A stretch of 64,000 nucleotides of DNA from Promethearchaeota archaeon (GTDB lineage Archaea > Asgardarchaeota > Lokiarchaeia > Sigyniarchaeales > SOKP01). A program made the position numbers and the translations under genes. The stretch spans positions 636,035 to 700,034 of the forward strand of contig JAHPZA010000010.1 of the NCBI GenBank assembly GCA_019058445.1, read 5' to 3'. This document shows, one piece after another, positions 1-64,000 of the stretch (its first letter is position 1; each line of letters begins with the position of its first letter). The notes under the pieces were generated by a model, which saw only the letters and a program-made list of their open reading frames with translations, had not been told where the DNA came from and did not search any database.

Positions 1-110
1 TTTAAATTAAATCTAAAAATCATAAGATTATTATTATCAAATAATTTAGGGAATTTTTATATTTTTTTAAATGTTCTATAAATTATCACATCGTGAGCTG
101 AGACACTGAG

Positions 111-776
111 TTGGAACATGAATACATAGAAAGGAATTACAATATCTTACAAAATAAAATGATTGAAGAGATGGATTTAGCTCTTGATTTCGGAAAAAAA
201 TTAGTAGACTCAGAATTAGATGCGGGAATTTTTAACTTTGTGGTAAAGCCGATTATAAAATCATTTTATAGTTATTGGAGTGTCCATGATGCCAGAACTG
301 GTACTTTAAAACAAATTGAAATTGCTTTAGATTGTGGAAAACAGCTATATAAAAATGGAGCTAGCCAAGAAGATTTTAATCGTGTGATTAACGAGAATTT
401 TCCAAACTACTTCCAAAATGATCAAATCTATAGACAATGCAGGAAAACCCATAAAGAATTCAAAAGATTAAAAGAAGTTACAAAAGAGACCTTTATTACT
501 CAAGTCAAGGAAGTAATAACCTTTCTGGGAATCAAAGAAAATGTAAGCGATTATAATGCATTAGTCAGAGCTGCTTTTAATTCAAAAGAAGAAGCATATA
601 AATCGTTAATTATTCAATTAGATTTCAATGATAAATGTATAAAGATTGTAGAAAAACATCCCTCAATCCTGAAAATCCCGACAGGAAAAAATATTATAAT
701 TAATGTTCTAAGAAAAGGATTTATTAAAACAAAAGAATATTTAATAAATGGATTGGACGAGATTTATGGGATTTAA
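111..776 (+). CDS. hypothetical protein (helical)
   Basis: 221-aa ORF with no recognisable motif. Confidence 0.6.
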   Translation: MEHEYIERNYNILQNKMIEEMDLALDFGKKLVDSELDAGIFNFVVKPIIKSFYSYWSVHDARTGTLKQIEIALDCGKQLYKNGASQEDFNRVINENFPNYFQNDQIYRQCRKTHKEFKRLKEVTKETFITQVKEVITFLGIKENVSDYNALVRAAFNSKEEAYKSLIIQLDFNDKCIKIVEKHPSILKIPTGKNIIINVLRKGFIKTKEYLINGLDEIYGI

Positions 777-815
777 TAGTTTCTTCCTTGTTTTAAGCTA
801 TTTTTAGAAATATGA

Positions 816-1970
816 ATGGAGTTTAATTTGAATAGTTCTTCCGCACAGCAAAAAACGCATCTTTTACGGAAAGTTTTCTTAAATCTATTTATAAGTGCAT
901 TTATTATTATATGCTATTTCTATGTATCAGAGGTTTTCGGTTCAATTTCAGCCCCCTATCAAAAAAACTCCAAGTTTTTAGTTCAATTTGGATTCACTTT
1001 ATTGCTTTTTACATTTTTTTCAGTATTAGCAGGTCCTTATCATGGTTTTATAGCCGGATTTATAGGAGAATATCTTTATCAATTAGCTTATTACAAATCG
1101 ATTTATCTTGATTGGTGTTTATTAATCGCATTCTGGGGATTTTTATGTGGAATCTATAAATATAAACCACTAAAATATCAAGAAATAAAGAATGTGATTT
1201 ATACTATTCTTCTTTTTGTTTTCAATTCACTAATTTTAATGTTATTACTTATATACATTCAAAAACAGTACTATTTAATTAATGAAAAGATACAATTCAT
1301 CTTTTTAAATTATGGACTCACATTTTTCTTTCAATCTTTAATTACAATTATATTTTTAGTCCCAATTCTTTTAATTTTATATGATAAGGCCTTAGCTACA
1401 CAGGAACGATATTGGTATTTTATGATATTAACACATCATCCCGTTTCGGCAAGTGATCATACTTTTTATTTAAAGTTTGGGAAGACTTATGTTTATTTCT
1501 GTTCTAGGTGTTCAGGTGTAATTATAGGAGGTATGATTGCAGCATTTTTTACACATTTAATAGAAAGGATTTATAACACAGAATTTAATCCCGAACTGGC
1601 TGTATTATTATGCATTATTTTACCAATACCCGGTTTGATCGATTGGGGCACTCAAAGAATGTTATTGCGAAAAAGTACAACTGAAACAAGACTTCTTACG
1701 GGATCAATAATTGGAAGCGCACTCCATCTTATGTCTTTTACAACGCCATATTATAACTTTATGTTATTCTTGTTGGTTTTATACTTTTCCATTCTATTCT
1801 TACTTATGTTTTTTGGACATCGTAAAGAAATGAAATTACAAAAAAAAGAATCTGAAGACCATTTTCCATCTAATAAGGAATATCAAATCAATAAAAAATT
1901 TTTTATTTACGATAAAAATGTCAAATATTATTTTCATTCATGGTTTGGAAAGTTCTGGCCAAGGTTTTAA
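816..1970 (+). CDS. polytopic membrane protein: ECF S-component-like N-half plus DUF2085-like C-half
   Basis: Many TM segments; LAGPYHGFIAGFIG motif; HH...FCSRCSG...PGLIDWGTQ...RLLTG resembles DUF2085. Confidence 0.6.
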   Translation: MEFNLNSSSAQQKTHLLRKVFLNLFISAFIIICYFYVSEVFGSISAPYQKNSKFLVQFGFTLLLFTFFSVLAGPYHGFIAGFIGEYLYQLAYYKSIYLDWCLLIAFWGFLCGIYKYKPLKYQEIKNVIYTILLFVFNSLILMLLLIYIQKQYYLINEKIQFIFLNYGLTFFFQSLITIIFLVPILLILYDKALATQERYWYFMILTHHPVSASDHTFYLKFGKTYVYFCSRCSGVIIGGMIAAFFTHLIERIYNTEFNPELAVLLCIILPIPGLIDWGTQRMLLRKSTTETRLLTGSIIGSALHLMSFTTPYYNFMLFLLVLYFSILFLLMFFGHRKEMKLQKKESEDHFPSNKEYQINKKFFIYDKNVKYYFHSWFGKFWPRF

Positions 1971-2433
1971 AGGTCAATTATTTAAAAAAGTTCTGCCAGG
2001 AATTTTAACGCCTGATTTTAGAGCATATACCCCCAATATTTCTTATAAAGATTTATTAAGAGAAAGAATGGCACAACTATATAAAATCTTGAAGAAAAAT
2101 AAGAAATGGATTTTGATCGGCTCGAGTCTTGGGGGTTTAATGGGAGCCTTATATACTTGTCAATTTCCAAACAAAGTATCTCTGTTAATTTTACTCGCTC
2201 CTGTTTTATCAACTCCATATCTAAATCCTATTAAATTTCAGCCTATTGATATTCCAGTCATAGTATTTCATGGTAGGAATGACCAAGTTGTTCCATTAAA
2301 ATCATCCCGGTCTCGAGCAGAAAAGTTGTTTACTAATCTAACCTATAACGTAGTTGATGATGATCACATGCTACACTCCACCGTGTTAAAAATAAACTGG
2401 CCCCATTTGACAAGAATTTCAAACTCAATTTAA
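1918..2433 (+). CDS. alpha/beta hydrolase (YqiA-like esterase)
   Basis: FIHGLES, GSSLGG nucleophile elbow, HGRNDQVV, DDDH. Confidence 0.85.
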   Translation: MSNIIFIHGLESSGQGFKGQLFKKVLPGILTPDFRAYTPNISYKDLLRERMAQLYKILKKNKKWILIGSSLGGLMGALYTCQFPNKVSLLILLAPVLSTPYLNPIKFQPIDIPVIVFHGRNDQVVPLKSSRSRAEKLFTNLTYNVVDDDHMLHSTVLKINWPHLTRISNSI

Positions 2434-2590
2434 AGTTAAACTATATAGTATAAGATGTCCTTAAAAACTGGACTCCAACTAATTTTTAATTGAGTATTAG
2501 TAGATTTTAATTGAGAGAATGTGATCATATATTTCTCTAAAATCATAAAAAATAAAAAAAATAAAAAAAATCACTAATATAAGGGAAAAA

Positions 2591-4084
2591 ATGTCAAAAA
2601 AAATTTATGTTTGCAGAAATTGTGGAAATACTTTCCCAGATGAGTTATCTCACCTTATTGAGAGTAAAACTCGGGTTTTCTGTGAACGGTGCGGAAGTCC
2701 ATTTACCTTAGAGGGTATTAAATTTAAAGAACCCGAAATACAACGTAAAGAAAAAGAAAAAAAACCCCGGAAAACGTCTGAAGAAGAAACATCCCCCTTA
2801 GAGAGTATTATAAATGTATTAAATATTATCTCATGGATTCCAATACTTATTGTATCGATTGTACTGTTATTTATACCATTCCGTTTCCCTATGGGGATAG
2901 CGGGGATAATGATATCGCTTTATGATAAAAAATTCATTGCTAAAAGAGTAAAAGAGAAAAGATATGATCGGATTTTTGTGGATTCTATTGGCCTTGGAAT
3001 TTTGGGTTGTATTATTTTTGGTACTGGCGCCATACTGGTACTTAAAGGAGTTTTTATTTTTATTTATGAAATAAGTAATTCACAAGATCAAACATTTTAC
3101 GAATTTGGACTTAAAATCAAGACCTCGTTAAATAATTTTTCCGCTTTAGGTGCTATCATAATATTTCTCTTTGTAATCAATGCTTTCATTAACTTCAATA
3201 TTTTTCCCGAATTTCCAACTGGAGTGTTTGTTGTATCCACTATATTTTTGATAAGTGCAATAATTGTAGATTTAAGATTAAGAAGTAAAATTAAAGAAAA
3301 AATTAAATTTTCTTTTGAATACGCTCTAATCTTGATTTTTTTTGGCATCATCGGATTATTTATGGGTGCGGCAGGTATTTTTATCTTGTTAAAAGGGGTA
3401 GTAATTCTTATTTTAGTATTTGGAAAGCCACCAGAAAGTAAAGAAATTGAGGTTGGCGAAGAATCACCAATTGAAGATAAAAGAGAATTTAAAGAGATTG
3501 AACAACCTGCATATAAAGAACGGGATAAAGAGCTATCTATTCCAACTAAAAAGATAGATAAAGAAGAGCTGGAAATTCCAACTTCAGAAGAAGTTCCTGC
3601 AAGCAAAATTCCTAAAGAAAAACCAATAGAAAAAGCAGAAGATATTGCATTTAAGGAACAAATTAGCAAAGAGAAAGAAAAACCTAGAATTGATGAAGAA
3701 ATAGAGATGGAAACCAGACTTCATGAATCTCTTTTGCCAATCAAGGATGATAAAGATAAAAAACTTGTTAAACAATATTTTTCAAAAATATTTACGGTCC
3801 TGTCAAAGGATATAAGGAAACAAATCAAAGATTTAGACATTCCGAATAAAGAAAAAAAAGATTTATTACAAGAACTAGCATATCTCACAAAGGAAGAACA
3901 GATCAAATATATCGAGGCGATCGTCAATTTGTACTTAGAAAGATTACCAATTAAATTAATAGAACGTATTCGTTCTCTCCCAAATGTGAAACCTGAGCAT
4001 TTAGTTATAATTGCTGAGCAGTTAAAGTTCATGGATTTTGATGAACAGGAAAGATATATCCAATTTTTAGAAAATAATGCTTAA
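2591..4084 (+). CDS. zinc-ribbon membrane protein with charged linker and helical C-terminal domain
   Basis: CRNC...CERC, duplicated TM block (GTGAILVLKGV / AAGIFILLKGV), E/K-rich linker. Confidence 0.65.
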   Translation: MSKKIYVCRNCGNTFPDELSHLIESKTRVFCERCGSPFTLEGIKFKEPEIQRKEKEKKPRKTSEEETSPLESIINVLNIISWIPILIVSIVLLFIPFRFPMGIAGIMISLYDKKFIAKRVKEKRYDRIFVDSIGLGILGCIIFGTGAILVLKGVFIFIYEISNSQDQTFYEFGLKIKTSLNNFSALGAIIIFLFVINAFINFNIFPEFPTGVFVVSTIFLISAIIVDLRLRSKIKEKIKFSFEYALILIFFGIIGLFMGAAGIFILLKGVVILILVFGKPPESKEIEVGEESPIEDKREFKEIEQPAYKERDKELSIPTKKIDKEELEIPTSEEVPASKIPKEKPIEKAEDIAFKEQISKEKEKPRIDEEIEMETRLHESLLPIKDDKDKKLVKQYFSKIFTVLSKDIRKQIKDLDIPNKEKKDLLQELAYLTKEEQIKYIEAIVNLYLERLPIKLIERIRSLPNVKPEHLVIIAEQLKFMDFDEQERYIQFLENNA

Positions 4085-4113
4085 ATGTAAACGTATAGAT
4101 ACTAGCTGATAAA

Positions 4114-5028
4114 ATGTCACTTGAAAGAAGAAGGGAAACTAAAAAGCCAGAGAAGGAAAAAATGCTAGAGGAAAGTACATTTAGGCAAGAAGATTTCACT
4201 CCTTTACCAGAGAAAGTAAAGAAAGATAAAAAAGAAGAGATAATTAAAGATTCAAAAAAACTAGTGATAGATGATGAATTAAGTGTAATTGAAAAAGATG
4301 TATTAGAAATCGCAAAAGATATTCTAAAGCTCAAACGTTATGATGCCGAATTTGTGGTCGAATCTGAAGCAGAAATACAAAAATATCCTATCATTGAAAA
4401 ATTATATGCAAAATGTATAGCCAAACTCTCATATAATAAAGGTTATTCAAAAGATGATATTTTTCTTGCTATTAGAAGTCTGGAGGAAAAAAATTGGATT
4501 GTAACCAATGAGAGAAGAACTAAACTTGAAGTATTAAATAATAAAAAATTAACTAAAATTTTAGATTTTATTAAAGATAATCCTGGTATTCATGCCAGAG
4601 ACGAAAAAGTTGAAAAAGTATTAAACATTACACGCACTCCATTTTTAAAACATGTTATGACATTAGAGAGATTTAAGTTGATAAGATCAAAAAAAATTGG
4701 GAAATCTCTTCACTATTTTCCCATTGAAATTGAAGAAGATGATGAATTAGATCAATTTAAAGTCATATTTTTAAATCCCTTAATCCCAAGAATATTAGAA
4801 GAATTTTTTAAGGATGATTTAGTTTCTATTTCTCAAATTGGCCAAAACCTCGATATCTATTCAGGTACAATTCAATACCATGTAAAGAAGTTAATTGATC
4901 TTAATTTAATAAAATCAGCAAAAAATCAATCTGGGAAAAAAATTCATTTGGTAAATATAGAATTAATTCAGCAATATAATAACATTTTTAAAGAACCTGA
5001 TTTTTCTGAATTATTAAAAGGTCTATAA
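4114..5028 (+). CDS. tandem winged helix-turn-helix protein
   Basis: ILDFIKDNPGIH...HVMTLERFKLI and SISQIGQNLDIYSGTIQYHVKKLIDLNLI. Confidence 0.75.
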   Translation: MSLERRRETKKPEKEKMLEESTFRQEDFTPLPEKVKKDKKEEIIKDSKKLVIDDELSVIEKDVLEIAKDILKLKRYDAEFVVESEAEIQKYPIIEKLYAKCIAKLSYNKGYSKDDIFLAIRSLEEKNWIVTNERRTKLEVLNNKKLTKILDFIKDNPGIHARDEKVEKVLNITRTPFLKHVMTLERFKLIRSKKIGKSLHYFPIEIEEDDELDQFKVIFLNPLIPRILEEFFKDDLVSISQIGQNLDIYSGTIQYHVKKLIDLNLIKSAKNQSGKKIHLVNIELIQQYNNIFKEPDFSELLKGL

Positions 5029-5215
5029 TCCTATTTTAATGGTGCTCTTTATCTAATCATATAATTTAAGAAGAATTATGTCTGAAAATAATATATAAGA
5101 GAATTTATAACAATTTTACTTACAAATAAAAATCTTAATATTTTAATAATTAACTTCTTATCACAATATTGAATGATAATAGTAATTTAGTTTTAAAATT
5201 AATAATAAAATAAAT

Positions 5216-6022
5216 TTGCCATCATCATATAAATCTAAAGTAATAGCTGTTGGATCTGATAGTTCTGTCAAAGAACTATTTTTTAAAAGTTGTGAGCATA
5301 AATTTAGTTCTTGTTGTGACACTTCGTACTGGACTATTGGGCTTTCTATTAAAATAATAGAATATTCAAATGAAGATGAAGATTCGATTGCTATAGCTTT
5401 ATGGGATATAAATTCTGGTGAGAGATTTCAGTTTCTTTTTCCTAATTTTCTCAGAGGAGCTTCTGGTTGTTTATTATTTTTAGATTACTCAAAGGATCAA
5501 TTAATCGAAGATCTGAATGATTGGTTAGATATCATAAGAGAAAATACAGATTATAATATTCCAATATTTGTAATTGGAAGTAGTAATGATTTGAAAAACA
5601 GAGTAAATTATAAAGAAATTCTTGACTTTATAGAAAACCATAATTTAGATGGATTTTATTTAATATCAACAGAAACCCGATCACGAGATACAATTATTTT
5701 AAATCAAATTTCAAGAAAAGTGCTTGAAAATCTTAAACTAAGACCTAATAGTTTTAGTATAGAAGATAATCTTAAAGCAGAAAGGCGATCCCAATTTCAA
5801 GAGTTTATTAGATACTTTTCATTTTGCCCTATCTGTGGAAAAGAGAATCATAAAAGCTACTTAAGTAAATTTTACTTTAACCAAAACACATATCCAAGAT
5901 CGTTTAAAGAAAATTTGTTGCTATTAATGGAGAAATCGAAAAGATTTGATAAGATCTACGAAAATGAGATTAAAGTGGGAATTCCTTGTTGTTCCTGTTT
6001 TGAAAAGTTTTTTTCTAATTAA
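5216..6022 (+). CDS. divergent Rab-like GTPase with C-terminal Cys cluster
   Basis: TIGLSI, LWDINSGERFQFLFPNFLRGASG, IPIFVIG; degenerate P-loop; CPICG...PCCSC. Confidence 0.75.
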   Translation: MPSSYKSKVIAVGSDSSVKELFFKSCEHKFSSCCDTSYWTIGLSIKIIEYSNEDEDSIAIALWDINSGERFQFLFPNFLRGASGCLLFLDYSKDQLIEDLNDWLDIIRENTDYNIPIFVIGSSNDLKNRVNYKEILDFIENHNLDGFYLISTETRSRDTIILNQISRKVLENLKLRPNSFSIEDNLKAERRSQFQEFIRYFSFCPICGKENHKSYLSKFYFNQNTYPRSFKENLLLLMEKSKRFDKIYENEIKVGIPCCSCFEKFFSN

Positions 6023-6110
6023 TAGAAATATTTTTTAATTTTGGAAAATACCCCTTTTTCTTCAATAAGAAGCTGATATAGTACATTAAGTAATTATATG
6101 TAATAGTTTT

Positions 6111-7520
6111 TTATCGAGAGTTTTTGTTCTCTAGTAATTCTTTCAATTTATCCTTTTCTCGGCTGAATTTTTGAATGGTTTTAAGCCCTCCTTCAATTAC
6201 ACGTCTAGATTTTACGTCTAATGGATTTCCATCAAGCTTTAAAAAATATTGTTTTATTCCTTTTAGTTTCCATAATGAACCGGGAATTGTTCTAAATTTA
6301 TTATGTCTTAAATCTAATTCTTGAAGATCTTGCAAATTAAAAAGAGAACTTGGAAGTGTATGTAATTTATTATTTCTTAAATCCAAAGTTTTAAGAGATT
6401 TCAGATTGCCAATAGACTCTGGTAGGGTCTCTATTTTGTTATTCACTATATATAGCCGTTGAAGTGATTTAAGATTTCCAAAAGACTCTGGTAGGGATTT
6501 TAATTGATTTTCCTCAAGAAATAGTTTTTCAAGCGATTTAAGATTATCAAATGATTCTGGAATTGCATATAACTCATTCCCCTCAAAAAATAATCTTTTT
6601 AATCGAGTGAGTTTAAGTAATGCGTCTGGGAATTTTTTGAACCGATTTTTACTTAAATCCAATGATCTTAATGATTTTAAATTTCCAAATGATTTTGGAA
6701 GTGTATCTAATAAATTTTCTCTTAATCGAAATACTTCTAGATTTTCAAAATTTCCAATGGAATTAGGAAGCTTTTTCAATTGATTATGACTAAAATCTAA
6801 AGTATGAAGTGATTTTAAGGAAAGAAGAGGATTAATTAGCGAATCTGCTATGTTTCTTAATCCATTACTGGCCAAAGAGAGAGTATGGAGAGCATTTAAA
6901 TTTTTAAGAGAATCTGGAAGAGATTTTATGTTATTATTTTCAAGATTTAATAGATTTAATGATTTTAAATTAGTTATTGATTCAGGTAAATGGTCTAATA
7001 TGTTTTTGTTTAAAAATAATTTTCTAAGTGAATTTAGTCTTTCAAAAGATTCAGGTAAATCATTTATCTGGTTATCACTCAACTCTAATAGTTCAATTGA
7101 ATGAAAATTTCCAAAAAATTCTGGAAGTAAAGATATTTTGTTTGAATCCAATTTTAATTCTTGGAGAGAGTCAAGATTACCTATTGTTTTTGGTAATGTA
7201 GTTAAAGAATTCCATGATAAATTCAAATTTCGGAGAAGATGTAAATTTTCAATTGAGCCTGGAATTGATTTTAATGAATTGTATGATAAATATAATTCTT
7301 TTAGTTCTTTAAATTCAAATATTACTGTAGGGAATTTTTTCAATCTACAATTATACAACCATAATCCAGTAACATGACTATCTTTATTGATTTTGAATCC
7401 AAAGGCAGGTAAACCCCGTTCATCCAGAAACGGAATTTTTTTTCCAATAATTTTATTTAATTGCTTTAAAGCTTTAGCTTGCTCTGGTTCAATATCATAA
7501 CTTTCATAAGTTTGGCTCAA
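6111..7520 (-). CDS. leucine-rich repeat protein
   Basis: About 16 LRRs of type LxxLxLxxNxLxxLPxSIGNL. Confidence 0.95.
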   Translation of the reverse strand: MSQTYESYDIEPEQAKALKQLNKIIGKKIPFLDERGLPAFGFKINKDSHVTGLWLYNCRLKKFPTVIFEFKELKELYLSYNSLKSIPGSIENLHLLRNLNLSWNSLTTLPKTIGNLDSLQELKLDSNKISLLPEFFGNFHSIELLELSDNQINDLPESFERLNSLRKLFLNKNILDHLPESITNLKSLNLLNLENNNIKSLPDSLKNLNALHTLSLASNGLRNIADSLINPLLSLKSLHTLDFSHNQLKKLPNSIGNFENLEVFRLRENLLDTLPKSFGNLKSLRSLDLSKNRFKKFPDALLKLTRLKRLFFEGNELYAIPESFDNLKSLEKLFLEENQLKSLPESFGNLKSLQRLYIVNNKIETLPESIGNLKSLKTLDLRNNKLHTLPSSLFNLQDLQELDLRHNKFRTIPGSLWKLKGIKQYFLKLDGNPLDVKSRRVIEGGLKTIQKFSREKDKLKELLENKNSR

Positions 7521-7679
7521 TGTGTTTTACTCTTTAGTATTTTCTTGGAATTCACAATTTGGATATTACAATAAATATGTTGATAATCAATTTTAATAGT
7601 TGTGATTATATGTCACTCTTATTCAATCTAAATTTTTATTTCTTAGGTTTTTAATTTTACCAATATTTTGATAATTTAT

Positions 7680-8564
7680 TTAATCTAATAGAGATTTAAC
7701 TTTTGGAAGGGATTTGATCATTACTTTAATAGCGGTATCAATTCCAGACTCCACATCAAGATGAATCTCATTAGTTTTAAGAAAATCATATTTAGAATTA
7801 CCGGGTAAATCTGATACTGAGAGGAGTGATATGGTTTTTAAATTGTAAATCTTTCCTAATAGGAATAAAATAGATGTTTCCATATCGATTGCCCCAACAT
7901 TAATGGATCTTAGGGAATTTATGAGATCATGTGTCTCACAAAATAGAGCATCGGTTGTCCATAAATCAGCCTCTTTGACTTTATTAGGAATTGAAGAACT
8001 AGCTTCGCTTACTAATAAATTTTTCAATTCTTCATGTGGTTTCGTTACAAACACTGTTTCATTTCCAGTTATTATTTGTTGAAATCTGGATAATGGATTT
8101 TGAATGGATTCTAATTGACTTAATAATTCACTATGCTTCAATATATATTGTGCTGAAGTACCATCTCCGCAATAGGCAAGTTTGGGAATAATTATATCTC
8201 CAATTTGTATACTACTTGAAGAATTTTCAATACCGCCACAAAAATCAGTTCTTATAACGATTTTAGTTTTACATCGTTTTAAACTCTCCATGGCAATAGC
8301 ACAATTTGGACACCCCACTAAAGATCGAATTATACTTACTTTCACTTCATTTAATAGTCCATTATAAACCCTGCCATATACTCGTTTATTTTGCAATTTA
8401 TTAACAATTTTTCTCATCACCATTTTAACTGCTGGCATAATTACGATTTCATTTACATTTGATGGACTCGTCTCTAAGAATATTCTAACTATTTTCTCAT
8501 CTACACTAATGAATTTTAAACCCAAATTCAATAACTCATTTTTTAGTTTATCAATCATTTCCAA
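7680..8564 (-). CDS. purine/uridine nucleoside phosphorylase family protein (divergent)
   Basis: VGCPNCAIAMESL, RTDFCGG, GDGTS, WTTDALFCET, IDMETS, SVSD. Confidence 0.8.
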   Translation of the reverse strand: MEMIDKLKNELLNLGLKFISVDEKIVRIFLETSPSNVNEIVIMPAVKMVMRKIVNKLQNKRVYGRVYNGLLNEVKVSIIRSLVGCPNCAIAMESLKRCKTKIVIRTDFCGGIENSSSSIQIGDIIIPKLAYCGDGTSAQYILKHSELLSQLESIQNPLSRFQQIITGNETVFVTKPHEELKNLLVSEASSSIPNKVKEADLWTTDALFCETHDLINSLRSINVGAIDMETSILFLLGKIYNLKTISLLSVSDLPGNSKYDFLKTNEIHLDVESGIDTAIKVMIKSLPKVKSLLD

Positions 8565-8825
8565 TCAAAAAATTATAGTTTTTACAACTTAAATTAATTT
8601 TCTAAAAGAATAGTTAATTTATTCCAGTTTAATTTACTTCTTTTGCTTAAATTAGTCATTATCCTATTTAAAATTTTAAGGAAATATTATTATAATTTAT
8701 AAGTCGTGCAGTAATTAAATAGAAACTTATATTTTTTAATGAATATATTAATTTACGTTTGATTAATAAAATAATTTGTACTTATAAAATACAGAGATTA
8801 TTAGCGTTTATATTGGTAAACTGTA

Positions 8826-10115
8826 ATGAACAATCGATTCATTGTGGATAAAAAAATTACAAATGAGTTTGTCGAAACTTATACAAAAACAACCTATAGG
8901 ATAATAGGCAAAGAAAGACATTCCGCAATTAAACCTTGCCACTGGTTAGAACAAAAATTGATGACGGGGAGGAACAATCGCAATTGTTATAAAGGTGTGT
9001 TTGGAATACAGAGCCATCGTTGCTTACAAAATTCACCATCTCTTCCTTTTTGCACTCATCAATGTGTTTTTTGTTGGAGAGATATAGAGAAAGAGGGGAT
9101 TGGAAATGAATTTTTGGTTGAACCAGATGAACCTGCATATTTAGTAGAAGAAATGATTCGTCATCAACAAGATATTATAAAGAATCACTTACCTCTAAGA
9201 AGATATCTTGATAATTATGAGATTATGAACGACGTACTTTATTTTATGTTAACTAATAAAGGAAACAACAGTATAAATTCTATTTCTAATAATGTTCATG
9301 TGAGTAAAAATAAAATAGAACGAGCTATGACATTATTGAAGAATCAAAAATTTATAATTCCAATTGATAGTTCATTAAACATTTTTAGGATTGATGAAGA
9401 TATAAGCTGTTGCATTGATTCAAGAGAAGAAATAGAGGATTTGATTAATCGAGAGCTAACTACACCAGATGAGATCATGCAAGCCCATGGTGAAGCTTTA
9501 CATCCTAACCATGCAGCAATATCTTTGGATGGTGAACCAATGTTATATCCTAACATGTCAGATTTTGTGAATGAGTTCAAGAAAAGGAATATGACAACCT
9601 TTATCGTAACTAATGGTACTTTACCAGAAGCAATAAATAAGTTAGTATCTTTACCAAATCAATTGTATCTGACTTTACCTGCTCCAAATGAAAAAATATA
9701 TAAAAAGACATGTCATCCAACTATTAAAAATGGTTGGAAAAAAATAATGGAATCATTAGAGATGATTAGTTCATTAGATTGCAGAACCTTAGTAAGATTA
9801 ACAGCAGTTAAAAACCTAAATGTAAGCGAGAAAATAATTAAAGAGTATATAAAAATTATAGAACAGGTTAATCCTAATTTTTTTGAAATTAAAGGATTTA
9901 CATTACAGGCTAAAGCACTTTCAATCAAAGAACGATTAAAGAGCGATAAGCCCCTCCAATACTTTTTTCCAGAATATGAGTATTTGAAAAAAATTGCCCT
10001 TATATTTGAAGAGTTAAGTAATTTTCCTTTAATTTATATAAATGAACCGAGTAGAGATTTTTTATTTGCAGTAAATTGGGAGAAAGAAAAGGATCCAAAA
10101 ATTGTAGCACCCTAG
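8826..10115 (+). CDS. taw1: 4-demethylwyosine synthase Taw1/TYW1 (radical SAM) with internal insertion
   Basis: HSAIKPCHW, CYK, SHRCLQ, CTHQCVFCWR, HAAISLDGEP, TFIVTNGT. Confidence 0.9.
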   Translation: MNNRFIVDKKITNEFVETYTKTTYRIIGKERHSAIKPCHWLEQKLMTGRNNRNCYKGVFGIQSHRCLQNSPSLPFCTHQCVFCWRDIEKEGIGNEFLVEPDEPAYLVEEMIRHQQDIIKNHLPLRRYLDNYEIMNDVLYFMLTNKGNNSINSISNNVHVSKNKIERAMTLLKNQKFIIPIDSSLNIFRIDEDISCCIDSREEIEDLINRELTTPDEIMQAHGEALHPNHAAISLDGEPMLYPNMSDFVNEFKKRNMTTFIVTNGTLPEAINKLVSLPNQLYLTLPAPNEKIYKKTCHPTIKNGWKKIMESLEMISSLDCRTLVRLTAVKNLNVSEKIIKEYIKIIEQVNPNFFEIKGFTLQAKALSIKERLKSDKPLQYFFPEYEYLKKIALIFEELSNFPLIYINEPSRDFLFAVNWEKEKDPKIVAP

Positions 10116-10220
10116 AAAATAAATTTCCATCTTGACTACTAAATTTTAAAGATAATATCGAGAGCTATTTAGGATAAATTCATAAGATTAAGATATGATT
10201 AAATACTTTATAGGTCAATC

Positions 10221-10829
10221 ATGTTTGTAGTCTGCTTCGATCTTGAAGGAGTTTTTACCCCAGAAATATGGATTACTGTAGCAGAAGCAACGGGAATAGA
10301 TGAACTAAAAATCACGACTAGAGAAGAACCTAATTACGATAAACTTATGAAGAAAAGGATAGAATTACTTAGATTAAATAAGATTAATCTTAAAGACATT
10401 CAGACTATCATATCAAAAATGGAATTATTACCTGGTGCTGAAGAATTTATGGGTTGGATTCGCTCAGTGGCTCAAGTTGCAGTAATTACAGACAATTATA
10501 AGGAATTTTTAATGCCATTGTTAAAGAAACTGGGATTTCCCCTTTGTTTTCATCATCAACTTGAAGTGGATGAAAATGGCATGATATCAAATTATCACTT
10601 AACAACGAAAGATATGAAAAAAAAGGCTGTACAGTTTTTTAGAGACATGAATTATAAAGTTATTGCCGTAGGTGATTCTTACAACGATATTGATATGTTA
10701 AAGGAAGCTGAACATGGGATATTATTTAAACCGCCACAAAATGTCATAGATGAATTTCCAGAGTTTCCTGTTGTAAATAATTATTCTGATTTTAAAGTGA
10801 TCTTATCAAATCATCTAAGAATTTCTTAG
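10221..10829 (+). CDS. thrH: phosphoserine phosphatase/homoserine phosphotransferase (HAD)
   Basis: CFDLEGVFTPEIW, TTREEPNYDKLM, VGDSYNDIDML. Confidence 0.9.
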   Translation: MFVVCFDLEGVFTPEIWITVAEATGIDELKITTREEPNYDKLMKKRIELLRLNKINLKDIQTIISKMELLPGAEEFMGWIRSVAQVAVITDNYKEFLMPLLKKLGFPLCFHHQLEVDENGMISNYHLTTKDMKKKAVQFFRDMNYKVIAVGDSYNDIDMLKEAEHGILFKPPQNVIDEFPEFPVVNNYSDFKVILSNHLRIS

Positions 10830-10835
10830 AAATTT

Positions 10836-12065
10836 TTATGAATTTAATAAGAGATGAATAAATTCTTCGCCATTTTGAATTAATCCATATTCACCTTCTT
10901 TTCCAGTCTGTTCAGAATATTTACGAGTTGCTTTTGCACTTGCCTCACTCTGCGGATTATAAATTGCAAATGGTACTGGATCGCTTGAGTGAGTACGAAT
11001 TTTACAGGGAGTAGGATGGTCTGGTAAAACGGCAATTACAAGTTCATTATTAAATTTTTTTTCTGCTTGAATAAATGATTTTACAATATATCGATCGAAA
11101 TCATTTAAAGCTGCCAATTTCTTATTGGGATCCCCAGTATGGCTCATTTCATCGACAGCTTCTATATGCAAATAAATAAAATCCTTGTTTTTTAAAGATT
11201 TTAACGCAGCTTTTACTTTACCCCGATAATTTGTATCAGGTAGACCTGTAGCACCTTTAACATGAATGGGTTCCAATCCAGCAGCAATACCAATTCCGAA
11301 TATTAAATCGACAGCAGAAATTACTGATCCATTTAAACCATATTTCTCATAAAATGGTACAATACTAGGTCTCTTACCACATCCCCATGGCCAAATGTGG
11401 GTAGCCATTCGTTTCCCAGCTTTAGCACGTTTTTTGTTTATGTTATGCTTAATTAATAATTTATGGCTTTTTTCAATAAGATCATTAATATAATCTGCTG
11501 TTATTTTAGCCTTTTCCTCACTTCGTTCCTTAGGTTTTGCTAGGAAATCTTTGTATGGTTTATCAAGTTGATCGTGTGGTGGAGTCAGATTAAGATTTTC
11601 TGAATATCTATTCCCATCAAGACGTAAAATATGCCGATATTGTACTCCTGGAAAAAAATCCACGCCATCATCTCTCAATTGGGATTGGAGATATAAAATT
11701 AAAGGTGTAGATTCTTTGGTGGTGATATGACCTGAGGAGTAATCTTTAATTAATCCCTCCTCAATATTAATTATATTACACCTAAATGCAATATCAGTTT
11801 TACTTAAGGGCACTCCAGCGCTCAATGCTTCCAAAGGACCACGCCCAGTTAGATCTTTTTCAGGTCGATATCCCATTACACTCATATTAGCAACTTCACT
11901 CCCCGGATGCATCCCCTCAGGAATAGTTTTTAGCATTCCCATCTGTCCATGACTGGCAATCCAATCCATGGCTGGAGTTTCAGCCAATTCGAAAATTGTT
12001 TTATTTCCTAAATGTTCAATTGGCCAATCTGCTGCTCCATCGCATATTAAAATGACATATTTCAT
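10836..12065 (-). CDS. apgM: cofactor-independent phosphoglycerate mutase, ApgM type
   Basis: DGAAD, PGSEVANMS, GRGPLEA, HIEAVDEMSH, PDHPTP, H. Confidence 0.9.
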   Translation of the reverse strand: MKYVILICDGAADWPIEHLGNKTIFELAETPAMDWIASHGQMGMLKTIPEGMHPGSEVANMSVMGYRPEKDLTGRGPLEALSAGVPLSKTDIAFRCNIINIEEGLIKDYSSGHITTKESTPLILYLQSQLRDDGVDFFPGVQYRHILRLDGNRYSENLNLTPPHDQLDKPYKDFLAKPKERSEEKAKITADYINDLIEKSHKLLIKHNINKKRAKAGKRMATHIWPWGCGKRPSIVPFYEKYGLNGSVISAVDLIFGIGIAAGLEPIHVKGATGLPDTNYRGKVKAALKSLKNKDFIYLHIEAVDEMSHTGDPNKKLAALNDFDRYIVKSFIQAEKKFNNELVIAVLPDHPTPCKIRTHSSDPVPFAIYNPQSEASAKATRKYSEQTGKEGEYGLIQNGEEFIHLLLNS

Positions 12066-12170
12066 TTGCTCAATATGTTGAAATTATAGTTCTTATTATA
12101 AACTATCTTTTTCTAACTTTTAAAATTTAAAATTATGTTGCAATTAAGAGGTCGATTCAAGTAATGAAAT

Positions 12171-12845
12171 TTAAATCAAACTAGCTGATATAATTTGCTT
12201 TAATTTTCCTAAATTCGTCTTTTTTAAAGCTGAAAACTCTAAATAAGGGACTTCAATTCCATAATCTTCCTGAAATTTTTCTATGTGAATCAAATTCAAA
12301 CCATATTCTCTTGCGCACTCTACAAACAGATTAACTATACGCTTTTTATCAAAATTTGAAACTTTATCGATTTTATTAATAATAACTAAAATTGGGATTT
12401 CAAACTCCTTTAAGAATTTGATTAATTCAAAACTTAATGGAATAGTTTCAGTATTCTGAATGAAATATTTACTAATTTCATCTTCTATTCTTAAAATGTT
12501 AATAATTACTAGGCCAAAGAAATATTGTGTATAGTTTTTCTCGATATGGATCACTATCTGTTTCTTAATATGTTCTTCCCTTCTACGACTCGAATGACGC
12601 ATATAACCGAATCCTGGGAGATCTACAATCTTATATGGCAATCCTTTTTGTATAATTGGATTAATTAGTAAAGTACTCCCTGGGGTTTTTCCCGTTTTAC
12701 CTTTAAATTGTTTAGTACTAGGTAATAATAATCTTGTAATAGAGCTTTTACCTACATTTGAATTTCCAATAATTAAAAGGGAAGGTTTTTCTGTCATTTT
12801 ATTTAAAGTGTATTTTTTAATATAAAGAGGGGTGGAACAGAACAA
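12171..12845 (-). CDS. engB: EngB/YihA-family GTPase (likely start at MTEKP)
   Basis: GNSNVGKSS, PGST, DLPGFGYM, NKID, SAL. Confidence 0.8.
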   Translation of the reverse strand: MFCSTPLYIKKYTLNKMTEKPSLLIIGNSNVGKSSITRLLLPSTKQFKGKTGKTPGSTLLINPIIQKGLPYKIVDLPGFGYMRHSSRRREEHIKKQIVIHIEKNYTQYFFGLVIINILRIEDEISKYFIQNTETIPLSFELIKFLKEFEIPILVIINKIDKVSNFDKKRIVNLFVECAREYGLNLIHIEKFQEDYGIEVPYLEFSALKKTNLGKLKQIISASLI

Positions 12846-12855
12846 TCAAACAATA

Positions 12856-13767
12856 TTAGATATCCGAAAAATCATCTTTCAGAAAATCAGAAAACATTTT
12901 CTTCTTTTCTTCTTCTTTGATTATTGGTCTGGTACTTATAGGTTCTCCCGTTTGTTCTAAAAGTTCTCTTAGTGTTTCGACATTTATGTTTATTTTAAAT
13001 TTACCTCCACTCATATAGCGGATAATTTTTTTATCATTTAGAGTTAATCGAAGTATATATCCTAAACCAAAGTAAAATTGATGTTCTGGAATTGGATCGA
13101 TGGGACTCTTACTAGTGACTTCTTTTAACACATCATATAATAATGCTTTAGTAGCAATGTGATCTTCTACATTAAACACTAAATAATATAGAGCATGATA
13201 CCATATCTTATCCCGTTTAGATTTTACATATTCTAAGAATTTCTCAGGAGTAATAATTTCTTTTTCTTCTTTCTCCTTTTTTTTTAGTAATTCTTGTTTA
13301 ATTCTTTCCTCTAATTCATGGGAAATACCAGGGGTTTTAATAGTCTTATCAGATATATCAGATGTGTCGGAAGGTGTTAATATTTCTTCTTGTTTTACCG
13401 TCTCAATCGCATCTTTCATATCTTTTAATTCATCAAAATCAATTTGTTCTATATCTGAAAAATCAGTAATCATTGCTTCTTTCTGTTCGATATATTCCGT
13501 TTCTTCTGAATGTTTGGTTTCAATTTCAATACTTTCAAGGTCGGTTGTAGGAATTTCTTCGATACGCTCTTTTTCTGGGGTTATGGATTCCTGTTCTCTA
13601 ACTTGCGCGATAGCTTCTTGCATGTCTTTAAGTTCTTCCATATCTAAATCATCCAAGTCTGAAAAGTCTGATTCCAAATATTCCATATCTTTCAAATATT
13701 CTTGTAAATCGTCTCCAAATTCCTCTTCTTTTTCTTCTTCTTTTTCCTCATCTTGATTTTGATTCAT
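12856..13767 (-). CDS. acidic hypothetical protein with internal repeat
   Basis: Two DFSDxxxxDxxELKDMxxAIxxVxxxE repeats; globular C-terminal domain. Confidence 0.65.
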   Translation of the reverse strand: MNQNQDEEKEEEKEEEFGDDLQEYLKDMEYLESDFSDLDDLDMEELKDMQEAIAQVREQESITPEKERIEEIPTTDLESIEIETKHSEETEYIEQKEAMITDFSDIEQIDFDELKDMKDAIETVKQEEILTPSDTSDISDKTIKTPGISHELEERIKQELLKKKEKEEKEIITPEKFLEYVKSKRDKIWYHALYYLVFNVEDHIATKALLYDVLKEVTSKSPIDPIPEHQFYFGLGYILRLTLNDKKIIRYMSGGKFKININVETLRELLEQTGEPISTRPIIKEEEKKKMFSDFLKDDFSDI

Positions 13768-13940
13768 CTACTCTTCTCAAAAATAAATCTTTGTAAGTTT
13801 TTTTAATTCTATTAATAATAATAAAGTTATTTTAGTTCTATAAATATTAAGATTCAAACTAATAAAATTAATTTGGGTATAAATCCATTTTAGTATGGAG
13901 AAAAATGATATATAATTGCAATAAGAAATGAAACAAAAAA

Positions 13941-14465
13941 ATGAGTATTTTTAAGCTAAAAATTGTCGTTCTGGGTATGGTTGGAGTAGGTAAAACAGAT
14001 ATAATTCGAAGATTTCTTAGACAAGACCTTATAACAGATTATAAATTAACAGTTGGAATTGATATTTTTACTAAATATCTCGCATATGAGGAAGGAAAAA
14101 TTGCGTTAATTTCTATTTGGGATATCGCGGGCCAATCACGATTTGAGGATATCCGAAAGACTTTTTATAACAACGCAGATGGTGCAATGATCATTTTTAA
14201 TCTTTATAATATGCCTAGTTTTGCCAAGGCTAAACAGTTAGTTGATGAAATTAGAGATTTTATTTGAGATGAAATTCTTTTTGTTCTAATGGGTAATAGG
14301 ATTCATTCAGTTAATCAAAATGCTGATATAATTGATAGATCTACAATCCTTGATTTTACTTACAATGAAGATGGTTTGTATATAGAAGTATCTCCAAATT
14401 CAGATAATAATATAGACTTAGCATTTAAAGAATTAACTAGAAAAATTATAAATTCTTCAAGATAA
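13941..14465 (+). pseudogene. Rab-like GTPase interrupted by in-frame TGA (14265-14267)
   Basis: GMVGVGKT, TVGIDI, WDIAGQSRF; the frame continues after TGA as DEILFVLMGNRI...YIEVSPNSDNNIDLAFKELTRKI to TAA at 14463-14465. Confidence 0.75.
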
Positions 14466-14638
14466 TAACTTGGCAAGGTTTTTTGATTTATAAAATAAAT
14501 TTCTGAATGAAGTTTTAAAATCTCAAACTATAAATCCTAAATGAATAGTAGGGACATAAGATTTTTAGATAAAAGAGATTATTTACATCTGTTTTAAAAT
14601 AGATATTTAACTAATATTTTTAATATACATACGATTAT

Positions 14639-15703
14639 TCAGATATATTTTTTTAAAACTTCGATTACAACTTTCATAGGAGTTATATTTTCAGATTCCA
14701 TTCTTCTTAACGCTTCTTCTTTTGTTATCATCTTCTCTCTTATCATATTACTTAATATTTCATCTTTTTCCGTAAATCCAATACTTTTCTTATAGAGATA
14801 ATTTTTTAATACGCTTATAAGACAATCAAAACGCCAAGGAGATGTGCTGAAATCTGAAACTTTCCAATTTAATTTTTTTTTTATTGTAGATAATACTTTT
14901 TGTTCATTCCATTCAATATAACGATAAAGTCTCAAAGTTATTTGATTGGGATAAAAGAAATCTCGAATTTTGTTGGAATGAAAACAATAGAAGTATTCTT
15001 TCAAATATATTAAAGAAATGGTTGCATTTAAGAAGTAAAGAGGATTTTTTAAAAGCTCGTACACATAACCAAATAGGAATGAAAATATCTTACTCTTTCT
15101 AATGATTTTTATACTACCAAAGGGATTACTAAAAAATAATTTTTTTTTGAAGCGGGAGGATTCTACTGGATTTCCAGCACCTATCACAATGAGTGGAATC
15201 TTCTCTTTTTTTGCTAATTTTAGTAACCCTCGAAAAATGCCAAGTCTACATCCACAGCATATCATAGGAATCATTGCAGCTGAGGGGTTACGCATCCACG
15301 ATTTAATATTATGCCTAATACAATTCCTCAAAAAATTATGCTTTTCAATAATCAATTTAACATTTAAAATATCAGTCATTTTCTTCATATTGCTTTTTGC
15401 TTCTTTAGGAATAAAGCCATTATCAGCAGAATATGCAAGTATTTTCATATTAAACTTTTTTACAAGATAATATAACGCATATGAACTGTCTCTCCCTCCA
15501 CTTATCCCAACTAAACAATCATATTTATTATTTTCATTTCGAATAGAATCAAATATTTTCTCCAATTTTTTTTTTCCCTTATATTTTGCCTTCCTATAAC
15601 TTAAGCAGTAATTGCAAACTCCATCTTGATCATACTCTATTCCAGGATAATTTGCTGGTAATAGACATTTAGTACATTTTTTTAAGGATATCTGGTTTAT
15701 CAT
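14639..15703 (-). CDS. N-acetyl sugar amidotransferase-like PP-loop ATPase
   Basis: CTKCLLP...GVCNYC, YDCLVGISGGRDSS, W..DC, IREKMITKEEAL. Confidence 0.8.
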   Translation of the reverse strand: MINQISLKKCTKCLLPANYPGIEYDQDGVCNYCLSYRKAKYKGKKKLEKIFDSIRNENNKYDCLVGISGGRDSSYALYYLVKKFNMKILAYSADNGFIPKEAKSNMKKMTDILNVKLIIEKHNFLRNCIRHNIKSWMRNPSAAMIPMICCGCRLGIFRGLLKLAKKEKIPLIVIGAGNPVESSRFKKKLFFSNPFGSIKIIRKSKIFSFLFGYVYELLKNPLYFLNATISLIYLKEYFYCFHSNKIRDFFYPNQITLRLYRYIEWNEQKVLSTIKKKLNWKVSDFSTSPWRFDCLISVLKNYLYKKSIGFTEKDEILSNMIREKMITKEEALRRMESENITPMKVVIEVLKKYI

Positions 15704-16069
15704 TTTTTTAAAAATTTTAATTGTTGGGAATTATAATATAATGCTACTATATTAAAACAGAAATAACTAATAAAGAAGATTATTATTACCATACTTTAAA
15801 GAAAGCTAATTATAGTTAATTATAATGAATATATATATTAAAATTCAACAATTAGATTATGTTTGCCAATTTTATGATATTTTATTAATTTCATAAATAT
15901 TCTTTTACTAAGCCTGATGAATAATTAGAGATGCATTATGCTATATGCACCAACTAAAACACAATTATTTAAAGGAAAAGAGAAATAAAAAATGATATAG
16001 AATTATCGATATATCCTTAAAATCAAAATAAGAATTTAGATATACTAATATATAATAAAAAAATAAGAA

Positions 16070-16740
16070 CTATGTTCTTTTATAGATAAATCGCTCCCAT
16101 GATTTGGTTGAGGCCATTTCTTCGGGCATTCCTTTGCGTTTTCTTATATCTAAAATTACTTTTTCTTCTAATGAGGGAGGCACTTTCTCAAAACCTTTAA
16201 ATTCATATCCGAAAAAGGCTCTTCCCTGTGTAGAACTTCGAATTTCATCGGCAATTCCAATTATTTCAGCAGCGGGAATCTGACCTTGAACTCTCACGTA
16301 CTCTCCTTCGGGTATAACGTTATTAATTCGTCCACGATGTTTATTAATTATTGCATTCACCCCTCCTTCTGTTCCCTCAGGTGTTTTCACATCTATTTTT
16401 TGAATTGGCTCAAATATATGAGGCTCAGCATTAAGCATCGCTAAGGAGAGCGCTGAATAACTCATGGATGCTGTCTGAGCGAATTGGGTATGGCGAGGGT
16501 CTTCGTGAATTACGAGATCTGTGAAAACTGCCTTAATTCCAAGCGCGGGCTCTTTAGCTAATATACATTCTTCAATCCAATTCCTAAATGAACTGATAAG
16601 GTCATTTCTTATTCTATCAAAGCGCTGTAGTCCTGAGGCTCCATTAACTAAAAGATTTCCTTTATATACGTCTACAATTCGTCTTGCCTCCTTAGTTTCC
16701 CATCCAGCTTCTTCTCTTAGAATTTGTGCTCGCTCTTTTT
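16070..16740 (-). pseudogene. duplicated 3' fragment (~670 bp) of the EF-2 gene
   Basis: Direct repeat of 46012-46682 (offset 29942); about 18 substitutions, none in 16182-16575; 5' part of the gene is missing. Confidence 0.9.
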
Positions 16741-17320
16741 TTCTTGGTCGGCTAAAGTTCTAAGAGTATATTCAAATATTGATTATATAATTTATACAGA
16801 TATAATTGACCCGAATACTCCAATCTCTTGGATATTATTAAGGATATCCTATTATAGAATCACTTACACATTTATTACTGCTGCTATATTTTTGTCTTAT
16901 CTACTTAAAGCAGAAATCTTTGAAAATAAAAATAGTAAAGTCAATCTATTTATAATTTTGGGATTTACAATATTTAATTTGATTTTTTCTATTCTTGTTT
17001 TTAAGAAAGGAAATATGTTATTTGATGTATTAATTTTCTTATTTGTATTCATTTTTATGAACATTGTTTATATCCCTTTTCTAAAAAACGCATTAAAAGC
17101 TTATAAAGCTACATATCATCCCGGTTTTAGAAAATCTTTTTTATTTTTGTCACTAATGTCCGTTTCTTATATTTTGGTATTACTTTGCTTGTTATTAGAT
17201 CGTATTTATATTTTTTTTAGACACTACGGATTTACTATTTTTTATTTTTTTACATGGATATTTGTAATAATAGGCATCTTTAGTACATATTTTGGCTATC
17301 TCAAATTAGATACAAAATAG
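16741..17320 (+). pseudogene. 5'-truncated paralog of the membrane protein at 19657-20400
   Basis: FSW.AK...IDY...TPISWILLRISYYRITY aligns with 19657 from about residue 55; the N-terminus is replaced by the EF-2 fragment. Confidence 0.75.
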
Positions 17321-17472
17321 AAATGAATTTTTCCATGAAAAAATAAGAATTATGGTAATCCTTCCAGATTTGTATAATTTCAAGAAGAAATACTTAATGA
17401 ATTTTTGGAGTGTAAACTATAGGATTTAATAATTTGGATATTATTTAAGGATTACATTTATTCTCCAAATTA

Positions 17473-18558
17473 TTACCTTCTAATTGCAAGTTCCTCAAAA
17501 GAAGGCAAGGCACCTACTAATGATCCACCAACCCAAGTAATTATCTTTCTCTTTTTAGGAGCAATCACTCTTATATTAGTTGTGTCTGGTACTAGCTTTT
17601 TAAGGTCTCTCGATAATCTTTCTTTTAATCCTTGAAAGAGTGTATTCCCTCCAGATAAAACAATATTATTGAAAAGTTCCTTACGATAATGAATATCACT
17701 CTGATATATTGCTTCATATAATGCTTCATGTAAAGGGGGCAATTCCTTTCCCATTATAGAAGGATTGAATAAACATTCAGGGGCAGTAAATCTTTCAGTG
17801 CCAATAATTATTTTATTACCATCCGGTGTAATATGTTCTTTTTGAATTTTTAAAATGTCTTCAGTAAGTTTCATTTCCTCTTCAAAATCTTGCGAGATAT
17901 AACAATACCCTTCTTTTATTTCGATTAATATCTTTCTCTCCTTTGGTGTTATAAGTGGATATCCTGCTTGTCGCATAAGTTTTTGTAAAAATTTCGTTAT
18001 ATCCTGACCAGCAAGCTCAAGTGTTTGAATCGCTTGATTATTAACATAGTTCTCAGAAATAGGTACAATATTAGTAATACCTTCTCCGCTATTTATGACA
18101 CATCCCGTGGTTCTCCCTGTAGCATATAATGATAATACAGCTTGGGTTGCGATATAGACTGATGGTACGTTGAATTTTTCAAACATTATCTCCATCATTT
18201 TATTCTTATTTTCTTTAGTGTTTAGTGCTGTATTAGTTAGGATCACGGAGTATTTTGAAGGATTAATTTTAAGTACTTTGTAAAAGCAATATTCCCAAAA
18301 CCTTTCTATTGCATCCCAATCTTTAATAATGCCTCTTTCTATTGGTGAAATTCCTTCTAAAAGTCCTTTTTCATATATGGGTTTTGAGGGAGATTTACTC
18401 TTTATCAAAGTTTCCTGTGAGTGACTTGGCTTAATTTTAATTGGACTGCGTGGTAATGTTTGAATTATCGCACGTGGTTGATCTTCTCCTGCAAATCCAA
18501 TTTTAGAAAAAAGCGTTCCATTATCTATTACGATTGTAGTTTTTGGATTTGAACTCAA
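17473..18558 (-). CDS. actin-family protein (divergent Asgard actin/ARP-like)
   Basis: IVIDNGT..SKIGFAGEDQPR, PIERGII.DWD, MFEKFNVP, QAVLSLYATGRTTG, IGTERF.APE.LF.P, NIVLSGGNT. Confidence 0.93.
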   Translation of the reverse strand: MSSNPKTTIVIDNGTLFSKIGFAGEDQPRAIIQTLPRSPIKIKPSHSQETLIKSKSPSKPIYEKGLLEGISPIERGIIKDWDAIERFWEYCFYKVLKINPSKYSVILTNTALNTKENKNKMMEIMFEKFNVPSVYIATQAVLSLYATGRTTGCVINSGEGITNIVPISENYVNNQAIQTLELAGQDITKFLQKLMRQAGYPLITPKERKILIEIKEGYCYISQDFEEEMKLTEDILKIQKEHITPDGNKIIIGTERFTAPECLFNPSIMGKELPPLHEALYEAIYQSDIHYRKELFNNIVLSGGNTLFQGLKERLSRDLKKLVPDTTNIRVIAPKKRKIITWVGGSLVGALPSFEELAIRR

Positions 18559-18685
18559 TTTTATTGCCTCTTTTTCAAATAATAAAAGTACTGATAATTT
18601 AGTAAAATAATTTATATATAAAGATAATTGTAAAAACCTTATTTAACTAAAATGTTTAGAAATAATAGCTATAATTAATTATCTC

Positions 18686-19554
18686 TTATTGTTGGTTTAA
18701 ATTAGAAAATAGGTAAAGAGATTCAAGGAATTTATTAATTTTACTCTCTCTATCATCGATTTCTTTATTTAAACATGACTTTAAAAAAGGAGGAACATTT
18801 AGTCAATTGAAAAACTTGAGAATTTTCTGGATATTCGATAACTCCTAATTGTTCTAATCTTTTAAGATATAAATCAGCATCATTTATAGATAAATTAAAA
18901 TCATGAAATAAATCGATTTTTCTAAATTTTCTTGAATCATTGTATCGTAGAAGTATATCTAAATCATTTCTGAAATTCTGAAAATTAGATTTATCAATAA
19001 CAAAAATACTTTGCCTTAATAACTTTAGAAATGTCTCGACAAAAATGTCGTAGGTTTTTAAAAAAAATCTGTGGTAATTGATGTAGTATAAATCATTGAA
19101 TTGAATTTAGTTAGATACTAACTCTCTAAGAATTCCTTAATTGCCCCTAACTTATGTTGTAAATATTAGGAATCAATTAAATCAATTTTATGAAGGAAAG
19201 TTGCCACACAACAATCACTCAAATTTAAAGTATTTAAGATCTTTATGAAATCTTCGAAAAACATGAATATATCCTTCAAATAACTATTAAAATCCACGAC
19301 AGAGATAATCAATTAAGCATCACTGAAGATTTCTTTATCTTTATTGAACCAATCTTGGTTTTCATGTCCCGCTAAATCAAAAACACCAAATTTTAAATCA
19401 ATTAGGGAATACAATCTCGAATTTATACCTCTTGTAGGTTTGGGGGAGTTTCTAATAACTGTAAAGAATTTGCTATATCAAAAAACACATTTTTCAGTAT
19501 AGTTTTCTCTGAATCAGATGGCCCTGCAAAAATTAATTTATTACCCACACCCAT
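18686..19554 (-). pseudogene. decayed Rag-like GTPase-wHTH gene, paralog of 39992-40888
   Basis: KLIFAGPSDSEKT, PTRG, FDLAGHENQDWF, LHKIDL, YLKRLEQLG, YLFSNLN across several stops and frameshifts. Confidence 0.8.
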
Positions 19555-19656
19555 TATTTCTCTTTTTCTCCTATTTCTTTTCAATAATTTATGAAATTTA
19601 TTATTCAAAAGTGTTTTGACATAATAATAAATATAAAAACTTTTTCTTATTAATAG

Positions 19657-20400
19657 ATGGATTATTCATTATACTATGTTGGGATAATCTATGAAGGGAT
19701 TATTATTATTATCGCCTTTCCGATTCTTATAAAAAGTCTAATTAACTATATAAAATTTCGTAATAAACTCTCATTATTGTTATTTTTAATCCTCTTAAAT
19801 TTTGGTATATCAATAATTTTTTCCTGGCTTTCTAAAATAATTAGTTTTTATTGGAGGATTGATTATATTGAACAAGCAAATACACCAGCTCCTAAAACAC
19901 CAATATCTTGGATACTGTTACGAATAGCTTATTTTAGATTTACTTATATTTTTATCACAATTGCCATATATTTATCTTATATTTTTAGAATCAAATTCTT
20001 TGATATTGAATATAAACAAATTCAAAAAGTTGCACTTACAATATTTGCATTATTTAATATTCTCTTTTCCCTATTTTTTTTTGACAAGACAAATAAAATC
20101 TTAGATGTATTATTATTTCTATTTGTGTTTGTCTTAATGAGTATAGTGTTTGTACCCTTCATGAGACAATCCATAAGAGCTTATAAATCCACAAAAATTT
20201 ATCAATTTAGAAAATCGTTCCTATCTTTAACAATAATGTCTATATCTTACATTTTTGTTCTATTATGTTTATTAATAGATCGGATTTATATTTTTTTAGG
20301 GTATCAAGGATTCACAGTTTTTTATTTTATGAGTTGGATATTCGTTCTAATTGGAATTTTCGGTAATTACTTCGGTTATTTAACATTTAAGAATGAATAA
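19657..20400 (+). CDS. multi-pass (about 7 TM) membrane protein
   Basis: Seven hydrophobic segments; lies upstream of a PAS kinase. Confidence 0.7.
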   Translation: MDYSLYYVGIIYEGIIIIIAFPILIKSLINYIKFRNKLSLLLFLILLNFGISIIFSWLSKIISFYWRIDYIEQANTPAPKTPISWILLRIAYFRFTYIFITIAIYLSYIFRIKFFDIEYKQIQKVALTIFALFNILFSLFFFDKTNKILDVLLFLFVFVLMSIVFVPFMRQSIRAYKSTKIYQFRKSFLSLTIMSISYIFVLLCLLIDRIYIFLGYQGFTVFYFMSWIFVLIGIFGNYFGYLTFKNE

Positions 20401-20600
20401 TCAGAAGTATTTAAACATAAAGATTAAAAGTTTTAAAAAACCAAAAGTAAATTTAAATATAAGTTCTTTAATTAATGGTATAAAAGAATTTTAATTAGCA
20501 GTTAGCTGCTCATTTCATTTTGTAATAAATTTTTGGACAAAAATAAGAGATTTTCACTCTAACTATTCTTTAAATGAAATAAGTAGGCATAGAATCGCAG

Positions 20601-22256
20601 ATGAGTATTGATGAAGATTTAAGGATATTTTTTGATAATGCAATTGATTATATTATAATATACGATTTAAATGGTAATATAGTAGATATTAATAAATCCT
20701 TGTTGAAAGCTTTAGGATATAAAAATAAAGAAAAGTTTACTAAGCGAAACATAAATCAAATTATATCACTCCCTCCTTACTATCAAAACAATCACAATTC
20801 TTCTGATTTTCTAAAATCTTTAAATAACTCTTCGGAAAGGAGAGAATATTACTTAAATGGAAAAAAAAATAGAAAAATTCCGGTTAGGGGATACAATATT
20901 TATTTCAGTAATAAAAATTTAGAAATCTTTCTGAATGTTTCTAATGATATCACTGAAATAAAAAATCTTCATGATGAATTAAAAGAATCCAAGCAAAAAA
21001 TCGAAATATTATCAAGCAAGGTTCCAGAAATACACCTTTGGTCATTATCTCAAAAGAAAAATCATTTAGAAATGATTCAAAAGAGTGGAAAAATATTAAG
21101 AGATACAGAAAAAAAGTATATAGAGATTTTGGAAAATATTAAAGAAGGGTATTTCGAATTAGATCATGAGGGTAAATTAATTTTTTTTAATAATTCTTTA
21201 TCTGATATCTTAGGTTTCCCATCTGAAGAATTATTAGGAAGTAATGTAAAAAATTTACTTAATACACCTAATTTAGAATCTTTTAAATCATTAGTCCAGG
21301 ATAATGTTGATAAGGAATTAATCGAATTTCAATTTCAAAAAAAAAATGGTCAGAACATTTATATCGAAACGTCTCTTTCTTCCAAACTTAACTCTAAGGG
21401 TGAAACTATAGGATATTTTGGAATTCTTCGAGAAGTAACAGAGAGAAAGTTTGCAGAACTCCTTAAAGAAAAGTTTAGAGAACAACTAGAGAGAGAAGTA
21501 GAGCTGAGGACTCAAGACTTAAAAGAATCTTTAGACCAACAAAAATTATATATGAATGAAATTTTAAAAGCCTCACAATTTAAATCAGAATTTATGTCAA
21601 CAATGTCTCATGAATTAAGAACTCCATTGAATTCTATAATAGGATTTATAGATTTACTTTTAGAAGAAAATTATGGTAAAATTAATAATGATCAGCTCAC
21701 TTTTCTAACAGATATAAAAGCATCTTCAATACATCTATTAGAGTTGATCAATCATTTATTAGATATTTCAAAGATAGAAGCAGGTGAAATTAAACTTAAT
21801 TTGAAGAAAGTACCATTAAAGTTATTGTTAGATCAATTAAACTCGATAATAAAACCATTAATTGCTGAAAAAAAGTTATATTTTAAAATGAACGATTTTA
21901 ATTCTAATTTAGAGATCAATGTAGATCCGTTAAGATTTAAAGAAATTCTGTATAACTTGATTAGCAATGCTATTAAATTCACTAAAAAAGGGGGTATTAG
22001 ATTAAACATCATGGAAACTGAGGATAATTACAGATTTGAAATAATGGACACAGGTATTGGGATAGCTAGGAAAGATTTTGATTTAGTGTTTAAAGAATTT
22101 AAAAGAATTGATGATCCTTATGTAAAAATAATACCAGGAACAGGTTTAGGTTTGCCACTTACAAAAAAATTAGTAAATCTTCATGGGGGAAATTTAAAAT
22201 TCACAAGTAAGTATGGAAAAGGATCAAATTTCATAGTGACACTCCCTAAAATATGA
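20601..22256 (+). CDS. PAS domain sensor histidine kinase
   Basis: 2 PAS domains; MSHELRTPLN; N, G1, F, G2 boxes (NLISNAIKF, DTGIG, GTGLGL). Confidence 0.95.
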   Translation: MSIDEDLRIFFDNAIDYIIIYDLNGNIVDINKSLLKALGYKNKEKFTKRNINQIISLPPYYQNNHNSSDFLKSLNNSSERREYYLNGKKNRKIPVRGYNIYFSNKNLEIFLNVSNDITEIKNLHDELKESKQKIEILSSKVPEIHLWSLSQKKNHLEMIQKSGKILRDTEKKYIEILENIKEGYFELDHEGKLIFFNNSLSDILGFPSEELLGSNVKNLLNTPNLESFKSLVQDNVDKELIEFQFQKKNGQNIYIETSLSSKLNSKGETIGYFGILREVTERKFAELLKEKFREQLEREVELRTQDLKESLDQQKLYMNEILKASQFKSEFMSTMSHELRTPLNSIIGFIDLLLEENYGKINNDQLTFLTDIKASSIHLLELINHLLDISKIEAGEIKLNLKKVPLKLLLDQLNSIIKPLIAEKKLYFKMNDFNSNLEINVDPLRFKEILYNLISNAIKFTKKGGIRLNIMETEDNYRFEIMDTGIGIARKDFDLVFKEFKRIDDPYVKIIPGTGLGLPLTKKLVNLHGGNLKFTSKYGKGSNFIVTLPKI

Positions 22257-22748
22257 CATTTTAAAAAATATTGTTTCTAACTCTTATTGTTATTTTCTAA
22301 TAATATTTAATTTTGGTATTTTTTGCCCTTTTCCCATCTAGCAGAACAATTCTATTTTCTAAATTATAAACTTCAATATCTAATATTACATTATTAATTT
22401 CGGAGCAATCTGTTAATTTCAAAGGTGTTTTTTTAAAATTCTTTGTAATAAGTTCAAAGGAATTATAGGTTATTATTGCACAAAAGAGGTCATGAAATTG
22501 CCATGCTAGTGGAATTATCATTGAATACATGAAAAATTAAATCTATATAAATTTCAAGATATTTTTGAAAAATTACATTGATTTTATAGAATTTGCCCGG
22601 AAAATCTGTCATAAGAGTTTTAATTTATAAATTTTATACAGAAAATAGAATAGATTTTTTCCTTATTAAAATTATTATATAAAAAATTAACTTCTTTGAT
22701 AATATTTAATAAAATAACTAAAAGATATTATAAGAAAAATAAAGACTT

Positions 22749-23114
22749 TCAAAAAGCTTTCCACTTTTCATATTTTTCCTTCAGTTGATAGATTTCCTTC
22801 ACTAATTTTTCATTTTCTAATCGGAGATTTTCAATTTCCATCATCAAGGTATTGATTATAATTGCTGCTTGATCTTTTGAAAACAGATCCTCATCAGTTA
22901 AAATATGAACATCAACACCTCTAACCTCAAGATTTTTATCTAAATACAAAGTAGTTAAAATATTCTTCAGTTGCCCGTGAAGAAAAATATGAGAAAAAGG
23001 AAACCGAGAATGTTTTTTTAAGACTTCTTTATCTAATTTTATTTCATGGAAAATATCGCAGATACTACAATAATACTGTCTTCTTACAAAACTACCAATT
23101 TCATGTTTATTCAT
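22749..23114 (-). CDS. small Cys/His protein with C-terminal coiled coil, in tandem with a Rab-like gene
   Basis: YYCSICDIFH...FPFSHIFLHG; EIENLRLENEKL. Confidence 0.65.
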   Translation of the reverse strand: MNKHEIGSFVRRQYYCSICDIFHEIKLDKEVLKKHSRFPFSHIFLHGQLKNILTTLYLDKNLEVRGVDVHILTDEDLFSKDQAAIIINTLMMEIENLRLENEKLVKEIYQLKEKYEKWKAF

Positions 23115-23140
23115 ATTCTATAAAAAACTAATCGAAATGA

Positions 23141-23680
23141 TTATAATATTCCAGATATTTTCATCATTATATCAGCAATGGTATAAAAAATCTTTTCCAC
23201 ATTCTCTCCAGTTTTAGAAGAACATTCGATAAAGTTATTCAATCCACGCTCTTTACCGTATTCTGCTGCATATTCTGCATCAATTACTCTTTTTCCTTCT
23301 AATTCCAGATCGCTCTTACCACCAACTAATATAATCGGAAAATTATAATCTTCTTCATCTGGTGCGGTTTTTAAAATGTTTAACCATTCATCTAAATTTT
23401 TTAAAGTAGTGAAACGTGAGATATCATACATAAATATTCCTCCTGAAGCGCCTATTACATAATTAGGTAACAGAGATTTAAATTGGTGTTCTCCCGCGAA
23501 ATCCCAAATCTGTAAATTAACAGAAATTCCTTCAATTTCTACATTTTTAGTATAAAAATCAACTCCAATTGTCATGGAATAGTTTTCGCTATATTGGCCT
23601 GTGACATAACGGTTGACTAATGTTGTTTTTCCAACACCCCCATCCCCAAAAATACACATTTTATACCGTGCAAAACTCAT
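23141..23680 (-). CDS. Rab-like small GTPase
   Basis: GDGGVGKT, TIGVDF, WDFAGE, GKSDL, ECSSKTG; no C-terminal prenylation Cys. Confidence 0.93.
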   Translation of the reverse strand: MSFARYKMCIFGDGGVGKTTLVNRYVTGQYSENYSMTIGVDFYTKNVEIEGISVNLQIWDFAGEHQFKSLLPNYVIGASGGIFMYDISRFTTLKNLDEWLNILKTAPDEEDYNFPIILVGGKSDLELEGKRVIDAEYAAEYGKERGLNNFIECSSKTGENVEKIFYTIADIMMKISGIL

Positions 23681-23951
23681 TTTACTAGTCCTTTCATATT
23701 TTAATTGTGATTATTAAATGCATCCTTGAAATATATATTATGCAATTATAATAGTATAGATAAATAAAAATAATTGGTATTTGCAATATAAATTAAGGAT
23801 AAATACTTTTTATCCCTTATTTTTTATTTCATATTTTTATAGGATTTATGTTTCTTTCTGGATCTATTGATTTGTTATGAAACAATGATTTAAATTAAAA
23901 AATGGGAATTCTTTTCTTAAATATCATAATTTATCAAGATTTCCCTTAGCT

Positions 23952-24236
23952 TTAATGATTTATCATAAAATTCCATTGCAAAAGCATCATCTCCCATAGA
24001 TATGCAAAGATCTGCAATTCATCTTCATTTTCCAAGATAAAGAGTAATTCCTGACCAGAAGTGTCAAACACGCCTAATTCTAAATCCATCCATTTATACA
24101 CTGAAGATAAGATCCCTCTTGTTGGAACAAGAGGAAACAAAATCAAATTTTTAGGATCCTTTCCCTCGAAAATCACCTGCATGATGCTTGTTTTACCCAC
24201 ACCTGCTCTTCCAATAAATAATATCTTCTTTACCAT
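23952..24236 (-). pseudogene. truncated Rag-like GTPase fragment (similar to the G-domain of 26777)
   Basis: GRAGVGKTS, PTRGI, FDTSGQEL.F.L; similarity is lost after G3. Confidence 0.75.
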
Positions 24237-24469
24237 AATATATCCACAAAATAAGATCCTTATCTGTAAATGTAAAACCTAATTCGATATCTTCATTTGA
24301 TAATAATTGACTTCAAAAATATAAAATATTCATGTATATAAATTTCTGCTAAATCATATAATTATAAAATTTAAAAGAAAAAGGAATAGAAATAGTATAA
24401 AACCATCAATAATAGAGGTTAACTCTTGATTATTTAATTTTATATCTTTTTAGATAAAGTTTAAAAAAC

Positions 24470-24847
24470 CTAATTTGAAATATTTAAAATATTCTTTACT
24501 ATTTCTCTAAATTCAGCAACTTTAATTGGTTTTGATATATAATCATTAAAACCCGCTGCTAAAATTCTTTCTTTATCTCCCTTCATTGCAAATGAAGTAA
24601 CAGCAATGATCGGAATTTCTTTAAATTTATTAATTTTTCGAAGTTCTGTACAGATATCAATACCACTAATTTCTGGTAATTGAATATCTAAGATTACTAG
24701 ATCGGGTTTTCCAGATTTAATTAATTCTAAGCCAGTATCACCTCGAGTTTCAGAAAAAATTTCTACTTCTGGGATTAATTTCAAAATGGCTAAAAAGAGT
24801 TTCATATTTTTCTCATTATCTTCGATAACATATACTTTTTTTTTCAT
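24470..24847 (-). CDS. single-domain response regulator (DivK/CheY-like)
   Basis: IEDNE, LDIQLP, AVTSFAM.GD, YISKP. Confidence 0.93.
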   Translation of the reverse strand: MKKKVYVIEDNEKNMKLFLAILKLIPEVEIFSETRGDTGLELIKSGKPDLVILDIQLPEISGIDICTELRKINKFKEIPIIAVTSFAMKGDKERILAAGFNDYISKPIKVAEFREIVKNILNISN

Positions 24848-25122
24848 AATAAACTTCTCATTTGAATAAAATTCAAAATTTATGTTAAAATTAAACCAAG
24901 GATAATTTAAAGATATAGTGTTTATTTTTAAATTTTTTTTAAGATATGTTTATATATATTTTCTTTTTCTTTTTTAGTATTATAATATTTGATGTATAAA
25001 ATCAGTATATAATAAGGGCTACGGATATTAAAGTCAAAAAGCGTTAAATTTTATTTCGATCTCGTGAGAATTATAAAACATAAGGTACTTTATTGAAAAA
25101 TAAATTTTAAAAAGATTGATTT

Positions 25123-26646
25123 TTGATGAGCAGAAAAGTAATTCTTATTGGACCACCTGAAGGAGGTAAAACAACCTTGAGAAAGATCTTTTTTGAAGGA
25201 GAGAACTCAACAAGAATTTTAGAATATGGTTTAGAACCTACTCGAGGACATGAAACTATATTATTAGATTTAAGGAAAAAGATAGGTCTATTCGATTTAG
25301 GTGGTCAAGAAAATCAGCGATGGTTTGAAACTGAAGAAATATCAATATTTTATGAAGCGAAAATTATTATTGTTGTATTTGATATAAGTTGGTCATTAAA
25401 TTATATCGTAGATTTCATTAATAAGATTTTAAGAATTCGTGAAGAAATAACTTCTTTATCAACCATTATTATTTTATTACACAAGATCGATTTAGTCGAT
25501 CAGGAAATTATAAGAAGTATGAGTAAAACTATTTATCACACCATCGAAAAAAATAAACTAGTAAAAGTATATTTTACGAGCGTTAAAAGAGAGTATATTG
25601 CTCAAACTTTTTCATATTTTGTTGAAATTATAAAAGCTTGCATCATTGACGAGATTGAACTAGAAGATTCAAATTTTTATTTATTAGATGAAGTATTAAA
25701 AGTCGTTTATCTTACATATAAAAATGAGTTTATCTCTAAAACAGATTTTATTACAAAATTAAATCGCTCAGAAAGAATAATAGATAGAATTATAAACCAT
25801 TTAATAAAGAAGGAACATTTACAATTCTCGGGGATATATGAAAAAGATAAACTTTTTTTCTTAACAGCAATAGGAAAAAAGTATTTTACCGATATCTTAG
25901 AAAAATTCACTCTTGAAAGATATTTAGAAAGATCGAAGATTAAACCATTTCATATAATAATCCCCGAAACAAAAGCCCCCTTTATTTTTGGAGTGTTTTT
26001 AATAAATAGTAAGGGAAAAGTTACGGTAATCTCAGAAACTTATGAAAATGATTTATACAATATCTTAAAGGAGAATTTTCAACGGGATAATTTAGAAGCT
26101 TATTCCTATGATAACCTTATTCAAAACTTTAAAGCTGCCTTAGAATTATTTATTAAAGAAAGTGAGATTCAAGATCTTTCAGGGATAAGGCTAATAGGGG
26201 GAACTCTCTATTTCTTTGAATCTCATGGAATCACATTAAGTATAATCGGTCATCCACATGTTGATTTTAAGAAGTATGAAAACACAATTCTCAAGAGCTT
26301 TGAAAAAACTTACATGGATAACAAACTTGAATTTGATATTCTCAAAACAAGCTCAGCAATTTATAATACTCAATTAACTCGGATCATGAAAGATTGGTTG
26401 ATACAAATTAATAATTTTTACATATCTATGTTGGAAAATTTAGATACAATTGATATTTCGTCAGCTAGAAATCTTTATATGGAATTAGAAGATCTGTCTA
26501 CTAAGATTGATGTGAATAATGTTGAAGTTCAAGAAAGAATAAAAAAATTGAAAATAGGGTTAATGAATAACATACTAGAAGAAAATTTCAATAAATTCAA
26601 AGATATTGCTAATGAAATACTCAAAATTAGCTTAGAGTATAAATAA
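25123..26646 (+). CDS. Rag/Gtr-like GTPase - wHTH - roadblock/longin-like domain
   Basis: GPPEGGKTT, PTRG, DLGGQE, HKID; LTAIGK wing; PFIFGVFLINSKGK. Confidence 0.8.
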   Translation: MMSRKVILIGPPEGGKTTLRKIFFEGENSTRILEYGLEPTRGHETILLDLRKKIGLFDLGGQENQRWFETEEISIFYEAKIIIVVFDISWSLNYIVDFINKILRIREEITSLSTIIILLHKIDLVDQEIIRSMSKTIYHTIEKNKLVKVYFTSVKREYIAQTFSYFVEIIKACIIDEIELEDSNFYLLDEVLKVVYLTYKNEFISKTDFITKLNRSERIIDRIINHLIKKEHLQFSGIYEKDKLFFLTAIGKKYFTDILEKFTLERYLERSKIKPFHIIIPETKAPFIFGVFLINSKGKVTVISETYENDLYNILKENFQRDNLEAYSYDNLIQNFKAALELFIKESEIQDLSGIRLIGGTLYFFESHGITLSIIGHPHVDFKKYENTILKSFEKTYMDNKLEFDILKTSSAIYNTQLTRIMKDWLIQINNFYISMLENLDTIDISSARNLYMELEDLSTKIDVNNVEVQERIKKLKIGLMNNILEENFNKFKDIANEILKISLEYK

Positions 26647-26776
26647 ATTGAAATTATATGGCTATAAATTTTCGAATTTGAAAGTTATTAAATTAGATAT
26701 ATTAATAAATACATTCTTTTTTGTATAATGTGCATAAAATGGATATCTATATTTTATTGCTAAAAGGCAAATTAAA

Positions 26777-28081
26777 ATGGTAATCGGTTTAACATTATAT
26801 AAATGGGATCAGAGGGTAGGCGCCGTATTAGAAGTAAAATATCCGGAATCTTTTGAAATACATGATTCCTTGATGAATAAAATCTACACGACTCATTATT
26901 ATTCTCAAGATTATGAAAAGGAGGAATTAATAGAAATAAATTATGAAGATCAGGTAATTTTTAGCTATTGCGATAAAACCAGAGTTCCTGAAGTAGGTTA
27001 TGAGATATTAATTCTTATTATACATGAAAAGGATAGAATTAATTCATACAATTTAAAAAAAAAACTGTTAGATTTCTCAAGAAATGTTATCAAAGAACCT
27101 AAGGAAAATAGGGCTTCAATTTTCTTGGAGAATGTAAAAACATTTTTCAAGAAACCCTCGGCAAAGAAACTATTACTTCTTGGAAGAGCAGGCACAGGAA
27201 AAACCACGATAAAAAAAATAATATTTGAAGGAATTAGTCCGAAAGATTTGTTATACAATCCTCTAGCACCGACTCGTGGAATAACTCCTTCAATGTATTC
27301 ATGGTTGGATATAAGTTTAGGTCTATTTGATTCTTCCGGTCAAGAGTTACCATTTTTATTGCGCGATGAAGATGAGCAAAAAATTGCTTTTGAAAATACA
27401 GAAGCTATAATATACTTATTTGACTTCCAAAATTGGATGGTAAATCCCCAGGATTTAATAGAAGAAGTCCGCAAAATAAAACAAATTTTCATAAATTATA
27501 ACACTACTGCAAAAATTTTTTTGTTCCTTCATAAAGTCGATTTAATGAAAGAAGATACAAAAGCACGAGATCTTACTGAAATTAAGAGTATAATTCAAAA
27601 AAAGCTTGAGATGCCTCTGTTTACAACAAGTATCTATCCGGATTTAATTTATAGTCTCTATAATGCTTTCTGTGATATTTTGAGTGGTTTTTCAAAAGAC
27701 ACTACGATCATAAGAAATATTTTAGATGATAACATCACTGACTTATCGAAAATGATGTGTTTTATTACAAATCAAAATAATAGTATTGTTGTACAAACGA
27801 TGACTCCAGATTTTAATACAAATTATATTAATCATTCTCATAAACTTATTGCGCAATTAAATCAAAGTTTTGAAGATATGTCCGAAAATCAAATCAATCA
27901 TGTAATTATATCAAGTACTAATGATTTAAATTTGATTATGATGAATTTAGCTTTAAAAAAATTCAACCTAAAAAATTTAATATGTATTTCAGAATCGCTT
28001 CGTGCTAATAAGTTGATTTTATTAGGAGGATATATCAGAACAGCATTAAACCGGTATCTTTATTATAATAAAAAAGACTAA
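26777..28081 (+). CDS. longin/uDENN-like domain - Rag-like GTPase - roadblock-like C-terminal domain
   Basis: N-terminal LYKWDQRVGAVLEVKYPE; GRAGTGKTT, PTRG, DSSGQE, HKVD, TSI. Confidence 0.8.
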   Translation: MVIGLTLYKWDQRVGAVLEVKYPESFEIHDSLMNKIYTTHYYSQDYEKEELIEINYEDQVIFSYCDKTRVPEVGYEILILIIHEKDRINSYNLKKKLLDFSRNVIKEPKENRASIFLENVKTFFKKPSAKKLLLLGRAGTGKTTIKKIIFEGISPKDLLYNPLAPTRGITPSMYSWLDISLGLFDSSGQELPFLLRDEDEQKIAFENTEAIIYLFDFQNWMVNPQDLIEEVRKIKQIFINYNTTAKIFLFLHKVDLMKEDTKARDLTEIKSIIQKKLEMPLFTTSIYPDLIYSLYNAFCDILSGFSKDTTIIRNILDDNITDLSKMMCFITNQNNSIVVQTMTPDFNTNYINHSHKLIAQLNQSFEDMSENQINHVIISSTNDLNLIMMNLALKKFNLKNLICISESLRANKLILLGGYIRTALNRYLYYNKKD

Positions 28082-28093
28082 ATCAATGATTAA

Positions 28094-29626
28094 ATGAGTA
28101 AGAAAATCGTTATAGTAGGACCGCCAGGAGCTGGTAAAACTACTCTTCGCAAAATTTTTTTTGAAGGTGAAAACTCATCTCAACTCTTAGAATATGCACT
28201 TGAACCGACTCACGGGCAAGAATCTCTCATCTTAAAATTGAGGCCTGAAGTAGGAATTTTTGATTTAGCAGGTCAAGAAAATAAGAGATGGTTTGAAACA
28301 GGTGAGAGCTCTATTTTTTATAGTGCAAAAATAATCCTTGTGGTAATAGATATAATCTCTTCAATTGAAACAATACTCGATTTTATAAGAAAGGTTATTG
28401 AGATTAGGAATTCTCTTACTCCAAATTCAATGATTTATGTCCTATTACATAAAATTGACTTAATTACAGAGAATCAACTTAAGAAAATAAGGATAAAAAT
28501 AAATAGATCTCTATTAGAAGTGAATTTAATAAAAGTTTTATTCTCTAGCGTTAAAAAAGAATATTTTTCCACTACTTTATCATTTTTTCTTGAAATCTTA
28601 ATGATTTGTTTAAATGAAGAAATCTCATTCGAAAATTTTGATTTTTATTTATTAAATGAAACAATTAGACTACTTAAGTTAATAGATAACGAATTGATCA
28701 GTTCCAAAACAGATTTGCATGAAAGATTAAATATAACTGAAGAAGATCTTAATCGAATAATAAATCATTTAGTTGAAACTGGACAAATTCAATTTTCTGA
28801 TATAAAAACCGAGAGAATACTAAGCCTTACAGAAAAAGGTAAGAATAACTTTAATAAAATTGTAAACAATTTTTCTATGAATAATATTTTGAGTTTTAAA
28901 AAAGAAGCTACTGTTATTAATATCCCAAGTAAAGAAAATATTCCCCCATTTTTGGGTTATTTTATTGCTAACGAAGATGGTCTAGCATTACAAAAAGTAG
29001 AATTGTATGAAGGAATTCTTTTAAACTATCTAAAAATCAAATACGGAGAAAAAGAAATAATAGAAAATGAAAAGTTTGATCTTGATTTAATCCCGATGTT
29101 TGTTAGTGCCTTAGAGAAATTTTCAAATGAAATTAATATTAAAAACTTATCTGGTTTCACTTTAATGGGAACTAATTTAAAGATGCAAATCTTGGGATAT
29201 GATCAATATACGGTAACTCTCTTTTCTAATCCAAATGTTAACATAAAAAATATCAAATATAAAATTGATAATTTTTTCATTAATTTTTTTGAAATCCATA
29301 AAAATGAGTTTGAGAAAGCTGTTAAAACGGGCTCCTTTAGTAATATTCAGTATTTAGCGGAAGAAGGAGCAAATTGGTTAAATCGACTGAATATTTTATA
29401 TAAAAACATAATTATAAGTACCGATTTCTATGATTTAGAAAGTGCAAAAAACATTTATGATGATCTAGACAATTTCCAAAGAGATGTAAATATTGAATAT
29501 TCAATTATTCTTGAAAAAATTAAAAAATTAAAAATTAATTTGATGAATGCAATTTTAATAGAAGACTTCGAGGAGATTAAAAAATTGGCCATGACTGCTC
29601 ACCATCTAAAATCCAAATTTTACTAA
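28094..29626 (+). CDS. Rag/Gtr-like GTPase - wHTH - roadblock/longin-like domain
   Basis: GPPGAGKTT, PTHG, DLAGQE, HKID; LTEKGK; PPFLGYFIANEDG...LIPMFVSALEKFS. Confidence 0.8.
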   Translation: MSKKIVIVGPPGAGKTTLRKIFFEGENSSQLLEYALEPTHGQESLILKLRPEVGIFDLAGQENKRWFETGESSIFYSAKIILVVIDIISSIETILDFIRKVIEIRNSLTPNSMIYVLLHKIDLITENQLKKIRIKINRSLLEVNLIKVLFSSVKKEYFSTTLSFFLEILMICLNEEISFENFDFYLLNETIRLLKLIDNELISSKTDLHERLNITEEDLNRIINHLVETGQIQFSDIKTERILSLTEKGKNNFNKIVNNFSMNNILSFKKEATVINIPSKENIPPFLGYFIANEDGLALQKVELYEGILLNYLKIKYGEKEIIENEKFDLDLIPMFVSALEKFSNEINIKNLSGFTLMGTNLKMQILGYDQYTVTLFSNPNVNIKNIKYKIDNFFINFFEIHKNEFEKAVKTGSFSNIQYLAEEGANWLNRLNILYKNIIISTDFYDLESAKNIYDDLDNFQRDVNIEYSIILEKIKKLKINLMNAILIEDFEEIKKLAMTAHHLKSKFY

Positions 29627-29701
29627 TATTGATTTTTAGTATATAAAACTCAGACTTAATTCTTAAAGAAATAATCTATATTTATAAACATGAGTAATAA
29701 A

Positions 29702-32449
29702 TCAAATCAAATTCAGAAATTCATCTACTGAAAATTCTTCAATTTTTATATTCTTTGGAATAGTAAATGTAAAAGTTGTCCCGACACCTAATTTACTTGT
29801 AAAAAAAATATTTCCACCATGAAGATTCACTAATCTCTTGGTTAGCGATAACCCTAAACCAGTACCAGGCAATGAATTTGTGTAAGGATTATTAACTCTT
29901 TTGAAGTCTTTGAAGATTATATCAAAATATTTTTCTGGAATACCAATACCTGTATCTTTAACCTTAAATATCCAATTCTCTTTATCTTCTTCGACAATAA
30001 TTGTAATTTTTCCTTCTAATGTGAACTTTATTGCATTATCAAGTAAATTATAAAGAATTTCCTTAAACCTCAAAGGATCAGCTGTAATTTCTTTTTTACT
30101 TTTTAATCCTTTCAACTTAATCTTAATATTCTTCTTTGAATATTCTGGTTTGAAAGTTGATAAAACTTGTTCTATTATTGAATTTAAAGAAAAAATCTTA
30201 GTGTTTAATGTCGTCTCTCCTGCCTCGATTTTTGAAATATCTAAAATGTCTTTTACCATGTCAAATTGATGCTGAGCTGAAGATTTGATATCATTTACAA
30301 ATTGAAGTTGTTCTTGGTTTAAAGGGCCATATACTTCTTCTAAGAGCAAGTCAGTAAATCCTATAATTGCGTTTAAGGGAGTTCTTAGTTCATGAGACAT
30401 AGTCGCTAAAAATTCATTTTTTATTTGTGAAGCTCTAAGTATTTCATCTAAATATTTTTTTTGCTGGTCTAAAGCTCGTTTAAGCTCTTTAGTTCTGATT
30501 ACTACTTCTTCCTCTAATTGTTCCTTAAATCTTTCTTCTAAGAGTTCAGCTCTTTTTCGTTGAGTTATATCTTTAGCTATCCCAAAAAATCCTATTTTTG
30601 TTCCTTCTGAATCATACATTAAGGAGATTGAAATTTCGATAAATTTTTTTTTTTTATTCTTAGTTTTAATTTTATATTCAAAATTCTTGACTGATTTTTC
30701 GGTTTTATAAACTTCATTAAACTGAGTGAAAACCTTCTCTTTAGTAGAATAATCTAAATATTCTCTATAATTCATATTCCTTAATTCTTCTTTGGGGTAT
30801 TCAAAAATATTACATAATGACTCGTTAAAGAATATGAAATCTCCTCTTAAATCAACTTCATAATATCCTTCTTTAATATTATTCAAAATTTTTCGATATT
30901 TCTCTTCAGATTCTTTTAATTGTACCTCAGCATTTTTTTGGTCAGTTATATCAATAATATTAATTAAATCCGCATAATGTCCTTGAAATTGGATTGATTT
31001 AGAATAATTATCAATCCATTTCACTATTCCTTTTTTCGTTAAAATTTTAGACTCATAATGAATTATAGCATCTGAAGTACCTTGTTGCTTTATTGCAGCT
31101 TGTTTCGACACAAAATCTCGAAATTCTGGATGGATAATTTTAATCCATTCATCTGAGCCCCAACCCATTATCTCCTGAACGCTATATCCGCATATAGAGG
31201 CAAAATAATGATTTATATATATAAAGTTATTATTTTGTAGTATTGCTATTCCCATCAGAGATTGTTCAGTTATAATTCTAAATTTTTCTTCAGAATCTCT
31301 AAGATCATTCTCTGCTTTCTTTTGCTCATAAATCCTGCCTAAAAATTCAGCAATAGCATTAATAAGGTCTAATTCTTCTCTTAAAAAAGGTCTTTGTTCA
31401 GATTCTTGTATATCTTTTAGATAATATACTTCCACAGTACCAATTTTTTCTCCCTTTACTTTGATTTCAGCGATATGTTTCCATTCTGTTTCCACAAAAT
31501 TGTCGTTTTTAAATTCCCCTCCTTTAATTATGATTTTACAACATATTTCATTGGGAAATTGGAAAGCAGGCAGAATTAAATCGAGAGTTCTTTGAAATAT
31601 TTCTTCTATTGGAAGATCATTATTTTCAATTAGTTTTGATAATCCATATAAACAAGTAAGTTCTTTTACACTTTCTTTTAATTTACTTTCCAGCTCAAGT
31701 TGTTTAGTAATATCTTTTATCGTCCCTTCCACTTCCAATGGATTTCCCTTTAAATCGCGTATTAGATGCGCGTTTATTTCAACGGTTATTGTTTTTCTAT
31801 TTGGTGTTTTAATTTTAGCGATAAAATTTTTTATGTATCCATTTCGCTCTAATTCTTCATAATATTGTTCTTGTGTTTTAGAACCAACTAAAAACTCAGA
31901 TGCTTTTGCTCCCACTAAACTTACTGATGGATCCAGACCTAAAATACTATTTAATTGTTGATTATGAATGAGCAGCTTTCCCTTGAACTCACCTTTATAA
32001 AATCCCACGTCTAAATTTTTAATTATATTTTTGAGGTTTTCTTCGGATTTTTGTAATAATTCTTCCAAATTCTTCTTTTTAGTAATATCCTCTGCCATTT
32101 CAAAACGAACCTTCCGTCCGTCATCCCAAATTATTGCTTGATCAATAATATGAAACCATTTACCGACTTTTTCGTTATAAAAATCAAAAATAAATGGAGA
32201 TTTTGGTCTTTTACTGAATAAAAGTCTATTGGTACAAAAAGAACAAGGTTCATTAAATTCATGAAATACTTCATAGCATTTTTTACCTATAATATCTCCT
32301 GGAACATATTCGTTCGTTTTATTATTCACATAAAGAATCTCATAAGAATTCGGATCTGAGATATAGACTAGTTGTTCAAAATTATCAAAAATCGCTTTAA
32401 ATTTCTGATCTCCTTGAATTTCAAAATTTTTTGTTTTATTCTCTTTCAA
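29702..32449 (-). CDS. multi-PAS/GAF sensor histidine kinase
   Basis: 4 PAS domains (first has GKKCY...PCSFC), a GAF-like segment, MSHELRTPLN, HATPase. Confidence 0.95.
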   Translation of the reverse strand: MKENKTKNFEIQGDQKFKAIFDNFEQLVYISDPNSYEILYVNNKTNEYVPGDIIGKKCYEVFHEFNEPCSFCTNRLLFSKRPKSPFIFDFYNEKVGKWFHIIDQAIIWDDGRKVRFEMAEDITKKKNLEELLQKSEENLKNIIKNLDVGFYKGEFKGKLLIHNQQLNSILGLDPSVSLVGAKASEFLVGSKTQEQYYEELERNGYIKNFIAKIKTPNRKTITVEINAHLIRDLKGNPLEVEGTIKDITKQLELESKLKESVKELTCLYGLSKLIENNDLPIEEIFQRTLDLILPAFQFPNEICCKIIIKGGEFKNDNFVETEWKHIAEIKVKGEKIGTVEVYYLKDIQESEQRPFLREELDLINAIAEFLGRIYEQKKAENDLRDSEEKFRIITEQSLMGIAILQNNNFIYINHYFASICGYSVQEIMGWGSDEWIKIIHPEFRDFVSKQAAIKQQGTSDAIIHYESKILTKKGIVKWIDNYSKSIQFQGHYADLINIIDITDQKNAEVQLKESEEKYRKILNNIKEGYYEVDLRGDFIFFNESLCNIFEYPKEELRNMNYREYLDYSTKEKVFTQFNEVYKTEKSVKNFEYKIKTKNKKKKFIEISISLMYDSEGTKIGFFGIAKDITQRKRAELLEERFKEQLEEEVVIRTKELKRALDQQKKYLDEILRASQIKNEFLATMSHELRTPLNAIIGFTDLLLEEVYGPLNQEQLQFVNDIKSSAQHQFDMVKDILDISKIEAGETTLNTKIFSLNSIIEQVLSTFKPEYSKKNIKIKLKGLKSKKEITADPLRFKEILYNLLDNAIKFTLEGKITIIVEEDKENWIFKVKDTGIGIPEKYFDIIFKDFKRVNNPYTNSLPGTGLGLSLTKRLVNLHGGNIFFTSKLGVGTTFTFTIPKNIKIEEFSVDEFLNLI

Positions 32450-32537
32450 GATTAAATACGCTATAGTATAATTCTATTTGATTATCTATCTTATTATGCT
32501 AAATTAAATTATTCTGGAATTGTAATGAAAAATGTAA

Positions 32538-35066
32538 TTAAATATTATCTTTAGTTTTTTCAATTTTGGGTATTGTGAAGTGGAATGTAGTTCCTACACC
32601 AAATTTACTTTTATACCATATTTCTCCTCCATGTAAATTAATGATTCGTTTAGTTACTGCTAATCCTAATCCTGAACCAGCTACGTTTTTCAATTTGTCA
32701 TTCTCTATTCGACCAAATTCTCTAAAAACAACATCATTATCCTCATCTTCAATTCCAACACCCGTATCTTCTACTTGAAATTCCCAATGATCCCTCCTTT
32801 CAAAAGCTTTTAAATTAATATAACCTTCATTAGTAAATTTTATAGAATTATCGATGAGATTATATAAAACTTGTTTAAATCTTAAAGGATCCGCGCTGAT
32901 AACAGTATTTTGGTTAATTCCTTCAACATTAAATTCTAGATTTTTTCGAATATATAGAGGTTCTGTTATAGATTTAATTTCTTGGATAATGGGCCATAGT
33001 TCAAAATCAGTTATATTTAATTCAAATTTACCTGCATCGATTCTCGACAAATCCAATATACTGTTTATTATATTTAAAAGGTGTTCTCCCGCTTGATATA
33101 TATCCTTTAAAAAGGTTTTTTGCTGTTTATTAGTATTTCCATATCCATCTTCTAAGAGTAATGAAGAAAATCCTAAGATTGCATTTAAAGGAGTTCTTAA
33201 TTCATGAGAAACTGTAGCTAGAAACATAGACTTAAATTCTAATGATGAAATTAACTCATCAAGTAACAATTCTCTACGTCTTTCGTAATTTTTACGTTCA
33301 GAAATATTAGAAAAAAAAGATTGTATAATAAGATTTTCTGCAATTTTAATGATTGTGGAAGAAATTTCAACATCAATTAACTTCCCTGTTTTTGTTTTAA
33401 TTGATGCCTCAAATGAATTTTTTGTGGTTAAATCATAGATATCTTCGTTAAAATGTTTATGTGCTATTTCAAGGTATTTTGGATCAAAGATATTAAGAAT
33501 TTTATAATTTAATAGTTCATCATCATATTCTAATAAGTCCTTTGCAGCTTCATTTGCTCTGAGTATCTTTCCACTATTATCTATTAAAAAGATTGCTAAA
33601 GGAGCATGCTCAATTAATGCATTCATCTCATGAAGTGTTTGCTCAAGTCTTCGTACTATTCTTTCTGATTCTTTGAGCTCAGTTATATCTAAGGCAGTGA
33701 TTTGAATTGCATATATGGTTCCTGACAAATCTTTAAGTGGTTGTTCATCAACTAAAAAGCATTTATTTCCTGTAAAATATTCATAAGTTTCTTCATATGA
33801 GTTCCCTATTCCTGTTTCAAAGATCTTAAGATAAGAATTAAAGCGCTTTTCTGCAACTTGGGTTGGAAATACATCAAATAAAGATTTTCCAATGAAGCCA
33901 TCTGGTACTCCACCTAAATCTTTAGCTGCTTTTTTATTAACAACTAAAAATATACCATTTCTATCTATACTCATAATACTGGATTCAGAATGCTCAATTA
34001 AATTTTTATATTTCATTTCGGATTCTTTTAAGGCCAATTCAGCTATTTTTCGTTCTGTAATATCCATAGCATAAACATTTACATAATGTACCTCGGGAAC
34101 TGGTGTAATCGTTAGCGAATAAAATTGTGTATTAAATTGGAGTTCCATTTGTTTATTTGTCCGAGTCATTATCGCTTCATTAATAGGAGTTCTTAGGAGT
34201 TTAGGAACAGCACTTCCTTTTTCTATATTGAACCATCTCTTTGCTGCAGGATTAGCATAGATAATAATACCATCAGTTGCTCTCAAAACAGGATTAGGAT
34301 CTTCAGAAGGAAATTTAGCGATGCTTTTTATTTTTTCTTCTGCTTCTTTGCGAATTGAGATATCTCTGATAGTAACTAAATTTGCTTCAGAATTTTCCCA
34401 TAAAATTCTTGCTGAGTTCATCTCAGCATGAATAATCCGTCCATCTTTCTTAGGAATTTTAATCTCAGTTTTATTTTCAAGGCTAATTGGATAACCAAAA
34501 GATTGATCTATAAAGTTATTTCGTTCTCTATCAAATAATTTTTCTGCTGCATTATTTACAAATTGCACAATCCCTTGATCATTGATTATTGCAATCCCGT
34601 CCGCATTTCCATCTATAATATTTCTTAGTTGCTCTTGACTCTTCTGAAGGGTCGTTGCTAATAATTCTATGGTTTGCTTCATTTTTTGCCTATCTATTGC
34701 ATGAATGATAGCTCTTGCTAAAATATTTCCCGTTATCGTCCCTTTTATTAAGTATTCCTGAGCACCTACCTGAACCGCCTTTTTAGCAATATTTTCATCT
34801 TTAACTCCCGTTAAAACAACAATAGGTAAATTTTTAACTTTATCACGAGTTTTAATTATAGTATCGATTCCCCTACAATCAGGAAGAATTAAATCTAAAA
34901 GAATAACATCCGACTTATACTTCTCGATTTTTTTAAAACCAGTAGTAAGATTTTTAGCTATGATTAACTTATAATAAAAATTGCTATTATCTTTAAGAAG
35001 TTCTTCAATTAAACGAATATCTCCCGGATTATCTTCAATTAATAAAATATTTATTGTTTCGTTCAT
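32538..35066 (-). CDS. hybrid histidine kinase (REC - multi-PAS - HisKA - HATPase)
   Basis: [34 protein letters not shown]. Confidence 0.95.
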   Translation of the reverse strand: [842 protein letters not shown]

Positions 35067-35210
35067 AGGAGCAATAGGTATCGATTTTATAAACTACTAT
35101 TTATTAGAAATAAACATTAGTAAGACTTTGGGACCATTATAGTGTTTTAAATTTTATTACAAAAACGCATTTAACATTTTTATAAATTACTTTTATTTAT
35201 GCTTTTAGTT

Positions 35211-35930
35211 TTACAGAGTAGATTGAGAATTCATTTTTAATGCATTATGAATAGTTACAATGAGTTTTTCACAGAGGAATGGTTTTTCAATAAAATCTAT
35301 TACACATAAAGAGAATATTTCCTCCTTTATACTATTATATGCTGTCGTAAAGATTATCTTTGAATCTTGATCTATATTTAAAATCATTTTTGCTGTTTTA
35401 ATACTATTTTGCATTGGCATTCGATGTTCTATTAAAAATGATAGATTCATTGTGATTAACATAGTTTATTTCAAAAAAGCTCTTAATTTTCTCATCTTTA
35501 TGTTTAAAATAGGATAATCCAATAAAATCGATTTTGAAAAGGAAATACTATTATTTTACATTGGTTCATCCTAAGATCCTTTTGAAGAATGAATACTTTT
35601 ATAAAATATTTATAAATGTACTCTAACGAATTCCTAACATCAAATATGCAAATTGCTATGGAAATATTGTTAAATAATTTTATTTCTGAAGAAAACCATA
35701 TATCGTTTTCTTCCCCGACTAAACAAAATATCTCAAAATGATTATTGCAATATAAATATAAATTCGAATTTTTCTCTTTTGTAGGCTCATGTGAAGAATT
35801 TATTAATTTGAGAGGATTTGCTATCTCAAAAATTACCTTCTTGATTGTTGTCTTTCCTGCTAAAGGTGGTTTTGTTAATACAATTTTAACACTTTTTCTT
35901 TTATTAAGGTTTAAGAGACTAATCTTTTTG
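35211..35930 (-). pseudogene. decayed Rag-like GTPase joined to a receiver-domain remnant
   Basis: KIVLTKPPLAGKTTIKKVIFE...EPTK...EENDIWF...FKID with a frameshift, then HRMP...KIIFTTA...DFIEKPF. Confidence 0.7.
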
Positions 35931-35978
35931 TTTATTTTTCTATTAATTATTTATTTTTAAAATTATGCTAAATTGATC

Positions 35979-36620
35979 TTACTTTACGATTGAGTCCTTT
36001 AACTTATTTTCAACTGCTATTATAATATCATTACACGAATCTAGCATCATTTCTATATAAGATACGACAATATCATCAGATAATTTTCCGTTTATCCTTT
36101 TTTCCTCTAAGATTAACTCGCAAAAACCTTGAATCGTATTTACTCCACTCCGAATTTGAAGATTAACTGATTCTAAAGGCAATAAATCAGCTTTATTTAT
36201 ATAAATTTCATTTATTTGCTCAATAAATTTTTTAAAATAATCCTCATCATCATTCAGAATTTTTTTGGTTCCGATTTTATGAAACATCATTTCTATCCTT
36301 TTAAAATGGAGAATCGGAATTAAAGGATTTTCAACGTGTCTTAATAATATAATAGCATAAAGTTGCTTTCCACCTCTTGCTGTGCTATCCTTTACTTCAA
36401 TTTTACATACTTGAGAATAAAATTGATTAAAATCTAAGATCACAAATTTGTTTTTTGTATTTAACGCGTCTCTAAGAAGATTTCGAACGAATTCTTCATC
36501 TTTGATGGGTACCGATGAGTAGAGTGCTCTTGGGCCTAAAATTTGATCGTATTTCCCAATAATAGTAATAAAAGGAAATATATTTAGGTGTTCTTTGAAA
36601 TTTTTATATATCTCAATCAA
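35979..36620 (-). CDS. longin/uDENN-like domain fused to a His-less HisKA (DHp)-like hairpin
   Basis: IIGKYDQILGPRALY...RGGKQLYAIILL; VNLQIRSGVNTIQGFCELILE aligns with [21 protein letters not shown]. Confidence 0.65.
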   Translation of the reverse strand: MIEIYKNFKEHLNIFPFITIIGKYDQILGPRALYSSVPIKDEEFVRNLLRDALNTKNKFVILDFNQFYSQVCKIEVKDSTARGGKQLYAIILLRHVENPLIPILHFKRIEMMFHKIGTKKILNDDEDYFKKFIEQINEIYINKADLLPLESVNLQIRSGVNTIQGFCELILEEKRINGKLSDDIVVSYIEMMLDSCNDIIIAVENKLKDSIVK

Positions 36621-37007
36621 TTGGGATACCCTGTTATTATAATAGTTTAATTTTTTAATTACTATCTCTTACATAAATGTTGAGGGATTTATTATTAATG
36701 ATAATAGGTTAATTGTTTATAAATCTTTATTATAGTGAATCAAAAATGTTAAGAATAGCCTTTAATTGAGGTCTTCTCAATGAAAAGGGGACATTTATTA
36801 ACAATAGATAAAAAAGTATTTCATTCCAAAATCTAATTTAATTGATTAATCAATTTTTAAATGCTAAATTATAAGAAAGAATAAGTCATCATTTTTTCTT
36901 TTTAACAAAACTTTTAAAGTCTGAGTTTTATATTCTATTCGGTTTTAATAATATTTCGAAATAGAATTAGTTACATTTTTTAAGTAAACCAAAAGTGAAA
37001 TCATTAA

Positions 37008-38507
37008 TTGAGTAAAAAAATCGTTTTTATTGGTCCTCCCGAAGCTGGAAAAACTACTCTCAGAAAAATTTTTTTTGAAGGAGAAAATCGCAAAGAGCTC
37101 TTAGAACATGCATTAGAGCCTACCCATGGGCAAGAAACAATTATAGTTAAATTAAAGCAGGACATCGGAGTTTTCGATTTAGCGGGGCAAGAAAACCAAA
37201 GATGGTTTGAAACTGAAGATAAATCCATCTTTGATAATACCGAAATACTTATTGTAGTAATTGATATTACATCACCGATGCAAGAAATATTAGAGTTTAT
37301 CACAAAAATTATAAATATTAGAGATGAATTAACGCCCTCCTCATTTATTTTTTTATTATTACACAAAAAAGATTTACTTACTCGTGAAAAAATTTCTGAC
37401 ATCAAATTAAAACTTATACGAGAATTAAGAAGAATTTCCCGATTGAAAATTGCCTTTACTAGCATTAAGAAGAAGTATTTTCTTGAAACTCTTTCTTTAT
37501 TTATGGAAATACTAAAACTATGTACTTCAATGATTAGCGGTAAAGAAAGAAAAAATTTAGATTTAGTAGAGGACTTAATAAATATTCTTTATTTAATCAA
37601 TAAAGATGTTGTTATTTCTAAATCTGATTTATCTAATATGTTTAAATTAGATGAAAAAGCCTTAGATAATTTAATAATAATCTTAGAAAAGAAGAATTAT
37701 ATTAAAATTACAAAAACACATGATTATCCATTATACAGTTTAACTGACCAGGGTAAGCTGTATTTTGAAGAAATTTTAAAAGAATTTACTGAAGAGGGAT
37801 TTAAATTAGAAACTTGCTTATTTGAAACAAAAATGGAAGAGAAAAGTGCGCCACCTTTTCTAGGATTTATGATTGCTGATAAGGATGGAAAAACTTTACT
37901 AACTTCCGAGGTCTATGAAGGAGTTTTTAATGATTTTTTTCAAACTAAGAATGATGAGATGCAACCAGATCATGACCTGATTCCTATGTTTATAAATGCT
38001 TTAGAAAAATTTTCAACAGAGATTAACATTAAAGATTTATCAGGATTTAAGTTAAAAGGAACAAACATTAAAATGCAAACCTTTCGGTATGACTTGATTA
38101 CTGTCACCCTATTTATGAACGCAGATACTAATATAAAATCGCCTAAAGATGAAATAAATACATGGTTTAATAATCTTTTTACTACACATGAAAAAAAATT
38201 TGAATATAGTATTTTAACTGGAGATATAAGTCAGATAGTTCAAATTCATAATGATGGAACAAATTGGTTAAAAAAATTAAATGAAGAATATAAAGAAAAG
38301 GCGATAAATCTACAGATTTTTGATTTCAGACAAGCTACCGATTTATATGAGAAATTGGAACATATTTCAAGTCGAGTTAAAGTTTCTCATTCTATTCTTA
38401 TTCAAAAAATTAAAAATTTAAAAAACAATCTAATGAAAGCCATATATGCTGAAGATTTTCAAGAAATACGCGAGATAGCTAAAACTTCCAGTGATTTAAA
38501 AATATAA
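37008..38507 (+). CDS. Rag/Gtr-like GTPase - wHTH - roadblock/longin-like domain
   Basis: GPPEAGKTT, PTHG, DLAGQE, HKKD; LTDQGK; PPFLGFMIADKDGK. Confidence 0.8.
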   Translation: MSKKIVFIGPPEAGKTTLRKIFFEGENRKELLEHALEPTHGQETIIVKLKQDIGVFDLAGQENQRWFETEDKSIFDNTEILIVVIDITSPMQEILEFITKIINIRDELTPSSFIFLLLHKKDLLTREKISDIKLKLIRELRRISRLKIAFTSIKKKYFLETLSLFMEILKLCTSMISGKERKNLDLVEDLINILYLINKDVVISKSDLSNMFKLDEKALDNLIIILEKKNYIKITKTHDYPLYSLTDQGKLYFEEILKEFTEEGFKLETCLFETKMEEKSAPPFLGFMIADKDGKTLLTSEVYEGVFNDFFQTKNDEMQPDHDLIPMFINALEKFSTEINIKDLSGFKLKGTNIKMQTFRYDLITVTLFMNADTNIKSPKDEINTWFNNLFTTHEKKFEYSILTGDISQIVQIHNDGTNWLKKLNEEYKEKAINLQIFDFRQATDLYEKLEHISSRVKVSHSILIQKIKNLKNNLMKAIYAEDFQEIREIAKTSSDLKI

Positions 38508-38684
38508 TTAATGAAAATAGCCATTTCTTTCTAATCATATTTAAAAAGAAGGTTAATTTGCATAAAAATTTGAAATGAACTTCCAAAAAAATTCGATATA
38601 AAAAAGTTTATAATAATGCAGTTTTATCTGATAAGTAGTTTATACATTTTTTATATAATTAATGTACCTATAGAGTGAAAAAAA

Positions 38685-39932
38685 GTGTTAAAAGAAGTAA
38701 AATTGGAGAAAATCTCAAAATTGTTAGATCCTGATGTAGTAAATATTAAAACAATTAATCAAGTTGGTAAATTACCAATCTCTTCTTTAAAATTCCTATC
38801 TCTCCAAGATGAAGTTATAATTAAAGACTTATTGGGAGTTTCAAAGATTGCAGATTGTATTAAATTGGATAGGCAAAACCCTTTTAAAAAAATAAGTAGA
38901 TCGAAGCAAAAAAAGGCTAAACTTTCAAAGATTATCAAAGAAGACCTTGAGTTTGAAGAAAAAATCAAACAAGCCATAACTATGAGTTTTATTATACAAA
39001 AAATAATGAGAGAATCAGCTACAAAGAAGAAGAAAGATCAAAAAATTATTGTTGTTGGACTAAATAACGCTGGTAAAACAGCTATTTTATCTCAATTTGG
39101 AGGTAAGTTAGGGATTAAAGATCTTGCTTTACTAAAACCAACCAGGGGAGTACATCGACAAGAAATTAGCACAAAAGATTTAAATCTTCATATATGGGAT
39201 TTTGGAGGGCAAGAGGATCACAGGAAAGAATATCTTGACACGCCTGAAGAATATTTTTTTGGGATAGACTTGATCATATATGTTATTGATATTCAAGACA
39301 CTGAGAGATATGATGAGAGTATTAAGTATTTTAAAAATATTATTGAAAATGTAATAAAATTAGAAGAAACTGCCCATGTTTCAATATTTATCCATAAGGT
39401 GGACCCAGATATTAGAGATGACAATGAAGTTTTACTTAATGTTGAATTGGTAAAAGATTCAATTAGAACCATTTTTCAAAATGTACAGCTCAATTATGAT
39501 ATATACTTAACATCGATTTTCTCCATGATTTCAAGAGAACCTCAGTTCTCTAAATTTATTAAAGATGTTATGGCCGATACTGCTAACCTAACAGATCCTA
39601 CAGCCCTTAAAGTGAGTGAGTTGGGGAATATAATAGAGAAGGCGCTTAATGCTGTAATTCAGCTAAGTTCAGGTATGGTGGCCCTCGAGAAGAGGATAGA
39701 AAGCCTCGAACACCCGAGACGAGGAAGAACAACCAAAAAAGCAACTCAAGAGCAACTACCTACACCAGAAGTCTCAAAATCAGTAGTACCTCTACCACCA
39801 CCTCCCCCGCCACCAAAAGGAACTTCAGCTCCAGTTCCTCCGAAAGAAGGCCCTGGAGTAAGATCAGCATTGATGTCCGAGTTAAAGGATATTTTTGTTA
39901 AAAAAGGGATATATCGTGAATATGAGATGTAA
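38685..39932 (+). CDS. Arf/Rag-like GTPase with coiled coil, polyproline and WH2-like tail
   Basis: GLNNAGKT, PTRG, WDFGGQE, HKVD; PLPPPPPPPKG...VRSALMSELK. Confidence 0.8.
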   Translation: MLKEVKLEKISKLLDPDVVNIKTINQVGKLPISSLKFLSLQDEVIIKDLLGVSKIADCIKLDRQNPFKKISRSKQKKAKLSKIIKEDLEFEEKIKQAITMSFIIQKIMRESATKKKKDQKIIVVGLNNAGKTAILSQFGGKLGIKDLALLKPTRGVHRQEISTKDLNLHIWDFGGQEDHRKEYLDTPEEYFFGIDLIIYVIDIQDTERYDESIKYFKNIIENVIKLEETAHVSIFIHKVDPDIRDDNEVLLNVELVKDSIRTIFQNVQLNYDIYLTSIFSMISREPQFSKFIKDVMADTANLTDPTALKVSELGNIIEKALNAVIQLSSGMVALEKRIESLEHPRRGRTTKKATQEQLPTPEVSKSVVPLPPPPPPPKGTSAPVPPKEGPGVRSALMSELKDIFVKKGIYREYEM

Positions 39933-39991
39933 GATCTTAAATAAAAGAATTTTACCTTTTTTAAATCTTGATTAATATACATAAATTAAAG

Positions 39992-40888
39992 TCAAACATT
40001 ACTCGAGACCTTGTTCAAGTTAGAAAAAATATAAATAATTTGAAGTCCATCATTAAATTTATTTTCAAAAATCTTTTTTTCTTCACTTTCTAAACCGAGT
40101 TTAAACCATTTAGCCCTATTAGTCAGATAAAATGAAAATGGTTCTAATATAGGATGTTCAATAAATCCCATATGTTCTAATCTTTTTAGATGATAACGGA
40201 CTTCCTTAGAGTTAAGTTTAAAATAATTTTCAATGTCATCATGATAATAATTTATTGAGGGTGTAACCTTTAGAATAATTGATAATTCGACTTTTAAATT
40301 GACAAAGTCTCTTTGACTAGGTTTAATCGAATTTTCATTGAATATCTCATTAAAAATATTAAAAAACACAGTATATGATTCAAAAAAAAAACCTTTTGTA
40401 ATAGATGTTTCATAGATCGGGATTAATCGTTTATTTAAATTTTGAAGTTGTAATTGTTTATATAAAAAATTAATAACAGTATGGGAATAAGTAGGAGTTA
40501 CTAGGTCTACTTTATGTAGTAAAACAACGAGATTACATGCATAAAGCTGTATTTGCTCCATTAAATTTAGGACTTTTTTAAAAAAATGCAACATTGATTC
40601 TAATGGACTAGTAATATCAAACACGCAAATAATAAGATTACTTCCTTTAAAAATGTCTGATTCTTTTAAAAACCATATCTCGTTTTCTTGACCAGCTAAA
40701 TCGAATATTCCAAGATCCCAAGTGAAGAGAGAAAATCTATTTGAATTTACTCCTTTTGTTGGTTCTATTGACTTTTGTAAAAGCTTAATAGGATTCGCCA
40801 TTTCAAAAAATACCTTTTCTATGGTGGTTTTCCCAGAATTTGGTGGTCCTATTAATGTAATTTTCCTCCTAATCGATTTTACTTTCAA
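39992..40888 (-). CDS. Rag-like GTPase with C-terminal wHTH
   Basis: GPPNSGKTT, PTKG, DLAGQE, HKVD, ETSI; EVRYHLKRLEHMGFIE. Confidence 0.8.
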   Translation of the reverse strand: MKVKSIRRKITLIGPPNSGKTTIEKVFFEMANPIKLLQKSIEPTKGVNSNRFSLFTWDLGIFDLAGQENEIWFLKESDIFKGSNLIICVFDITSPLESMLHFFKKVLNLMEQIQLYACNLVVLLHKVDLVTPTYSHTVINFLYKQLQLQNLNKRLIPIYETSITKGFFFESYTVFFNIFNEIFNENSIKPSQRDFVNLKVELSIILKVTPSINYYHDDIENYFKLNSKEVRYHLKRLEHMGFIEHPILEPFSFYLTNRAKWFKLGLESEEKKIFENKFNDGLQIIYIFSNLNKVSSNV

Positions 40889-41150
40889 GTTTTAAACCTT
40901 GTTATTTAAACTTTACTATAAAATGATCTAACATTATTATCTATAAATTTGATAATAAATTCAATTGTAAATATAATAGATCTCTTTTGAACAGTGATTT
41001 TGGTTAGCCTAAATTTTTATTTTTTATCTATTTAGACATAATAATTAACAAATTAAGCTTATTTAAACTTTTTCAACAACGTTCAAACATTAATTATAAG
41101 CGCTAATTATAAATATGAAAATTATGATTCAAATTCTTACTTAACTATTT

Positions 41151-43106
41151 TCATAGTTTTTTAGGTATAGAAAAAGTAAAAGTTGTACCAACTCCTAGAA
41201 CACTAAAAAATGTTATCTCACCTCCATGTAAATTAACTAATCTTTTAGTCAACGATAACCCTAATCCAGTACCAGGAACAGAACGAACATATGAGGAGTC
41301 AACCCTTTTAAATTCTTTAAAAATTAAGTCAAAATCTTTACGGGCAATTCCTATCCCATCGTCTCTTACTTTAATTAACCAATGATCATATTTTTCTTGA
41401 ACCACAATAGAAATAATTCCCTTCGCTGAAAATTTAATTGCATTACTTACAAGATTTAAAAGTATTTCTTTGAACCTTATAGGATCAGCAAATATTTCCT
41501 TCTCACTATCTAAACCTTTAATTTTAAATTTAAGACCTTTCTTTTTGTAAAGAGCCCTTACTGATGATTTGATCTGATTTACCATATTATTTAATGAAAA
41601 CTTTTGAATATTTAAGACTATTTGGCCAGCTTCAATTTTAGAGATATCTAAAATATGCTTTATCATATCAAATTGATATTCTGCTGATGACTTAATATCA
41701 TTAAGATATTCTAATTGCTCATCATTTAGTTCACCATATACCCCTTCTAATAGTAAATCTGTAAATCCGATAATGGCATTTAACGGAGTTCTTAATTCAT
41801 GAGACATCGTAGACATGAACTCTGTTTTAAATTGAGAAGATTTTAAGATTTGATCAAGGTATAACTTTTGTTGCTCGAGAGCATCATTTAATTCTTTTGT
41901 TCTATTTTGTACTTCTTTTTCTAATTCTTCCTTGAACTGTTGTTCCAAAAGTTCACCTTTTTTTTTTTCGGTTATATCTTGGAAGATAAATTGTAACAAC
42001 ATACGTTCTCCAATTTTAAATGAAGACGCTTGAAGATTAACCCAAATTGATCTAGAATCATTATTTTCGATTTGTATTTCAATTGGTTCGGGATATTCAC
42101 CTTTGAAGGAAGCTTGAAAAATCTGTTTAAAATAAGGTTTAATTTCATTGGGAAAAATTTCTGTTAAATCGTATATATTTTTGCCGATGAGATAATCCTT
42201 ATTAAAGCCTAATAATTTATTTGATGTAGTATTAGTATCAACAACTATTCCCTCAAAATCTATTAGTAGTATAGCGCTTGGGGAATTTTCAAATAAATTC
42301 TTGTATTTCTCTTCAGCTAATTTTCGTTCGGTAATATTTCGAAGTATAACTAACCATTTTAATTCACCTTTCTTGTTGTAATAGGTATTACCTCGACAAT
42401 CGAACCAAATCCAATTTTGATCTTTATGTTTAAATCGTAATTCGATTTTCTGCCCATCAATTTTAAATCTTTTATTAAAGGTATCAAGTGCAGTCTCAAT
42501 GTCATCAGGATGAATATAATTTAAAACTGAATTATCTATAACATCTTTTACACCATACCCTAAAAGTTTAAAAAAGATGTGTTCATTGATATATTCAAAT
42601 TCATATTCATCATTTAAGACATAAATCAAATCATTAACATTTTCTGTAATTCTACGGTAAGTCTCTTCACTTTCTAATAACTCTTGTTCAGCTTTTTTTT
42701 GATTAGTAATTTCTTTTAGAAACACCACAATTTTAAGATTCTTTTCTTTATCTTTAAATGACTTACCTCTTATTTCAAACCAAGGATATCCTCCATCTTT
42801 GTGTTTTAATCTTACTTGTAAAGGATTGGTATTACTTATAATTTCACATTTTGTAATATTTACATCATTATTAACATCATCAGGATGAACAAGAGATAAT
42901 AATGGATTTCCTATGATATCGTCTTTTGAATATCTTAAATTTTTCTCAAAGGCATATTCATTAATGAATTCAAATTCATAATCTTCATTTAAAATTGAAA
43001 TCAAATCATTGGTATTTTCAAATATAAATTTATATTTTTCATATAAATTAACAAAATCAGAAGCTTTCTCTTCAATTTTGTCTTTATCTTTAAAAGCCTC
43101 GTTCAA
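41151..43106 (-). CDS. PAS domain sensor histidine kinase
   Basis: 3 PAS domains, MSHELRTPLN, NLVSNAIKF, GTGLGL. Confidence 0.95.
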   Translation of the reverse strand: MNEAFKDKDKIEEKASDFVNLYEKYKFIFENTNDLISILNEDYEFEFINEYAFEKNLRYSKDDIIGNPLLSLVHPDDVNNDVNITKCEIISNTNPLQVRLKHKDGGYPWFEIRGKSFKDKEKNLKIVVFLKEITNQKKAEQELLESEETYRRITENVNDLIYVLNDEYEFEYINEHIFFKLLGYGVKDVIDNSVLNYIHPDDIETALDTFNKRFKIDGQKIELRFKHKDQNWIWFDCRGNTYYNKKGELKWLVILRNITERKLAEEKYKNLFENSPSAILLIDFEGIVVDTNTTSNKLLGFNKDYLIGKNIYDLTEIFPNEIKPYFKQIFQASFKGEYPEPIEIQIENNDSRSIWVNLQASSFKIGERMLLQFIFQDITEKKKGELLEQQFKEELEKEVQNRTKELNDALEQQKLYLDQILKSSQFKTEFMSTMSHELRTPLNAIIGFTDLLLEGVYGELNDEQLEYLNDIKSSAEYQFDMIKHILDISKIEAGQIVLNIQKFSLNNMVNQIKSSVRALYKKKGLKFKIKGLDSEKEIFADPIRFKEILLNLVSNAIKFSAKGIISIVVQEKYDHWLIKVRDDGIGIARKDFDLIFKEFKRVDSSYVRSVPGTGLGLSLTKRLVNLHGGEITFFSVLGVGTTFTFSIPKKL

Positions 43107-43783
43107 GTTTTACCCATCTTAACAAGCTAATTGTGCTTGTAGTTAATTTTGAATCTTGTTTAGATAACTAAAATACAAGTATTGCTATTGTTTAAAAATT
43201 TAAGCTATGTAAATATTCAACAAATATTGAGTTTTCTTTAATAAAACATGGATTTTTATTACTTATACCAGATTCTACAACTTCAGCATTGAATTTTAAA
43301 TCTTTAGGGAAAATTATTATTCTTTTGAATTTTTAGATGATATTGAAGATAATCTAATCCATTTATGAATGCTTTTCGATCCATTTTCCTGCGTTCGAAT
43401 AATCTATATTCTTCTGACCACATGTTAAGATAATGAGTTATTTAATTACATTTTGCCAGAAATTCTTACAAACAAATTAAATCGAAATAAATAAAAAAGG
43501 GAAATTTGCTCACACATACAGATTGTAATATGATAATTGGATACAAATTGGATTTCACATTTAGTAAGTATTCTTTTACTCAGACATAATAAGGTTTTGA
43601 TTAAGTTCTTTAATTATCATATAATCATCCGATTTCTTCTTTTAAGGAGTCATATTTTATATATAAGATAGACCTTTTCTTAAAACCAAAATTTATAATT
43701 ATATAATTTTTTTTTAGATATAGGTTTCTCATAGTACTTTATTTTTATAAAAACATTCTAACTTTTTAGGAAAATAGGGAATA

Positions 43784-45841
43784 ATGAACGAATTAAAAGA
43801 ATTTTTTGAAGAGTATATTAAAAAGTTAAAAATTATAAAACAAAAACTCGAATACTATCAAGAAATAGAAAGATCTGATGAATATAATATAGAAGTCACT
43901 GAAATGATAAATGAAGCTATTGATTACACCTCTTTACCATTAAATATATTGAAGAAAAAACTTGAAAAAAATTCACAACAAATTGAACGAGTAATCGAAG
44001 AAAAATATAGATTTATCACTGAAAGCGTGAATGATGTCATTTCTGTTTTCGATAAAAATTTAAACCTTATATATATTAATAATGCTGCGCAAAGATTATC
44101 AGGATTTTCGAAGGATGAAGTGTTGGGCAGAAAACCTCAGGAATTTATGCATCCAAACGATATCAACCGAAGTATTAAAATATTTCAAGAAGCGCTAAAA
44201 ACCGGCGAGGGTCTTGGAGAATTTAGATTGAAGCGTAAGGATGGTTCCTATATATGGTTGGAAGTTAACGCCAGAATTGTTCACGATAAAAATGGAGAAA
44301 CAAACGCGATTTTGGTCTCTCGAGATATTACTAACCGAAAATTAATAGAAAAAAAATTAAAAGAATCCGAGGAAAAATATAAAATAATTACAGAACACGC
44401 AAATGATTTGATTTGTATTATTGATGAAAAATTTAAATTTGAATATATCAATGAAAATGTCCATGAAAAATTGTTAGGATATATAAATAAGGATATTATT
44501 GGTAAGCATGTAGGATTATTTATCCATCCTGATGATCTTAACTATGCTATTGAAAGTTTTCAGGATGCGATTCAAAATGGTGAATCTAAAGGAGAAATTC
44601 GACTTAGAAATAAAGAAGGAAGCTATATATGGATAGAATTTAAGGGAGAGCTTTTTATTGCTCGTGGTGGAAAAAGAAAAAACTTTTTAATTTCAAGAGA
44701 TATTACCGAACGCAAAAATGTAATGCAACAATTAAAAGAATCCGAAGAAAAATTCAGAGCTCTTTATGAAAAAACGTATTTAGCTATTCTTCTTATCACT
44801 ATAGATGGTACTATTCTTGATTGTAATCGATCTTTTGAAAAAACATTAGGTTTCACAAAGGAGGAAATCATTGGGAAAAAATATAAAGATATAGGTATTG
44901 TTCGCGAAAAATTAATTCCAATTCTGTTACGACGGCTTAAAACAGTCTCTAAAGGCGAGAAACTCCCCGTAGTAGAATTTAAAGTTAGAAAGAAGAATGG
45001 TGAAATGATTTGGGTAAGGATTAAATCAACTTTAGTGGATATTGGCATGAATTCATATATACAAATTGTCGGAGAAGATATTACTGAACTAAAGCAGGCA
45101 GAAAATCTTGTTAAAATGGAGTTAGAAAAATTAAAAGCACTTGATCAAGTTAAGAATGATCTCATAACCCGAATTTCACATGAAATAAAAACACCATTAT
45201 CCTTAATTTGCGGTGCTACAGAACTTCTATCCGATTATTATAACGAAATCCATGATGATAGAGCAAATGAAATCATAGATATTTTGAAAAGGGGAGGCCA
45301 TAGATTAAAACTTTTAGTTAAAAATTTAATTGATGCCTCTATACTCGAATCTCGTAATCTTAAATTGAAGGTTCAAAGAGAAAATCTCGTAGATATTATT
45401 AAGAATTGTATAGTTGAGATAAAATATTTCGCAGAGAAACGAAATCATTTTATAACCTTGGATTTTAAGGAAGATATTTTCTTAAACGTAAGTCGAGATA
45501 AAATAGAACAGGTTTTCATAAATATTTTGTTAAATGCTATAAAAAACACCCCCCCCAATGGGAGAATTTATATTAATATGAAGAAATATAACGGATATAT
45601 TGATATTGTAATCGCAGATACCGGTGTTGGATTATCTGAAGAAGAAAAACCGAAATTATTCAAAAAGTTTGGCAAAATCGAAAGATACGGAAAAGGATTG
45701 GATGTTGATACGGAAGGTTCTGGATTGGGGTTATATATCTCGAAAAAAATAGTTGGATTACATGGTGGAAAAGTATGGGTTGAATCTGAAGGGAGAAACA
45801 AGGGATCAACCTTTATCATTCGATTACCCGAAATAACTTAA
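43784..45841 (+). CDS. PAS domain sensor histidine kinase
   Basis: 3 PAS domains, ISHEIKTPL, NILLNAIK, GSGLGL. Confidence 0.95.
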   Translation: MNELKEFFEEYIKKLKIIKQKLEYYQEIERSDEYNIEVTEMINEAIDYTSLPLNILKKKLEKNSQQIERVIEEKYRFITESVNDVISVFDKNLNLIYINNAAQRLSGFSKDEVLGRKPQEFMHPNDINRSIKIFQEALKTGEGLGEFRLKRKDGSYIWLEVNARIVHDKNGETNAILVSRDITNRKLIEKKLKESEEKYKIITEHANDLICIIDEKFKFEYINENVHEKLLGYINKDIIGKHVGLFIHPDDLNYAIESFQDAIQNGESKGEIRLRNKEGSYIWIEFKGELFIARGGKRKNFLISRDITERKNVMQQLKESEEKFRALYEKTYLAILLITIDGTILDCNRSFEKTLGFTKEEIIGKKYKDIGIVREKLIPILLRRLKTVSKGEKLPVVEFKVRKKNGEMIWVRIKSTLVDIGMNSYIQIVGEDITELKQAENLVKMELEKLKALDQVKNDLITRISHEIKTPLSLICGATELLSDYYNEIHDDRANEIIDILKRGGHRLKLLVKNLIDASILESRNLKLKVQRENLVDIIKNCIVEIKYFAEKRNHFITLDFKEDIFLNVSRDKIEQVFINILLNAIKNTPPNGRIYINMKKYNGYIDIVIADTGVGLSEEEKPKLFKKFGKIERYGKGLDVDTEGSGLGLYISKKIVGLHGGKVWVESEGRNKGSTFIIRLPEIT

Positions 45842-46011
45842 GCGTTTACTCATTTCTTTTCAGCCTTAAGAATTGAAATACCAAAGTTACTACCTTTTGT
45901 ATAATCATCTTAAACTTTGTCTTCTATCTAAATTTAATAAAAAAGCGAACTCGTGCTTAAATCAACATAAGGATACAGATATTTTGCAGCAAAAGAAAAA
46001 AAATTAAGAGA

Positions 46012-48294
46012 TTATGTTCTTTTATAGATGAATCGGTCCCAAGATTTAGTTGAGGCCATTTCTTCGGGCATCCCCTTGCGTTTTCTTATATCTAAAATTA
46101 CTTCTTCTTCTAAAGAGGGAGGAACTTTCTCAAAACCTTTAAATTCATATCCGAAAAAGGCTCTTCCCTGTGTAGAACTTCGAATTTCATCGGCAATTCC
46201 AATTATTTCAGCAGCGGGAATCTGACCTTGAACTCTCACGTACTCTCCTTCGGGTATAACGTTATTAATTCGTCCACGATGTTTATTAATTATTGCATTC
46301 ACCCCTCCTTCTGTTCCCTCAGGTGTTTTCACATCTATTTTTTGAATTGGCTCAAATATATGAGGCTCAGCATTAAGCATCGCTAAGGAGAGCGCTGAAT
46401 AACTCATGGATGCTGTCTGAGCGAATTGGGTATGGCGAGGGTCTTCGTGAATTACGAGATCTGTGAAAACTGCCTTAATTCCAAGCGCGGGCTCTTTAGC
46501 TAATATACATTCTTCAACCCAATTTCTAAATGAACTGATAAGATCATTTTTTATTCTATCAAAGCGCTGTAGTCCTGAGGCTCCATTAACTAAAAGGTTT
46601 CCTTTATATACATCCACAATTCGTCTTGCCTCCTTAGTTTCCCATCCTGCTTCTTCTCTTAGAATTTGTGCTCGCTCTTTTTCGTTCTGTAAATCAGTGA
46701 TTCGTCCCTCATCTAGTAATTCTTCAGTCTTTTCATCTAAAGGTTCTATATACAACAATAAACGATTATGAGTATTTGTGGACTTCGTATGAAATTCTTT
46801 GCTTTTTTTCGTAATTTTCTCTCGATATACAATGATTGGTTCTCCAATTTCAATTTTTACTTGATTGTCGATTCGCTTAGTTAAGATTTCAATCTGTAGG
46901 GGATCAATTCCGCTTAGTATATACTCCATTGATTCTTTATTTAACCGAAATTCAGCAGTTGGATCCGCCTGCAACCATTTTCCGACGACTTCTCCTAACT
47001 TCGCCAGGTCATGAGGATCTTTTGGTTTAATACTTCTCGATACAACAGCTTTACATGCATAATGAATTTTTTCGAATGAAGGTATTGATGATACCTCATC
47101 TTTATTTTTAGGAATATCTTGAGCATTAATAAAGGTTTCACCAGAAGGACAAATAAATCCATAGAGCGCAAAAAGATTTCCAGCAGGAACCTTGGGAATG
47201 TCAAGAATGTCTGTAATTTCCATGACTCCAAGTCGTTTGACTCGATTAGCAGTCCTACTTCCTAGTAAATAGATTGAATCGGTTTGATCAAATGTTCCGG
47301 AAAAGACTCTTCCGATAAGAGTGGCTTGATAATTTCTTTTAGGATCAAGAAACAGCTTGGTGATCATTCCATATAGAGGCCCGTTAGGGTCGCTTTTTGC
47401 CAGAGCTTGCCCTAACTCTGAATCCATATCACCTCCCCAGAGATGTTGAATTCTATACTTCGAAGCTTCAATAGGATTTGGTAAATGATCGACGACCATT
47501 CTTAGCATCGGCTCGTCAAGAGGTAAGTTCTCCCTTAACCACGCAATGTCACCTTCAGTGTATTTCTCAAAGACGGTTATAGGAGTATATCCTTTTTCTT
47601 TTAAGATTTCGTAGGTGAATCCCCACCCATGTTTAGCAGATCCGACAGCAACACTGTTTTTAGCAAAATCAATGCCCCAATCAGACCCATCTGGTCTGAC
47701 TTTTTTGATTAATTCATTTACTTCATTTGTAATCTTATCAATTTTCGCATACGTATCCTTAGGACTAAGTTTAAGCTCGCTTATTAATCGATCTACTTTA
47801 TTAATAAATAACACGGGTTTACAGTATTCCTCGCCAACAGCAAGCCGAATATTTGTTTCTGTTTGTGTCATTATACCCTCTAAAGCGTCAACTAAGATAA
47901 TTGCTCCATCAGAACCTCTTAAGGCTCTTGAAACTTCTCCAGTAAATGAAATATGGCCGGGAGTATCATTAAGCTGAAATATGTAGGGTTCGGGTTCGTC
48001 AGGTTTTCTTGGATCATTAAATGCCAATAAAACTACAGACGTGAATATTGTGATGCCTCTCTCTTGCTCCTCGTCATCTGACTACAGTAGATAAAGTTTA
48101 CCTTTATCTATATCTGTCATTTGGAGCTGACCAGCATCTTCGGGTCTCATTAACCCTGCACGCCTTAATAGATAATCTGTAGCTGTGGTTTTGCCGTGAT
48201 CTATGTGGGCAGTGATACTGAAGATTCTTTTTTTCTCATATGAACCAGAAGTCACCAGTTTGGCGATTTCGTCGGGGTTCTTTACTTTAACCAT
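46012..48294 (-). CDS. fusA: translation elongation factor aEF-2; spliced join of 48112-48294 and 46012-48081 gives 750 aa
   Basis: Exon 1 AHIDHGKTT...QMTD; exon 2 SDDEEQERGITI, DTPGH, NKVD, HEDPRH, RSSTQGRA; two ORF-track entries (48082..48294 and 46012..48027) form one gene. Confidence 0.93.
48082..48111 (-). other. 30-nt bulge-helix-bulge (tRNA-type) intron in EF-2 mRNA
   Basis: mRNA UG ACAG AU^A UAGAUAAAG GUAAA CUUUAUCUA CUGU AG^U CA: 4-bp helix, two 3-nt bulges, perfect 9-bp stem; excision removes the TAG and restores TD-SDDEEQERGITI. Confidence 0.88.
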
Positions 48295-48432
48295 TTATAT
48301 TCACTTAATATTAATTCTCATGTAATTATTAAAGAAAAAAATATGAGAAACCATAAAAATTTTATGGATTTACCCTATAAATCGCTAAGTTTATCGGTTT
48401 TTAGATGTTTTTTTTAGTTGTACTCTTACAGA

Positions 48433-49578
48433 TTATTTTGTGATATCCATCCAATTGAGCATGAAATCAAGTACAAGCTTATAATTGCCTATTTGGCAGT
48501 GATTAGCCGCATGTTCCTTTTCTGTAAACATTCTGCAGGTAAGAGATTTTACATTCTTAAGTGCTTCTATTTGATTATAAAACATTTCGATAGGGATAAA
48601 ATGATCATTTGTGCCTGCTAATAGTAATACATCGCAGGTGATTTTATCAGAGATAGTAGCTGTGGAAAACAATCTCGCTTTTTGTAAAAATTCAAAAGGA
48701 TTGTTTACTCCAAAAACATACATTCCATGATTTAAGCCCCAGTTGACCAGTAAATCATTTTTCATCATTCTCTGAGCGACTTTATTCAGCATGTCTATCT
48801 GGTTAGTGTCTAAGAATGATTCGATCATTTTTCGTACCTTGGGTCCACCAGCATACAAAAGCACTTCAAAAAAATCATAAATAATATCAAAAGCAATTAC
48901 TTTTGAGATTCTTGGCTCAAAGGCAGCTGCACGCAATCCCAAGTATCCCCCCAACGATATTCCTATTAATGCTACATTATCAAGATTAAAATAGTCTAAA
49001 ACGGCTTTTACTGGTTTTTCCCATTCATGAATCATTGGAAATTTGTTTTTCTTTAGAGCAGCTCCTTGTCCGGGGCCTTCAAATAATATAACTTCATAAC
49101 CGTTATCTCTAAAATATGAACCGAATAAATAAAACTCCTCTAAAAATGAATCATATCCCCCATGAATAACAACTATTCCTTTGCGTTCATCATTTGTAAG
49201 GTGTATTCCAGGTAGGAAAGAATTTTCATAGGGAATTTCTACTTTTTCATCAACAGCATTTTTATAAATGGAATAAAACAAATCAATAAATTTGTCATAT
49301 AGAATTTCTTTATCTAGATCATTAGGTGCAACAAAGAATTCTGCTGCTCTATAATACATAGCAGCATTTAAAGTCCTATTTTCACCAAGGGCTTTTTCTG
49401 CAAGTGCCACCAATTCTCTTTTCCAATCGTTAAAGTCTTTTATTTTAGGTGCTAATTCTTTTATTTCTTCATAACTACCCCCATTTGTAATTAATCTATT
49501 AAGTTGAAAATTTATATTTGCTTGTTCATGGAGGTCATGATATCCTATTGGAAATTTGTATTCTGACTTAAGACTCAT
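48433..49578 (-). CDS. alpha/beta hydrolase (FrsA/DHPON hydrolase-like)
   Basis: YYRAAEFF, HGGYDS, EGPGQG, GISLGG, D..HCQ. Confidence 0.85.
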   Translation of the reverse strand: MSLKSEYKFPIGYHDLHEQANINFQLNRLITNGGSYEEIKELAPKIKDFNDWKRELVALAEKALGENRTLNAAMYYRAAEFFVAPNDLDKEILYDKFIDLFYSIYKNAVDEKVEIPYENSFLPGIHLTNDERKGIVVIHGGYDSFLEEFYLFGSYFRDNGYEVILFEGPGQGAALKKNKFPMIHEWEKPVKAVLDYFNLDNVALIGISLGGYLGLRAAAFEPRISKVIAFDIIYDFFEVLLYAGGPKVRKMIESFLDTNQIDMLNKVAQRMMKNDLLVNWGLNHGMYVFGVNNPFEFLQKARLFSTATISDKITCDVLLLAGTNDHFIPIEMFYNQIEALKNVKSLTCRMFTEKEHAANHCQIGNYKLVLDFMLNWMDITK

Positions 49579-49714
49579 TTCTTAACATCTCCTTTTTGGA
49601 ATAATCTTCTTAAAGAACCTCTTTCATTAATAGTTTATGATAAAAAGCTAATTTAGAACATAAGCTCGAATCCAAAATTCTTAAGAATTTATGAAAAATG
49701 AAAAGTAAAAAAAA

Positions 49715-50899
49715 TTAGATGTTTATTGGATAATTTCCAAATTCCTTTGTTGCTTCAATCATCCATTTTAAATTTTCAACATTAACGCCAGGATGCATAT
49801 TTGCTGCTGAGACAACGTACCCTCCTCCTGGTCCGCCTGTTTTAATGGCATATTTTACTGCATCATAAACCTCTTCCTTGGTAGCATCGACCAATATATG
49901 GGACACATCTATATTGCCCATTAGACACAGTTTATCTCCAACTTTCTTTTTTACTACTGCTAAATCGACACCTGCAGTAGGTTCGAGACTTTGTAATCCA
50001 TCAAATCCACAATTAACTACAAAATCTAAAAGCGGGGTAACTTGACCGTCAGTATGAAGGACAATTTTCCCGCCTCGTTCGTGGACAGCATCAGTTATAA
50101 GTTTGTATCCAGGTAATAATAGCTCCTCAAACTTCTTGGGACTCATCATGGGACCAGAATGATATGCTAAATCTCCAGACTCTACAAAAAATTCAGCTCC
50201 CTCATCCATATAACTCATGTACAGATCAGCGGTAAATTGTGAATAAACATCATGAACTTCTTTAATAAATTTAGGATTTTTGTTTACCATTTTTGAATAA
50301 TACGTCATTCCCATCCCTTGGGAAGCACTCTCAAAAATACCTGCTAAATCGTTGGTAACAGCTATAAATATTTTATCTTTATTTTTTTTACTTGCCCGTC
50401 TATAAAATTTTCTTACAAATTTCTTATATTTTTCTGTGAGAGGCCCCTCTATTTGTTCCTTTGTATCCTTCCACTTTTCAGGGGTGTTCATGGTACCATA
50501 TAAATAATAGGGATTAAAATTTCCTTCATTATTTCTCGCTTCCCAAATTCGACCGAATATATCCTTCATTAAGAGCCTATTGTCGCCCGGGATCTCAACA
50601 AAATATAAGGGAATAATCCCAACTTGCATACAATCTAGACCTATTTCAACCGCAGCATCTACACATCGAGAAAAGACAGATGCTTCCACACTTTCTATTA
50701 AATTACTTAATTCTTCAGTCCAACCATCCGGATTATCACGTTTTATCTGCTCAACAGTATCAAAATCAGTGATTTGTGGCTTTCCAAGAATTTTATCAAC
50801 ATTATTGGCATCGATATATATTGTATGACAAGGTACACGATCCGGCTCTTCCAGATTTAAAGCAGTAAGAACTCTTTCTCTACAATTCATATAATTCAC
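49715..50899 (-). CDS. uroporphyrinogen decarboxylase-family methyltransferase (MtaA/CmuA-like)
   Basis: RERV..AL..EEPDRVP, MMSP, HTDG, LCLMGNID, GPGGGYV. Confidence 0.85.
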   Translation of the reverse strand: MNYMNCRERVLTALNLEEPDRVPCHTIYIDANNVDKILGKPQITDFDTVEQIKRDNPDGWTEELSNLIESVEASVFSRCVDAAVEIGLDCMQVGIIPLYFVEIPGDNRLLMKDIFGRIWEARNNEGNFNPYYLYGTMNTPEKWKDTKEQIEGPLTEKYKKFVRKFYRRASKKNKDKIFIAVTNDLAGIFESASQGMGMTYYSKMVNKNPKFIKEVHDVYSQFTADLYMSYMDEGAEFFVESGDLAYHSGPMMSPKKFEELLLPGYKLITDAVHERGGKIVLHTDGQVTPLLDFVVNCGFDGLQSLEPTAGVDLAVVKKKVGDKLCLMGNIDVSHILVDATKEEVYDAVKYAIKTGGPGGGYVVSAANMHPGVNVENLKWMIEATKEFGNYPINI

Positions 50900-50949
50900 C
50901 CAATTACGAATAATAAAAAATAAAATAAAAATTAACTTAAAAATCTCTT

Positions 50950-51582
50950 TTATTCAGCTAATGCTTTGATATGCTTAACACCATCTACCGCATCATCAGC
51001 AAAATCATCAGCGCCCAATTTTTTGGCGAGTTCCATATTTAATGGGGCTCCGCCTACAATTAATTTCACCTTATCTCTAAGACCTGCTGATTTTAAAGCT
51101 TCGTGTACAACTTTTATTTGTTCTACGGTCATGGTCAATAGAGAACTTAATGCGACAACAGTTGCCCCCGTTTCTTTTACTTTATCAATTATAGCTTGTT
51201 CCTCAACATCCATTCCTAAATCTATTACTTCAAAACCGGAACTTAAGAGTAAAGAACCAAGGATGTTTTTTCCAATATCGTGATTATCTCCTTTAACTGT
51301 TGCTATAATTACTTTTACTTTAGATTCCGATCTATCTGCCGCAGCTAATGCAGGCTGTAATATTACGAACGCTTCTTTCATAGTCTCTCCAGCTAATACT
51401 AACTCCGTCAAATAATATTCTTTTTCTTCATATCTCCGCCCAACCTCATCCATACCCTTTGTAAGCGCATTTAAAACATCAAAAGGGTCCTTTCCATCTG
51501 CCTCAAGAGCTTCTTTTACCGCATCAGCAATGTCATCGACTTCTAACTCAATAATTAGTTCAGTTAATTTTTCAAAATCCAT
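50950..51582 (-). CDS. corrinoid (B12-binding) protein
   Basis: GMDEVGRRYE, GDNHDIGKN, LSSLLT, VGGAP. Confidence 0.93.
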   Translation of the reverse strand: MDFEKLTELIIELEVDDIADAVKEALEADGKDPFDVLNALTKGMDEVGRRYEEKEYYLTELVLAGETMKEAFVILQPALAAADRSESKVKVIIATVKGDNHDIGKNILGSLLLSSGFEVIDLGMDVEEQAIIDKVKETGATVVALSSLLTMTVEQIKVVHEALKSAGLRDKVKLIVGGAPLNMELAKKLGADDFADDAVDGVKHIKALAE

Positions 51583-51639
51583 AAGAATATACCTTTTTTT
51601 TGTTATTTTATAAATTACAGTATTTTTTATTAATTTTAT

Positions 51640-52278
51640 TTAAAAATTTTTTATAGCATCATTTATAATCTTTAATCCATTTATGGCGTTGGTTGTCCCA
51701 TAATTTGCCCCGATATCTTTAATCCAATCTTCATTAATAGCAACCCCTCCAACGATGAAAATTAATTTTTCAGTGTCTTTATACTCTTTTTTTATTAATT
51801 CGATGGTCTTTTTCATTGGTTCCTTTGAGGAAGTCAGAAGTCCAGATAAAGCTACAATATTAGGATGATTTATTTTAACCGCTTCCAGAAATTCTGTAGC
51901 AGATACATCAATACCTAGGTCAACCACTTCAAATCCTTCAGATCTCAGTAAAGTAATAATGATATTTTTCCCAATATCATGCATATCACCCTCAACAGTA
52001 CCTATTAAAATTTTTCCTTTAACTTCATCTTGTTTTTTAGTAAAATAAGGTTCCATTAATTTGCTGGCTTCTTTAAAAGTATCTGCAGCAATTATTAAAT
52101 CAGACAGAAAATATTCTTCAGCTTCAAACAAATCACCTATTTTTATGAGAGAGGTTTTTAAATCTTCAAAAATTTCCAACGGATCACGTTTTTCTAACTG
52201 ATCTTTTACCAAATTCAACACGAGATCATCCTCTAATTCTACCATCGCATTTATTAGCTCTTCACGCATAATTTCCAC
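51640..52278 (-). CDS. corrinoid (B12-binding) protein
   Basis: IGDLFEAEEYFLSDL, EGDMHDIGKN, LSGLLT, VGG. Confidence 0.93.
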   Translation of the reverse strand: MEIMREELINAMVELEDDLVLNLVKDQLEKRDPLEIFEDLKTSLIKIGDLFEAEEYFLSDLIIAADTFKEASKLMEPYFTKKQDEVKGKILIGTVEGDMHDIGKNIIITLLRSEGFEVVDLGIDVSATEFLEAVKINHPNIVALSGLLTSSKEPMKKTIELIKKEYKDTEKLIFIVGGVAINEDWIKDIGANYGTTNAINGLKIINDAIKNF

Positions 52279-52284
52279 CTCTTT

Positions 52285-53421
52285 TTATTCCTCTTCGGGA
52301 TTAATTAATTTGTTTTTCGTTTTATATCGACCATATTTATCAGCAAGTTTAATCATCATATCTAATCTTCTTAATGGAGTTCCCCGGTTGATTCCGCCTC
52401 CTGTAGATAACATATAGCCACTGCCTGGACCATAAATTTGAATATTTTCTATGATTTGCTTCTCAACAACCTTGTCATTTGGTTCACGTAACACAACGTC
52501 ACGACCCGGAACTTGCCCCATTAAAGCATATTTATTATCTAAATTAGAAACTATTTCTTTAGTTTTTTTTAAATCTCCCTTTGGAGCCCAATCTTGTCCA
52601 TGAAATATATTATATCCCCAATCACCTATTTGATCGATAAAATGATAGCTTCTATTTTCACTATGATAAAGCATTCCTCCGCACATTGGTTTTAGCGCTT
52701 CGATTAAGTTCTTATGATATGGTGCAAAAAATTCATTAACTAATTTCTTATTTAAAAAACCGCTGACATGATCAGCAATTAAAATTACAGTTGAATAACC
52801 ACCAATTAGTTCTGTCCACTCAGATAAAAATTTTATGGCAAATTCTGTACATTTTTCAAGTAGTTTATGAATAATCTTGGGTTTCTTCCTCATATCGAGA
52901 AGAAATTTATCATAACCATACACTTGACCCGCAATCTCTAAAGGTCCGAATTCACCTATCCCTGCTGGTTTTATCCCTGTTTCCAAGGAATATTCGATTT
53001 TTTTGAGCCAATCTCCTGTCCCAGGTACATCCCATGCTGACTCTGGAATTTTAAATTTTTCTACTTCACTTGTTTGCTTAATGACATGTCCTGCCACAGC
53101 AGGAATTTCATCTTCTGGATCAGAAATTGGGCATCCAAGAGCCTGAGCAGTAGCATATGGCTGATAAATTGAAACTGCACAATATGCCCCGGAAAACCTT
53201 TCTTTAAATCGTTCACCAGTTTCTATTTGAAGATCTACATCTGCTAGGTATTTTTTTACAGGTTTTCCTGCAAAATCAGCCATTAAATCAAATTCGGGAA
53301 AAAATACAACAGGAACTCTATCAGGTTTTAAAAAAGCCATTGCCTTCAGCATTCTTTGAGCAGGATCTAATGTTTTAGCTTTTTTACTCTTTTTTTCCTC
53401 TGACATTTTGAATATTACCAT
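52285..53421 (-). CDS. uroporphyrinogen decarboxylase-family methyltransferase
   Basis: KPDRVPV, GPLEIA, ALMGQV, GPGSGYMLSTGG. Confidence 0.82.
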   Translation of the reverse strand: MVIFKMSEEKKSKKAKTLDPAQRMLKAMAFLKPDRVPVVFFPEFDLMADFAGKPVKKYLADVDLQIETGERFKERFSGAYCAVSIYQPYATAQALGCPISDPEDEIPAVAGHVIKQTSEVEKFKIPESAWDVPGTGDWLKKIEYSLETGIKPAGIGEFGPLEIAGQVYGYDKFLLDMRKKPKIIHKLLEKCTEFAIKFLSEWTELIGGYSTVILIADHVSGFLNKKLVNEFFAPYHKNLIEALKPMCGGMLYHSENRSYHFIDQIGDWGYNIFHGQDWAPKGDLKKTKEIVSNLDNKYALMGQVPGRDVVLREPNDKVVEKQIIENIQIYGPGSGYMLSTGGGINRGTPLRRLDMMIKLADKYGRYKTKNKLINPEEE

Positions 53422-53518
53422 AAATAATGATTTGAATATTAAGAAAAATTGAGTATAAATTAAAAAAATTTAGATAAAACAGCTCAGTTAATAAAAGTTC
53501 GATTTTTTGATATTATTC

Positions 53519-54973
53519 TCAGAAAAAAGGTAAAACCATATTTTTCAAAACATATAATGCTTTTTTCCCAGAAATTGTTTTACAATTAAAAGATTTTGAA
53601 ATGTTTTTGACTTCTAAATTATCTGGAATTTTGTCTTTAACAAAATCCTTAAGAAAATCGTAAAAATCACTAAAATCTCTTTTGGTATCTGTCCATAAAT
53701 AACCATTTTTTTCGATAACATTTTTATTTTTTTTCATAAATTTCTTTGCATGGAATTTATCATTGGTCCGTGGTCCTTTTCTCAGATAAGATGGGGAAAT
53801 CTTTAATTTATCGCAATAAATTACTAAATTATATTCATTGATAGTATCTTCAAAATATACTTCAAATTGAACTCTGCCAAATCGTTTTGTGTGTGAAAAC
53901 TCTCGTTCTCCATTAGCTTTGATTCTATCGCCTAAGGAATATAATTTATCTCGGTTAATTGTATAATGCACTTCTAGGTCTTTATTTTTCAATTCAATTA
54001 TAAACGTATTTGAGAGTATTGGATCGTTTTTATTAGTAAGATCGATTTCTGGAATAGATAAAGGCTTAAAATAATCTTTATGTGGATTTTTCATATATTC
54101 CTTTATACTTTGATTACAATACCTGTAAGCTTTTTCTGAAATTGCTGAAGCTACATTTCTATTCATATCAATCGGATCGATAACAATAAGAAAATCATTC
54201 TTAAAATGTTGGATTTTCTCTAATTCTTTCTTGTTCCTGTCATAATAGTCTAAAGGATTTTGATGCAATGAATCAAAATTTTTGAAAACCGCATGAAGAT
54301 CTCCTAAATAATATATTAATAATTCAGCGGCATATCCAATGAAACCTATTTTCCCTACAGGACTTTTATCTCCATAACTATGGCAGGCTTTGAAAAATTG
54401 TTTTAACAGTCTCACATCATTTTTTTGCTCATCATTAAGATTATCTCTTATAAAACGACCGTGCCAAGGGGATCTATCAACGGCGGTTATGGGACCATTC
54501 CTTTCTATATACTCCAATTCTAAATCAAAATATAGAACAATATCAATTTTTAATTTTATACTCATCGTGATATAATCAACAGTTACATACGGGTGTTCTG
54601 CATACAAGAGACGGGGATGTTGAAACTCCTTCATAGTTAAAGATTTGATAATCCAATTATTACAGAGATCTAAAAAATCTTCCTTTGAAGCTTTTTTCAA
54701 TTTATTTTTACTTAGCCCTTTATATTTATGGGAATACAAATCATAGTTTAGACCGATAAATAAATCAATATCAAAATCATTACGTAATTGAGTCTGTTTA
54801 ATACCAGTTGATCCCTGAGGTTCAATCCTCGTATATTTTAAATCTATTTCACTCGCTTTTTTTTCTAATAAATTTGTTAATTTTTCCACTATCTCATTAA
54901 TTAAATTCAACTCTTGTCTTGTAGGAACTATTTCTTCTAAAACCTCGTCTAAAATTTGATTCATTGAATTCAT
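53519..54973 (-). CDS. cca: archaeal (class I) CCA-adding tRNA nucleotidyltransferase
   Basis: QGS...TQLRNDFDIDLF, YAEHPYV, TAVDRSPWH, VRLLKQF, IDPID..RNVASA. Confidence 0.92.
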   Translation of the reverse strand: MNSMNQILDEVLEEIVPTRQELNLINEIVEKLTNLLEKKASEIDLKYTRIEPQGSTGIKQTQLRNDFDIDLFIGLNYDLYSHKYKGLSKNKLKKASKEDFLDLCNNWIIKSLTMKEFQHPRLLYAEHPYVTVDYITMSIKLKIDIVLYFDLELEYIERNGPITAVDRSPWHGRFIRDNLNDEQKNDVRLLKQFFKACHSYGDKSPVGKIGFIGYAAELLIYYLGDLHAVFKNFDSLHQNPLDYYDRNKKELEKIQHFKNDFLIVIDPIDMNRNVASAISEKAYRYCNQSIKEYMKNPHKDYFKPLSIPEIDLTNKNDPILSNTFIIELKNKDLEVHYTINRDKLYSLGDRIKANGEREFSHTKRFGRVQFEVYFEDTINEYNLVIYCDKLKISPSYLRKGPRTNDKFHAKKFMKKNKNVIEKNGYLWTDTKRDFSDFYDFLKDFVKDKIPDNLEVKNISKSFNCKTISGKKALYVLKNMVLPFF

Positions 54974-55112
54974 ATCTTTAATTCAACTGCTATGATTAAA
55001 GTAAATAGTAATCTTATAATTATTAATTATATTATATTTGGAAACAAGAATATTTAGGTGAAAGTATTTAATTTATTACTAATTTTAATAAAGATTCTAT
55101 AAGAGATAAAAA

Positions 55113-55553
55113 TTAAACAAGTTTTTCTCTAATTGCTGTAGAACTGAGTCTTTGATTATTTTCTCCCATTATCATTGGAATTATGATAATAATTAAAGGT
55201 TTAAATCCATTGGCTTGCCTTACTTCATTTAATTTTAAAGCACTTGAATAAGTTTCTTGACTTGCGATTAATCCTTCGTATTCTGGTTCTTTAATTGGAG
55301 GTCCATATGGATCGTTTAATTCTACAATTTTCACTCTGTCCAATTCAGTTATACTACCAATAAATTTTTCAAGTTTTTTTTTTCTTGTTTGATAATCTTC
55401 TAATTTTGAGGCAAATTTTTTCCCTTTGAGCATCTTCTGAGATGTTAATCCTATGACTACTTGTTTGGAAATAGATAAAGCTGTTTTAATCAAAAATTTG
55501 TGACCATCGTGAAGATGATCAAAAGTTCCACCCATTCCAATCAAATTAAGCAT
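55113..55553 (-). CDS. coaD: phosphopantetheine adenylyltransferase, archaeal/eukaryotic type
   Basis: GGTFDHLHDGH, LNDPYGP, SQET, LSSTAIR. Confidence 0.9.
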   Translation of the reverse strand: MLNLIGMGGTFDHLHDGHKFLIKTALSISKQVVIGLTSQKMLKGKKFASKLEDYQTRKKKLEKFIGSITELDRVKIVELNDPYGPPIKEPEYEGLIASQETYSSALKLNEVRQANGFKPLIIIIIPMIMGENNQRLSSTAIREKLV

Positions 55554-55606
55554 CCTGTCATCACATTAGAAGATAATTATTATTAATCATCATATTTAGC
55601 ATTTAA

Positions 55607-57412
55607 TTACATGCCCCACCACGGATGTTGGGTAGCACGCATCAGTTTAATAAATTCTCGCAATACATCTTTTTGATCTGAGGTAAGTTCATTTAAGAAT
55701 TTGGCCATTAATTGCCTCACGTGTGATTCCGGCACATTAACATATAAGATTTCATCTTTTCCTATATCACGCCCTATTTCAATACCCCGGATAGAAATCG
55801 CTACTTCACTATCCTTTTCCGCCTTTTCTAAGCTTTGCCCTTTATCTTGGAGTTGATGTACCCTCCCGACTCTCTTACCTTTATCAGTAATTACCGAAAC
55901 TTTTGGTTTTAAAGTGCCACCCTCAACGCTTACGCCAAACACCGCGGGATTAGAATTTCTAAAAATGTATTCTGGGAACATCTTAAGCTTAGCAGGTAAA
56001 GTTAATTCCCCTAATTCTTTAGCCGTATCTTCTGATCTGCGGGTTTCTGAATATTCTATGTAATCTTCTAACAATCTATAAATGACGTTATTCGTGAAAA
56101 TACGAATATTATCATTATACGCTTGTTCTTCCGCTTCCGGTAGGATGGGAACATTAAACCCTAATACTACCGCAGAATACGGATCAAAATCTCTTACGAT
56201 ATAAGCATTTAACACATCTTCTTTCTTAATTGGACCTACATCTGCTATACTAATTTTCACACCACTCTGAGAGAAGTGGTTTTCTAATGCCTCAAGTGAT
56301 CCCAAAGCATCGGCTTTTAGTACAACTCCGGCTTTGTCGGTTTTAATTCTTATACTCTCAACTTCTGATAAAATTTCTTCATACACACTTTCTTCTTCGG
56401 ATGGAGCTCCAATTCCTTTAATGGGAGATCCTGCGACTACATCCTCTATATTAGGAGCAAGAATCTTAATACCTGCTGCGGCACTTACGAAATCCTTAGA
56501 ATCGAATTTTTGCCTTGGGTCTCTAATTTCATCTAAAGGTTTGGGTGAAAGAAGAGCCCTAACTTTTGATTTAATTGGTTTTTCTAAACCACCAACGATA
56601 AATTCATCGCCTTTTTTCAGTACTCCGTCATAAATTAACACATCCATCGTTTTTCCATAACCTTTTTCTTTTTTTACCTCTAGCACTACTCCTTTAGCAG
56701 GTCCTTCTGAAAATTTTAAATTTTCTGTAAGATATTGCTGTGTTAAACCCATTAAAACCATAAAAAGAGTTGATATCCCTTCACCAGTTTTAGCGCTGGT
56801 GGGAACTATGGCAATTTTTTTTGTAAAATCTTTAATTTTATCATATCGATCAATTCCTTTGAAGCCTTCTTCAAGAAAATTGCCCACAATTTGCAGAAGC
56901 TTCTCATCTAAAAAATCCTTAACATGCGGTTTTTGCTTATTATAACTATCAAGAAAGTCAGCATCTTTCGTTGGTTTCCAACCAGATATTCGATCAATTT
57001 TATTTGCTGCAATCACAAAGGGCGTTCGCTTTTCTCTTAATATTCGTACAGATTCCCAGGTAATTGGCATTGTTCCAGCCGTTACATCGATTACTAAAAT
57101 TGCAATATCTGCCACCGCGCCACCTCTCCTTCTGAGATTCATAAACGCTGCATGACCGGGAGTATCAACAATTAATATTCCAGGAAGTTTTATTTCTTTA
57201 TCAGCAAATTCTTGTTTAGATTTTCTTAAAAACTCTTTAATATCTTCTGTTGGAAAATATGATGCTCCAATATGTTGGGTAATCCCAGCGGCTTCTCTCT
57301 GTTGTACTACAGTACCTCGAATATAATCTAATAGAGATGTTTTACCATGATCTATATGACCCAAAATGCACGCAATGGGAGCTCTAATTATTTTTTCATC
57401 ACTACTTGCCAT
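55607..57412 (-). CDS. infB: translation initiation factor aIF5B (IF-2)
   Basis: IRAPI..ILGHIDHGKT, EAAGITQHIGA, DTPGH, NKID, KADALGSLEAL. Confidence 0.96.
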   Translation of the reverse strand: MASSDEKIIRAPIACILGHIDHGKTSLLDYIRGTVVQQREAAGITQHIGASYFPTEDIKEFLRKSKQEFADKEIKLPGILIVDTPGHAAFMNLRRRGGAVADIAILVIDVTAGTMPITWESVRILREKRTPFVIAANKIDRISGWKPTKDADFLDSYNKQKPHVKDFLDEKLLQIVGNFLEEGFKGIDRYDKIKDFTKKIAIVPTSAKTGEGISTLFMVLMGLTQQYLTENLKFSEGPAKGVVLEVKKEKGYGKTMDVLIYDGVLKKGDEFIVGGLEKPIKSKVRALLSPKPLDEIRDPRQKFDSKDFVSAAAGIKILAPNIEDVVAGSPIKGIGAPSEEESVYEEILSEVESIRIKTDKAGVVLKADALGSLEALENHFSQSGVKISIADVGPIKKEDVLNAYIVRDFDPYSAVVLGFNVPILPEAEEQAYNDNIRIFTNNVIYRLLEDYIEYSETRRSEDTAKELGELTLPAKLKMFPEYIFRNSNPAVFGVSVEGGTLKPKVSVITDKGKRVGRVHQLQDKGQSLEKAEKDSEVAISIRGIEIGRDIGKDEILYVNVPESHVRQLMAKFLNELTSDQKDVLREFIKLMRATQHPWWGM

Positions 57413-57514
57413 TTTTCACCACGATTCAAATATGTTTCTATAAGGCAATGATTCTTCAAACTATAAGTAAAAAAAGTTACCAAAAGATTAGAATGTTTTT
57501 CTAATATTGAAAAA

Positions 57515-60394
57515 TTAATTATGATTGAGATATTTTTTTAGATATTTTGCGGTATAGGATTTCTTATTTTTATTGTTATTAATGATTTCTTCGGGACTTC
57601 CCATAATCACCACCTCACCACCTTTTTCTCCACCTTCAGGGCCTAAATCAATTATATAATCTACTGATTTAATTATTTCCATGTTATGTTCGATTATTAT
57701 TACAGTATTTCCCTTATCTACTAATCGCTGAAGTACTTTTAGCAAAATTTTAATATCATACGCACTTAAACCAGTTGTCGGCTCATCTAAAATATATAAG
57801 GTATTGCCAGTACTTGTCTTTCTCAATTCTCGAGCGATTTTTAATCTCTGAGATTCTCCGCCGCTTAGAGTGGTTGAAGATTGACCTAATTCTAAATATC
57901 CTAATCCTACATCTACTACTGTTTGTAAAGTGCTCTTAAGTTTAGGAAAGCTGTCAAAAAATTCTGATGCTCGGTCAAATGTCATTCTTAATATATCTGA
58001 AATATTTTTATCTTTATATTTAATATCTAGGGTTTCCGCATTATACCGATGACCTTTACACAAATCGCACTTGATATACACATCCGGTAAAAAATACATT
58101 TCTTTTAGGATATATCCTGTACCTCTGCATTTTTTGCAGTGCCCTGCTTTGGTATTGAAGCTAAACCTGCCTTTTTTATACCCTCGTTCTCGCGATTCGG
58201 GTAGAGAGGCAAAAATATCTCTTATATAATCCATTGCTTTCGTATATGTTGCGGGTACAGATCTTGGAGTTCTCCCTATTGGAGATTGATCTATATCTAT
58301 TATTTTATCAATGTTCTTATGTCCATTTATTTTGTCAAAATCTCCTGTAATCAGCTTAGAACTCCGTGTATTAACAAGATTATGGAGTCCTTTAAATAAA
58401 CAATCGATAATGAGACTAGTCTTTCCCGCGCCTGATACACCTGTAATACACGTAAAAACACTTAATGGAATTTTTAAACTGATATTTTTTAAATTATTTT
58501 CTCTTGCGCCTTTAATTTCAATATAATTTTCTCCAAGATTTCTTCTTTTTTTAGGAACATCGATTTTTTCTTTCCCAGATAAATATTTTCCAGTCAGAGA
58601 ATTAGAGCTAATAATTTTTTCTAAAGGCCCTTCAGCTACTATTTCCCCACCATTTTCACCTGCTAAGGGTCCTAAATCTAATATATGATCTGCATTTCTA
58701 ATAACTTCTTCGTCATGCTCTACAACTAATACAGTATTACCTAAATCCCTCAATTTTTTTAACATATTAACCAAGCGAGAGATGTCTCTTTGATGTAATC
58801 CAACCGTAGGTTCATCTAAAACATATAAAACGCCTACTAAAGTTGATCCTAGTTGAGTAGCAAGTCGTATTCTTTCAGCTTCTCCAACAGATAATGTATC
58901 TGATCTTCTGCTCAGCTGAATGTAATCTAATCCTACATTTTCTAAAAAGGATAATCTATCTTTAATTTCTTTTAAAACTTCCTTAACTATTTTAAATTCT
59001 GTCTCATTTAATTCCAAATTTTCAAAAAATTTAATACAATTAGTAACTGATAAGTCTGAAAGCTGCGCAATATTTAAATTGTTAATAGTCACAGCCCTGC
59101 TTTCAGGCTTTAATCTTTGACCATCGCATTCTGGACAATTTGCTTTATTCATAAAGCTTTCGTAAATTTCCCGACCAGCTTCAGATTTAGTTTCCATATA
59201 TCTTCGATGAAGCATCGGAATTACTCCTTCAAATGGTTTAGTTATATGAAAAGATGCTTTTCTATCATTTTTTTGATATTTAAAGTTATTATTTTCACTT
59301 TTATAGTGAAATTCAATCGATTCGTTCCCTGATCCAAACAATAACTTCTGCAACATTTTTGGATCAATATTTTTAATGGGAGTTTTATTTATATCGAAAC
59401 CATAATGCTTCGCAACTTGTTTGAGCATTTGCCATGAGTACCCGGTTGTAGTTCCAAAACCCGGAATATTCCTAATTTCGCTTTCTTGAAGGGGAACATC
59501 TAAATCATAACCTAAAATTAACCCATAATCAAATTCCATAACGCTTCCTAAACCATTACAATATTTACAGCTTCCATGAGGTATGTTAAATGAAAACATC
59601 TTGTGGTCTAATTGCGGAATAGAAATACCACAATCTATACAAGCATAATGTTCAGAAAATATTTGCTCATCTTTTCCTAATATTTCCACAGCTACTATGC
59701 CTTCAGTTAAATCTAAGGCAGTTTCAATAGAATCTGCTAATCTTGTTTTAATATCTTTGCGCATAACTAAACGGTCCACTATTACATTTATAGTATGTTT
59801 GATATTTTTATCCATCGAGATATCTTCATCAAGAGTATATTGGATTCCATCAATTTCTACTCTGACAAATCCCTGTTTTTTTAAATCTTGTAAAAGATCT
59901 TTGTATTCGCCTTTTCGATCCCTTATAATAGGAGCTTTTATTACAAATTTTTGATTTTCCTCTATTGAACTTAACACTTGTTCTATTATTTGTTGAGGTG
60001 TCTGAGGTTTTATTTCTTTTCCACAATTAGGGCAATGAGGAATCCCAATATTTGCAAATAATAACCTATAATAGTCATAAATTTCTGTGACCGTTCCTAC
60101 TGTACTCCTGGGATTTTTTGATAACGGTTTTTGTTCAATAGCTATTGCGGGAGATAATCCTTCAATAGAATCAACGTCAGGCTTGTCCATTTCTCCTAAG
60201 AATTGTCTTGCATAGCTAGAGAGGGATTCCAAAAAGCGCCTCTGTCCCTCAGCATAAAGGGTATCCATGGCTAATGAACTCTTTCCACTACCGCTTACAC
60301 CTGTTATAACTACCAACTTATTTCGAGGTATTATTACATCAATGTTCTTTAAATTATTCTGTCTAGCTCCTTTAATCACAATATTATCTGACAT
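57515..60394 (-). CDS. uvrA: excinuclease ABC subunit A
   Basis: GARQNNLKN, GVSGSGKSS, two ABC modules, zinc fingers. Confidence 0.97.
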   Translation of the reverse strand: MSDNIVIKGARQNNLKNIDVIIPRNKLVVITGVSGSGKSSLAMDTLYAEGQRRFLESLSSYARQFLGEMDKPDVDSIEGLSPAIAIEQKPLSKNPRSTVGTVTEIYDYYRLLFANIGIPHCPNCGKEIKPQTPQQIIEQVLSSIEENQKFVIKAPIIRDRKGEYKDLLQDLKKQGFVRVEIDGIQYTLDEDISMDKNIKHTINVIVDRLVMRKDIKTRLADSIETALDLTEGIVAVEILGKDEQIFSEHYACIDCGISIPQLDHKMFSFNIPHGSCKYCNGLGSVMEFDYGLILGYDLDVPLQESEIRNIPGFGTTTGYSWQMLKQVAKHYGFDINKTPIKNIDPKMLQKLLFGSGNESIEFHYKSENNNFKYQKNDRKASFHITKPFEGVIPMLHRRYMETKSEAGREIYESFMNKANCPECDGQRLKPESRAVTINNLNIAQLSDLSVTNCIKFFENLELNETEFKIVKEVLKEIKDRLSFLENVGLDYIQLSRRSDTLSVGEAERIRLATQLGSTLVGVLYVLDEPTVGLHQRDISRLVNMLKKLRDLGNTVLVVEHDEEVIRNADHILDLGPLAGENGGEIVAEGPLEKIISSNSLTGKYLSGKEKIDVPKKRRNLGENYIEIKGARENNLKNISLKIPLSVFTCITGVSGAGKTSLIIDCLFKGLHNLVNTRSSKLITGDFDKINGHKNIDKIIDIDQSPIGRTPRSVPATYTKAMDYIRDIFASLPESRERGYKKGRFSFNTKAGHCKKCRGTGYILKEMYFLPDVYIKCDLCKGHRYNAETLDIKYKDKNISDILRMTFDRASEFFDSFPKLKSTLQTVVDVGLGYLELGQSSTTLSGGESQRLKIARELRKTSTGNTLYILDEPTTGLSAYDIKILLKVLQRLVDKGNTVIIIEHNMEIIKSVDYIIDLGPEGGEKGGEVVIMGSPEEIINNNKNKKSYTAKYLKKYLNHN

Positions 60395-60585
60395 ATTTCA
60401 ATAATTAATAATGAGAAAAACATTAAAAAGAGATTTAATGTTAAATATAAGGTTAAGTGAATATTCTTTAAAAACTATAAGATAGTGTTAGATTAATAAA
60501 AAACATCTGTTAAGTCGCTTAAAAGATCATTTCTTGGTAAATTCTTTGCTAAACAAAATCTAATGGACTTGAAAATTGGCATATT

Positions 60586-60849
60586 TTAATCAACCTGCAA
60601 CTCTTCGGGTGGTTTTCGTCCTAAATTAGCAAAAGCTTCCATCTGAGTAAGCCAAATTTTATATGTGATTGTAATTTCGCCACCTTCCGTCATTATCACT
60701 ATAGCTTTTCCCAGACGCTCTAGATATTCCTCAAGTTTGCCCTTTTTCACCTCAATAACTTGCAAGGCTCTGCTACCCTCTAAGGTCATTGTATAAGCAT
60801 TCACTTTCATCTCTCCGAGTGATTTATCTGGAGGATATTTTTTCCTCAT
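60586..60849 (-). CDS. small hypothetical protein, possibly N-terminally eroded
   Basis: 87-aa ORF; upstream sequence has stops in the same frame. Confidence 0.45.
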   Translation of the reverse strand: MRKKYPPDKSLGEMKVNAYTMTLEGSRALQVIEVKKGKLEEYLERLGKAIVIMTEGGEITITYKIWLTQMEAFANLGRKPPEELQVD

Positions 60850-61141
60850 TTTAATCTAAAATCAGATTTTAATACTCTGATATGGTATTTTTAATAAGAA
60901 ATATCATACTTTTGATCTTTTGTTTTAAATGGGTAATTTTTTATTTTTTGCTTTGTTATTTAAACAATAGTTTATTTAAATAAACGTCGATTATAATCAT
61001 TCATTAGTTAATTAATACGTACTAAGAAGATTTAAGGAGTTCTAAGACACATGATTCTCATCGCAAGAAGAGAATGCAAGCTGGAAAAAAGAAAGCGAAA
61101 GGAGGCGTGCAATAATCGTTTCGTGCAATAATCCCAACCCT

Positions 61142-63562
61142 GTGTTTGACATGAGCGAAGAAAAACTAGCAATACATAAAAGAAAAGTAGAAGCGATCTC
61201 TGAAATGGTTAGAAATGCGTACGATAACGCGAAGCCGGGGGAATATTTCTCTCTAAAAAAGGCGAGCGTTTCCCACATGGCTCCACAGCCGGATAATCCG
61301 ATCTATAGTGACAAGCCGATAGACGTGAAGTCACTTACAGACATTATTGAGATAAACACGGATACAAGGACGTGTATTGCAGAAGCAGGGGTTACTTTTG
61401 TTAGGCTTGCAAGAGAAACCTTAAAGTATGGGCTCGTACCGCAATGTGTTTCCGAGCTCAAGGGAATCACGATAGGCGGGGTAGTAGCAGGATGTTCAGT
61501 TGAATCCATGTCTTTCAAGTATGGGGGATTTTTCGATTCCTGTGAAGAAATAGAGATTGTGACAGGAACAGGTGACATAATGTTATGCACGAAAAGTGAT
61601 AACCATGAAATATTCGAGATGCTGCACGGGAGTTTCGGCACGATTGCAATCATCACGCTCCTGAAGTTCAGGCTCGTTCCAGCAAAAAAGTGCGTCCGCA
61701 TCGATTACATCCATTACGATACTTTTAGTGAATACATGGAAGCTATCAAGCAACACTATGAAAACCAGGATATTGAAATGATGGACGGGCTTATCTTCTC
61801 CGAGAATATGAATGTACTCTGCGTTGCCAGCTTCGTTGATGAAGAAGAAGCTCCTTACAAGAGCAAATATTTCTACGATATTTATTATAAAAGTGCGATG
61901 GAAAAAAAGCGAGACTTCCTTTCCACTATAGACTATTTTTTTAGATACGATGCGGACACACATTGGGCGATTCGGAATGTTGCTGGAGGAATTTTTGAGA
62001 ATAAACTAGTCAGGTGGTTAATAGGGCCCTATATACTTGGGTCGACAAATATTCTTAAGTTCAGCGAACGCTTGCCATTCTTAACTAAGAAGGGGGGAAA
62101 ACCGGATGTGATTGTTGATGTCTTCATCCCATTCATTCACGCGGAAGAGTTTTTCGATTGGTACCTGGAGGTATTTGATTATTTCCCAGTATGGGTTGTC
62201 CCTTATAAGATGAAAAAAAACAAACTAAAGGGGTTTAAGTTTTATCCCTGGTTAAATCAAGACATGATAGCTCCCATCGAGGATGAGCTATTCATCGATT
62301 TTGCGATTTATGGCTACGAGCAAAAAAGAAAGGGATTTAATTTCTATAAAGCGCTCGAAGAAAAGGTTTACGAGCTCAGGGGAATGAAAACCTTGATAAC
62401 TCACAATTTCTACGAGGAAGACGTGTTCTGGAAGATCTATAATAAGGAATTGTACGATAAAGTGAAAGAGCGAACGGATCCTAAGAACTTATTTAGAAAC
62501 TTATATGAAAAGACGAATTACAAGAAAAAGGCTGAAAAGACGAAAAAACTGAAGGTCGGGATACCGCGCTCCCTGTATTTCTACAAGTATTTTCCATTGT
62601 GGGAAGGTATGTTTACAAGCCTTGGGTGCGAAGTTATTGTCAGCCCAGAAACTAACAAAGAAATTCTTACCAACGGATCTAATCAATCGGCAACGGATTT
62701 GTGCATTCCTGTGAAGATTCATTATGGACACGTCAATCATTTATCGAGAAATCACCCCGATCTAGATTTTATATTTGTTCCACGACTCATCAGCAAATCT
62801 AAGGACCATTATTTTTGTCCGAAATTCCTGATCCTTCCAGACGTGTCTCAACACTCAGCAGTCTCTAACATTCCCGTTATTGAATGGATTTTTAACGCCC
62901 GGGAACATTCGATGATGACGTCAGCGATAGATTTTGGAAAAAAATTAGATAAGAACAAAGAAGAATCAAAACTTGCGTATGAGAATGGAATTAAAAAACT
63001 TGAAGAATTTCATGAGTTGATTGAGGATGGAATGCTCGTTCCTGAAGCATTTCGCAAAATGTATCCTCTTGAAAAATATCCAAATTATAAGTTTAAGAAA
63101 AGGTCTCGACCTAAACTTAATAAAGATTATGAAAATTATCCCCTTACATTAATGGTTCTTGGTCATCCCTACAATACTTACGAACCAATTATTAATCACG
63201 GTTTGATGGACATCCTCAAAGCAAATTATGTTAATGTTGTAACTGTTGAGAATGCTCCAAAGGAAATCTTCTCAAGAAGAGTTGAAATTGATGATAATCT
63301 TGTCAATTTCTGGGATAATGAAGACGAGTTGCTTCAATTATCTGATTATGTTATCAATAATGAAGAGATTGATGGGGGTATTTTTCTAATTAGTTTTGCA
63401 TGCGGTCCAGATTCTTTAATGCAGGAAATTGTAATGCAGGATTTTGACATGAAAGATAAGCCTTTTATTGATCTCACGTTAGATGAACACACGGGAGAAT
63501 CTCAAATTACCACAAGAGTAGAATCTTTTATCGAAATGATAAGGAGGAAGAAATACAAGTGA
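61142..63562 (+). CDS. fusion: FAD-binding oxidoreductase (DHCR24-like) plus DUF2229-like CoA-activase-associated domain
   Basis: EAGVTF, ELKGITIGGVVAG.SVESMSFKYG, GSFGT, DPKNLF.NLYEK; then KVGIPRSL, CIPVKIHYGHV, FCPK, FACGPD, LDEHTGE..TRVESF. Confidence 0.8.
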   Translation: MFDMSEEKLAIHKRKVEAISEMVRNAYDNAKPGEYFSLKKASVSHMAPQPDNPIYSDKPIDVKSLTDIIEINTDTRTCIAEAGVTFVRLARETLKYGLVPQCVSELKGITIGGVVAGCSVESMSFKYGGFFDSCEEIEIVTGTGDIMLCTKSDNHEIFEMLHGSFGTIAIITLLKFRLVPAKKCVRIDYIHYDTFSEYMEAIKQHYENQDIEMMDGLIFSENMNVLCVASFVDEEEAPYKSKYFYDIYYKSAMEKKRDFLSTIDYFFRYDADTHWAIRNVAGGIFENKLVRWLIGPYILGSTNILKFSERLPFLTKKGGKPDVIVDVFIPFIHAEEFFDWYLEVFDYFPVWVVPYKMKKNKLKGFKFYPWLNQDMIAPIEDELFIDFAIYGYEQKRKGFNFYKALEEKVYELRGMKTLITHNFYEEDVFWKIYNKELYDKVKERTDPKNLFRNLYEKTNYKKKAEKTKKLKVGIPRSLYFYKYFPLWEGMFTSLGCEVIVSPETNKEILTNGSNQSATDLCIPVKIHYGHVNHLSRNHPDLDFIFVPRLISKSKDHYFCPKFLILPDVSQHSAVSNIPVIEWIFNAREHSMMTSAIDFGKKLDKNKEESKLAYENGIKKLEEFHELIEDGMLVPEAFRKMYPLEKYPNYKFKKRSRPKLNKDYENYPLTLMVLGHPYNTYEPIINHGLMDILKANYVNVVTVENAPKEIFSRRVEIDDNLVNFWDNEDELLQLSDYVINNEEIDGGIFLISFACGPDSLMQEIVMQDFDMKDKPFIDLTLDEHTGESQITTRVESFIEMIRRKKYK

Positions 63563-64000
63563 ACGAACCAGAATTTATCAAAAATATTCTTTCGGATGAC
63601 ATAGATGACAAGTTATATCTAGGAATCGATGTCGGTTCCGTCTCGACGAAAATGGCAATAATTAACGAGAGAAATGAATTATTGTTTGCAACCTGGACGA
63701 GAAACGATGGATCTCCCATAGTTTCTACACAAGAAAATCTTAAATACATGCAAGAAGTCCTTCCCGCTAACATCGAAAAAAGTATTTGTGGTGTTGGGAC
63801 TACAGGGTCTGCGAGGTATTTAATAAAAGCTCTTATCGGTGCGGATATTGCAAAACCTGAAATAATTGCTCATGCAATTGGAGCTTCATCTTATACCCCT
63901 GACGTGAGAACAATTCTTGAAATCGGGGGCCAGGATAGTAAGGTGATATTGATGAAAAATGGCATCGTAACAGATTTTAACATGAACAGTGTTTGTGCTG
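63559..64000 (+). CDS. acyl-CoA dehydratase activase (HgdC/BadFG ASKHA ATPase), runs off the window
   Basis: GTG start overlapping the upstream TGA, AGGAGG upstream; YLGIDVGSVSTK, TTGSAR, EIIAH, EIGGQDSK, FNMNSVCA. Confidence 0.88.
   Translation, partial: MNEPEFIKNILSDDIDDKLYLGIDVGSVSTKMAIINERNELLFATWTRNDGSPIVSTQENLKYMQEVLPANIEKSICGVGTTGSARYLIKALIGADIAKPEIIAHAIGASSYTPDVRTILEIGGQDSKVILMKNGIVTDFNMNSVCA

Follow-up and report, generated by a model that had tools for sequence, protein, structure and literature searches.

Do the Rag-like GTPases and PAS histidine kinases encoded side by side in a Lokiarchaeal genome form a single signalling system? This question is raised by a gene island within the window, the contiguous stretch of 64,000 nucleotides analysed here. 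A preliminary description, made from the sequence alone, had placed a hybrid module of His-Asp sensing and Rag-like switches at positions 25123-40888. The co-location underlying this proposal proves to be conserved, and a gene that the description overlooked provides a candidate link between the two systems, though physical interaction remains inferred.

Composition and extent of the island

The island contains six intact GTPase genes (G1 to G6), five kinase genes (HK1 to HK5) and a previously unannotated gene (ORF213), alongside the other features listed below. Assignments for G1, G4 and the five kinases are from Pfam.

~18689..19665, minus: Rag-wHTH (G6-type) GTPase pseudogene, frameshifted, found with custom HMMs
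20601..22256, plus: HK1, soluble PAS-HisKA-HATPase_c histidine kinase, 551 aa
22749..23114, minus: 121-aa ORF paired with the Rab-like gene; no Pfam family matched
23141..23680, minus: Rab-like small GTPase, 179 aa (Pfam Ras, E 4e-44)
23952..24236, minus: truncated G2-type Rag-like fragment, 94 aa, covering Gtr1_RagA model positions 1-75 only
24470..24847, minus: stand-alone CheY-like receiver, 125 aa (Pfam Response_reg, E 4e-24)
25123..26646, plus: G1, class-A GTPase (Rag-like G domain, wHTH, alpha/beta platform, helical bundle), 507 aa
26777..28081, plus: G2, GTPase with N-terminal domain of ~125 aa, Rag G domain and C-terminal domain, 434 aa (Gtr1_RagA, E 1.7e-29)
28094..29626, plus: G3, class-A GTPase, 510 aa, starting 12 bp 3' of G2
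29702..32449, minus: HK2, multi-PAS histidine kinase, 915 aa
32538..35066, minus: HK3, hybrid REC-PAS-HisKA-HATPase_c kinase with N-terminal receiver, 842 aa
35211..35465, minus: receiver-domain remnant, C-terminal half (Response_reg model positions 47-110, E 1e-4)
35504..35950, minus: decayed, truncated G6-type Rag-like gene (stop-to-stop frame, start codon absent)
35979..36620, minus: ORF213, NPRL2/FLCN-type longin (~15-141) and His-less HisKA/DHp hairpin (~150-211), 213 aa
37008..38507, plus: G4, class-A GTPase, 499 aa
38685..39932, plus: G5, GTPase with N-terminal extension, Rag/Arf-like G domain, polyproline and conserved terminal amphipathic helix, 415 aa
39992..40888, minus: G6, Rag-wHTH GTPase, 298 aa (Gtr1_RagA, E 2.8e-16; ArsR-type HTH match)
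41151..43106, minus: HK4, PAS histidine kinase, 651 aa
43784..45841, plus: HK5, PAS histidine kinase, 685 aa, marking the right-hand limit of the syntenic block

The six intact GTPases all exceed the Pfam gathering score for Gtr1_RagA (E 2.9e-14 to 1.7e-29), and every translation carries PTRG, PTHG or PTKG followed by DxxGQE and HK(I/V/K)D, confirming the claim of six intact genes with PT(R/H/K)G, DxxGQE and HKxD. P-loop, switch and HKxD motifs are kept. Profiles of G2 and class A match RagA and Gtr1 best (E 7e-22 and 4e-18), with Arl and Rab trailing by orders of magnitude; the G2 matches to RagA and Gtr1 (E 7e-22 to 1e-16) extend into the C-terminal domain of these proteins. G3 shares 40% full-length identity with G1 and 46% with G4. 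In its AF2 model (pLDDT 81), the G domain reaches Z 21-22 with Gtr1, RagA and RagC/D and ~18 with Rab and Arl, LokiRagO (PDB 8yl2) is among the structural matches, and residues 184-272 form a MarR-like wHTH; winged-helix matches across class A and G6 are of MarR, ArsR and Sso10a type. G5 matches both Gtr1_RagA (1e-26) and Arf (2e-23), and its tail motif is kept in 10 orthologues. The folds of the class-A platform and the G2 N-terminal domain are predictions lacking independent confirmation. C-terminal roadblock domains, named earlier as typical of Rag/Gtr GTPases, find partial support: sequence supports one in G2, while in the ~500-aa GTPases they are merely topologically plausible.

The claim of three decayed Rag-like copies also held, but two of them lie outside 25123-40888. 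Custom Rag G-domain and G6 C-terminal-domain HMMs match three successive frames of the leftmost copy; the fragment at 23952-24236 is 59% identical to G2 residues 129-203; and the remnant at 35504-35950 (44% identical to G6) reads CLVGEE at its G3 motif, has lost its G4 motif and scores under the Gtr1_RagA cut-off.

Five soluble PAS kinases (20.6-45.8 kb), each with HisKA and HATPase_c domains, and one stand-alone receiver were likewise confirmed; only two of the kinases lie inside 25123-40888, with the receiver just outside. Catalytic residues are intact in both classes: the H-box His is invariant in all five kinases, and the receiver keeps D10, D54, T84 and K106 unchanged across 16 orthologues (mean identity 74%). 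No TM-like segment was found in HK1, the core of which is 48-51% identical to HK2 and HK4. In a related locus (L037), HK2 has its orthologue in a ~975-aa cluster kinase (14542-17469; 53% identity) and HK4 in one of ~711 aa (12370-14505; 66% identity). The pair formed by the 121-aa ORF and the Rab-like gene also flanks the cluster in two other loci (L040 and L050).

Clustering of GTPases and kinases in the island exceeds chance. Of 19 strong PF04670 matches in the genome, nine fall in a 50-kb part of the contig (C10), and of 36 HATPase_c matches five fall inside 24 kb, where ~0.19 would be expected in a genome of 4.61 Mb. The true unit spans ~18.7-45.8 kb of the window, so that the span first proposed was too narrow. 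Elsewhere in the source genome, two of ten Rag-like genes lie within 5 kb of a kinase, no significant excess over chance (p ~0.14). A genome census confines ORF213, the G2-type gene (the sole copy of its type), the intact G6-type gene (likewise the lone intact copy) and all three class-A genes to this single island. Island paralogues are mutually 37-51% identical. In this genome the module is best read as having undergone amplification and some erosion, with class A present in three copies, additional kinases and three pseudogenes of GTPases.

Conservation of the neighbourhood

The preliminary description named a lack of conserved co-location as grounds for refutation. The cluster recurs in dozens of Lokiarchaeia/Promethearchaeia genomes, including the cultured Promethearchaeum syntrophicum MK-D1, and the same set is recovered whether class A or, independently, ORF213 serves as anchor. 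This set comprises the receiver, two PAS kinases, an N-domain-Rag-C-domain GTPase, a Rag-wHTH-alpha/beta-platform GTPase, a Rag-wHTH GTPase, ORF213 and a polyproline-tailed Rag-like GTPase. Kinases and receiver domains occur together in 14 of 20 loci around class-A matches (13 of 18 genomes) and in both contig look-ups. Within 6 kb of ORF213, 44 of 48 species-level loci have a Rag-like gene, 39 a kinase and 36 both. The genomes counted are kin, and the counts therefore overstate independence; order and orientation hold across genera at ~45% protein identity.

Gene spacing is often tight. Seven to nine genes run co-directionally in L037 and L040, with at most 167 bp of gap or overlap between neighbours, and in some genomes the cluster is a single co-directional operon. 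The next co-directional gene after ORF213 is a Rag-like GTPase in 26 of 48 loci and a kinase in 16 (median gap ~30 bp). Of 22 cases left after deduplication, 13 have a G2-type gene directly 5' of class A, mostly with gaps of -17 to +38 bp.

Only the block corresponding to 20.6-45.8 kb is common to the loci, and the flanks vary between genomes; past 46 kb, no window gene has a counterpart in other loci except 46012-48027, which has a weak one (25% identity) in one locus. Some relatives (L047-L049, family f2) have a class-A paralogue without a kinase within 10 kb. Conservation does not extend Asgard-wide but stops at a single order: the class-A-specific half is present in 62 of 75 genomes of the window's order and in none of 225 from the other Asgard families searched, and no homologues of the cluster proteins were found outside this order.

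ORF213, a longin-DHp protein

ORF213 fuses an NPRL2/FLCN-type longin to a His-less HisKA hairpin, and one polypeptide thus unites a GTPase-regulator fold with a two-component fold, as judged from sequence and model. In the AF2 model (pLDDT 88), a domain of longin topology precedes a two-helix hairpin. VIA-align superposes the model on NPRL2 with Z 13.4 (135 residues, 2.9 A) and on FLCN with Z 11 (15-17% identity), and its residues 148-213 on the HK853 DHp with Z 8.6 (63 residues, 2.5 A). Foldseek also returns NPRL2, FLCN and the HK853 DHp, and a fold search of the ESM Atlas returned NPR2, Folliculin and SMCR8 clusters. Among 11 orthologues, Pfam identifies Folliculin in all and HisKA in two. 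Searched against 1.8 billion proteins, the C-terminal profile matched multi-HisKA proteins at E 2.6e-14, and PAS-longin-DHp fusions were found to exist. The hairpin aligns NLQIRSG with SHELRTP (hhalign and PDB search), the phospho-acceptor His being absent; against the kinases of the window, hhalign gives it only a low probability (12%).

Across 48 sequences, G29 never varies, and conservation reaches at least 90% at P30 and R82-G83. In the model, G29-P30 opens strand 2, the site of the GP motif (PMC12290439), and R82 lies in the beta4-beta5 loop, at the position of the FLCN R164/SMCR8 R147 finger (bioRxiv 10.1101/2020.04.16.045708). The equivalence of R82 to the FLCN/NPRL2 finger rests on loop topology only, without residue-by-residue superposition. 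ORF213 is inferred to be a candidate coupling protein, in the absence of binding or GAP data.

A putative relay, its rivals and its relatives

The hybrid module first proposed is supported by the conserved co-location and by the ORF213 fusion. We favour, with a probability of ~0.6, a reading in which the cluster encodes a single signalling module, conserved in Lokiarchaeia/Promethearchaeia, where a two-component phosphorelay connects to Rag/Gtr-like GTPases; interaction, phosphotransfer and GAP activity are all inferred. Cytoplasmic PAS kinases would respond to a cue inside the cell by phosphorylating the output-less receiver, for which, or for the kinase DHp itself, the ORF213 hairpin may serve as a dock. 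Docking would switch a GAP-type activity of the longin toward neighbouring Rag-like GTPases, controlling GTP hydrolysis, with the adjacent Rag-wHTH protein as the first candidate target. The G2-type and class-A proteins, encoded by a presumably translationally coupled gene pair, may form a Rag-like dimer. Output would proceed via the built-in winged-helix domains, to DNA or partner proteins, and possibly also via the polyproline-tailed GTPase.

It is possible that information flows in reverse, with the GTPases and ORF213 upstream, the nucleotide state of the GTPases controlling the kinases (for example, through ORF213 heterodimerising with or capping a kinase DHp) and the receiver as final output. 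Actinobacterial conservons provide a precedent, being complexes of kinase, roadblock and small GTPase without a response regulator (PMC4316618, PMC13343842). Kinases are the most persistent neighbours of ORF213, lying directly 3' of it in 16 of 48 loci, and its hairpin, as a HisKA homologue, could pair with a kinase DHp. However, a phosphorylatable stand-alone receiver, lacking in conservons, is always in the cluster, the GP motif and loop Arg suggest action on a GTPase rather than a kinase, and the kinases already have their own inputs through PAS domains.

Less probable is an island without direct biochemical coupling, in which local duplication and shared regulation gathered paralogues of separate pathways. 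Both families are expanded, with duplication and decay visible in the paralogue identities and pseudogenes, Rag-kinase proximity elsewhere in the genome is not significant, and most Asgard eukaryotic signature genes lie outside conserved neighbourhoods (Liu et al., bioRxiv 10.1101/2020.10.19.343400). Against this, order and orientation persist across genera while flanks differ, overlaps and 0-40 bp gaps resemble an operon, and a single-copy longin-HisKA fusion sits between both gene classes. Least credible is a self-regulated regulon in which the wHTH GTPases are GTP-gated transcription factors of neighbouring genes, rather than parts of a His-Asp-to-GTPase relay. Their winged-helix matches, a homologue labelled 'predicted transcriptional regulator' in one source and the transcription-linked MglA group 3 systems proposed by Wuichet and Sogaard-Andersen (PMC4316618) speak for this. 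However, winged helices are often protein-protein modules, DNA binding being only presumed; the longin-DHp protein and output-less receiver would be left unexplained; and such a role also fits the relay model as its output step.

Several known systems resemble the cluster. As in the eukaryotic Rag/Gtr system of mTORC1/TORC1 nutrient signalling, with its longin GAPs (GATOR1 NPRL2-NPRL3 and FLCN-FNIP), the cluster's G domains are nearest RagA/Gtr1 with an HKxD G4 and have an alpha/beta platform behind them, two closely coupled genes hint at a dimer, and a neighbouring longin nearest NPRL2 and FLCN carries a GP motif and loop Arg. Unlike that system, the GTPases bear winged-helix domains, the 213-aa longin has a HisKA hairpin in place of DENN or NPRL2 C-terminal domains, and the upstream sensors are PAS histidine kinases with a CheY-like receiver. 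No TOR-pathway family other than Gtr1_RagA and Folliculin matched the scanned cluster proteins, TOR, Ragulator and DEPDC5 being outside the search. The actinobacterial conservon (CvnA kinase, CvnB roadblock, CvnC, CvnD GTPase) is likewise a prokaryotic operon of kinase, roadblock/longin-superfamily regulator and Ras-superfamily GTPases (PMC4316618, PMC13343842, PMC13621833). It has an MglA-type GTPase, a free MglB roadblock, a membrane-bound kinase and no receiver, whereas the GTPases of the Lokiarchaeal cluster are of Rag type and its PAS kinases soluble, and it also encodes a receiver and a longin-DHp fusion; no cluster protein scanned against Pfam matched the CvnC family. The MglA-MglB-RomR polarity module of Myxococcus xanthus also feeds chemosensory/two-component input to a small GTPase via a receiver protein and roadblock-type GAP (PMC4316618, PMC9481161), but with another GTPase family, no DHp-longin fusion and genes not gathered in one cluster of such composition.

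Within Asgard archaea, NPRL2-like longin fusions to two-component domains have already been reported by Liu et al. (Fig. 5c of the preprint; Nature 2021), who proposed growth control centred on two-component systems with eukaryote-like regulators. ORF213 embodies the same domain-level idea. However, as far as the text shows, fusions were described there without a conserved neighbourhood with Rag-family GTPases, and the conserved DENN operon contains a Rab-like GTPase, not Rag; here, the longin-HisKA protein lies near Rag-like genes in nearly all loci. Similar fusions from the same organism group include LokiRagO and the Rag-like GTPases of Prometheoarchaeum MK-D1 (Tran et al. 2024, PMC10933270), with longin-GTPase-roadblock and GTPase-roadblock architectures and one operonic pair predicted to dimerise like Gtr1-Gtr2. 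MK-D1 GTPase genes were reported to be generally not in operons with roadblock/longin genes, and genome layout gave no regulator-GTPase match; the present cluster supplies such a match from genome layout. No earlier account of the present Rag-containing cluster was found in the literature searched. The cluster opens the partners of Asgard 'nutrient-sensing' parts to testing.

Gene content of the island and its conservation

The window forms the final 64 kb of contig JAHPZA010000010.1 (C10) in a 4.6-Mb genome of 10 contigs with about 27% G+C, and homologues of its proteins are named Lokiarchaeia and Promethearchaeota. The preliminary description placed an array of Rag-like GTPases, interleaved with two-component kinases, at 25123-40888. 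Its inventory was upheld by the ORF listing, translations and Pfam matches: six intact GTPase genes sharing PT(R/H/K)G, DxxGQE and HKxD motifs, three decayed copies, five PAS kinases and one stand-alone receiver. The span held only in part, as the actual unit is wider (about 18.7-45.8 kb), and the gene for ORF213, a 213-aa longin-domain protein, had been missed.

Features of the island (window coordinates; strand where recorded; intact GTPases from the ORF listing, with Pfam Gtr1_RagA above the gathering score; kinases and receivers from Pfam)
about 18689-19665, frameshifted G6-type GTPase pseudogene
20601-22256, PAS-HisKA-HATPase_c kinase HK1
23952-24236, decayed G2-type GTPase fragment, 94 aa
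24470-24847, minus, stand-alone receiver
25123-26646, plus, Rag-like GTPase G1 (class A)
26777-28081, plus, Rag-like GTPase G2
28094-29626, plus, Rag-like GTPase G3 (class A)
29702-32449, PAS-HisKA-HATPase_c kinase HK2
32538-35066, PAS-HisKA-HATPase_c kinase HK3, with a receiver at the N-terminus
35211-35465, receiver remnant
35504-35950, decayed G6-type GTPase remnant, start codon absent and motifs degenerate
35979-36620, minus, ORF213
37008-38507, plus, Rag-like GTPase G4 (class A)
38685-39932, plus, Rag-like GTPase G5
39992-40888, minus, Rag-like GTPase G6
41151-43106, PAS-HisKA-HATPase_c kinase HK4
43784-45841, PAS-HisKA-HATPase_c kinase HK5

These genes are concentrated well beyond the genomic background. 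Nine of the 19 strong Gtr1_RagA matches in the genome lie inside one 50-kb stretch, and five of the 36 HATPase_c matches fall within 24 kb, against about 0.19 expected. ORF213, the G2-type gene, the intact G6-type gene and all class-A genes are confined in this genome to the island. The paralogues are old and not products of fresh tandem duplication, given their low identities (37-46% among G1, G3 and G4; 45-51% among HK1, HK2 and HK4). Outside the island, proximity of Rag-like and kinase genes in the same genome was not significant (2/10 within 5 kb, p about 0.14), so that the argument depends on what other genomes show.

For this comparison, 20-kb neighbourhoods were annotated with custom HMMs, with which two contig look-ups using precomputed Pfam domains agree. 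The recurrent cluster comprises a receiver (121-125 aa), a G2-type gene followed by a class-A gene, PAS kinases of about 711 aa and about 975 aa, a G6-type gene, ORF213 and a divergent G5-type gene. In two loci (L037 and L040), seven to nine cluster genes are co-directional, with gaps or overlaps of at most 167 bp. The window follows the gene order of other loci with extras (in parentheses): receiver on the minus strand, (G1), G2, G3, then on the other strand HK2, HK3, (receiver remnant), (decayed G6-type gene) and ORF213, followed by (G4), G5, and intact G6 with HK4 and HK5. HK2 is the orthologue of the about 975-aa kinase and HK4 that of the about 711-aa kinase. Beyond 20.6-45.8 kb, the genes of the window are almost entirely unmatched in the other loci, indicating that the block is conserved and the chromosomal region is not. 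Conserved co-location across Asgard genomes, which the preliminary description had proposed as a check, held within the window's own order. Of 75 genomes in that order, 62 encode the C-terminal half specific to class A; of 225 from the other Asgard families searched, none does. Promethearchaeum syntrophicum MK-D1 carries the cluster (L093, NZ_CP042905.2). All such counts across genomes are of kin, not of independent events.

Anchoring the search on ORF213, with one genome per species, gave 48 loci, 18 of which retain at least 6 kb on both sides (full-flank loci). In 26 loci the co-directional gene that comes next encodes a Rag-like GTPase, and in 16 a kinase, at a median gap of about 30 bp; this choice of neighbour mirrors the two halves of the ORF213 protein.

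Genes within 6 kb of ORF213
Rag-like gene: 44/48 loci; 16/18 full-flank loci
Kinase: 39/48 loci; 17/18 full-flank loci
Rag-like gene and kinase: 36/48 loci; 15/18 full-flank loci
Rag-like gene, kinase and receiver: 12/18 full-flank loci

The two-component residues of the cluster are intact. The kinases combine the HisKA histidine with HATPase_c (Pfam), H31 being invariant in the aligned cores, and receiver residues D10, D54, T84 and K106 are likewise invariant; phosphotransfer itself is inferred. No transmembrane-like segment was found in any of the five island kinases. A search of sequencing runs returned only DNA contigs from sediment and soil metagenomes, and no RNA.

Several further genes lie around the island. 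At C10:626908-631020, about 5-9 kb before the window start and about 30 kb upstream of the island, three G5-like genes for Rag GTPases of 413-422 aa stand in tandem on the minus strand, and the GTPase-rich region thus reaches past the window. An actin paralogue (361 aa, 17476-18558, minus; Pfam Actin E 6e-96) adjoins the island's left end and the frameshifted G6-type pseudogene; the cluster flanks fetched from other loci contain nothing corresponding to it, so it was dropped as a module component and is treated as a local neighbour. A 121-aa ORF of no known family (22749-23114, minus) is paired with a Rab-like GTPase (23141-23680, minus), and the same pair stands beside the cluster in two other loci (L040 and L050) at 62-66% identity. 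A leucine-rich-repeat protein (469 aa, 6111-7520, minus) adjoins a degenerate Ras/Roc-like GTPase (268 aa, 5216-6022, plus), the two together recalling split ROCO-type proteins. Elsewhere in the assembly (GCA_019058445.1, C9:430337-471657), five tandem minus-strand genes encode proteins of about 2650 aa each, with only weak local matches to the custom HMMs.

Family and architectures of the Rag-like GTPases

The six GTPases meet the test for a Rag/Gtr G domain. All six exceed the PF04670 gathering score, and in profile searches RagA and Gtr1 come first, ahead of other small GTPases by many orders of magnitude. HKID, HKVD or HKKD replaces NKxD in 6/6 translations; G5-type orthologues elsewhere mostly carry NKAD.

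Four architectures can be distinguished. Class-A proteins (about 500 aa; AF2 model pLDDT 81) begin with a G domain at residues 1-175, which matches Gtr1, RagA, RagC and RagD at Z 21-22, compared with about 18 for Rab, Arl and ROC (VIA-align). A MarR-like winged helix follows at about 184-272, and the model predicts a beta-beta-alpha-beta-beta-beta-alpha platform at 286-412 and a four-helix C-terminus. Full-length Gtr1 and RagA are the top Foldseek matches, the Loki RagA-like structure 8yl2 being among the others. The Foldseek alignment to Gtr1 and RagA spans 400 columns; rigid superposition covers mainly the G domain, and the superpositions on Gtr1/Rag refer to that domain only (about 1.9-2.1 A over 164-168 residues). 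In G2 (434 aa), a domain of about 125 aa precedes the Rag G domain and a C-terminal domain follows it; G6 (298 aa) has a Rag G domain and a winged helix without any further C-terminal domain; G5 (415 aa) carries an extension before its Rag/Arf-like G domain and, behind it, a polyproline run and a terminal helix that is conserved. The statement that C-terminal roadblock domains typify this family gained only limited support, with such a domain merely plausible by topology in class A: the G2 profile aligns with RagA/Gtr1 (E 7e-22 to 1e-16) into their C-terminal domain, to residues 244-273, and G6 has the winged helix only.

A class-A gene directly follows the G2-type gene in 13 of 22 deduplicated cases, mostly at gaps of -17 to +38 bp, which suggest translational coupling. 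Dimerization of the two products in the manner of Rag proteins is possible, but its only support, gene adjacency, is indirect, and there are no binding data. The N-terminal domain of G2 showed no similarity to ORF213 in hhalign, and an ESM Atlas feature search gave only weak leads (0.79) to small Loki proteins. The idea that class A arose by fusion of a G6-type protein with ORF213 was rejected, as hhalign of ORF213 against class A (E 0.21) gave no homology. Free proteins of about 190-265 aa homologous to the class-A alpha/beta platform are encoded at C10:543361-543939 and C7:36031-36828 of the same assembly, and similar ones occur in many related genomes.

The polyproline run and amphipathic helix of the G5-type tails are conserved features of the alignment. 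All orthologues of this type (alignment A6, including 38685-39932, plus) finish with a run of prolines (about PPPPPPPK), then a short spacer and a helix with the motif R-x2-[ILVM][ILM][ST]EL[KR]-x-[MLI]F-x-[KR], a layout like the polyproline and WH2 arrangement of WASP-type proteins. None of 10 orthologous tails matched Pfam WH2, even with E values up to 10 admitted; the motif is a short one, and weak matches are removed by the HMMER filters. The G5-type gene is divergent from ORF213 in most genomes.

ORF213, a longin domain joined to a HisKA-type hairpin

ORF213 is hypothetical in every source and has no precomputed Pfam domain. It is 60-88% identical over about 300 metagenomic proteins, above the conservation of the GTPases, and an exhaustive profile search of 1.8 billion representatives returned only 33 relatives. 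The AF2 model (pLDDT 88) shows longin strands at 18-25, 29-35, 59-63, 67-77 and 85-95, with helices between and after them, and a two-helix hairpin at 150-211 behind the longin domain.

HMM and structure searches, which the preliminary description had proposed for Gtr1_RagA and longin domains, were run, confirming the Rag family and finding the longin in ORF213, where the test for a Longin-GAP-class fold was met. NPRL2 is the top match in both Foldseek and VIA-align (Z 13.4, 2.9 A over 135 residues), followed by the Loki longin 8yqg, Npr2 or Npr3 of the SEA complex (Z about 12) and FLCN (Z 11; 15-17% identity), with generic longins behind NPRL2/FLCN at Z 8-10. An ESM Atlas fold search retrieved NPR2, Folliculin and SMCR8 clusters and a Heimdall Folliculin-like cluster. 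Pfam Folliculin matched weakly in 11/11 orthologues from fetched loci, all below cut-off, and PDB sequence searches, whether run with the whole protein or with the longin half alone, retrieved neither FLCN nor NPRL2. The link to FLCN/NPRL2 is hence a structural one predicted from the model, with the weak Pfam matches in support.

Two conserved sites may be pertinent to a putative GAP function. GAPs of the FLCN, NPRL2 and SMCR8 class work as longin-longin heterodimers, a mode that would apply to ORF213 by analogy only. A GP motif specific to GAP-type longins has been defined (PMC12290439), and ORF213 carries it: among 48 sequences G29 never varies and P30 is conserved at 90% or more, placing GP at the start of strand 2 (29-35), and the spacing of D25-x3-G29-P30 equals that of C9orf72 D34 and G38-P39 quoted in the same paper. 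R82-G83, at least 90% conserved, lies in the beta4-beta5 loop between strands 67-77 and 85-95, the longin loop that holds the arginine fingers SMCR8 R147 and FLCN R164 (bioRxiv 10.1101/2020.04.16.045708). R82 is assigned to the finger position by loop only, an inference from sequence and model; residue equivalence and GAP activity are unshown.

The C-terminal half met the test for a HisKA hairpin. A profile of residues about 165-221 reached HisKA-repeat proteins at E 2.6e-14 (Pfam HisKA 1.6e-37 on that match), the best PDB sequence match is a kinase DHp, and structural superposition of residues 148-213 with the HK853 DHp gives Z 8.6. Pfam HisKA matched 2/11 orthologues. In hhalign, NLQIRSG of ORF213 aligns with SHELRTP of the window kinases; L, M, I or V holds the H-box position in 11/11 orthologues, the phospho-acceptor histidine being absent, and the protein ends after the hairpin without an ATPase (CA) domain. 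It is therefore not a kinase. By sequence and model, ORF213 is an NPRL2/FLCN-type longin joined to a phospho-dead DHp.

Related domain combinations were also observed. P0251 and P0256, rare ORF213 relatives of about 390 aa, have the order PAS-longin-DHp, a sensor fused to a candidate GAP module. Loci L036 (3524-4384 and 6644-7519), L039 and L038 (2391-3236) encode proteins of about 286 aa that combine a helical N-terminus, a histidine-bearing HisKA and a receiver but lack an ATPase domain. Such HisKA-receiver proteins adjoin the cluster in several genera and could be phosphorelay intermediates. Reading those of one genus (g4; 286-291 aa) as longin fusions was rejected on this same domain composition.

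A putative His-Asp route to Rag-like switches

Domain identities, intact catalytic residues in kinases and receiver, and a conserved operon-like cluster are shown; interactions among the products are inferred. The preliminary description proposed a hybrid module linking bacterial-type His-Asp sensing to Rag-like switches, and this is supported by genomic context and domain fusion only. We favour, at a probability of roughly 0.6, a His-Asp relay wired to the Rag-like switches through ORF213. The soluble PAS kinases would phosphorylate the output-less receiver; the receiver, or a kinase DHp, would dock onto the ORF213 hairpin; and docking would govern a GAP-type action of the longin on the Rag-like GTPases. 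G2-type and class-A proteins may act as a Rag-like dimer, with outputs through the winged helices and the polyproline-tailed paralogue.

Kinase-GTPase modules have prokaryotic precedents in the actinobacterial conservon and MglA-MglB-RomR (PMC4316618, PMC13343842), and an unlikely alternative is a flow in the opposite, conservon-like direction, with the kinases under the control of the GTPases and ORF213. The hallmarks of the conservon (CvnA-D) are an MglA-type GTPase, a free MglB roadblock and CvnC beside the kinase, and the cluster fails all of them: its GTPases are Rag-type, and neither the roadblock (MglB) nor the CvnC family was matched by Pfam among the scanned cluster proteins. Less likely still is a signalling island without direct coupling, a reading compatible with the non-significant proximity elsewhere in the genome and set against the recurrence of the cluster across loci and the fusion within ORF213. 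The winged helices of class A and G6 would suit GTP-gated transcription factors acting on their neighbour genes, an explanation we rate lower again; it leaves aside the longin-HisKA protein. A defence-system reading was dropped after PADLOC gave only trivial P-loop and receiver matches, and NCBIfam gave nothing specific.

The general idea of such a hybrid is not new, as Asgard growth regulation has been proposed to centre on two-component systems (Liu et al., bioRxiv 10.1101/2020.10.19.343400). Loki Rag-like GTPases with longin or roadblock fusions have been published (PMC10933270; Liu et al.). Most eukaryotic signature genes were reported to lack conserved neighbourhoods, and the DENN operon contains a Rab-like GTPase, not Rag (Liu et al.); in MK-D1, GTPases lie mostly outside operons with longin or roadblock genes, and gene layout mostly does not pair them (Tran et al.; PMC10933270). 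GTPases go unmentioned in a paper on Asgard two-component kinases. A 2025 study explicitly raised the question of which GTPases work with the FLCN/NPRL2-like longins of Asgard archaea that bear the GP motif (PMC12290439). The specific cluster of Rag, longin-HisKA, kinase and receiver genes was not described in the literature searched, which did not cover most subscription journals. The general kind is already known; the pairing of a GAP-type longin with Rag-like GTPases is concrete and falsifiable.

Asgard genomes are rich in Rag-, Arf- and Rab-like GTPases, longins and roadblocks, with the pairing of regulators to GTPases and the signals involved unknown. The cluster offers a concrete, conserved pairing to test, a GP-motif longin beside Rag-like GTPases and fused to a two-component domain, and its presence in cultured P. 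syntrophicum MK-D1 offers a real organism from which to clone the proteins. Liu et al. proposed that Asgard growth control couples eukaryote-like regulators to bacterial-type two-component systems; the cluster brings Rag GTPases into that picture and bears on the origin of the Rag-GATOR-FLCN branch of TOR signalling. A bolder reading, possible but less likely than not, takes the cluster for a prokaryote-style form of the Rag-GATOR1/FLCN axis that has survived. A His-Asp phosphorelay would hold the place of the amino-acid sensors and TOR in eukaryotes, and the phosphorylated receiver would gate the NPRL2/FLCN-type longin GAP via the DHp hairpin. This GAP would in turn determine which nucleotide a Rag-like heterodimer holds, and the GTPases would act directly on DNA via winged helices and on the cytoskeleton via the polyproline-tailed paralogue. 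If this is true, Rag GTPases and longin GAPs would have been cognate before eukaryogenesis and later rewired from two-component control to TOR.

Follow-up and report, generated by a model that had tools for sequence, protein, structure and literature searches.

The 64,000-nt window (the whole stretch of DNA that we analyzed) carries a minus-strand gene for a 213-aa protein that joins a longin domain to a helical hairpin derived from histidine kinases, set among genes for Rag/Gtr1-like GTPases and PAS kinases (Table 1). The ORF (35979-36620) opens with TTG, at a start position that is common to its homologues, some of which have ATG there. The peptides quoted in an earlier sequence-only reading of this DNA were all recovered: IIGKYDQILGPRALY and VNLQIRSG...SCNDII lie within the ORF, and the kinase peptide lies in the kinase at 41151-43106.

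Table 1. Features of the 213-aa gene and its neighbors in the window
Feature	Position	Strand	Basis
Whole gene: longin domain, linker, and His-less DHp hairpin	35979..36620	-	213 aa plus stop
Longin domain, FLCN/NPRL2/SMCR8 type, residues 15-140	36201..36578	-	AF2 topology, VIA, Foldseek
GP motif G29-P30, just before strand beta-2	36531..36536	-	Family alignment
Arg82 (codon AGA), candidate arginine finger, beta4-beta5 loop, within D-S-T-A-R-G-G	36375..36377	-	
Linker, residues 141-149	36174..36200	-	Conservation
DHp-like helical hairpin, residues 150-212 (helices 150-177 and 182-212)	35985..36173	-	AF2 and hhalign
H-box remnant, N153-F166	36123..36164	-	hhalign register versus kinases
L154, phospho-His position	36159-36161	-	hhalign register
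Decayed copy of the 298-aa GTPase gene, which is the 3' neighbor of the 213-aa gene in most relatives	35546..35887	-	
REC-PAS-HisKA-HATPase hybrid kinase, downstream, same strand as the 213-aa gene	32538..35066	-	
Second PAS-HisKA-HATPase kinase, same transcription direction	29702..32449	-	
499-aa Rag/Gtr1-like GTPase, divergent from the 213-aa gene in the window	37008..38507	+	
415-aa Rag/Gtr1-like GTPase	38685..39932	+	
Intact 298-aa Rag/Gtr1-like GTPase with winged helix	39992..40888	-	

The 213-aa protein has 307 homologues in Lokiarchaeia (60 to 87% identity), and its gene family is confined to one order of that group. The gene is present as a single copy in its own genome and was found in 53 of the 134 genomes of the taxonomic family. 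It is absent from all nine congeneric genomes, three of which are 91 to 99% complete, and is thus an accessory module; that it might be a core gene of the lineage was ruled out on these counts. A search for longer forms returned only the same family at 224 to 275 aa, and none of the 8000 candidates scored carried an ATPase domain, though as evidence this is weak. Variants of the family with a fused PAS domain exist. An Atlas feature search recovered nothing beyond the protein's own cluster (0.99) and a weak cluster with HisKA (0.87), which we treat as no more than a lead.

We compared the gene neighborhood across 49 related genomes, each from a different species. A GTPase gene lay within 3 kb of the 213-aa gene in 41 of them, a kinase gene in 38, and both in 31, compared with background rates in the window's own genome of 6.7%, 5.1%, and 0.6%, respectively; because these genomes are kin, the counts are not independent. 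The most common order is a divergent GTPase, the 213-aa gene, a gap of 4 to 30 bp, the 298-aa GTPase, and two kinases. In several genomes the 213-aa gene stands directly between two kinase genes, and the PAS-fused variants retain the divergent GTPase. The MK-D1 orthologue (L046:10001-10588) has a receiver immediately upstream, and the window itself also encodes a stand-alone receiver at 24470-24847. The orthologue of the 298-aa GTPase is almost confined to genomes that have the 213-aa gene. In the window, the position next to the 213-aa gene is occupied by the decayed copy of that GTPase (tblastn, 44% identity over 114 aa; E, 1e-28), which has degenerate G1/G3/G4 motifs and a stop. The intact GTPase at 39992-40888 is the orthologue of the codirectional downstream neighbor in 27 related loci, and the GTPase at 38685-39932 is closest to the divergently transcribed upstream neighbor in 23 to 25 related loci. 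The sequence-only reading had proposed a link between GTPase and two-component signaling, and this link has strong genomic support, both from the PAS-fused variants and from a conserved operon that also holds genes for Rag-like GTPases, PAS kinases, and receivers.

The N-terminal domain is a longin of the FLCN/NPRL2/SMCR8 type with an invariant G29-P30 and Arg82. In the AlphaFold2 model of the protein (pLDDT, 80.7), residues 18 to 140 have a beta-beta-alpha-beta-beta-beta-alpha-alpha-alpha topology that includes the five-stranded sheet of a longin fold, and the helical hairpin follows at residues 150 to 212. The best VIA matches were the NPRL2 chains of GATOR1 (Z, 13.4; rmsd, 2.8 Å over 131 residues, with model residues 14 to 144 aligned to NPRL2 residues 5 to 143), ahead of Npr2 and the Loki roadblock-longin 8yqg (Z, 12.1 each), FLCN (Z, 11.7), and generic longins (Z, 8 to 10.5). 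Foldseek gave FLCN and GATOR1 as its top matches, and an Atlas shape search gave NPRL2, FLCN, and C9orf72 clusters together with a Heimdall Folliculin cluster; NPRL2, Npr2, and FLCN ranked first across these three structure searches. The earlier proposal of a "longin/DENN-like" N terminus holds for the longin, which is of the GAP type (GP motif plus Arg), and fails for the DENN part: neither a DENN domain nor an NPRL2-specific C-terminal domain is present in the model, in which the C terminus is the 63-residue hairpin. Its comparison with FLCN and NPRL2 is borne out by the topology and by the best structural matches.

Sequence similarity to this longin group is low. Identity of the domain to eukaryotic longin GAP subunits is only 8 to 16%, and the 213-aa protein scored 17.7 bits against Pfam Folliculin (PF11704; residues 62 to 116), short of the gathering cutoff of 23.3. 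All 30 family members examined matched this profile below threshold at an E value of ≤1 (best, 3.8e-5). A search of the window's own genome with Pfam Folliculin gave subthreshold matches only, and we gave it little weight for that reason and because 8 of 14 control genomes likewise yield matches to the profile at an E value of ≤1. Neither the 213-aa sequence nor family profiles built from each half retrieved a kinase, FLCN, or NPRL2 from PDB; the negatives from the profiles say little because the profiles are narrow (60 to 87% identity).

FLCN/NPRL2-type longin domains switch off Rag GTPases in eukaryotes: FLCN is the GAP subunit for RagC/D and NPRL2 of GATOR1 that for RagA/B, and SMCR8 of C9orf72-SMCR8 serves Arf. 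Longin domains mostly serve as GEFs or platforms and not as GAPs, which counts against a GAP reading here. G29-P30 is kept in 204 of 204 family members and adjoins the strand at residues 29 to 35 of the model, and Arg82, in the loop between the strands at 67 to 77 and 85 to 95 and within the segment that matches Pfam Folliculin, is kept in 202 of 204. The GP motif and D-x-x-A-R-G-G align with those of 12 Asgard proteins that pass the Pfam Folliculin cutoff (hhalign P, 1e-4). A GP motif plus an Arg finger is reported to mark GAP longins, to occur in Asgard longins, and to be absent from non-GAP longins; the same text asks whether Rag or Arf-like GTPases partner the Asgard proteins (PMC12290439). 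Arg82 is a candidate for the three-dimensional position of FLCN R164 or NPRL2 R78, facing the nucleotide, which the aligned ranges of the model allow and do not prove.

The C-terminal hairpin is derived from a histidine-kinase HisKA/DHp domain. In the hhalign register, N153-L154-Q155-I156-R157 of the H-box remnant (NLQIRSGVNTIQGF) aligns with the S-H-E-L-R of the kinases, which places Leu154 in the position of the phospho-His. This position is held by L in 160, M in 38, I in 4, K in 1, and H in 1 of 204 members. The family's C-terminal profile matched the five kinases of the window (hhalign P, 1.1e-4), six His-less HisKA repeats of P0144 (P, 4.4e-10), and the two sets combined (P, 2.7e-9); the P0144 repeats themselves match Pfam HisKA at 1.6e-37. 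Pfam HisKA (PF00512) was matched below threshold by 8 of 30 family members. When the hairpin profile was searched against the window's own genome, 8 of the 12 best subthreshold matches were histidine kinases, aligned at the H-box (hypergeometric P, ∼1e-14). The claim of a His-less HisKA hairpin is thus upheld, as is that of a missing ATPase domain, since the ORF stops at residue 213 and has no HATPase_c match. With Leu at the phospho-acceptor site, the protein cannot relay phosphate. We are highly confident of both domain identities, and the AlphaFold2 model, VIA, and the dimer model described below display both the longin fold and the DHp-like hairpin, the two features on which the earlier proposal depended.

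Conservation within the hairpin is uneven. S158, G159, N161, T162, G165, and F166 are at least 95% conserved, and R157, N161, and F166 (H+3, H+7, and H+12) are invariant; helix 2 is far more variable than this H-box face. The acid-base/phosphatase motif of HisKA is altered, with Q155 in place of E and S158 in place of T. C167 and C196 are nearly invariant, family-specific core residues unlike those of the kinases. In the linker, K143 and P148 are invariant and a conserved L-P-L-E motif runs into E150, in a segment (residues 143 to 150) modeled with a pLDDT of <50.

We modeled the protein as a homodimer and obtained an ipSAE of 0.64 (three runs, 0.63 to 0.66), against 0.00 for the best of three controls. 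The mark applied to this score was reached by 20 of 30 solved one-chain pairs and by 1 of 23 solved single chains; it is important to note that many DHp dimers have already been solved, and the pass may reflect likeness to them. The runs agreed in at least 97% of contacts, with a partner pLDDT of at least 82. The predicted interface is symmetric and consists of residues 153 to 207 only, the two-helix hairpins being predicted to pair into a four-helix bundle as in HisKA; the conserved residues S158 to F166 listed above are not named in it. Based on this model, the protein probably homodimerizes through its hairpin as a DHp-like four-helix bundle, and pairing in this way would present two longin domains.

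Rare paralogues bear on the hairpin's ancestry: in P0129 and P0134, S-H-x-[IV]-R is retained and falls exactly on the S-H-E-L-R of the kinases. In two distant paralogues the Arg is missing and the rest of the protein is retained. We considered the His-bearing, Arg-less paralogues as a general FNIP/NPRL3-like partner and ruled this out, as a true copy was found in a single genome among 154 from the order.

That the 213-aa protein directly regulates the adjacent GTPases is, on balance, the likelier case. More tentatively, we favor a dimeric GAP-type regulator of these Rag-like GTPases, with its conserved H-box face as a docking site for a receiver. The longin pair would bind the neighboring Rag/Gtr1-like GTPases, with the orthologues of 39992-40888 and 38685-39932 as candidate partners, and would speed GTP hydrolysis with Arg82 as the finger; it could represent a homodimeric precursor of FLCN-FNIP and NPRL2-NPRL3. 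A receiver domain from the coencoded PAS kinase and receiver set might still dock on the exposed, nearly invariant H-box face (R157, S158, N161, T162, G165, and F166), and the GTPase switch would then be gated by phosphorelay state, in a manner resembling the reading of DivK~P by the pseudokinase DivL. GAP action through Arg82 on the adjacent GTPases is possible but somewhat less likely than not, and receiver docking by the hairpin is doubtful. The "His" position lies only one helical turn past the linker, so the partner of the H-box face may instead be the protein's own longin or a GTPase. A full coupler, in which the hairpin reads receiver phosphorylation and switches Arg82-dependent GAP activity, is the least probable part of this proposal and on present evidence unlikely.

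A simpler role for the hairpin is as doubtful as receiver docking: the DHp remnant would only dimerize the longins, replacing the DENN contacts of FLCN-FNIP, and the nearby kinases and receivers would be coregulated with no physical contact. The dimer model uses the hairpin alone, its core positions follow the DHp heptad register, and the tightest genomic pairing is with the GTPases, both in the 4- to 30-bp spacing to the 298-aa GTPase and in the divergent GTPase kept beside PAS-fused variants. A plain dimerizer should tolerate surface change, however, and here the exposed H-box residues are conserved while exposed helix 2 varies; the PAS-fused variants and His-bearing paralogues also point to a signaling role for the module. 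A longin that serves the neighboring GTPases as GEF, platform, or effector-like partner, with Arg82 in a structural or binding role, appears less probable still, even though most longin and roadblock proteins work so, VIA also matches generic longins and 8yqg, Pfam Folliculin matches stay below threshold, and the distant paralogues dispense with the Arg. Against it stand the near universality of GP and Arg82, the reported marks of the GAP subgroup (PMC12290439), and the first rank of NPRL2, Npr2, and FLCN in the structure searches.

Two further possibilities center on the kinases themselves. Mixed four-helix bundles with the DHp domains of the neighboring PAS kinases, inhibiting these or recruiting them to the GTPases, would fit the resemblance of the H-box to that of the operon kinases and the position of the gene between two kinase genes in several genomes; the confidently predicted symmetric homodimer and the unkinaselike core residues C167 and C196 count against it, and we consider it very unlikely. 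Most improbable of all is a receiver sink or phosphatase-like two-component modulator in which the longin serves for localization only. R157, S158, and N161 do occupy HisKA positions for receiver docking and phosphatase activity (from the hhalign register and the DivL data), but the E-x-x-T/N motif is changed at both of its named residues.

Close parallels to the GAP-type reading are FLCN, NPRL2, and SMCR8, which share the longin fold, the GP before beta-2, and the conserved loop Arg and give the best structural matches; the Gtr1/RagA-type GTPases encoded beside the 213-aa gene extend the likeness to context. Those proteins form heterodimers with FNIP, NPRL3, and C9orf72, whereas the 213-aa protein is predicted to homodimerize through a kinase-derived hairpin, lacks their DENN or NPRL2-specific domain, and has a putative GAP activity. 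Actinobacterial conservons encode a kinase-like sensor (CvnA), a roadblock protein (CvnB), CvnC, and a GTPase (CvnD), and Myxococcus combines MglA/MglB with RomR, a receiver protein. Mention of RomR-RomX and MglB is made in 10.1101/2022.03.17.484758. These gene sets likewise combine a kinase-type or receiver part, a roadblock/longin-superfamily regulator, and a Ras-superfamily GTPase, but as separate proteins with a roadblock regulator and MglA-like GTPases; here a kinase remnant and a GP/Arg longin share one polypeptide and the GTPases are Rag-like. Spo0B-type phosphotransferases are DHp-like four-helix bundles with a His and no working kinase domain. Like them, the 213-aa protein has a stand-alone DHp-type hairpin, for which dimerization and a meeting with receivers are predicted only, and unlike them it has Leu at the His site. 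By analogy, the His-bearing P0129 and P0134 could work in the Spo0B manner.

DivL of Caulobacter is a pseudo-histidine kinase with Tyr at the His position, and its R553, T557, and Y562 (H+3, H+7, and H+12) are needed for DivK~P binding (PMC4211667). DivL also has a DHp without His and couples two signaling pathways, and R157, N161, and F166 of the 213-aa protein are invariant at its docking positions. It differs in that DivL retains PAS and CA domains and regulates the kinase CckA, while the hairpin described here is fused to a GTPase-regulator domain and its receiver binding is putative.

NPRL2-like longin fusions to two-component domains have already been reported in Asgard archaea (Liu et al., 2020; 10.1101/2020.10.19.343400), so that fusions of this general kind are in print and the 213-aa protein adds to them. 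The Asgard NPRL2/FLCN-like longins of that source and of PMC12290439 have phylum and longin subtype in common with it. The available portions of these two texts contain no description of the 213-aa family, the His loss, the predicted DHp-type homodimer, the operon with two Rag-like GTPases, or the His-bearing, Arg-less paralogues. Phosphorelay input to a GTPase switch appears in Liu et al. only as a conjecture, and the His-less, kinase-derived hairpin offers a defined route by which bacterial-type phosphorelays might feed a eukaryote-like GTPase switch. Were the coupler proposed above correct, the family would be a prokaryotic forerunner of the nutrient-regulated Rag GAPs (GATOR1 and FLCN-FNIP), with a two-component input where the eukaryotic systems use their own sensors. 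If the hairpin only dimerizes, the family would still model the longin GAP heterodimers in compact, homodimeric form.

The family bears on the origin of eukaryotic nutrient-signaling Rag GTPase-GAP circuitry and on the pairing of Asgard GTPases with their regulators. Small-GTPase genes of MK-D1 are generally not in operons with longin or roadblock genes, so pairings are hard to predict (Tran et al., PMC10933270). The 213-aa family is an exception to this rule, in that a GAP-type longin gene lies 4 to 30 bp from one Rag-like GTPase gene and faces a second. This longin-GTPase gene pairing is found in ∼40 species, including the cultured MK-D1 (L046), and names concrete protein pairs.

The longin-hairpin protein is encoded by a single-copy gene with a G+C content of 26 to 30% in an AT-rich window. 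We found 307 homologues of similar length (60 to 87% identity), recorded from Promethearchaeota/Lokiarchaeia and annotated as hypothetical throughout, and a library of 1.8 billion representatives contains no more than 27 clusters of the family at 50% identity. The gene is real. A sequence-only reading had described a longin-like N-terminal half, a hairpin aligned to the kinase H-box, Leu in place of the phospho-His, and a missing ATPase domain, and it was right in all of these details.

An AlphaFold2 model based on 30 family members (pLDDT, 80.7; pTM, 0.68) starts with a short helix at the N terminus, continues with a domain of beta-beta-alpha-beta-beta-beta-alpha-alpha-alpha topology (residues 18 to 140) and an ill-defined linker (143 to 150), and ends in two long helices (150 to 177 and 182 to 212). 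Foldseek ranked FLCN (8dhb_J) and the GATOR1/SEA longin subunits at the top. With VIA-align, GATOR1 chains that we take to be NPRL2 matched over their residues 5 to 143 (Z, 13.4; rmsd, 2.8 Å; 131 residues), yeast SEA chain S and the Lokiarchaeal roadblock-longin protein 8yqg reached Z 12.1, FLCN reached 11.7, and generic longins (VAMP7, Sec22b, sigma-adaptins, TRAPP) reached 8 to 10.5. Searching the ESM Atlas by shape yielded clusters of NPRL2, FLCN, and C9orf72, together with one from Heimdall that carries Pfam Folliculin. All 30 of the 30 members scanned matched Pfam Folliculin below threshold (17.7 bits for the longin-hairpin protein), which alone is weak evidence because control genomes also match at E ≤ 1. 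Stronger evidence, at the level of sequence, comes from two motifs: of 204 family members, all keep G29-P30 and 202 keep Arg82. Profile-profile alignment to 12 Asgard proteins above the Pfam Folliculin cutoff (P = 1e-4; 118 columns) makes the GP motif and D-x-x-A-R-G-G coincide. The Arg82 stretch is also consistent with what are presumably its counterparts, ...D-S-L-A-R(164)-G-F... in human FLCN and ...Y-S-R(78)-N-A... in NPRL2. According to PMC12290439, the GAP longins (FLCN, NPRL2, and SMCR8) are marked by a signature pair, a GP motif ahead of beta-2 and an arginine finger, which is missing in non-GAP longins and found in some Asgard longins; GAP activity of GP-motif Asgard longins is offered there as a possibility. 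The longin-hairpin family has exactly this pair.

The C-terminal family profile aligned with the DHp (phospho-acceptor hairpin) domains of five kinases in the window (P = 1.1e-4), with N153-L154-Q155-I156-R157-S158-G159-V-N161-T-I-Q-G165-F166 lying over the corresponding 14 kinase residues. Histidine kinases, matched at the H-box, made up 8 of the 12 best sub-threshold matches to the hairpin profile in the organism's own genome (p about 1e-14). The His position is L, M, or I in 202 of 204 main-family members, and a search of the ORF for an ATPase domain after the hairpin found none because the ORF stops where the hairpin ends. The clearest sign that the hairpin descends from kinases is a motif of two distant paralogues, P0129 and P0134, whose S-H-[HK]-[VI]-R falls exactly over the kinases' S-H-E-L-R. 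Both lack Arg82 and might work in phosphotransfer as Spo0B-like proteins with a longin domain attached; among 154 genomes of the order, only one was found to have a true copy of this His-bearing, Arg-less paralogue. P0129 (locus L058, in the same MAG as L042) and P0134 (L059) are flanked by REC-PAS kinases. The C-terminal profile also matched (4.4e-10) the six tandem HisKA repeats (Pfam, 1.6e-37) of P0144, a 556-aa protein on a 4-kb contig of Logan ERR11563597 that was a phmmer match of the whole longin-hairpin protein. All six have Phe at the His position (S-F-[KN]-[LI]-R) and form a class of their own among histidine-less DHp repeats.

In the window, the decayed copy of the 298-aa GTPase (Rag/Gtr1-like, with a winged helix) contains a stop codon and lacks the Gly of the P-loop, the Asp of G3, and the G4 motif. 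It occupies the slot of the intact GTPase-winged-helix gene in most relatives, whereas here the intact gene is found 3.4 kb from it and oppositely oriented. The receiver fragment, which separates the decayed GTPase from the hybrid kinase, is probably a remnant.

The longin-hairpin gene and its neighbors in the window.
Feature	Positions	Strand	Remarks
Longin-hairpin ORF	35979-36620	minus	213 aa, TTG start
Decayed 298-aa GTPase copy	35546-35887	minus	downstream of longin-hairpin gene; 44% identity over 114 aa to 39992-40888, E 1e-28
Receiver fragment	35211-35462	minus	83-aa ORF; Pfam Response_reg positions 47-110 only (C-terminal half), sub-threshold
Two PAS kinases	32538-35066, 29702-32449	minus	downstream of longin-hairpin gene, same strand
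Gtr1/RagA-type GTPase genes	37008-38507, 38685-39932, 39992-40888		longin-hairpin gene divergent from all three

Of 49 species-level genomes, 41 encode a GTPase within 3 kb of the longin-hairpin gene, 38 a kinase, and 31 both, counts that overstate independence because the genomes are kin; the background at random places of the own genome was 6.7%, 5.1%, and 0.6%, respectively. The pattern persists across genera at 50 to 70% protein identity. Most commonly, a divergent 490- to 500-aa GTPase gene (closest to 38685-39932 in 23 to 25 loci) lies ∼200 bp upstream of the longin-hairpin gene, which is followed after 4 to 30 bp by a 290- to 300-aa GTPase gene (the 39992-40888 orthologue in 27 loci) and two kinases. 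A stand-alone receiver is found just downstream of the divergent GTPase in about one-third of loci. At L009-L011, L013, L018-L020, L022, L036, L038, and L043, it lies directly downstream, ∼200 bp away on the same strand, which makes the receiver-GTPase pairing a conserved feature in itself. The order in MK-D1 (L046) is receiver, longin-hairpin gene, kinase.

Of 400 Asgard genomes, 67 yielded the family, all of one order (groups f1, 53/134; f3, 12/14, mostly weak; f4, 1/4), and nowhere outside that order among the 400. Three different queries did not find the gene in nine congeneric genomes (three of them 91 to 99% complete), and the 298-aa GTPase orthologue was likewise not found in these nine. 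Within the taxonomic family, this orthologue is almost confined to genomes with the longin-hairpin gene. The two appear to be acquired or lost together, and the absence from congeners indicates an accessory signaling module rather than a core gene.

Complex prediction with two full-length copies gave an ipSAE of 0.64 (runs, 0.63 to 0.66; best of three controls, 0.00), although this pass may reflect DHp likeness because many DHp dimers have already been solved. In calibration, 20 of 30 proteins with structures solved as pairs of one chain attained the ipSAE mark, as did 1 of 23 with single-chain structures. The runs shared at least 97% of contacts (partner pLDDT of at least 82), and the predicted interface, formed by residues 153 to 207 only, is symmetric (163-163, 185-185, 192-192) and keeps the a/d register of a DHp four-helix bundle. 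The model supports dimerization through the hairpin, and that the hairpin is solely a dimerizer is the likeliest of the alternatives considered here. Across 204 sequences, helix 1 near the former H-box is the best-conserved part of the hairpin and helix 2 is variable outside core residues; S158, G159, N161, T162, G165, and F166, each at least 95% conserved, lie outside the named dimer interface residues. R157 (H+3), N161 (H+7), and F166 (H+12) correspond to DivL R553, T557, and Y562, mutation of which abolishes DivK binding (PMC4211667). From this match between the DivK-binding positions of DivL and the conserved H-box face, we infer receiver docking; the face could instead pack on the longin domain or a GTPase because the "His" position lies one turn after the linker.

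We favor a mechanism in which a homodimeric longin-hairpin protein, held together by the modeled kinase-derived bundle, would regulate the Rag-like GTPases suggested as partners by adjacency, most likely as a GAP via Arg82. The kept docking face would most likely meet a receiver domain, and the operon sensor kinases would gate the GTPase switch. A non-GAP role for the longin domain, whose fold also resembles generic longins and whose motif pair is that of GAP longins, is the next likeliest alternative. Mixed dimers with kinases, suggested by the DHp alignment and set against the symmetric homodimer model, are less likely again, and a receiver sink, which would use the docking face, is the least likely of the four. 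The sequence-only interpretation of an adaptor that pairs with kinases or binds a receiver and passes the signal to a GTPase is partly supported.

The family is of a kind already sketched in print: Liu et al. (bioRxiv 10.1101/2020.10.19.343400) describe Asgard archaea as rich in fusions of NPRL2-like longin and two-component domains and surmise that two-component systems are still the core of Asgard growth regulation. Our literature search found no paper joining Asgard, histidine kinase, longin, and Rag. New here are the paralogues that carry His but lack Arg, an alignment with FLCN-like Asgard proteins that pass Pfam, the residue-level predicted dimer interface, the exposed-face conservation mapped to DivL mutants, the decayed GTPase copy, the co-occurrence with the 298-aa GTPase, and the absence from congeners. 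In a cultured Asgard archaeon, the family points to specific sets of GTPase, regulator, and receiver that can be put to the test.

C167 (36120-36122; 191/204) and C196 (36033-36035; 203/204) are nearly invariant, occupy adjacent core layers of the predicted bundle, and have no Cys counterparts in the kinases; a redox or metal site is one possible role. Elsewhere in the own genome, sub-threshold Pfam Folliculin matches at G000:C10:378001-378375 (minus strand; 293-aa ORF; 22.1 bits) and G000:C3:122660-122836 (plus strand; 473-aa ORF; 21.2 bits) may mark further FLCN-like longin proteins. P0135 and P0136 (loci L054-L057; 388 to 391 aa) carry a PAS domain and an extra His-less H-box-like helix ahead of the longin-hairpin module, with a divergent 472- to 475-aa Gtr1/RagA-type GTPase about 140 to 330 bp away and type III CRISPR-Cas genes farther out.

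What the first reader, a model, noticed from the sequence alone, without database searches (positions are those of the whole stretch)
48066..48127. BHB (tRNA-type) intron in the mRNA of elongation factor EF-2
Seen: on the minus strand EF-2 reads ...CAA ATG ACA GAT [ATAGATAAAGGTAAACTTTATCTACTGTAG] TCA GAT GAC GAG GAG CAA GAG AGA GGC ATC ACA. The bracketed 30 nt (48082-48111) end in an in-frame TAG and split the conserved switch I motif. The RNA folds as follows: outer pairs UG/CA (plus GCUCC/GGAGC further out), 4-bp helix ACAG/CUGU, 3-nt bulges AUA and AGU on opposite strands, and a perfect 9-bp stem UAGAUAAAG/CUUUAUCUA with loop GUAAA. Established: this is the canonical BHB substrate of the archaeal splicing endonuclease EndA, which cuts after the second nucleotide of each bulge; RtcB then ligates. 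Those cuts (AU^A, AG^U) remove exactly the 30 nt and give QMTD-SDDEEQERGITI in a 750-aa EF-2. Archaeal mRNA BHB introns are known mainly from crenarchaeal cbf5; I am not aware of one described in EF-2 or in an Asgard protein gene. Inference: production of this EF-2 depends on tRNA-type splicing. Automated annotation would miscall the gene as split or pseudogenised.
Basis: partly seen in the sequence, partly recalled or inferred. Interest (0 to 1): 0.96.

Follow-up and report, generated by a model that had tools for sequence, protein, structure and literature searches.

The report
tRNA-type mini-intron in Asgard EF-2 gene
The gene for the essential translation factor EF-2 of this Asgard (Loki-type) archaeon is interrupted by a 30-base hairpin shaped like the introns that archaea cut out of tRNAs, so its mRNA very probably has to be cut and re-joined before it can be translated; in archaeal coding regions, published work shows this only for cbf5.

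Summary
Window 48082-48111 (minus strand) holds a 30-nt insert ending in an in-frame TAG, inside an otherwise intact 750-codon EF-2 gene. With its flanks it forms a 4-bp helix flanked by two 3-nt bulges and a perfect 9-bp/5-nt hairpin.

Cutting after the second base of each bulge gives QMTD|SDDEEQERGITI. That is exactly the sequence of about 90 uninterrupted orthologues. The gene is under strong purifying selection (dN/dS 0.02-0.07).

In other Promethearchaeota the same gene carries inserts of the same 30-nt design (one is 29 nt) at four other sites. Three lie in the P-loop and one lies 6 nt downstream of this site. The helices covary: the central helix is 100% paired and all four of its pairs show compensatory changes. 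Very close relatives (96-97% aa identity) carry the insert at different sites, or lack it.

Three further genes of this genome (Sir2, ChlI/D-type chelatase, prismane/CODH) are restored in the same way. RtcB and an EndA beta-like subunit are present. The catalytic EndA alpha subunit is missing from this 93%-complete assembly but present in all 8 same-genus genomes searched. There is no RNA evidence.

By its domain-IV loop the gene is the canonical aEF-2, not the aEF-2p paralogue. This scan has noted similar introns in other Asgard genomes. I found no publication of them.

The parts
48112..48294 (-). Exon 1 of aEF-2 (61 codons, M1..D61; contains the P-loop AHIDHGKTT)
   Evidence: Pfam GTP_EFTU and TIGR00490 positions 8-61
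48082..48111 (-). 30-nt BHB-type intron: 1 bulge nt, a 23-nt hairpin (9-bp stem, loop GUAAA), the 4-nt central-helix strand CUGU, and 2 bulge nt. It ends in an in-frame TAG.
   Evidence: Unique in the genome, with no other copy at up to 7 mismatches. Absent from about 90 orthologues.
46012..48081 (-). Exon 2 of aEF-2 (689 codons plus stop; begins SDDEEQERGITI; keeps the domain-IV loop HEDPRHTQ)
   Evidence: TIGR00490 positions 60-718 at 568 bits; loop conservation
48079..48119 (-). Whole BHB motif in the pre-mRNA. Outer helix UG (48119-48118) pairs with CA (48080-48079). Central helix ACAG (48117-48114) pairs with CUGU (48087-48084). 5' bulge AUA is at 48113-48111 and 3' bulge AGU at 48083-48081. 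Inner stem 48110-48102 pairs with 48096-48088; loop at 48101-48097. Predicted cuts lie between 48112|48111 and between 48082|48081.

Best explanation
The 30 nt at window 48082-48111 (minus strand) are a bulge-helix-bulge (tRNA-type) micro-intron in the pre-mRNA of the canonical elongation factor aEF-2 of a Promethearchaeota (Loki-type Asgard) archaeon.

Inferred mechanism: the exon bases ACAG pair with the intron bases CUGU to form the 4-bp central helix. The intron hairpin supplies the inner helix. The two 3-nt bulges (AUA, AGU) are each cut after their second base by the heterotetrameric (alpha-beta)2 splicing endonuclease EndA. RtcB then joins the exons, giving an mRNA for a 750-aa protein with an intact switch-I region (QMTD-SDDEEQERGITI). 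Unspliced mRNA can only give a 70-aa stub.

Shown here: the structure, the exact restoration of the orthologue sequence, purifying selection, recurrence and covariation, and the presence of RtcB and EndA genes in the lineage.

Inferred: the cleavage and ligation themselves.
For: 1. Excision by the BHB rule gives the junction MTD|SDD. About 90 uninterrupted orthologues have exactly this sequence with no gap. Shifting the 30-nt window by one base either way changes a conserved residue (read directly from the sequence).

2. The aEF-2 profile is contiguous across the junction.

3. The gene has no other lesion. dN/dS is 0.035-0.045 against the closest intron-free orthologues. It is 0.03-0.07 for the other pairs with a usable dS that involve an intron carrier, including two pairs in which both genes carry an intron.

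4. Seventeen orthologue loci (15 distinct genes; two MAGs were sampled twice) from independent assemblies carry inserts of one design. The design is a 4-bp helix, a 3-nt bulge, a 23-nt hairpin and a 3-nt bulge, 30 nt in all (one is 29 nt). They sit at five sites: after nt 90, 96, 103 (phase 1), 183 and 189. They contain TAA, TAG or TGA, and each is removed exactly by the same cut rule.

5. Covariation. The central helix is 100% paired and all 4 of its pairs show compensatory changes. The inner stem is 94% paired and 7 of its 9 pairs change on both sides. None of 500 shuffles reaches the observed score, and sliding the partner columns drops pairing to 32-43%.

6. In site-189 introns the stems stay 72-100% identical while fourfold-degenerate sites of the host genes are saturated; the loops vary.

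7. Three more genes of this genome are restored by excision of 30-32-nt BHB inserts. Pfam profile positions across the junctions are Sir2 103|108 and prismane/CODH 457|458. For the ChlI/D-type chelatase the Mg_chelatase match runs to the last residues of the upstream half and the junction restores MNPE|EGELRPQ.

8. RtcB is present at 574 bits. An EndA beta-like subunit is present. All 8 same-genus genomes searched have the high-scoring alpha-type EndA copy; the two I translated carry the Tyr/His/Lys triad. Seven of the 8 also have the beta-like copy. Asgard EndA is reported to be the broad-specificity (alpha-beta)2 type with the L1 loop (PMC5829648).

9. tRNA genes of this genome are heavily interrupted: ARAGORN finds only 23, and 19 of them have introns. 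This fits reports for Asgard archaea (PMC11291895; bioRxiv 10.64898/2026.10.13.758758).
Against: - No RNA-level evidence (spliced junction reads, excised circles, peptides) was available.
- The catalytic EndA alpha gene and its 3-kb neighbourhood are absent from this assembly (10 contigs, 92.6% complete). The enzyme is therefore inferred from congeners.
- The outer exon helix is only 2 bp and the minimum-free-energy fold does not form it. Across examples it is paired in 58% of cells. The substrate is thus a relaxed motif, and cleavage of such a motif by Asgard EndA has never been tested biochemically.
Confidence: 0.88

Rival explanations
1. The gene is a pseudogene, or an insertion has recently inactivated it, and the hairpin is just an inserted palindromic element that is not removed.
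For: The insert puts an in-frame TAG into an essential motif. A second EF-2 family gene exists on contig C9. A 686-bp partial duplicate of the 3' end lies in the same window.
Against: There is no other stop or frameshift in 750 codons. dN/dS is 0.035-0.045 against the nearest intron-free orthologues, and about 0.04 between intron carriers that differ at dS 0.4-1.2. The C9 copy lacks the HxDxxH domain-IV loop, so it is the aEF-2p paralogue, which is not expected to act as a translocase. That leaves this gene as the only canonical aEF-2. Inserts always obey the BHB cut rule at five sites and in three other genes. The insert is single-copy in the genome.
Confidence: 0.03
2. The insert is dealt with at translation rather than by RNA splicing. 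Either TAG is read through (as pyrrolysine or by suppression), giving a 10-aa insertion, or the ribosome hops over it as in T4 gene 60.
For: The insert is 30 nt, so it preserves the frame, and its only stop is the terminal TAG. GAT codons lie before and after it. ARAGORN calls a doubtful intron-containing tRNA(CUA) on contig C9.
Against: No PylS is present: the best hit scores 38.6 bits against a cut-off of 178. Orthologous inserts contain TAA and TGA, often several stops. One insert is 29 nt, and inserts in other genes are 32 nt or sit in phase 1 or 2, so read-through cannot work in general. A GAT-to-GAT hop would delete two conserved residues here. At the P-loop sites any hop between matching codons would delete part of AHIDHGKTT. 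Neither idea explains the conserved 4-bp helix and 3-nt bulges with compensatory changes.
Confidence: 0.03
3. The 30 nt are an assembly or sequencing artefact, for example a chimeric join or strain mixing.
For: The genome is a metagenome-derived assembly. Close relatives differ in insert position.
Against: Inserts of the same design appear in at least 15 independent assemblies from different studies and pipelines (NCBI MAGs, ENA and JGI contigs). In the public protein collection, about 33 of the 120 nearest clusters have the truncated lengths (702 or 671-674 aa) that gene callers produce for carriers. No artefact would reproduce a BHB with compensatory changes.
Confidence: 0.01
4. The insert is removed from the RNA, but not by EndA/RtcB. 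An unknown nuclease and ligase pair, or a guide-RNA system, recognises the hairpin.
For: The catalytic EndA alpha is not in this assembly. The strikingly uniform 30-nt, 9-bp, 5-nt-loop design is not required by EndA as known. Stem sequences are more conserved than pairing alone would require.
Against: The conserved features are exactly those that define the EndA substrate: two 3-nt bulges 4 bp apart, with cuts after the second bulge base. All 8 congeners have the alpha-type EndA copy and 7 also have the beta-like one. 30 nt is far too short for a self-splicing intron.
Confidence: 0.04

Closest known systems
BHB intron in the cbf5 (aCBF5 pseudouridine synthase) pre-mRNA of Crenarchaeota (Desulfurococcales and Sulfolobales; Watanabe 2002, Yoshinari 2006, Yokobori 2009 = PMC2738675)
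   Same: It is a short intron inside an archaeal protein-coding region, recognised as a BHB-like structure by the tRNA splicing endonuclease. It occurs in lineages with a hetero-oligomeric EndA and shows lineage-specific presence and absence.
   Different: The phylum differs (Asgard/Promethearchaeota) and so does the gene (the essential translocase aEF-2). cbf5 has one ancestral position with a few losses. Here there are five positions within 100 nt of one gene. Relatives that are 96-97% identical in protein differ in position, and the tree needs at least 10 gains or losses. The design is a stereotyped 30 nt. Several other genes of the same genome are also affected. cbf5 splicing is shown experimentally; this case is not.
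[quoted passage not shown]
   Same: The motif geometry and cut positions are the same. The motif is equally relaxed, with a weak outer helix. It depends on the same (alpha-beta)2 EndA with the L1 loop (PMC5829648) and on RtcB. The history is likewise one of many apparently independent gains.
   Different: The host RNA is an mRNA. The exon half of the motif must therefore be built from coding sequence, and the excision must preserve the reading frame and the protein sequence.
EndA-dependent BHB processing of rRNA precursors, and a BHB in an mRNA 5' UTR of Haloferax (PMC7714728; I read only its abstract, and the UTR substrate is from my recollection)
   Same: The same enzyme acts on a non-tRNA substrate.
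   Different: Those sites are not inside coding regions and do not restore an open reading frame.

Membership tests
Archaeal BHB intron (EndA substrate) | [quoted passage not shown] | tested here: met
   The helix is ACAG/CUGU with bulges AUA and AGU. Across 12 examples this helix is 100% paired and all 4 pairs show compensatory changes.
Archaeal BHB intron (EndA substrate) | Flanking helices: inner h' (intron) and outer h (exon), as in the strict hBHBh' form | tested here: inconclusive
   The inner h' is a perfect 9-bp stem, 94% paired across examples. The outer h is only UG/CA (2 bp), is absent from the minimum-free-energy fold and is 58% paired across examples. This fits the relaxed HBh' class, not the strict form.
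Archaeal BHB intron (EndA substrate) | Cleavage after the second base of each bulge yields a functional joined RNA | tested here: met
   The rule gives MTD|SDD, identical to about 90 intron-free orthologues. The same rule restores the gene at four other sites and in Sir2, ChlI/D and prismane/CODH.
Archaeal BHB intron (EndA substrate) | The genome encodes the splicing endonuclease and the RtcB ligase | tested here: inconclusive
   RtcB scores 574 bits. The only EndA gene found (202 aa) has Phe and Asp at the positions of the catalytic Tyr and His, so it is beta-like. The catalytic alpha subunit is absent from this assembly, but the alpha-type copy is present in 8 of 8 same-genus genomes.
Archaeal BHB intron (EndA substrate) | Removal from the RNA in vivo or in vitro | not testable with these tools
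   No transcriptome, proteome or enzyme assay was available. No exact spliced protein from an RNA-derived assembly turned up among the nearest clusters.
Canonical archaeal EF-2 (as opposed to the aEF-2p paralogue of Narrowe et al. 2018, PMC6143161) | Conserved domain-IV diphthamide loop HxDxxH(R)G including the target His; in Lokiarchaeota, Ser or Gln at the Gly position | tested here: met
   This gene has HEDPRHTQ, which is conserved as HEDPRHTQ[YF] in 65 of about 105 orthologues; most of the rest keep HxDxxH. The C9 copy has no such loop. Criteria were taken from PMC6143161.
Canonical archaeal EF-2 (NCBIfam TIGR00490 equivalog) | Score above the curated cut-off of 738 bits | tested here: not met
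   The score is 602 bits read through and 568 bits for exon 2 alone. The C9 paralogue scores 653 bits. Both Asgard copies fall below the cut-off, in line with the accelerated evolution reported for dph-lacking lineages.
Programmed translational bypass (T4 gene 60 type) | Matched take-off and landing codons flanking the gap, such that the product is the conserved protein | tested here: not met
   The GAT...GAT pairing here would delete two conserved residues. P-loop sites, phase-1 and phase-2 sites, and the 29- and 32-nt inserts have no workable codon pair.
Pyrrolysine or stop-codon recoding | PylS and tRNA(Pyl) present; a single stop codon type reassigned | tested here: not met
   No PylS scores above the cut-off. 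Orthologous inserts carry TAA, TAG and TGA.

The most novel reading that the evidence does not exclude
The 30-nt hairpins may be a class of mobile BHB micro-introns that still move within and between Promethearchaeota lineages. They might do so by reverse splicing or retro-insertion, guided by the 4-bp pairing between the intron 3' segment (CUGN) and an exon NCAG-type target. They would preferentially settle in highly conserved motif-coding sequence (P-loop, switch I, Sir2 ELHG, chelatase NPEEGELRPQ), much as inteins and homing introns do.

Hints from this work:
- The own intron sits at ACAGAU|, while its 97%-identical relative has a recognisably related intron 6 nt downstream at UCAGAC|. The pairing base has switched accordingly (CUGU to CUGA).
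- A 96%-identical relative has the P-loop site instead.
- The gene tree needs at least 10 gains or losses for 12 carriers.
- Two distant hosts (fourfold-site identity 0.36) share a nearly identical intron, including its otherwise variable loop.

If true, Asgard archaea would be actively gaining protein-gene introns through the tRNA-splicing machinery.
Probability: 0.3. Interest if true: 0.92.

Novelty: new variant of a known kind. Interest (0 to 1): 0.8.

Why it matters
Splicing of archaeal coding mRNA by the tRNA-splicing machinery is published for a single gene, cbf5, and only in Crenarchaeota. Here the only canonical translocase gene of an Asgard archaeon depends on it. Several metabolic and regulatory genes of the same genome do too, and the intron positions turn over between near-identical relatives.

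This matters in three ways.

1. Standard annotation systematically miscalls such genes as truncated or split. Public records of this very gene appear as 702-aa or 671-674-aa "GTP-binding protein" or "EF-2" entries.

2. Expression of an essential gene would be coupled to EndA/RtcB activity, which opens a possible regulatory layer.

3. The closest prokaryotic relatives of eukaryotes would tolerate, and may be actively acquiring, introns in protein genes by a protein-only splicing pathway. That makes the long-standing question of how introns colonise coding sequence directly testable in these lineages.

Tried and rejected
- Window-wide and genome-wide searches for further copies of the 30-mer, allowing up to 7 mismatches, found only the intron itself. 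It is not a multicopy repeat or MITE.
- Rfam at a permissive threshold over 47000-49000 gave only two chance-level hits, neither at the intron.
- The strict geometric scan (30 nt, 4/4 central helix, at least 8/9 stem pairs) gave 917 hits, close to my rough expectation of about 775 from base composition. Geometry alone is therefore not diagnostic. Of the 8 hits that also restore an open frame of 50 or more codons on each side, 3 are real by homology. At least two are false: C4:226575 is a gene junction in front of a HAD hydrolase start, and C9:380247 lies in non-coding-looking frames. The other three were not examined.
- Relaxed scans added one verified case (prismane/CODH, 32 nt) and many unconvincing ones. 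They missed introns that first-stage notes report elsewhere in this genome, so I give no genome-wide count.
- MAFFT misaligned two of the 14 intron sequences. I used an ungapped 12-sequence alignment and my own column counts instead.
- The search for the catalytic EndA alpha in the own genome failed. This used tblastn with the congeneric protein and tblastx with its 3-kb neighbourhood.
- I looked for an exact full-length (spliced) copy of this protein in the public collection, which might have come from an RNA-derived assembly. None was among the nearest clusters.
- I first took the gene for the aEF-2p paralogue because of its sub-threshold TIGR00490 score. The domain-IV loop comparison reversed that.
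Full report
**Observation**

On the minus strand the window reads ...CAG CTC CAA ATG ACA GAT, then 30 nt (48111..48082) ending in TAG, then TCA GAT GAC GAG GAG CAA GAG AGA GGC ATC ACA. The upstream ORF (48294..48082) gives 70 aa that end in the P-loop-containing N-terminus of a translational GTPase followed by IDKGKLYLL*. The frame continues open from 48081 to 46012.

Pfam finds GTP_EFTU, EFG_III, EFG_IV and EFG_C. The NCBIfam aEF-2 model TIGR00490 aligns the first piece to profile positions 8-61 and the second from position 60 onward. The 30 nt are therefore extra relative to the family.

**Structure**

The RNA fold of 48056-48137 gives ACAG/CUGU, the AUA bulge and a perfect 9-bp stem with loop GUAAA (-21.7 kcal/mol, z = -2.8). 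Read 5' to 3' the arrangement is:
- outer helix UG
- central helix ACAG
- bulge AUA
- 23-nt hairpin
- CUGU
- bulge AGU
- CA

This is the order found in archaeal pre-tRNA BHB motifs, where the bulge lies 3' of each central-helix strand (established knowledge). Cuts after the second bulge base remove exactly 48111..48082.

The outer helix is only 2 bp and is not in the minimum-free-energy structure. The motif is therefore of the relaxed HBh' kind.

**Organism and gene identity**

The nearest loci in the species-representative collection are MAGs named Promethearchaeota or Promethearchaeia, with some labelled as other Asgard phyla. The genome has 4.6 Mb in 10 contigs, 31% G+C, and is 92.6% complete.

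It has two EF-2 family genes. The interrupted one keeps the domain-IV loop HEDPRHTQ. That loop is conserved as HEDPRHTQ[YF] in 65 of about 105 orthologues, and most of the rest keep HxDxxH. The C9 copy has nothing resembling HxDxxHRG.

Narrowe et al. 2018 (PMC6143161) define the canonical aEF-2 of dph-lacking Asgard archaea by retention of this loop, including the target His, with Ser or Gln at the Gly position in Lokiarchaeota. They define aEF-2p by its loss. On that criterion the interrupted gene is the canonical translocase, and it is the only one in the genome. Both copies score below the TIGR00490 cut-off.

**Comparison with orthologues**

I collected about 108 orthologous loci. In about 90 of them, exon 1 and exon 2 equivalents abut with no gap and read ...QMTDSD(D/E)EEQ.RGITI. 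The BHB rule thus predicts the true junction. Moving the 30-nt window by one base changes a conserved residue.

Fifteen of these loci, plus two close relatives fetched through the protein collection, carry stop-containing inserts. Two MAGs were sampled twice, so these are 15 distinct genes. All but one insert are 30 nt; the other is 29 nt. They occupy five sites:
- after nt 90 (AH|IDHGKTT; 2 loci)
- after nt 96 (HID|HGK; 2 loci)
- after nt 103, in codon phase 1 (HG|KTT; 1 locus)
- after nt 183 (MTD|SDD; this genome and one other)
- after nt 189 (SD|DEE; 9 loci representing 8 genes)

Every one fits the same plan: a 4-bp central helix, a 3-nt bulge, a 9-bp stem with a 5-nt loop, and a 3-nt bulge. 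Every one is removed exactly by the same cut rule.

On an ungapped alignment of 12 examples (11 EF-2 introns and the Sir2 intron of this genome), the results are as follows (my own count on 14 sequences agrees):
- The central helix is paired in 100% of cells, and all four pairs show changes on both sides.
- The inner stem is paired in 94% of cells, and 7 of 9 pairs show double changes.
- The outer helix is paired in 58% of cells.
- None of 500 shuffles reaches the observed covariation.
- Sliding the partners by 1-3 columns drops pairing to 32-43%.
- The first base of each bulge is A in 13 and 14 of 14 sequences.

**The gene is alive**

dN/dS is 0.035-0.045 against the nearest intron-free orthologues. 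It is 0.03-0.07 for the other pairs with a usable dS that involve an intron carrier, including two pairs in which both genes carry an intron. No carrier has any other stop or frameshift.

In site-189 introns, stem bases remain 72-100% identical although fourfold-degenerate sites of the hosts are saturated (identity 0.28-0.49). The loop varies. The hairpin is therefore under constraint.

**Turnover**

On the protein tree the 12 carriers need at least 10 gains or losses.
- The closest relative (97% aa identity, dS 0.38) has a related 29-nt intron at site 189, not 183.
- The next relative (96% aa identity, dS 0.57) has one at site 96 and none at 183 or 189.
- A 94%-identical orthologue has none.

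Sites 183 and 189 follow the tandem hexamers ACAGAT and TCAGAT. The intron base that pairs with the first hexamer base switches accordingly (CUGU versus CUGA).

In the public protein collection, 23 of the 120 nearest clusters are 702 aa and 10 are 671-674 aa. These are the lengths that gene callers give for P-loop-site and switch-I-site carriers. I verified this for four of them, including the annotated "elongation factor EF-2" of Loki_b32. This pattern suggests mobility but does not prove it. I place that reading under the novel case.

**Other genes**

A geometric scan of the genome is uninformative on its own (917 hits, roughly as many as chance predicts). Hits that also restore long open frames include three real cases:
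- a Sir2 gene (30 nt, phase 1; restores AELHG|N; Pfam SIR2 positions 103|108)
- a ChlI/D-type chelatase (30 nt, phase 2; restores MNPE|EGELRPQ)
- a prismane/CODH gene (32 nt; Pfam positions 457|458)

First-stage notes of this scan list further candidates in this genome (acs, fadD, thioredoxin and others). Follow-ups report the same phenomenon in other Asgard genomes, including a 31-nt switch-I intron in an EF-2 family gene. I did not test those.

**Machinery**

RtcB is present. The single EndA gene found (202 aa) has Phe and Asp where the catalytic Tyr and His should be, so it is a structural beta-type subunit. All eight same-genus genomes searched have the high-scoring alpha-type copy, and the two I translated carry Tyr/His/Lys. 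Seven of the eight also have the beta-like copy. In this assembly neither the alpha gene nor its neighbourhood is found, most simply because of an assembly gap.

Asgard EndA is described as (alpha-beta)2 with the L1 loop, which confers broad (relaxed-BHB) specificity (PMC5829648). ARAGORN recognises only 23 tRNA genes here, 19 of them with introns. This agrees with reports of heavily interrupted Asgard tRNA genes.

**Rivals**

- Pseudogene: excluded by selection and by the uniqueness of this canonical aEF-2.
- Read-through or pyrrolysine: there is no PylS, and other carriers use TAA or TGA, or have 29- and 32-nt inserts.
- Ribosomal hopping: no workable take-off and landing pairs at most sites.
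- Artefact: excluded by at least 15 independent assemblies.
- Non-EndA removal: cannot be excluded, but it is unnecessary.

**Literature**

Searches of the held library found only the cbf5 intron of Crenarchaeota as an archaeal coding-region BHB intron (PMC2738675). A 2025 paper on archaeal splicing endonucleases still cites only that work for protein-coding introns. Asgard papers describe tRNA introns only. I found no report of BHB introns in Asgard protein genes. Subscription-only literature was not searchable.

**Verdict**

It is a new variant of a known kind: EndA-type mRNA splicing, here in an Asgard essential gene, as a stereotyped 30-nt micro-intron with polymorphic positions. Splicing itself remains to be shown.

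Noticed in passing
window 16057-16740 (-): A 686-bp partial duplicate (97% nt identity) of the 3' third of this same EF-2 gene, encoding its last ~222 residues (KKERAQILREEAGW... to the stop). It has no GTPase domain and the full-length start is absent. It could be a gene fragment or pseudogene, or a strain-variant assembly remnant.
   Followed up: partly
G000:C9:775863-775892 (-), locus L122:564-593: A 30-nt BHB insert in phase 1 with two in-frame stops, in a Sir2-family gene. Excision restores ...AELHG|NMYYMKC, and the Pfam SIR2 profile runs on across the junction (103|108).
   Followed up: yes
G000:C9:269043-269072 (-), locus L121:1844-1873: A 30-nt BHB insert in phase 2 with an in-frame TAG, in a ChlI/ChlD-type AAA+/VWA chelatase gene. 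Excision restores VGSMNPE|EGELRPQ. A first-stage note (e1-5498768) reports the same site independently.
   Followed up: yes
G000:C6:396802-396833 (-), locus L136:303-334: A 32-nt BHB insert that shifts the frame, in a prismane/CO-dehydrogenase family gene. The Pfam PF03063 profile is exactly contiguous across the junction (457|458).
   Followed up: yes
G000 whole genome; L008:1219-1827: Only a beta-like (non-catalytic) EndA subunit is in this assembly. The catalytic alpha subunit and its 3-kb neighbourhood, present in all 8 same-genus genomes searched, are missing.
   Followed up: partly
G000 whole genome: ARAGORN recognises only 23 tRNA genes, and 19 of them have introns. This suggests that most tRNA genes are too interrupted to be detected. 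It also makes doubtful calls of tRNA-Pyl (C9:655982-656074), tRNA-Stop and tRNA-SeC; no PylS gene is present.
   Followed up: partly
L137:122-124: In the closest relative (97% aa identity) the position of the ATG start codon reads ATA, although the gene is otherwise intact (dN/dS 0.037). This could be an alternative start or a sequencing error.
   Followed up: no
L077 (Loki_b32), about 200 nt downstream of the EF-2 stop: A second short match to the last ~43 residues of EF-2 lies behind the gene. This is another partial 3'-end duplicate, like the one in the window.
   Followed up: no
L095/L015 compared with L079 (site-189 introns): Two hosts whose fourfold-degenerate sites are saturated (identity 0.36) share an almost identical intron (27 of 29 compared positions), including the loop TTTTC, which varies in other pairs. 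This could reflect horizontal spread of the intron or constraint on the loop.
   Followed up: partly
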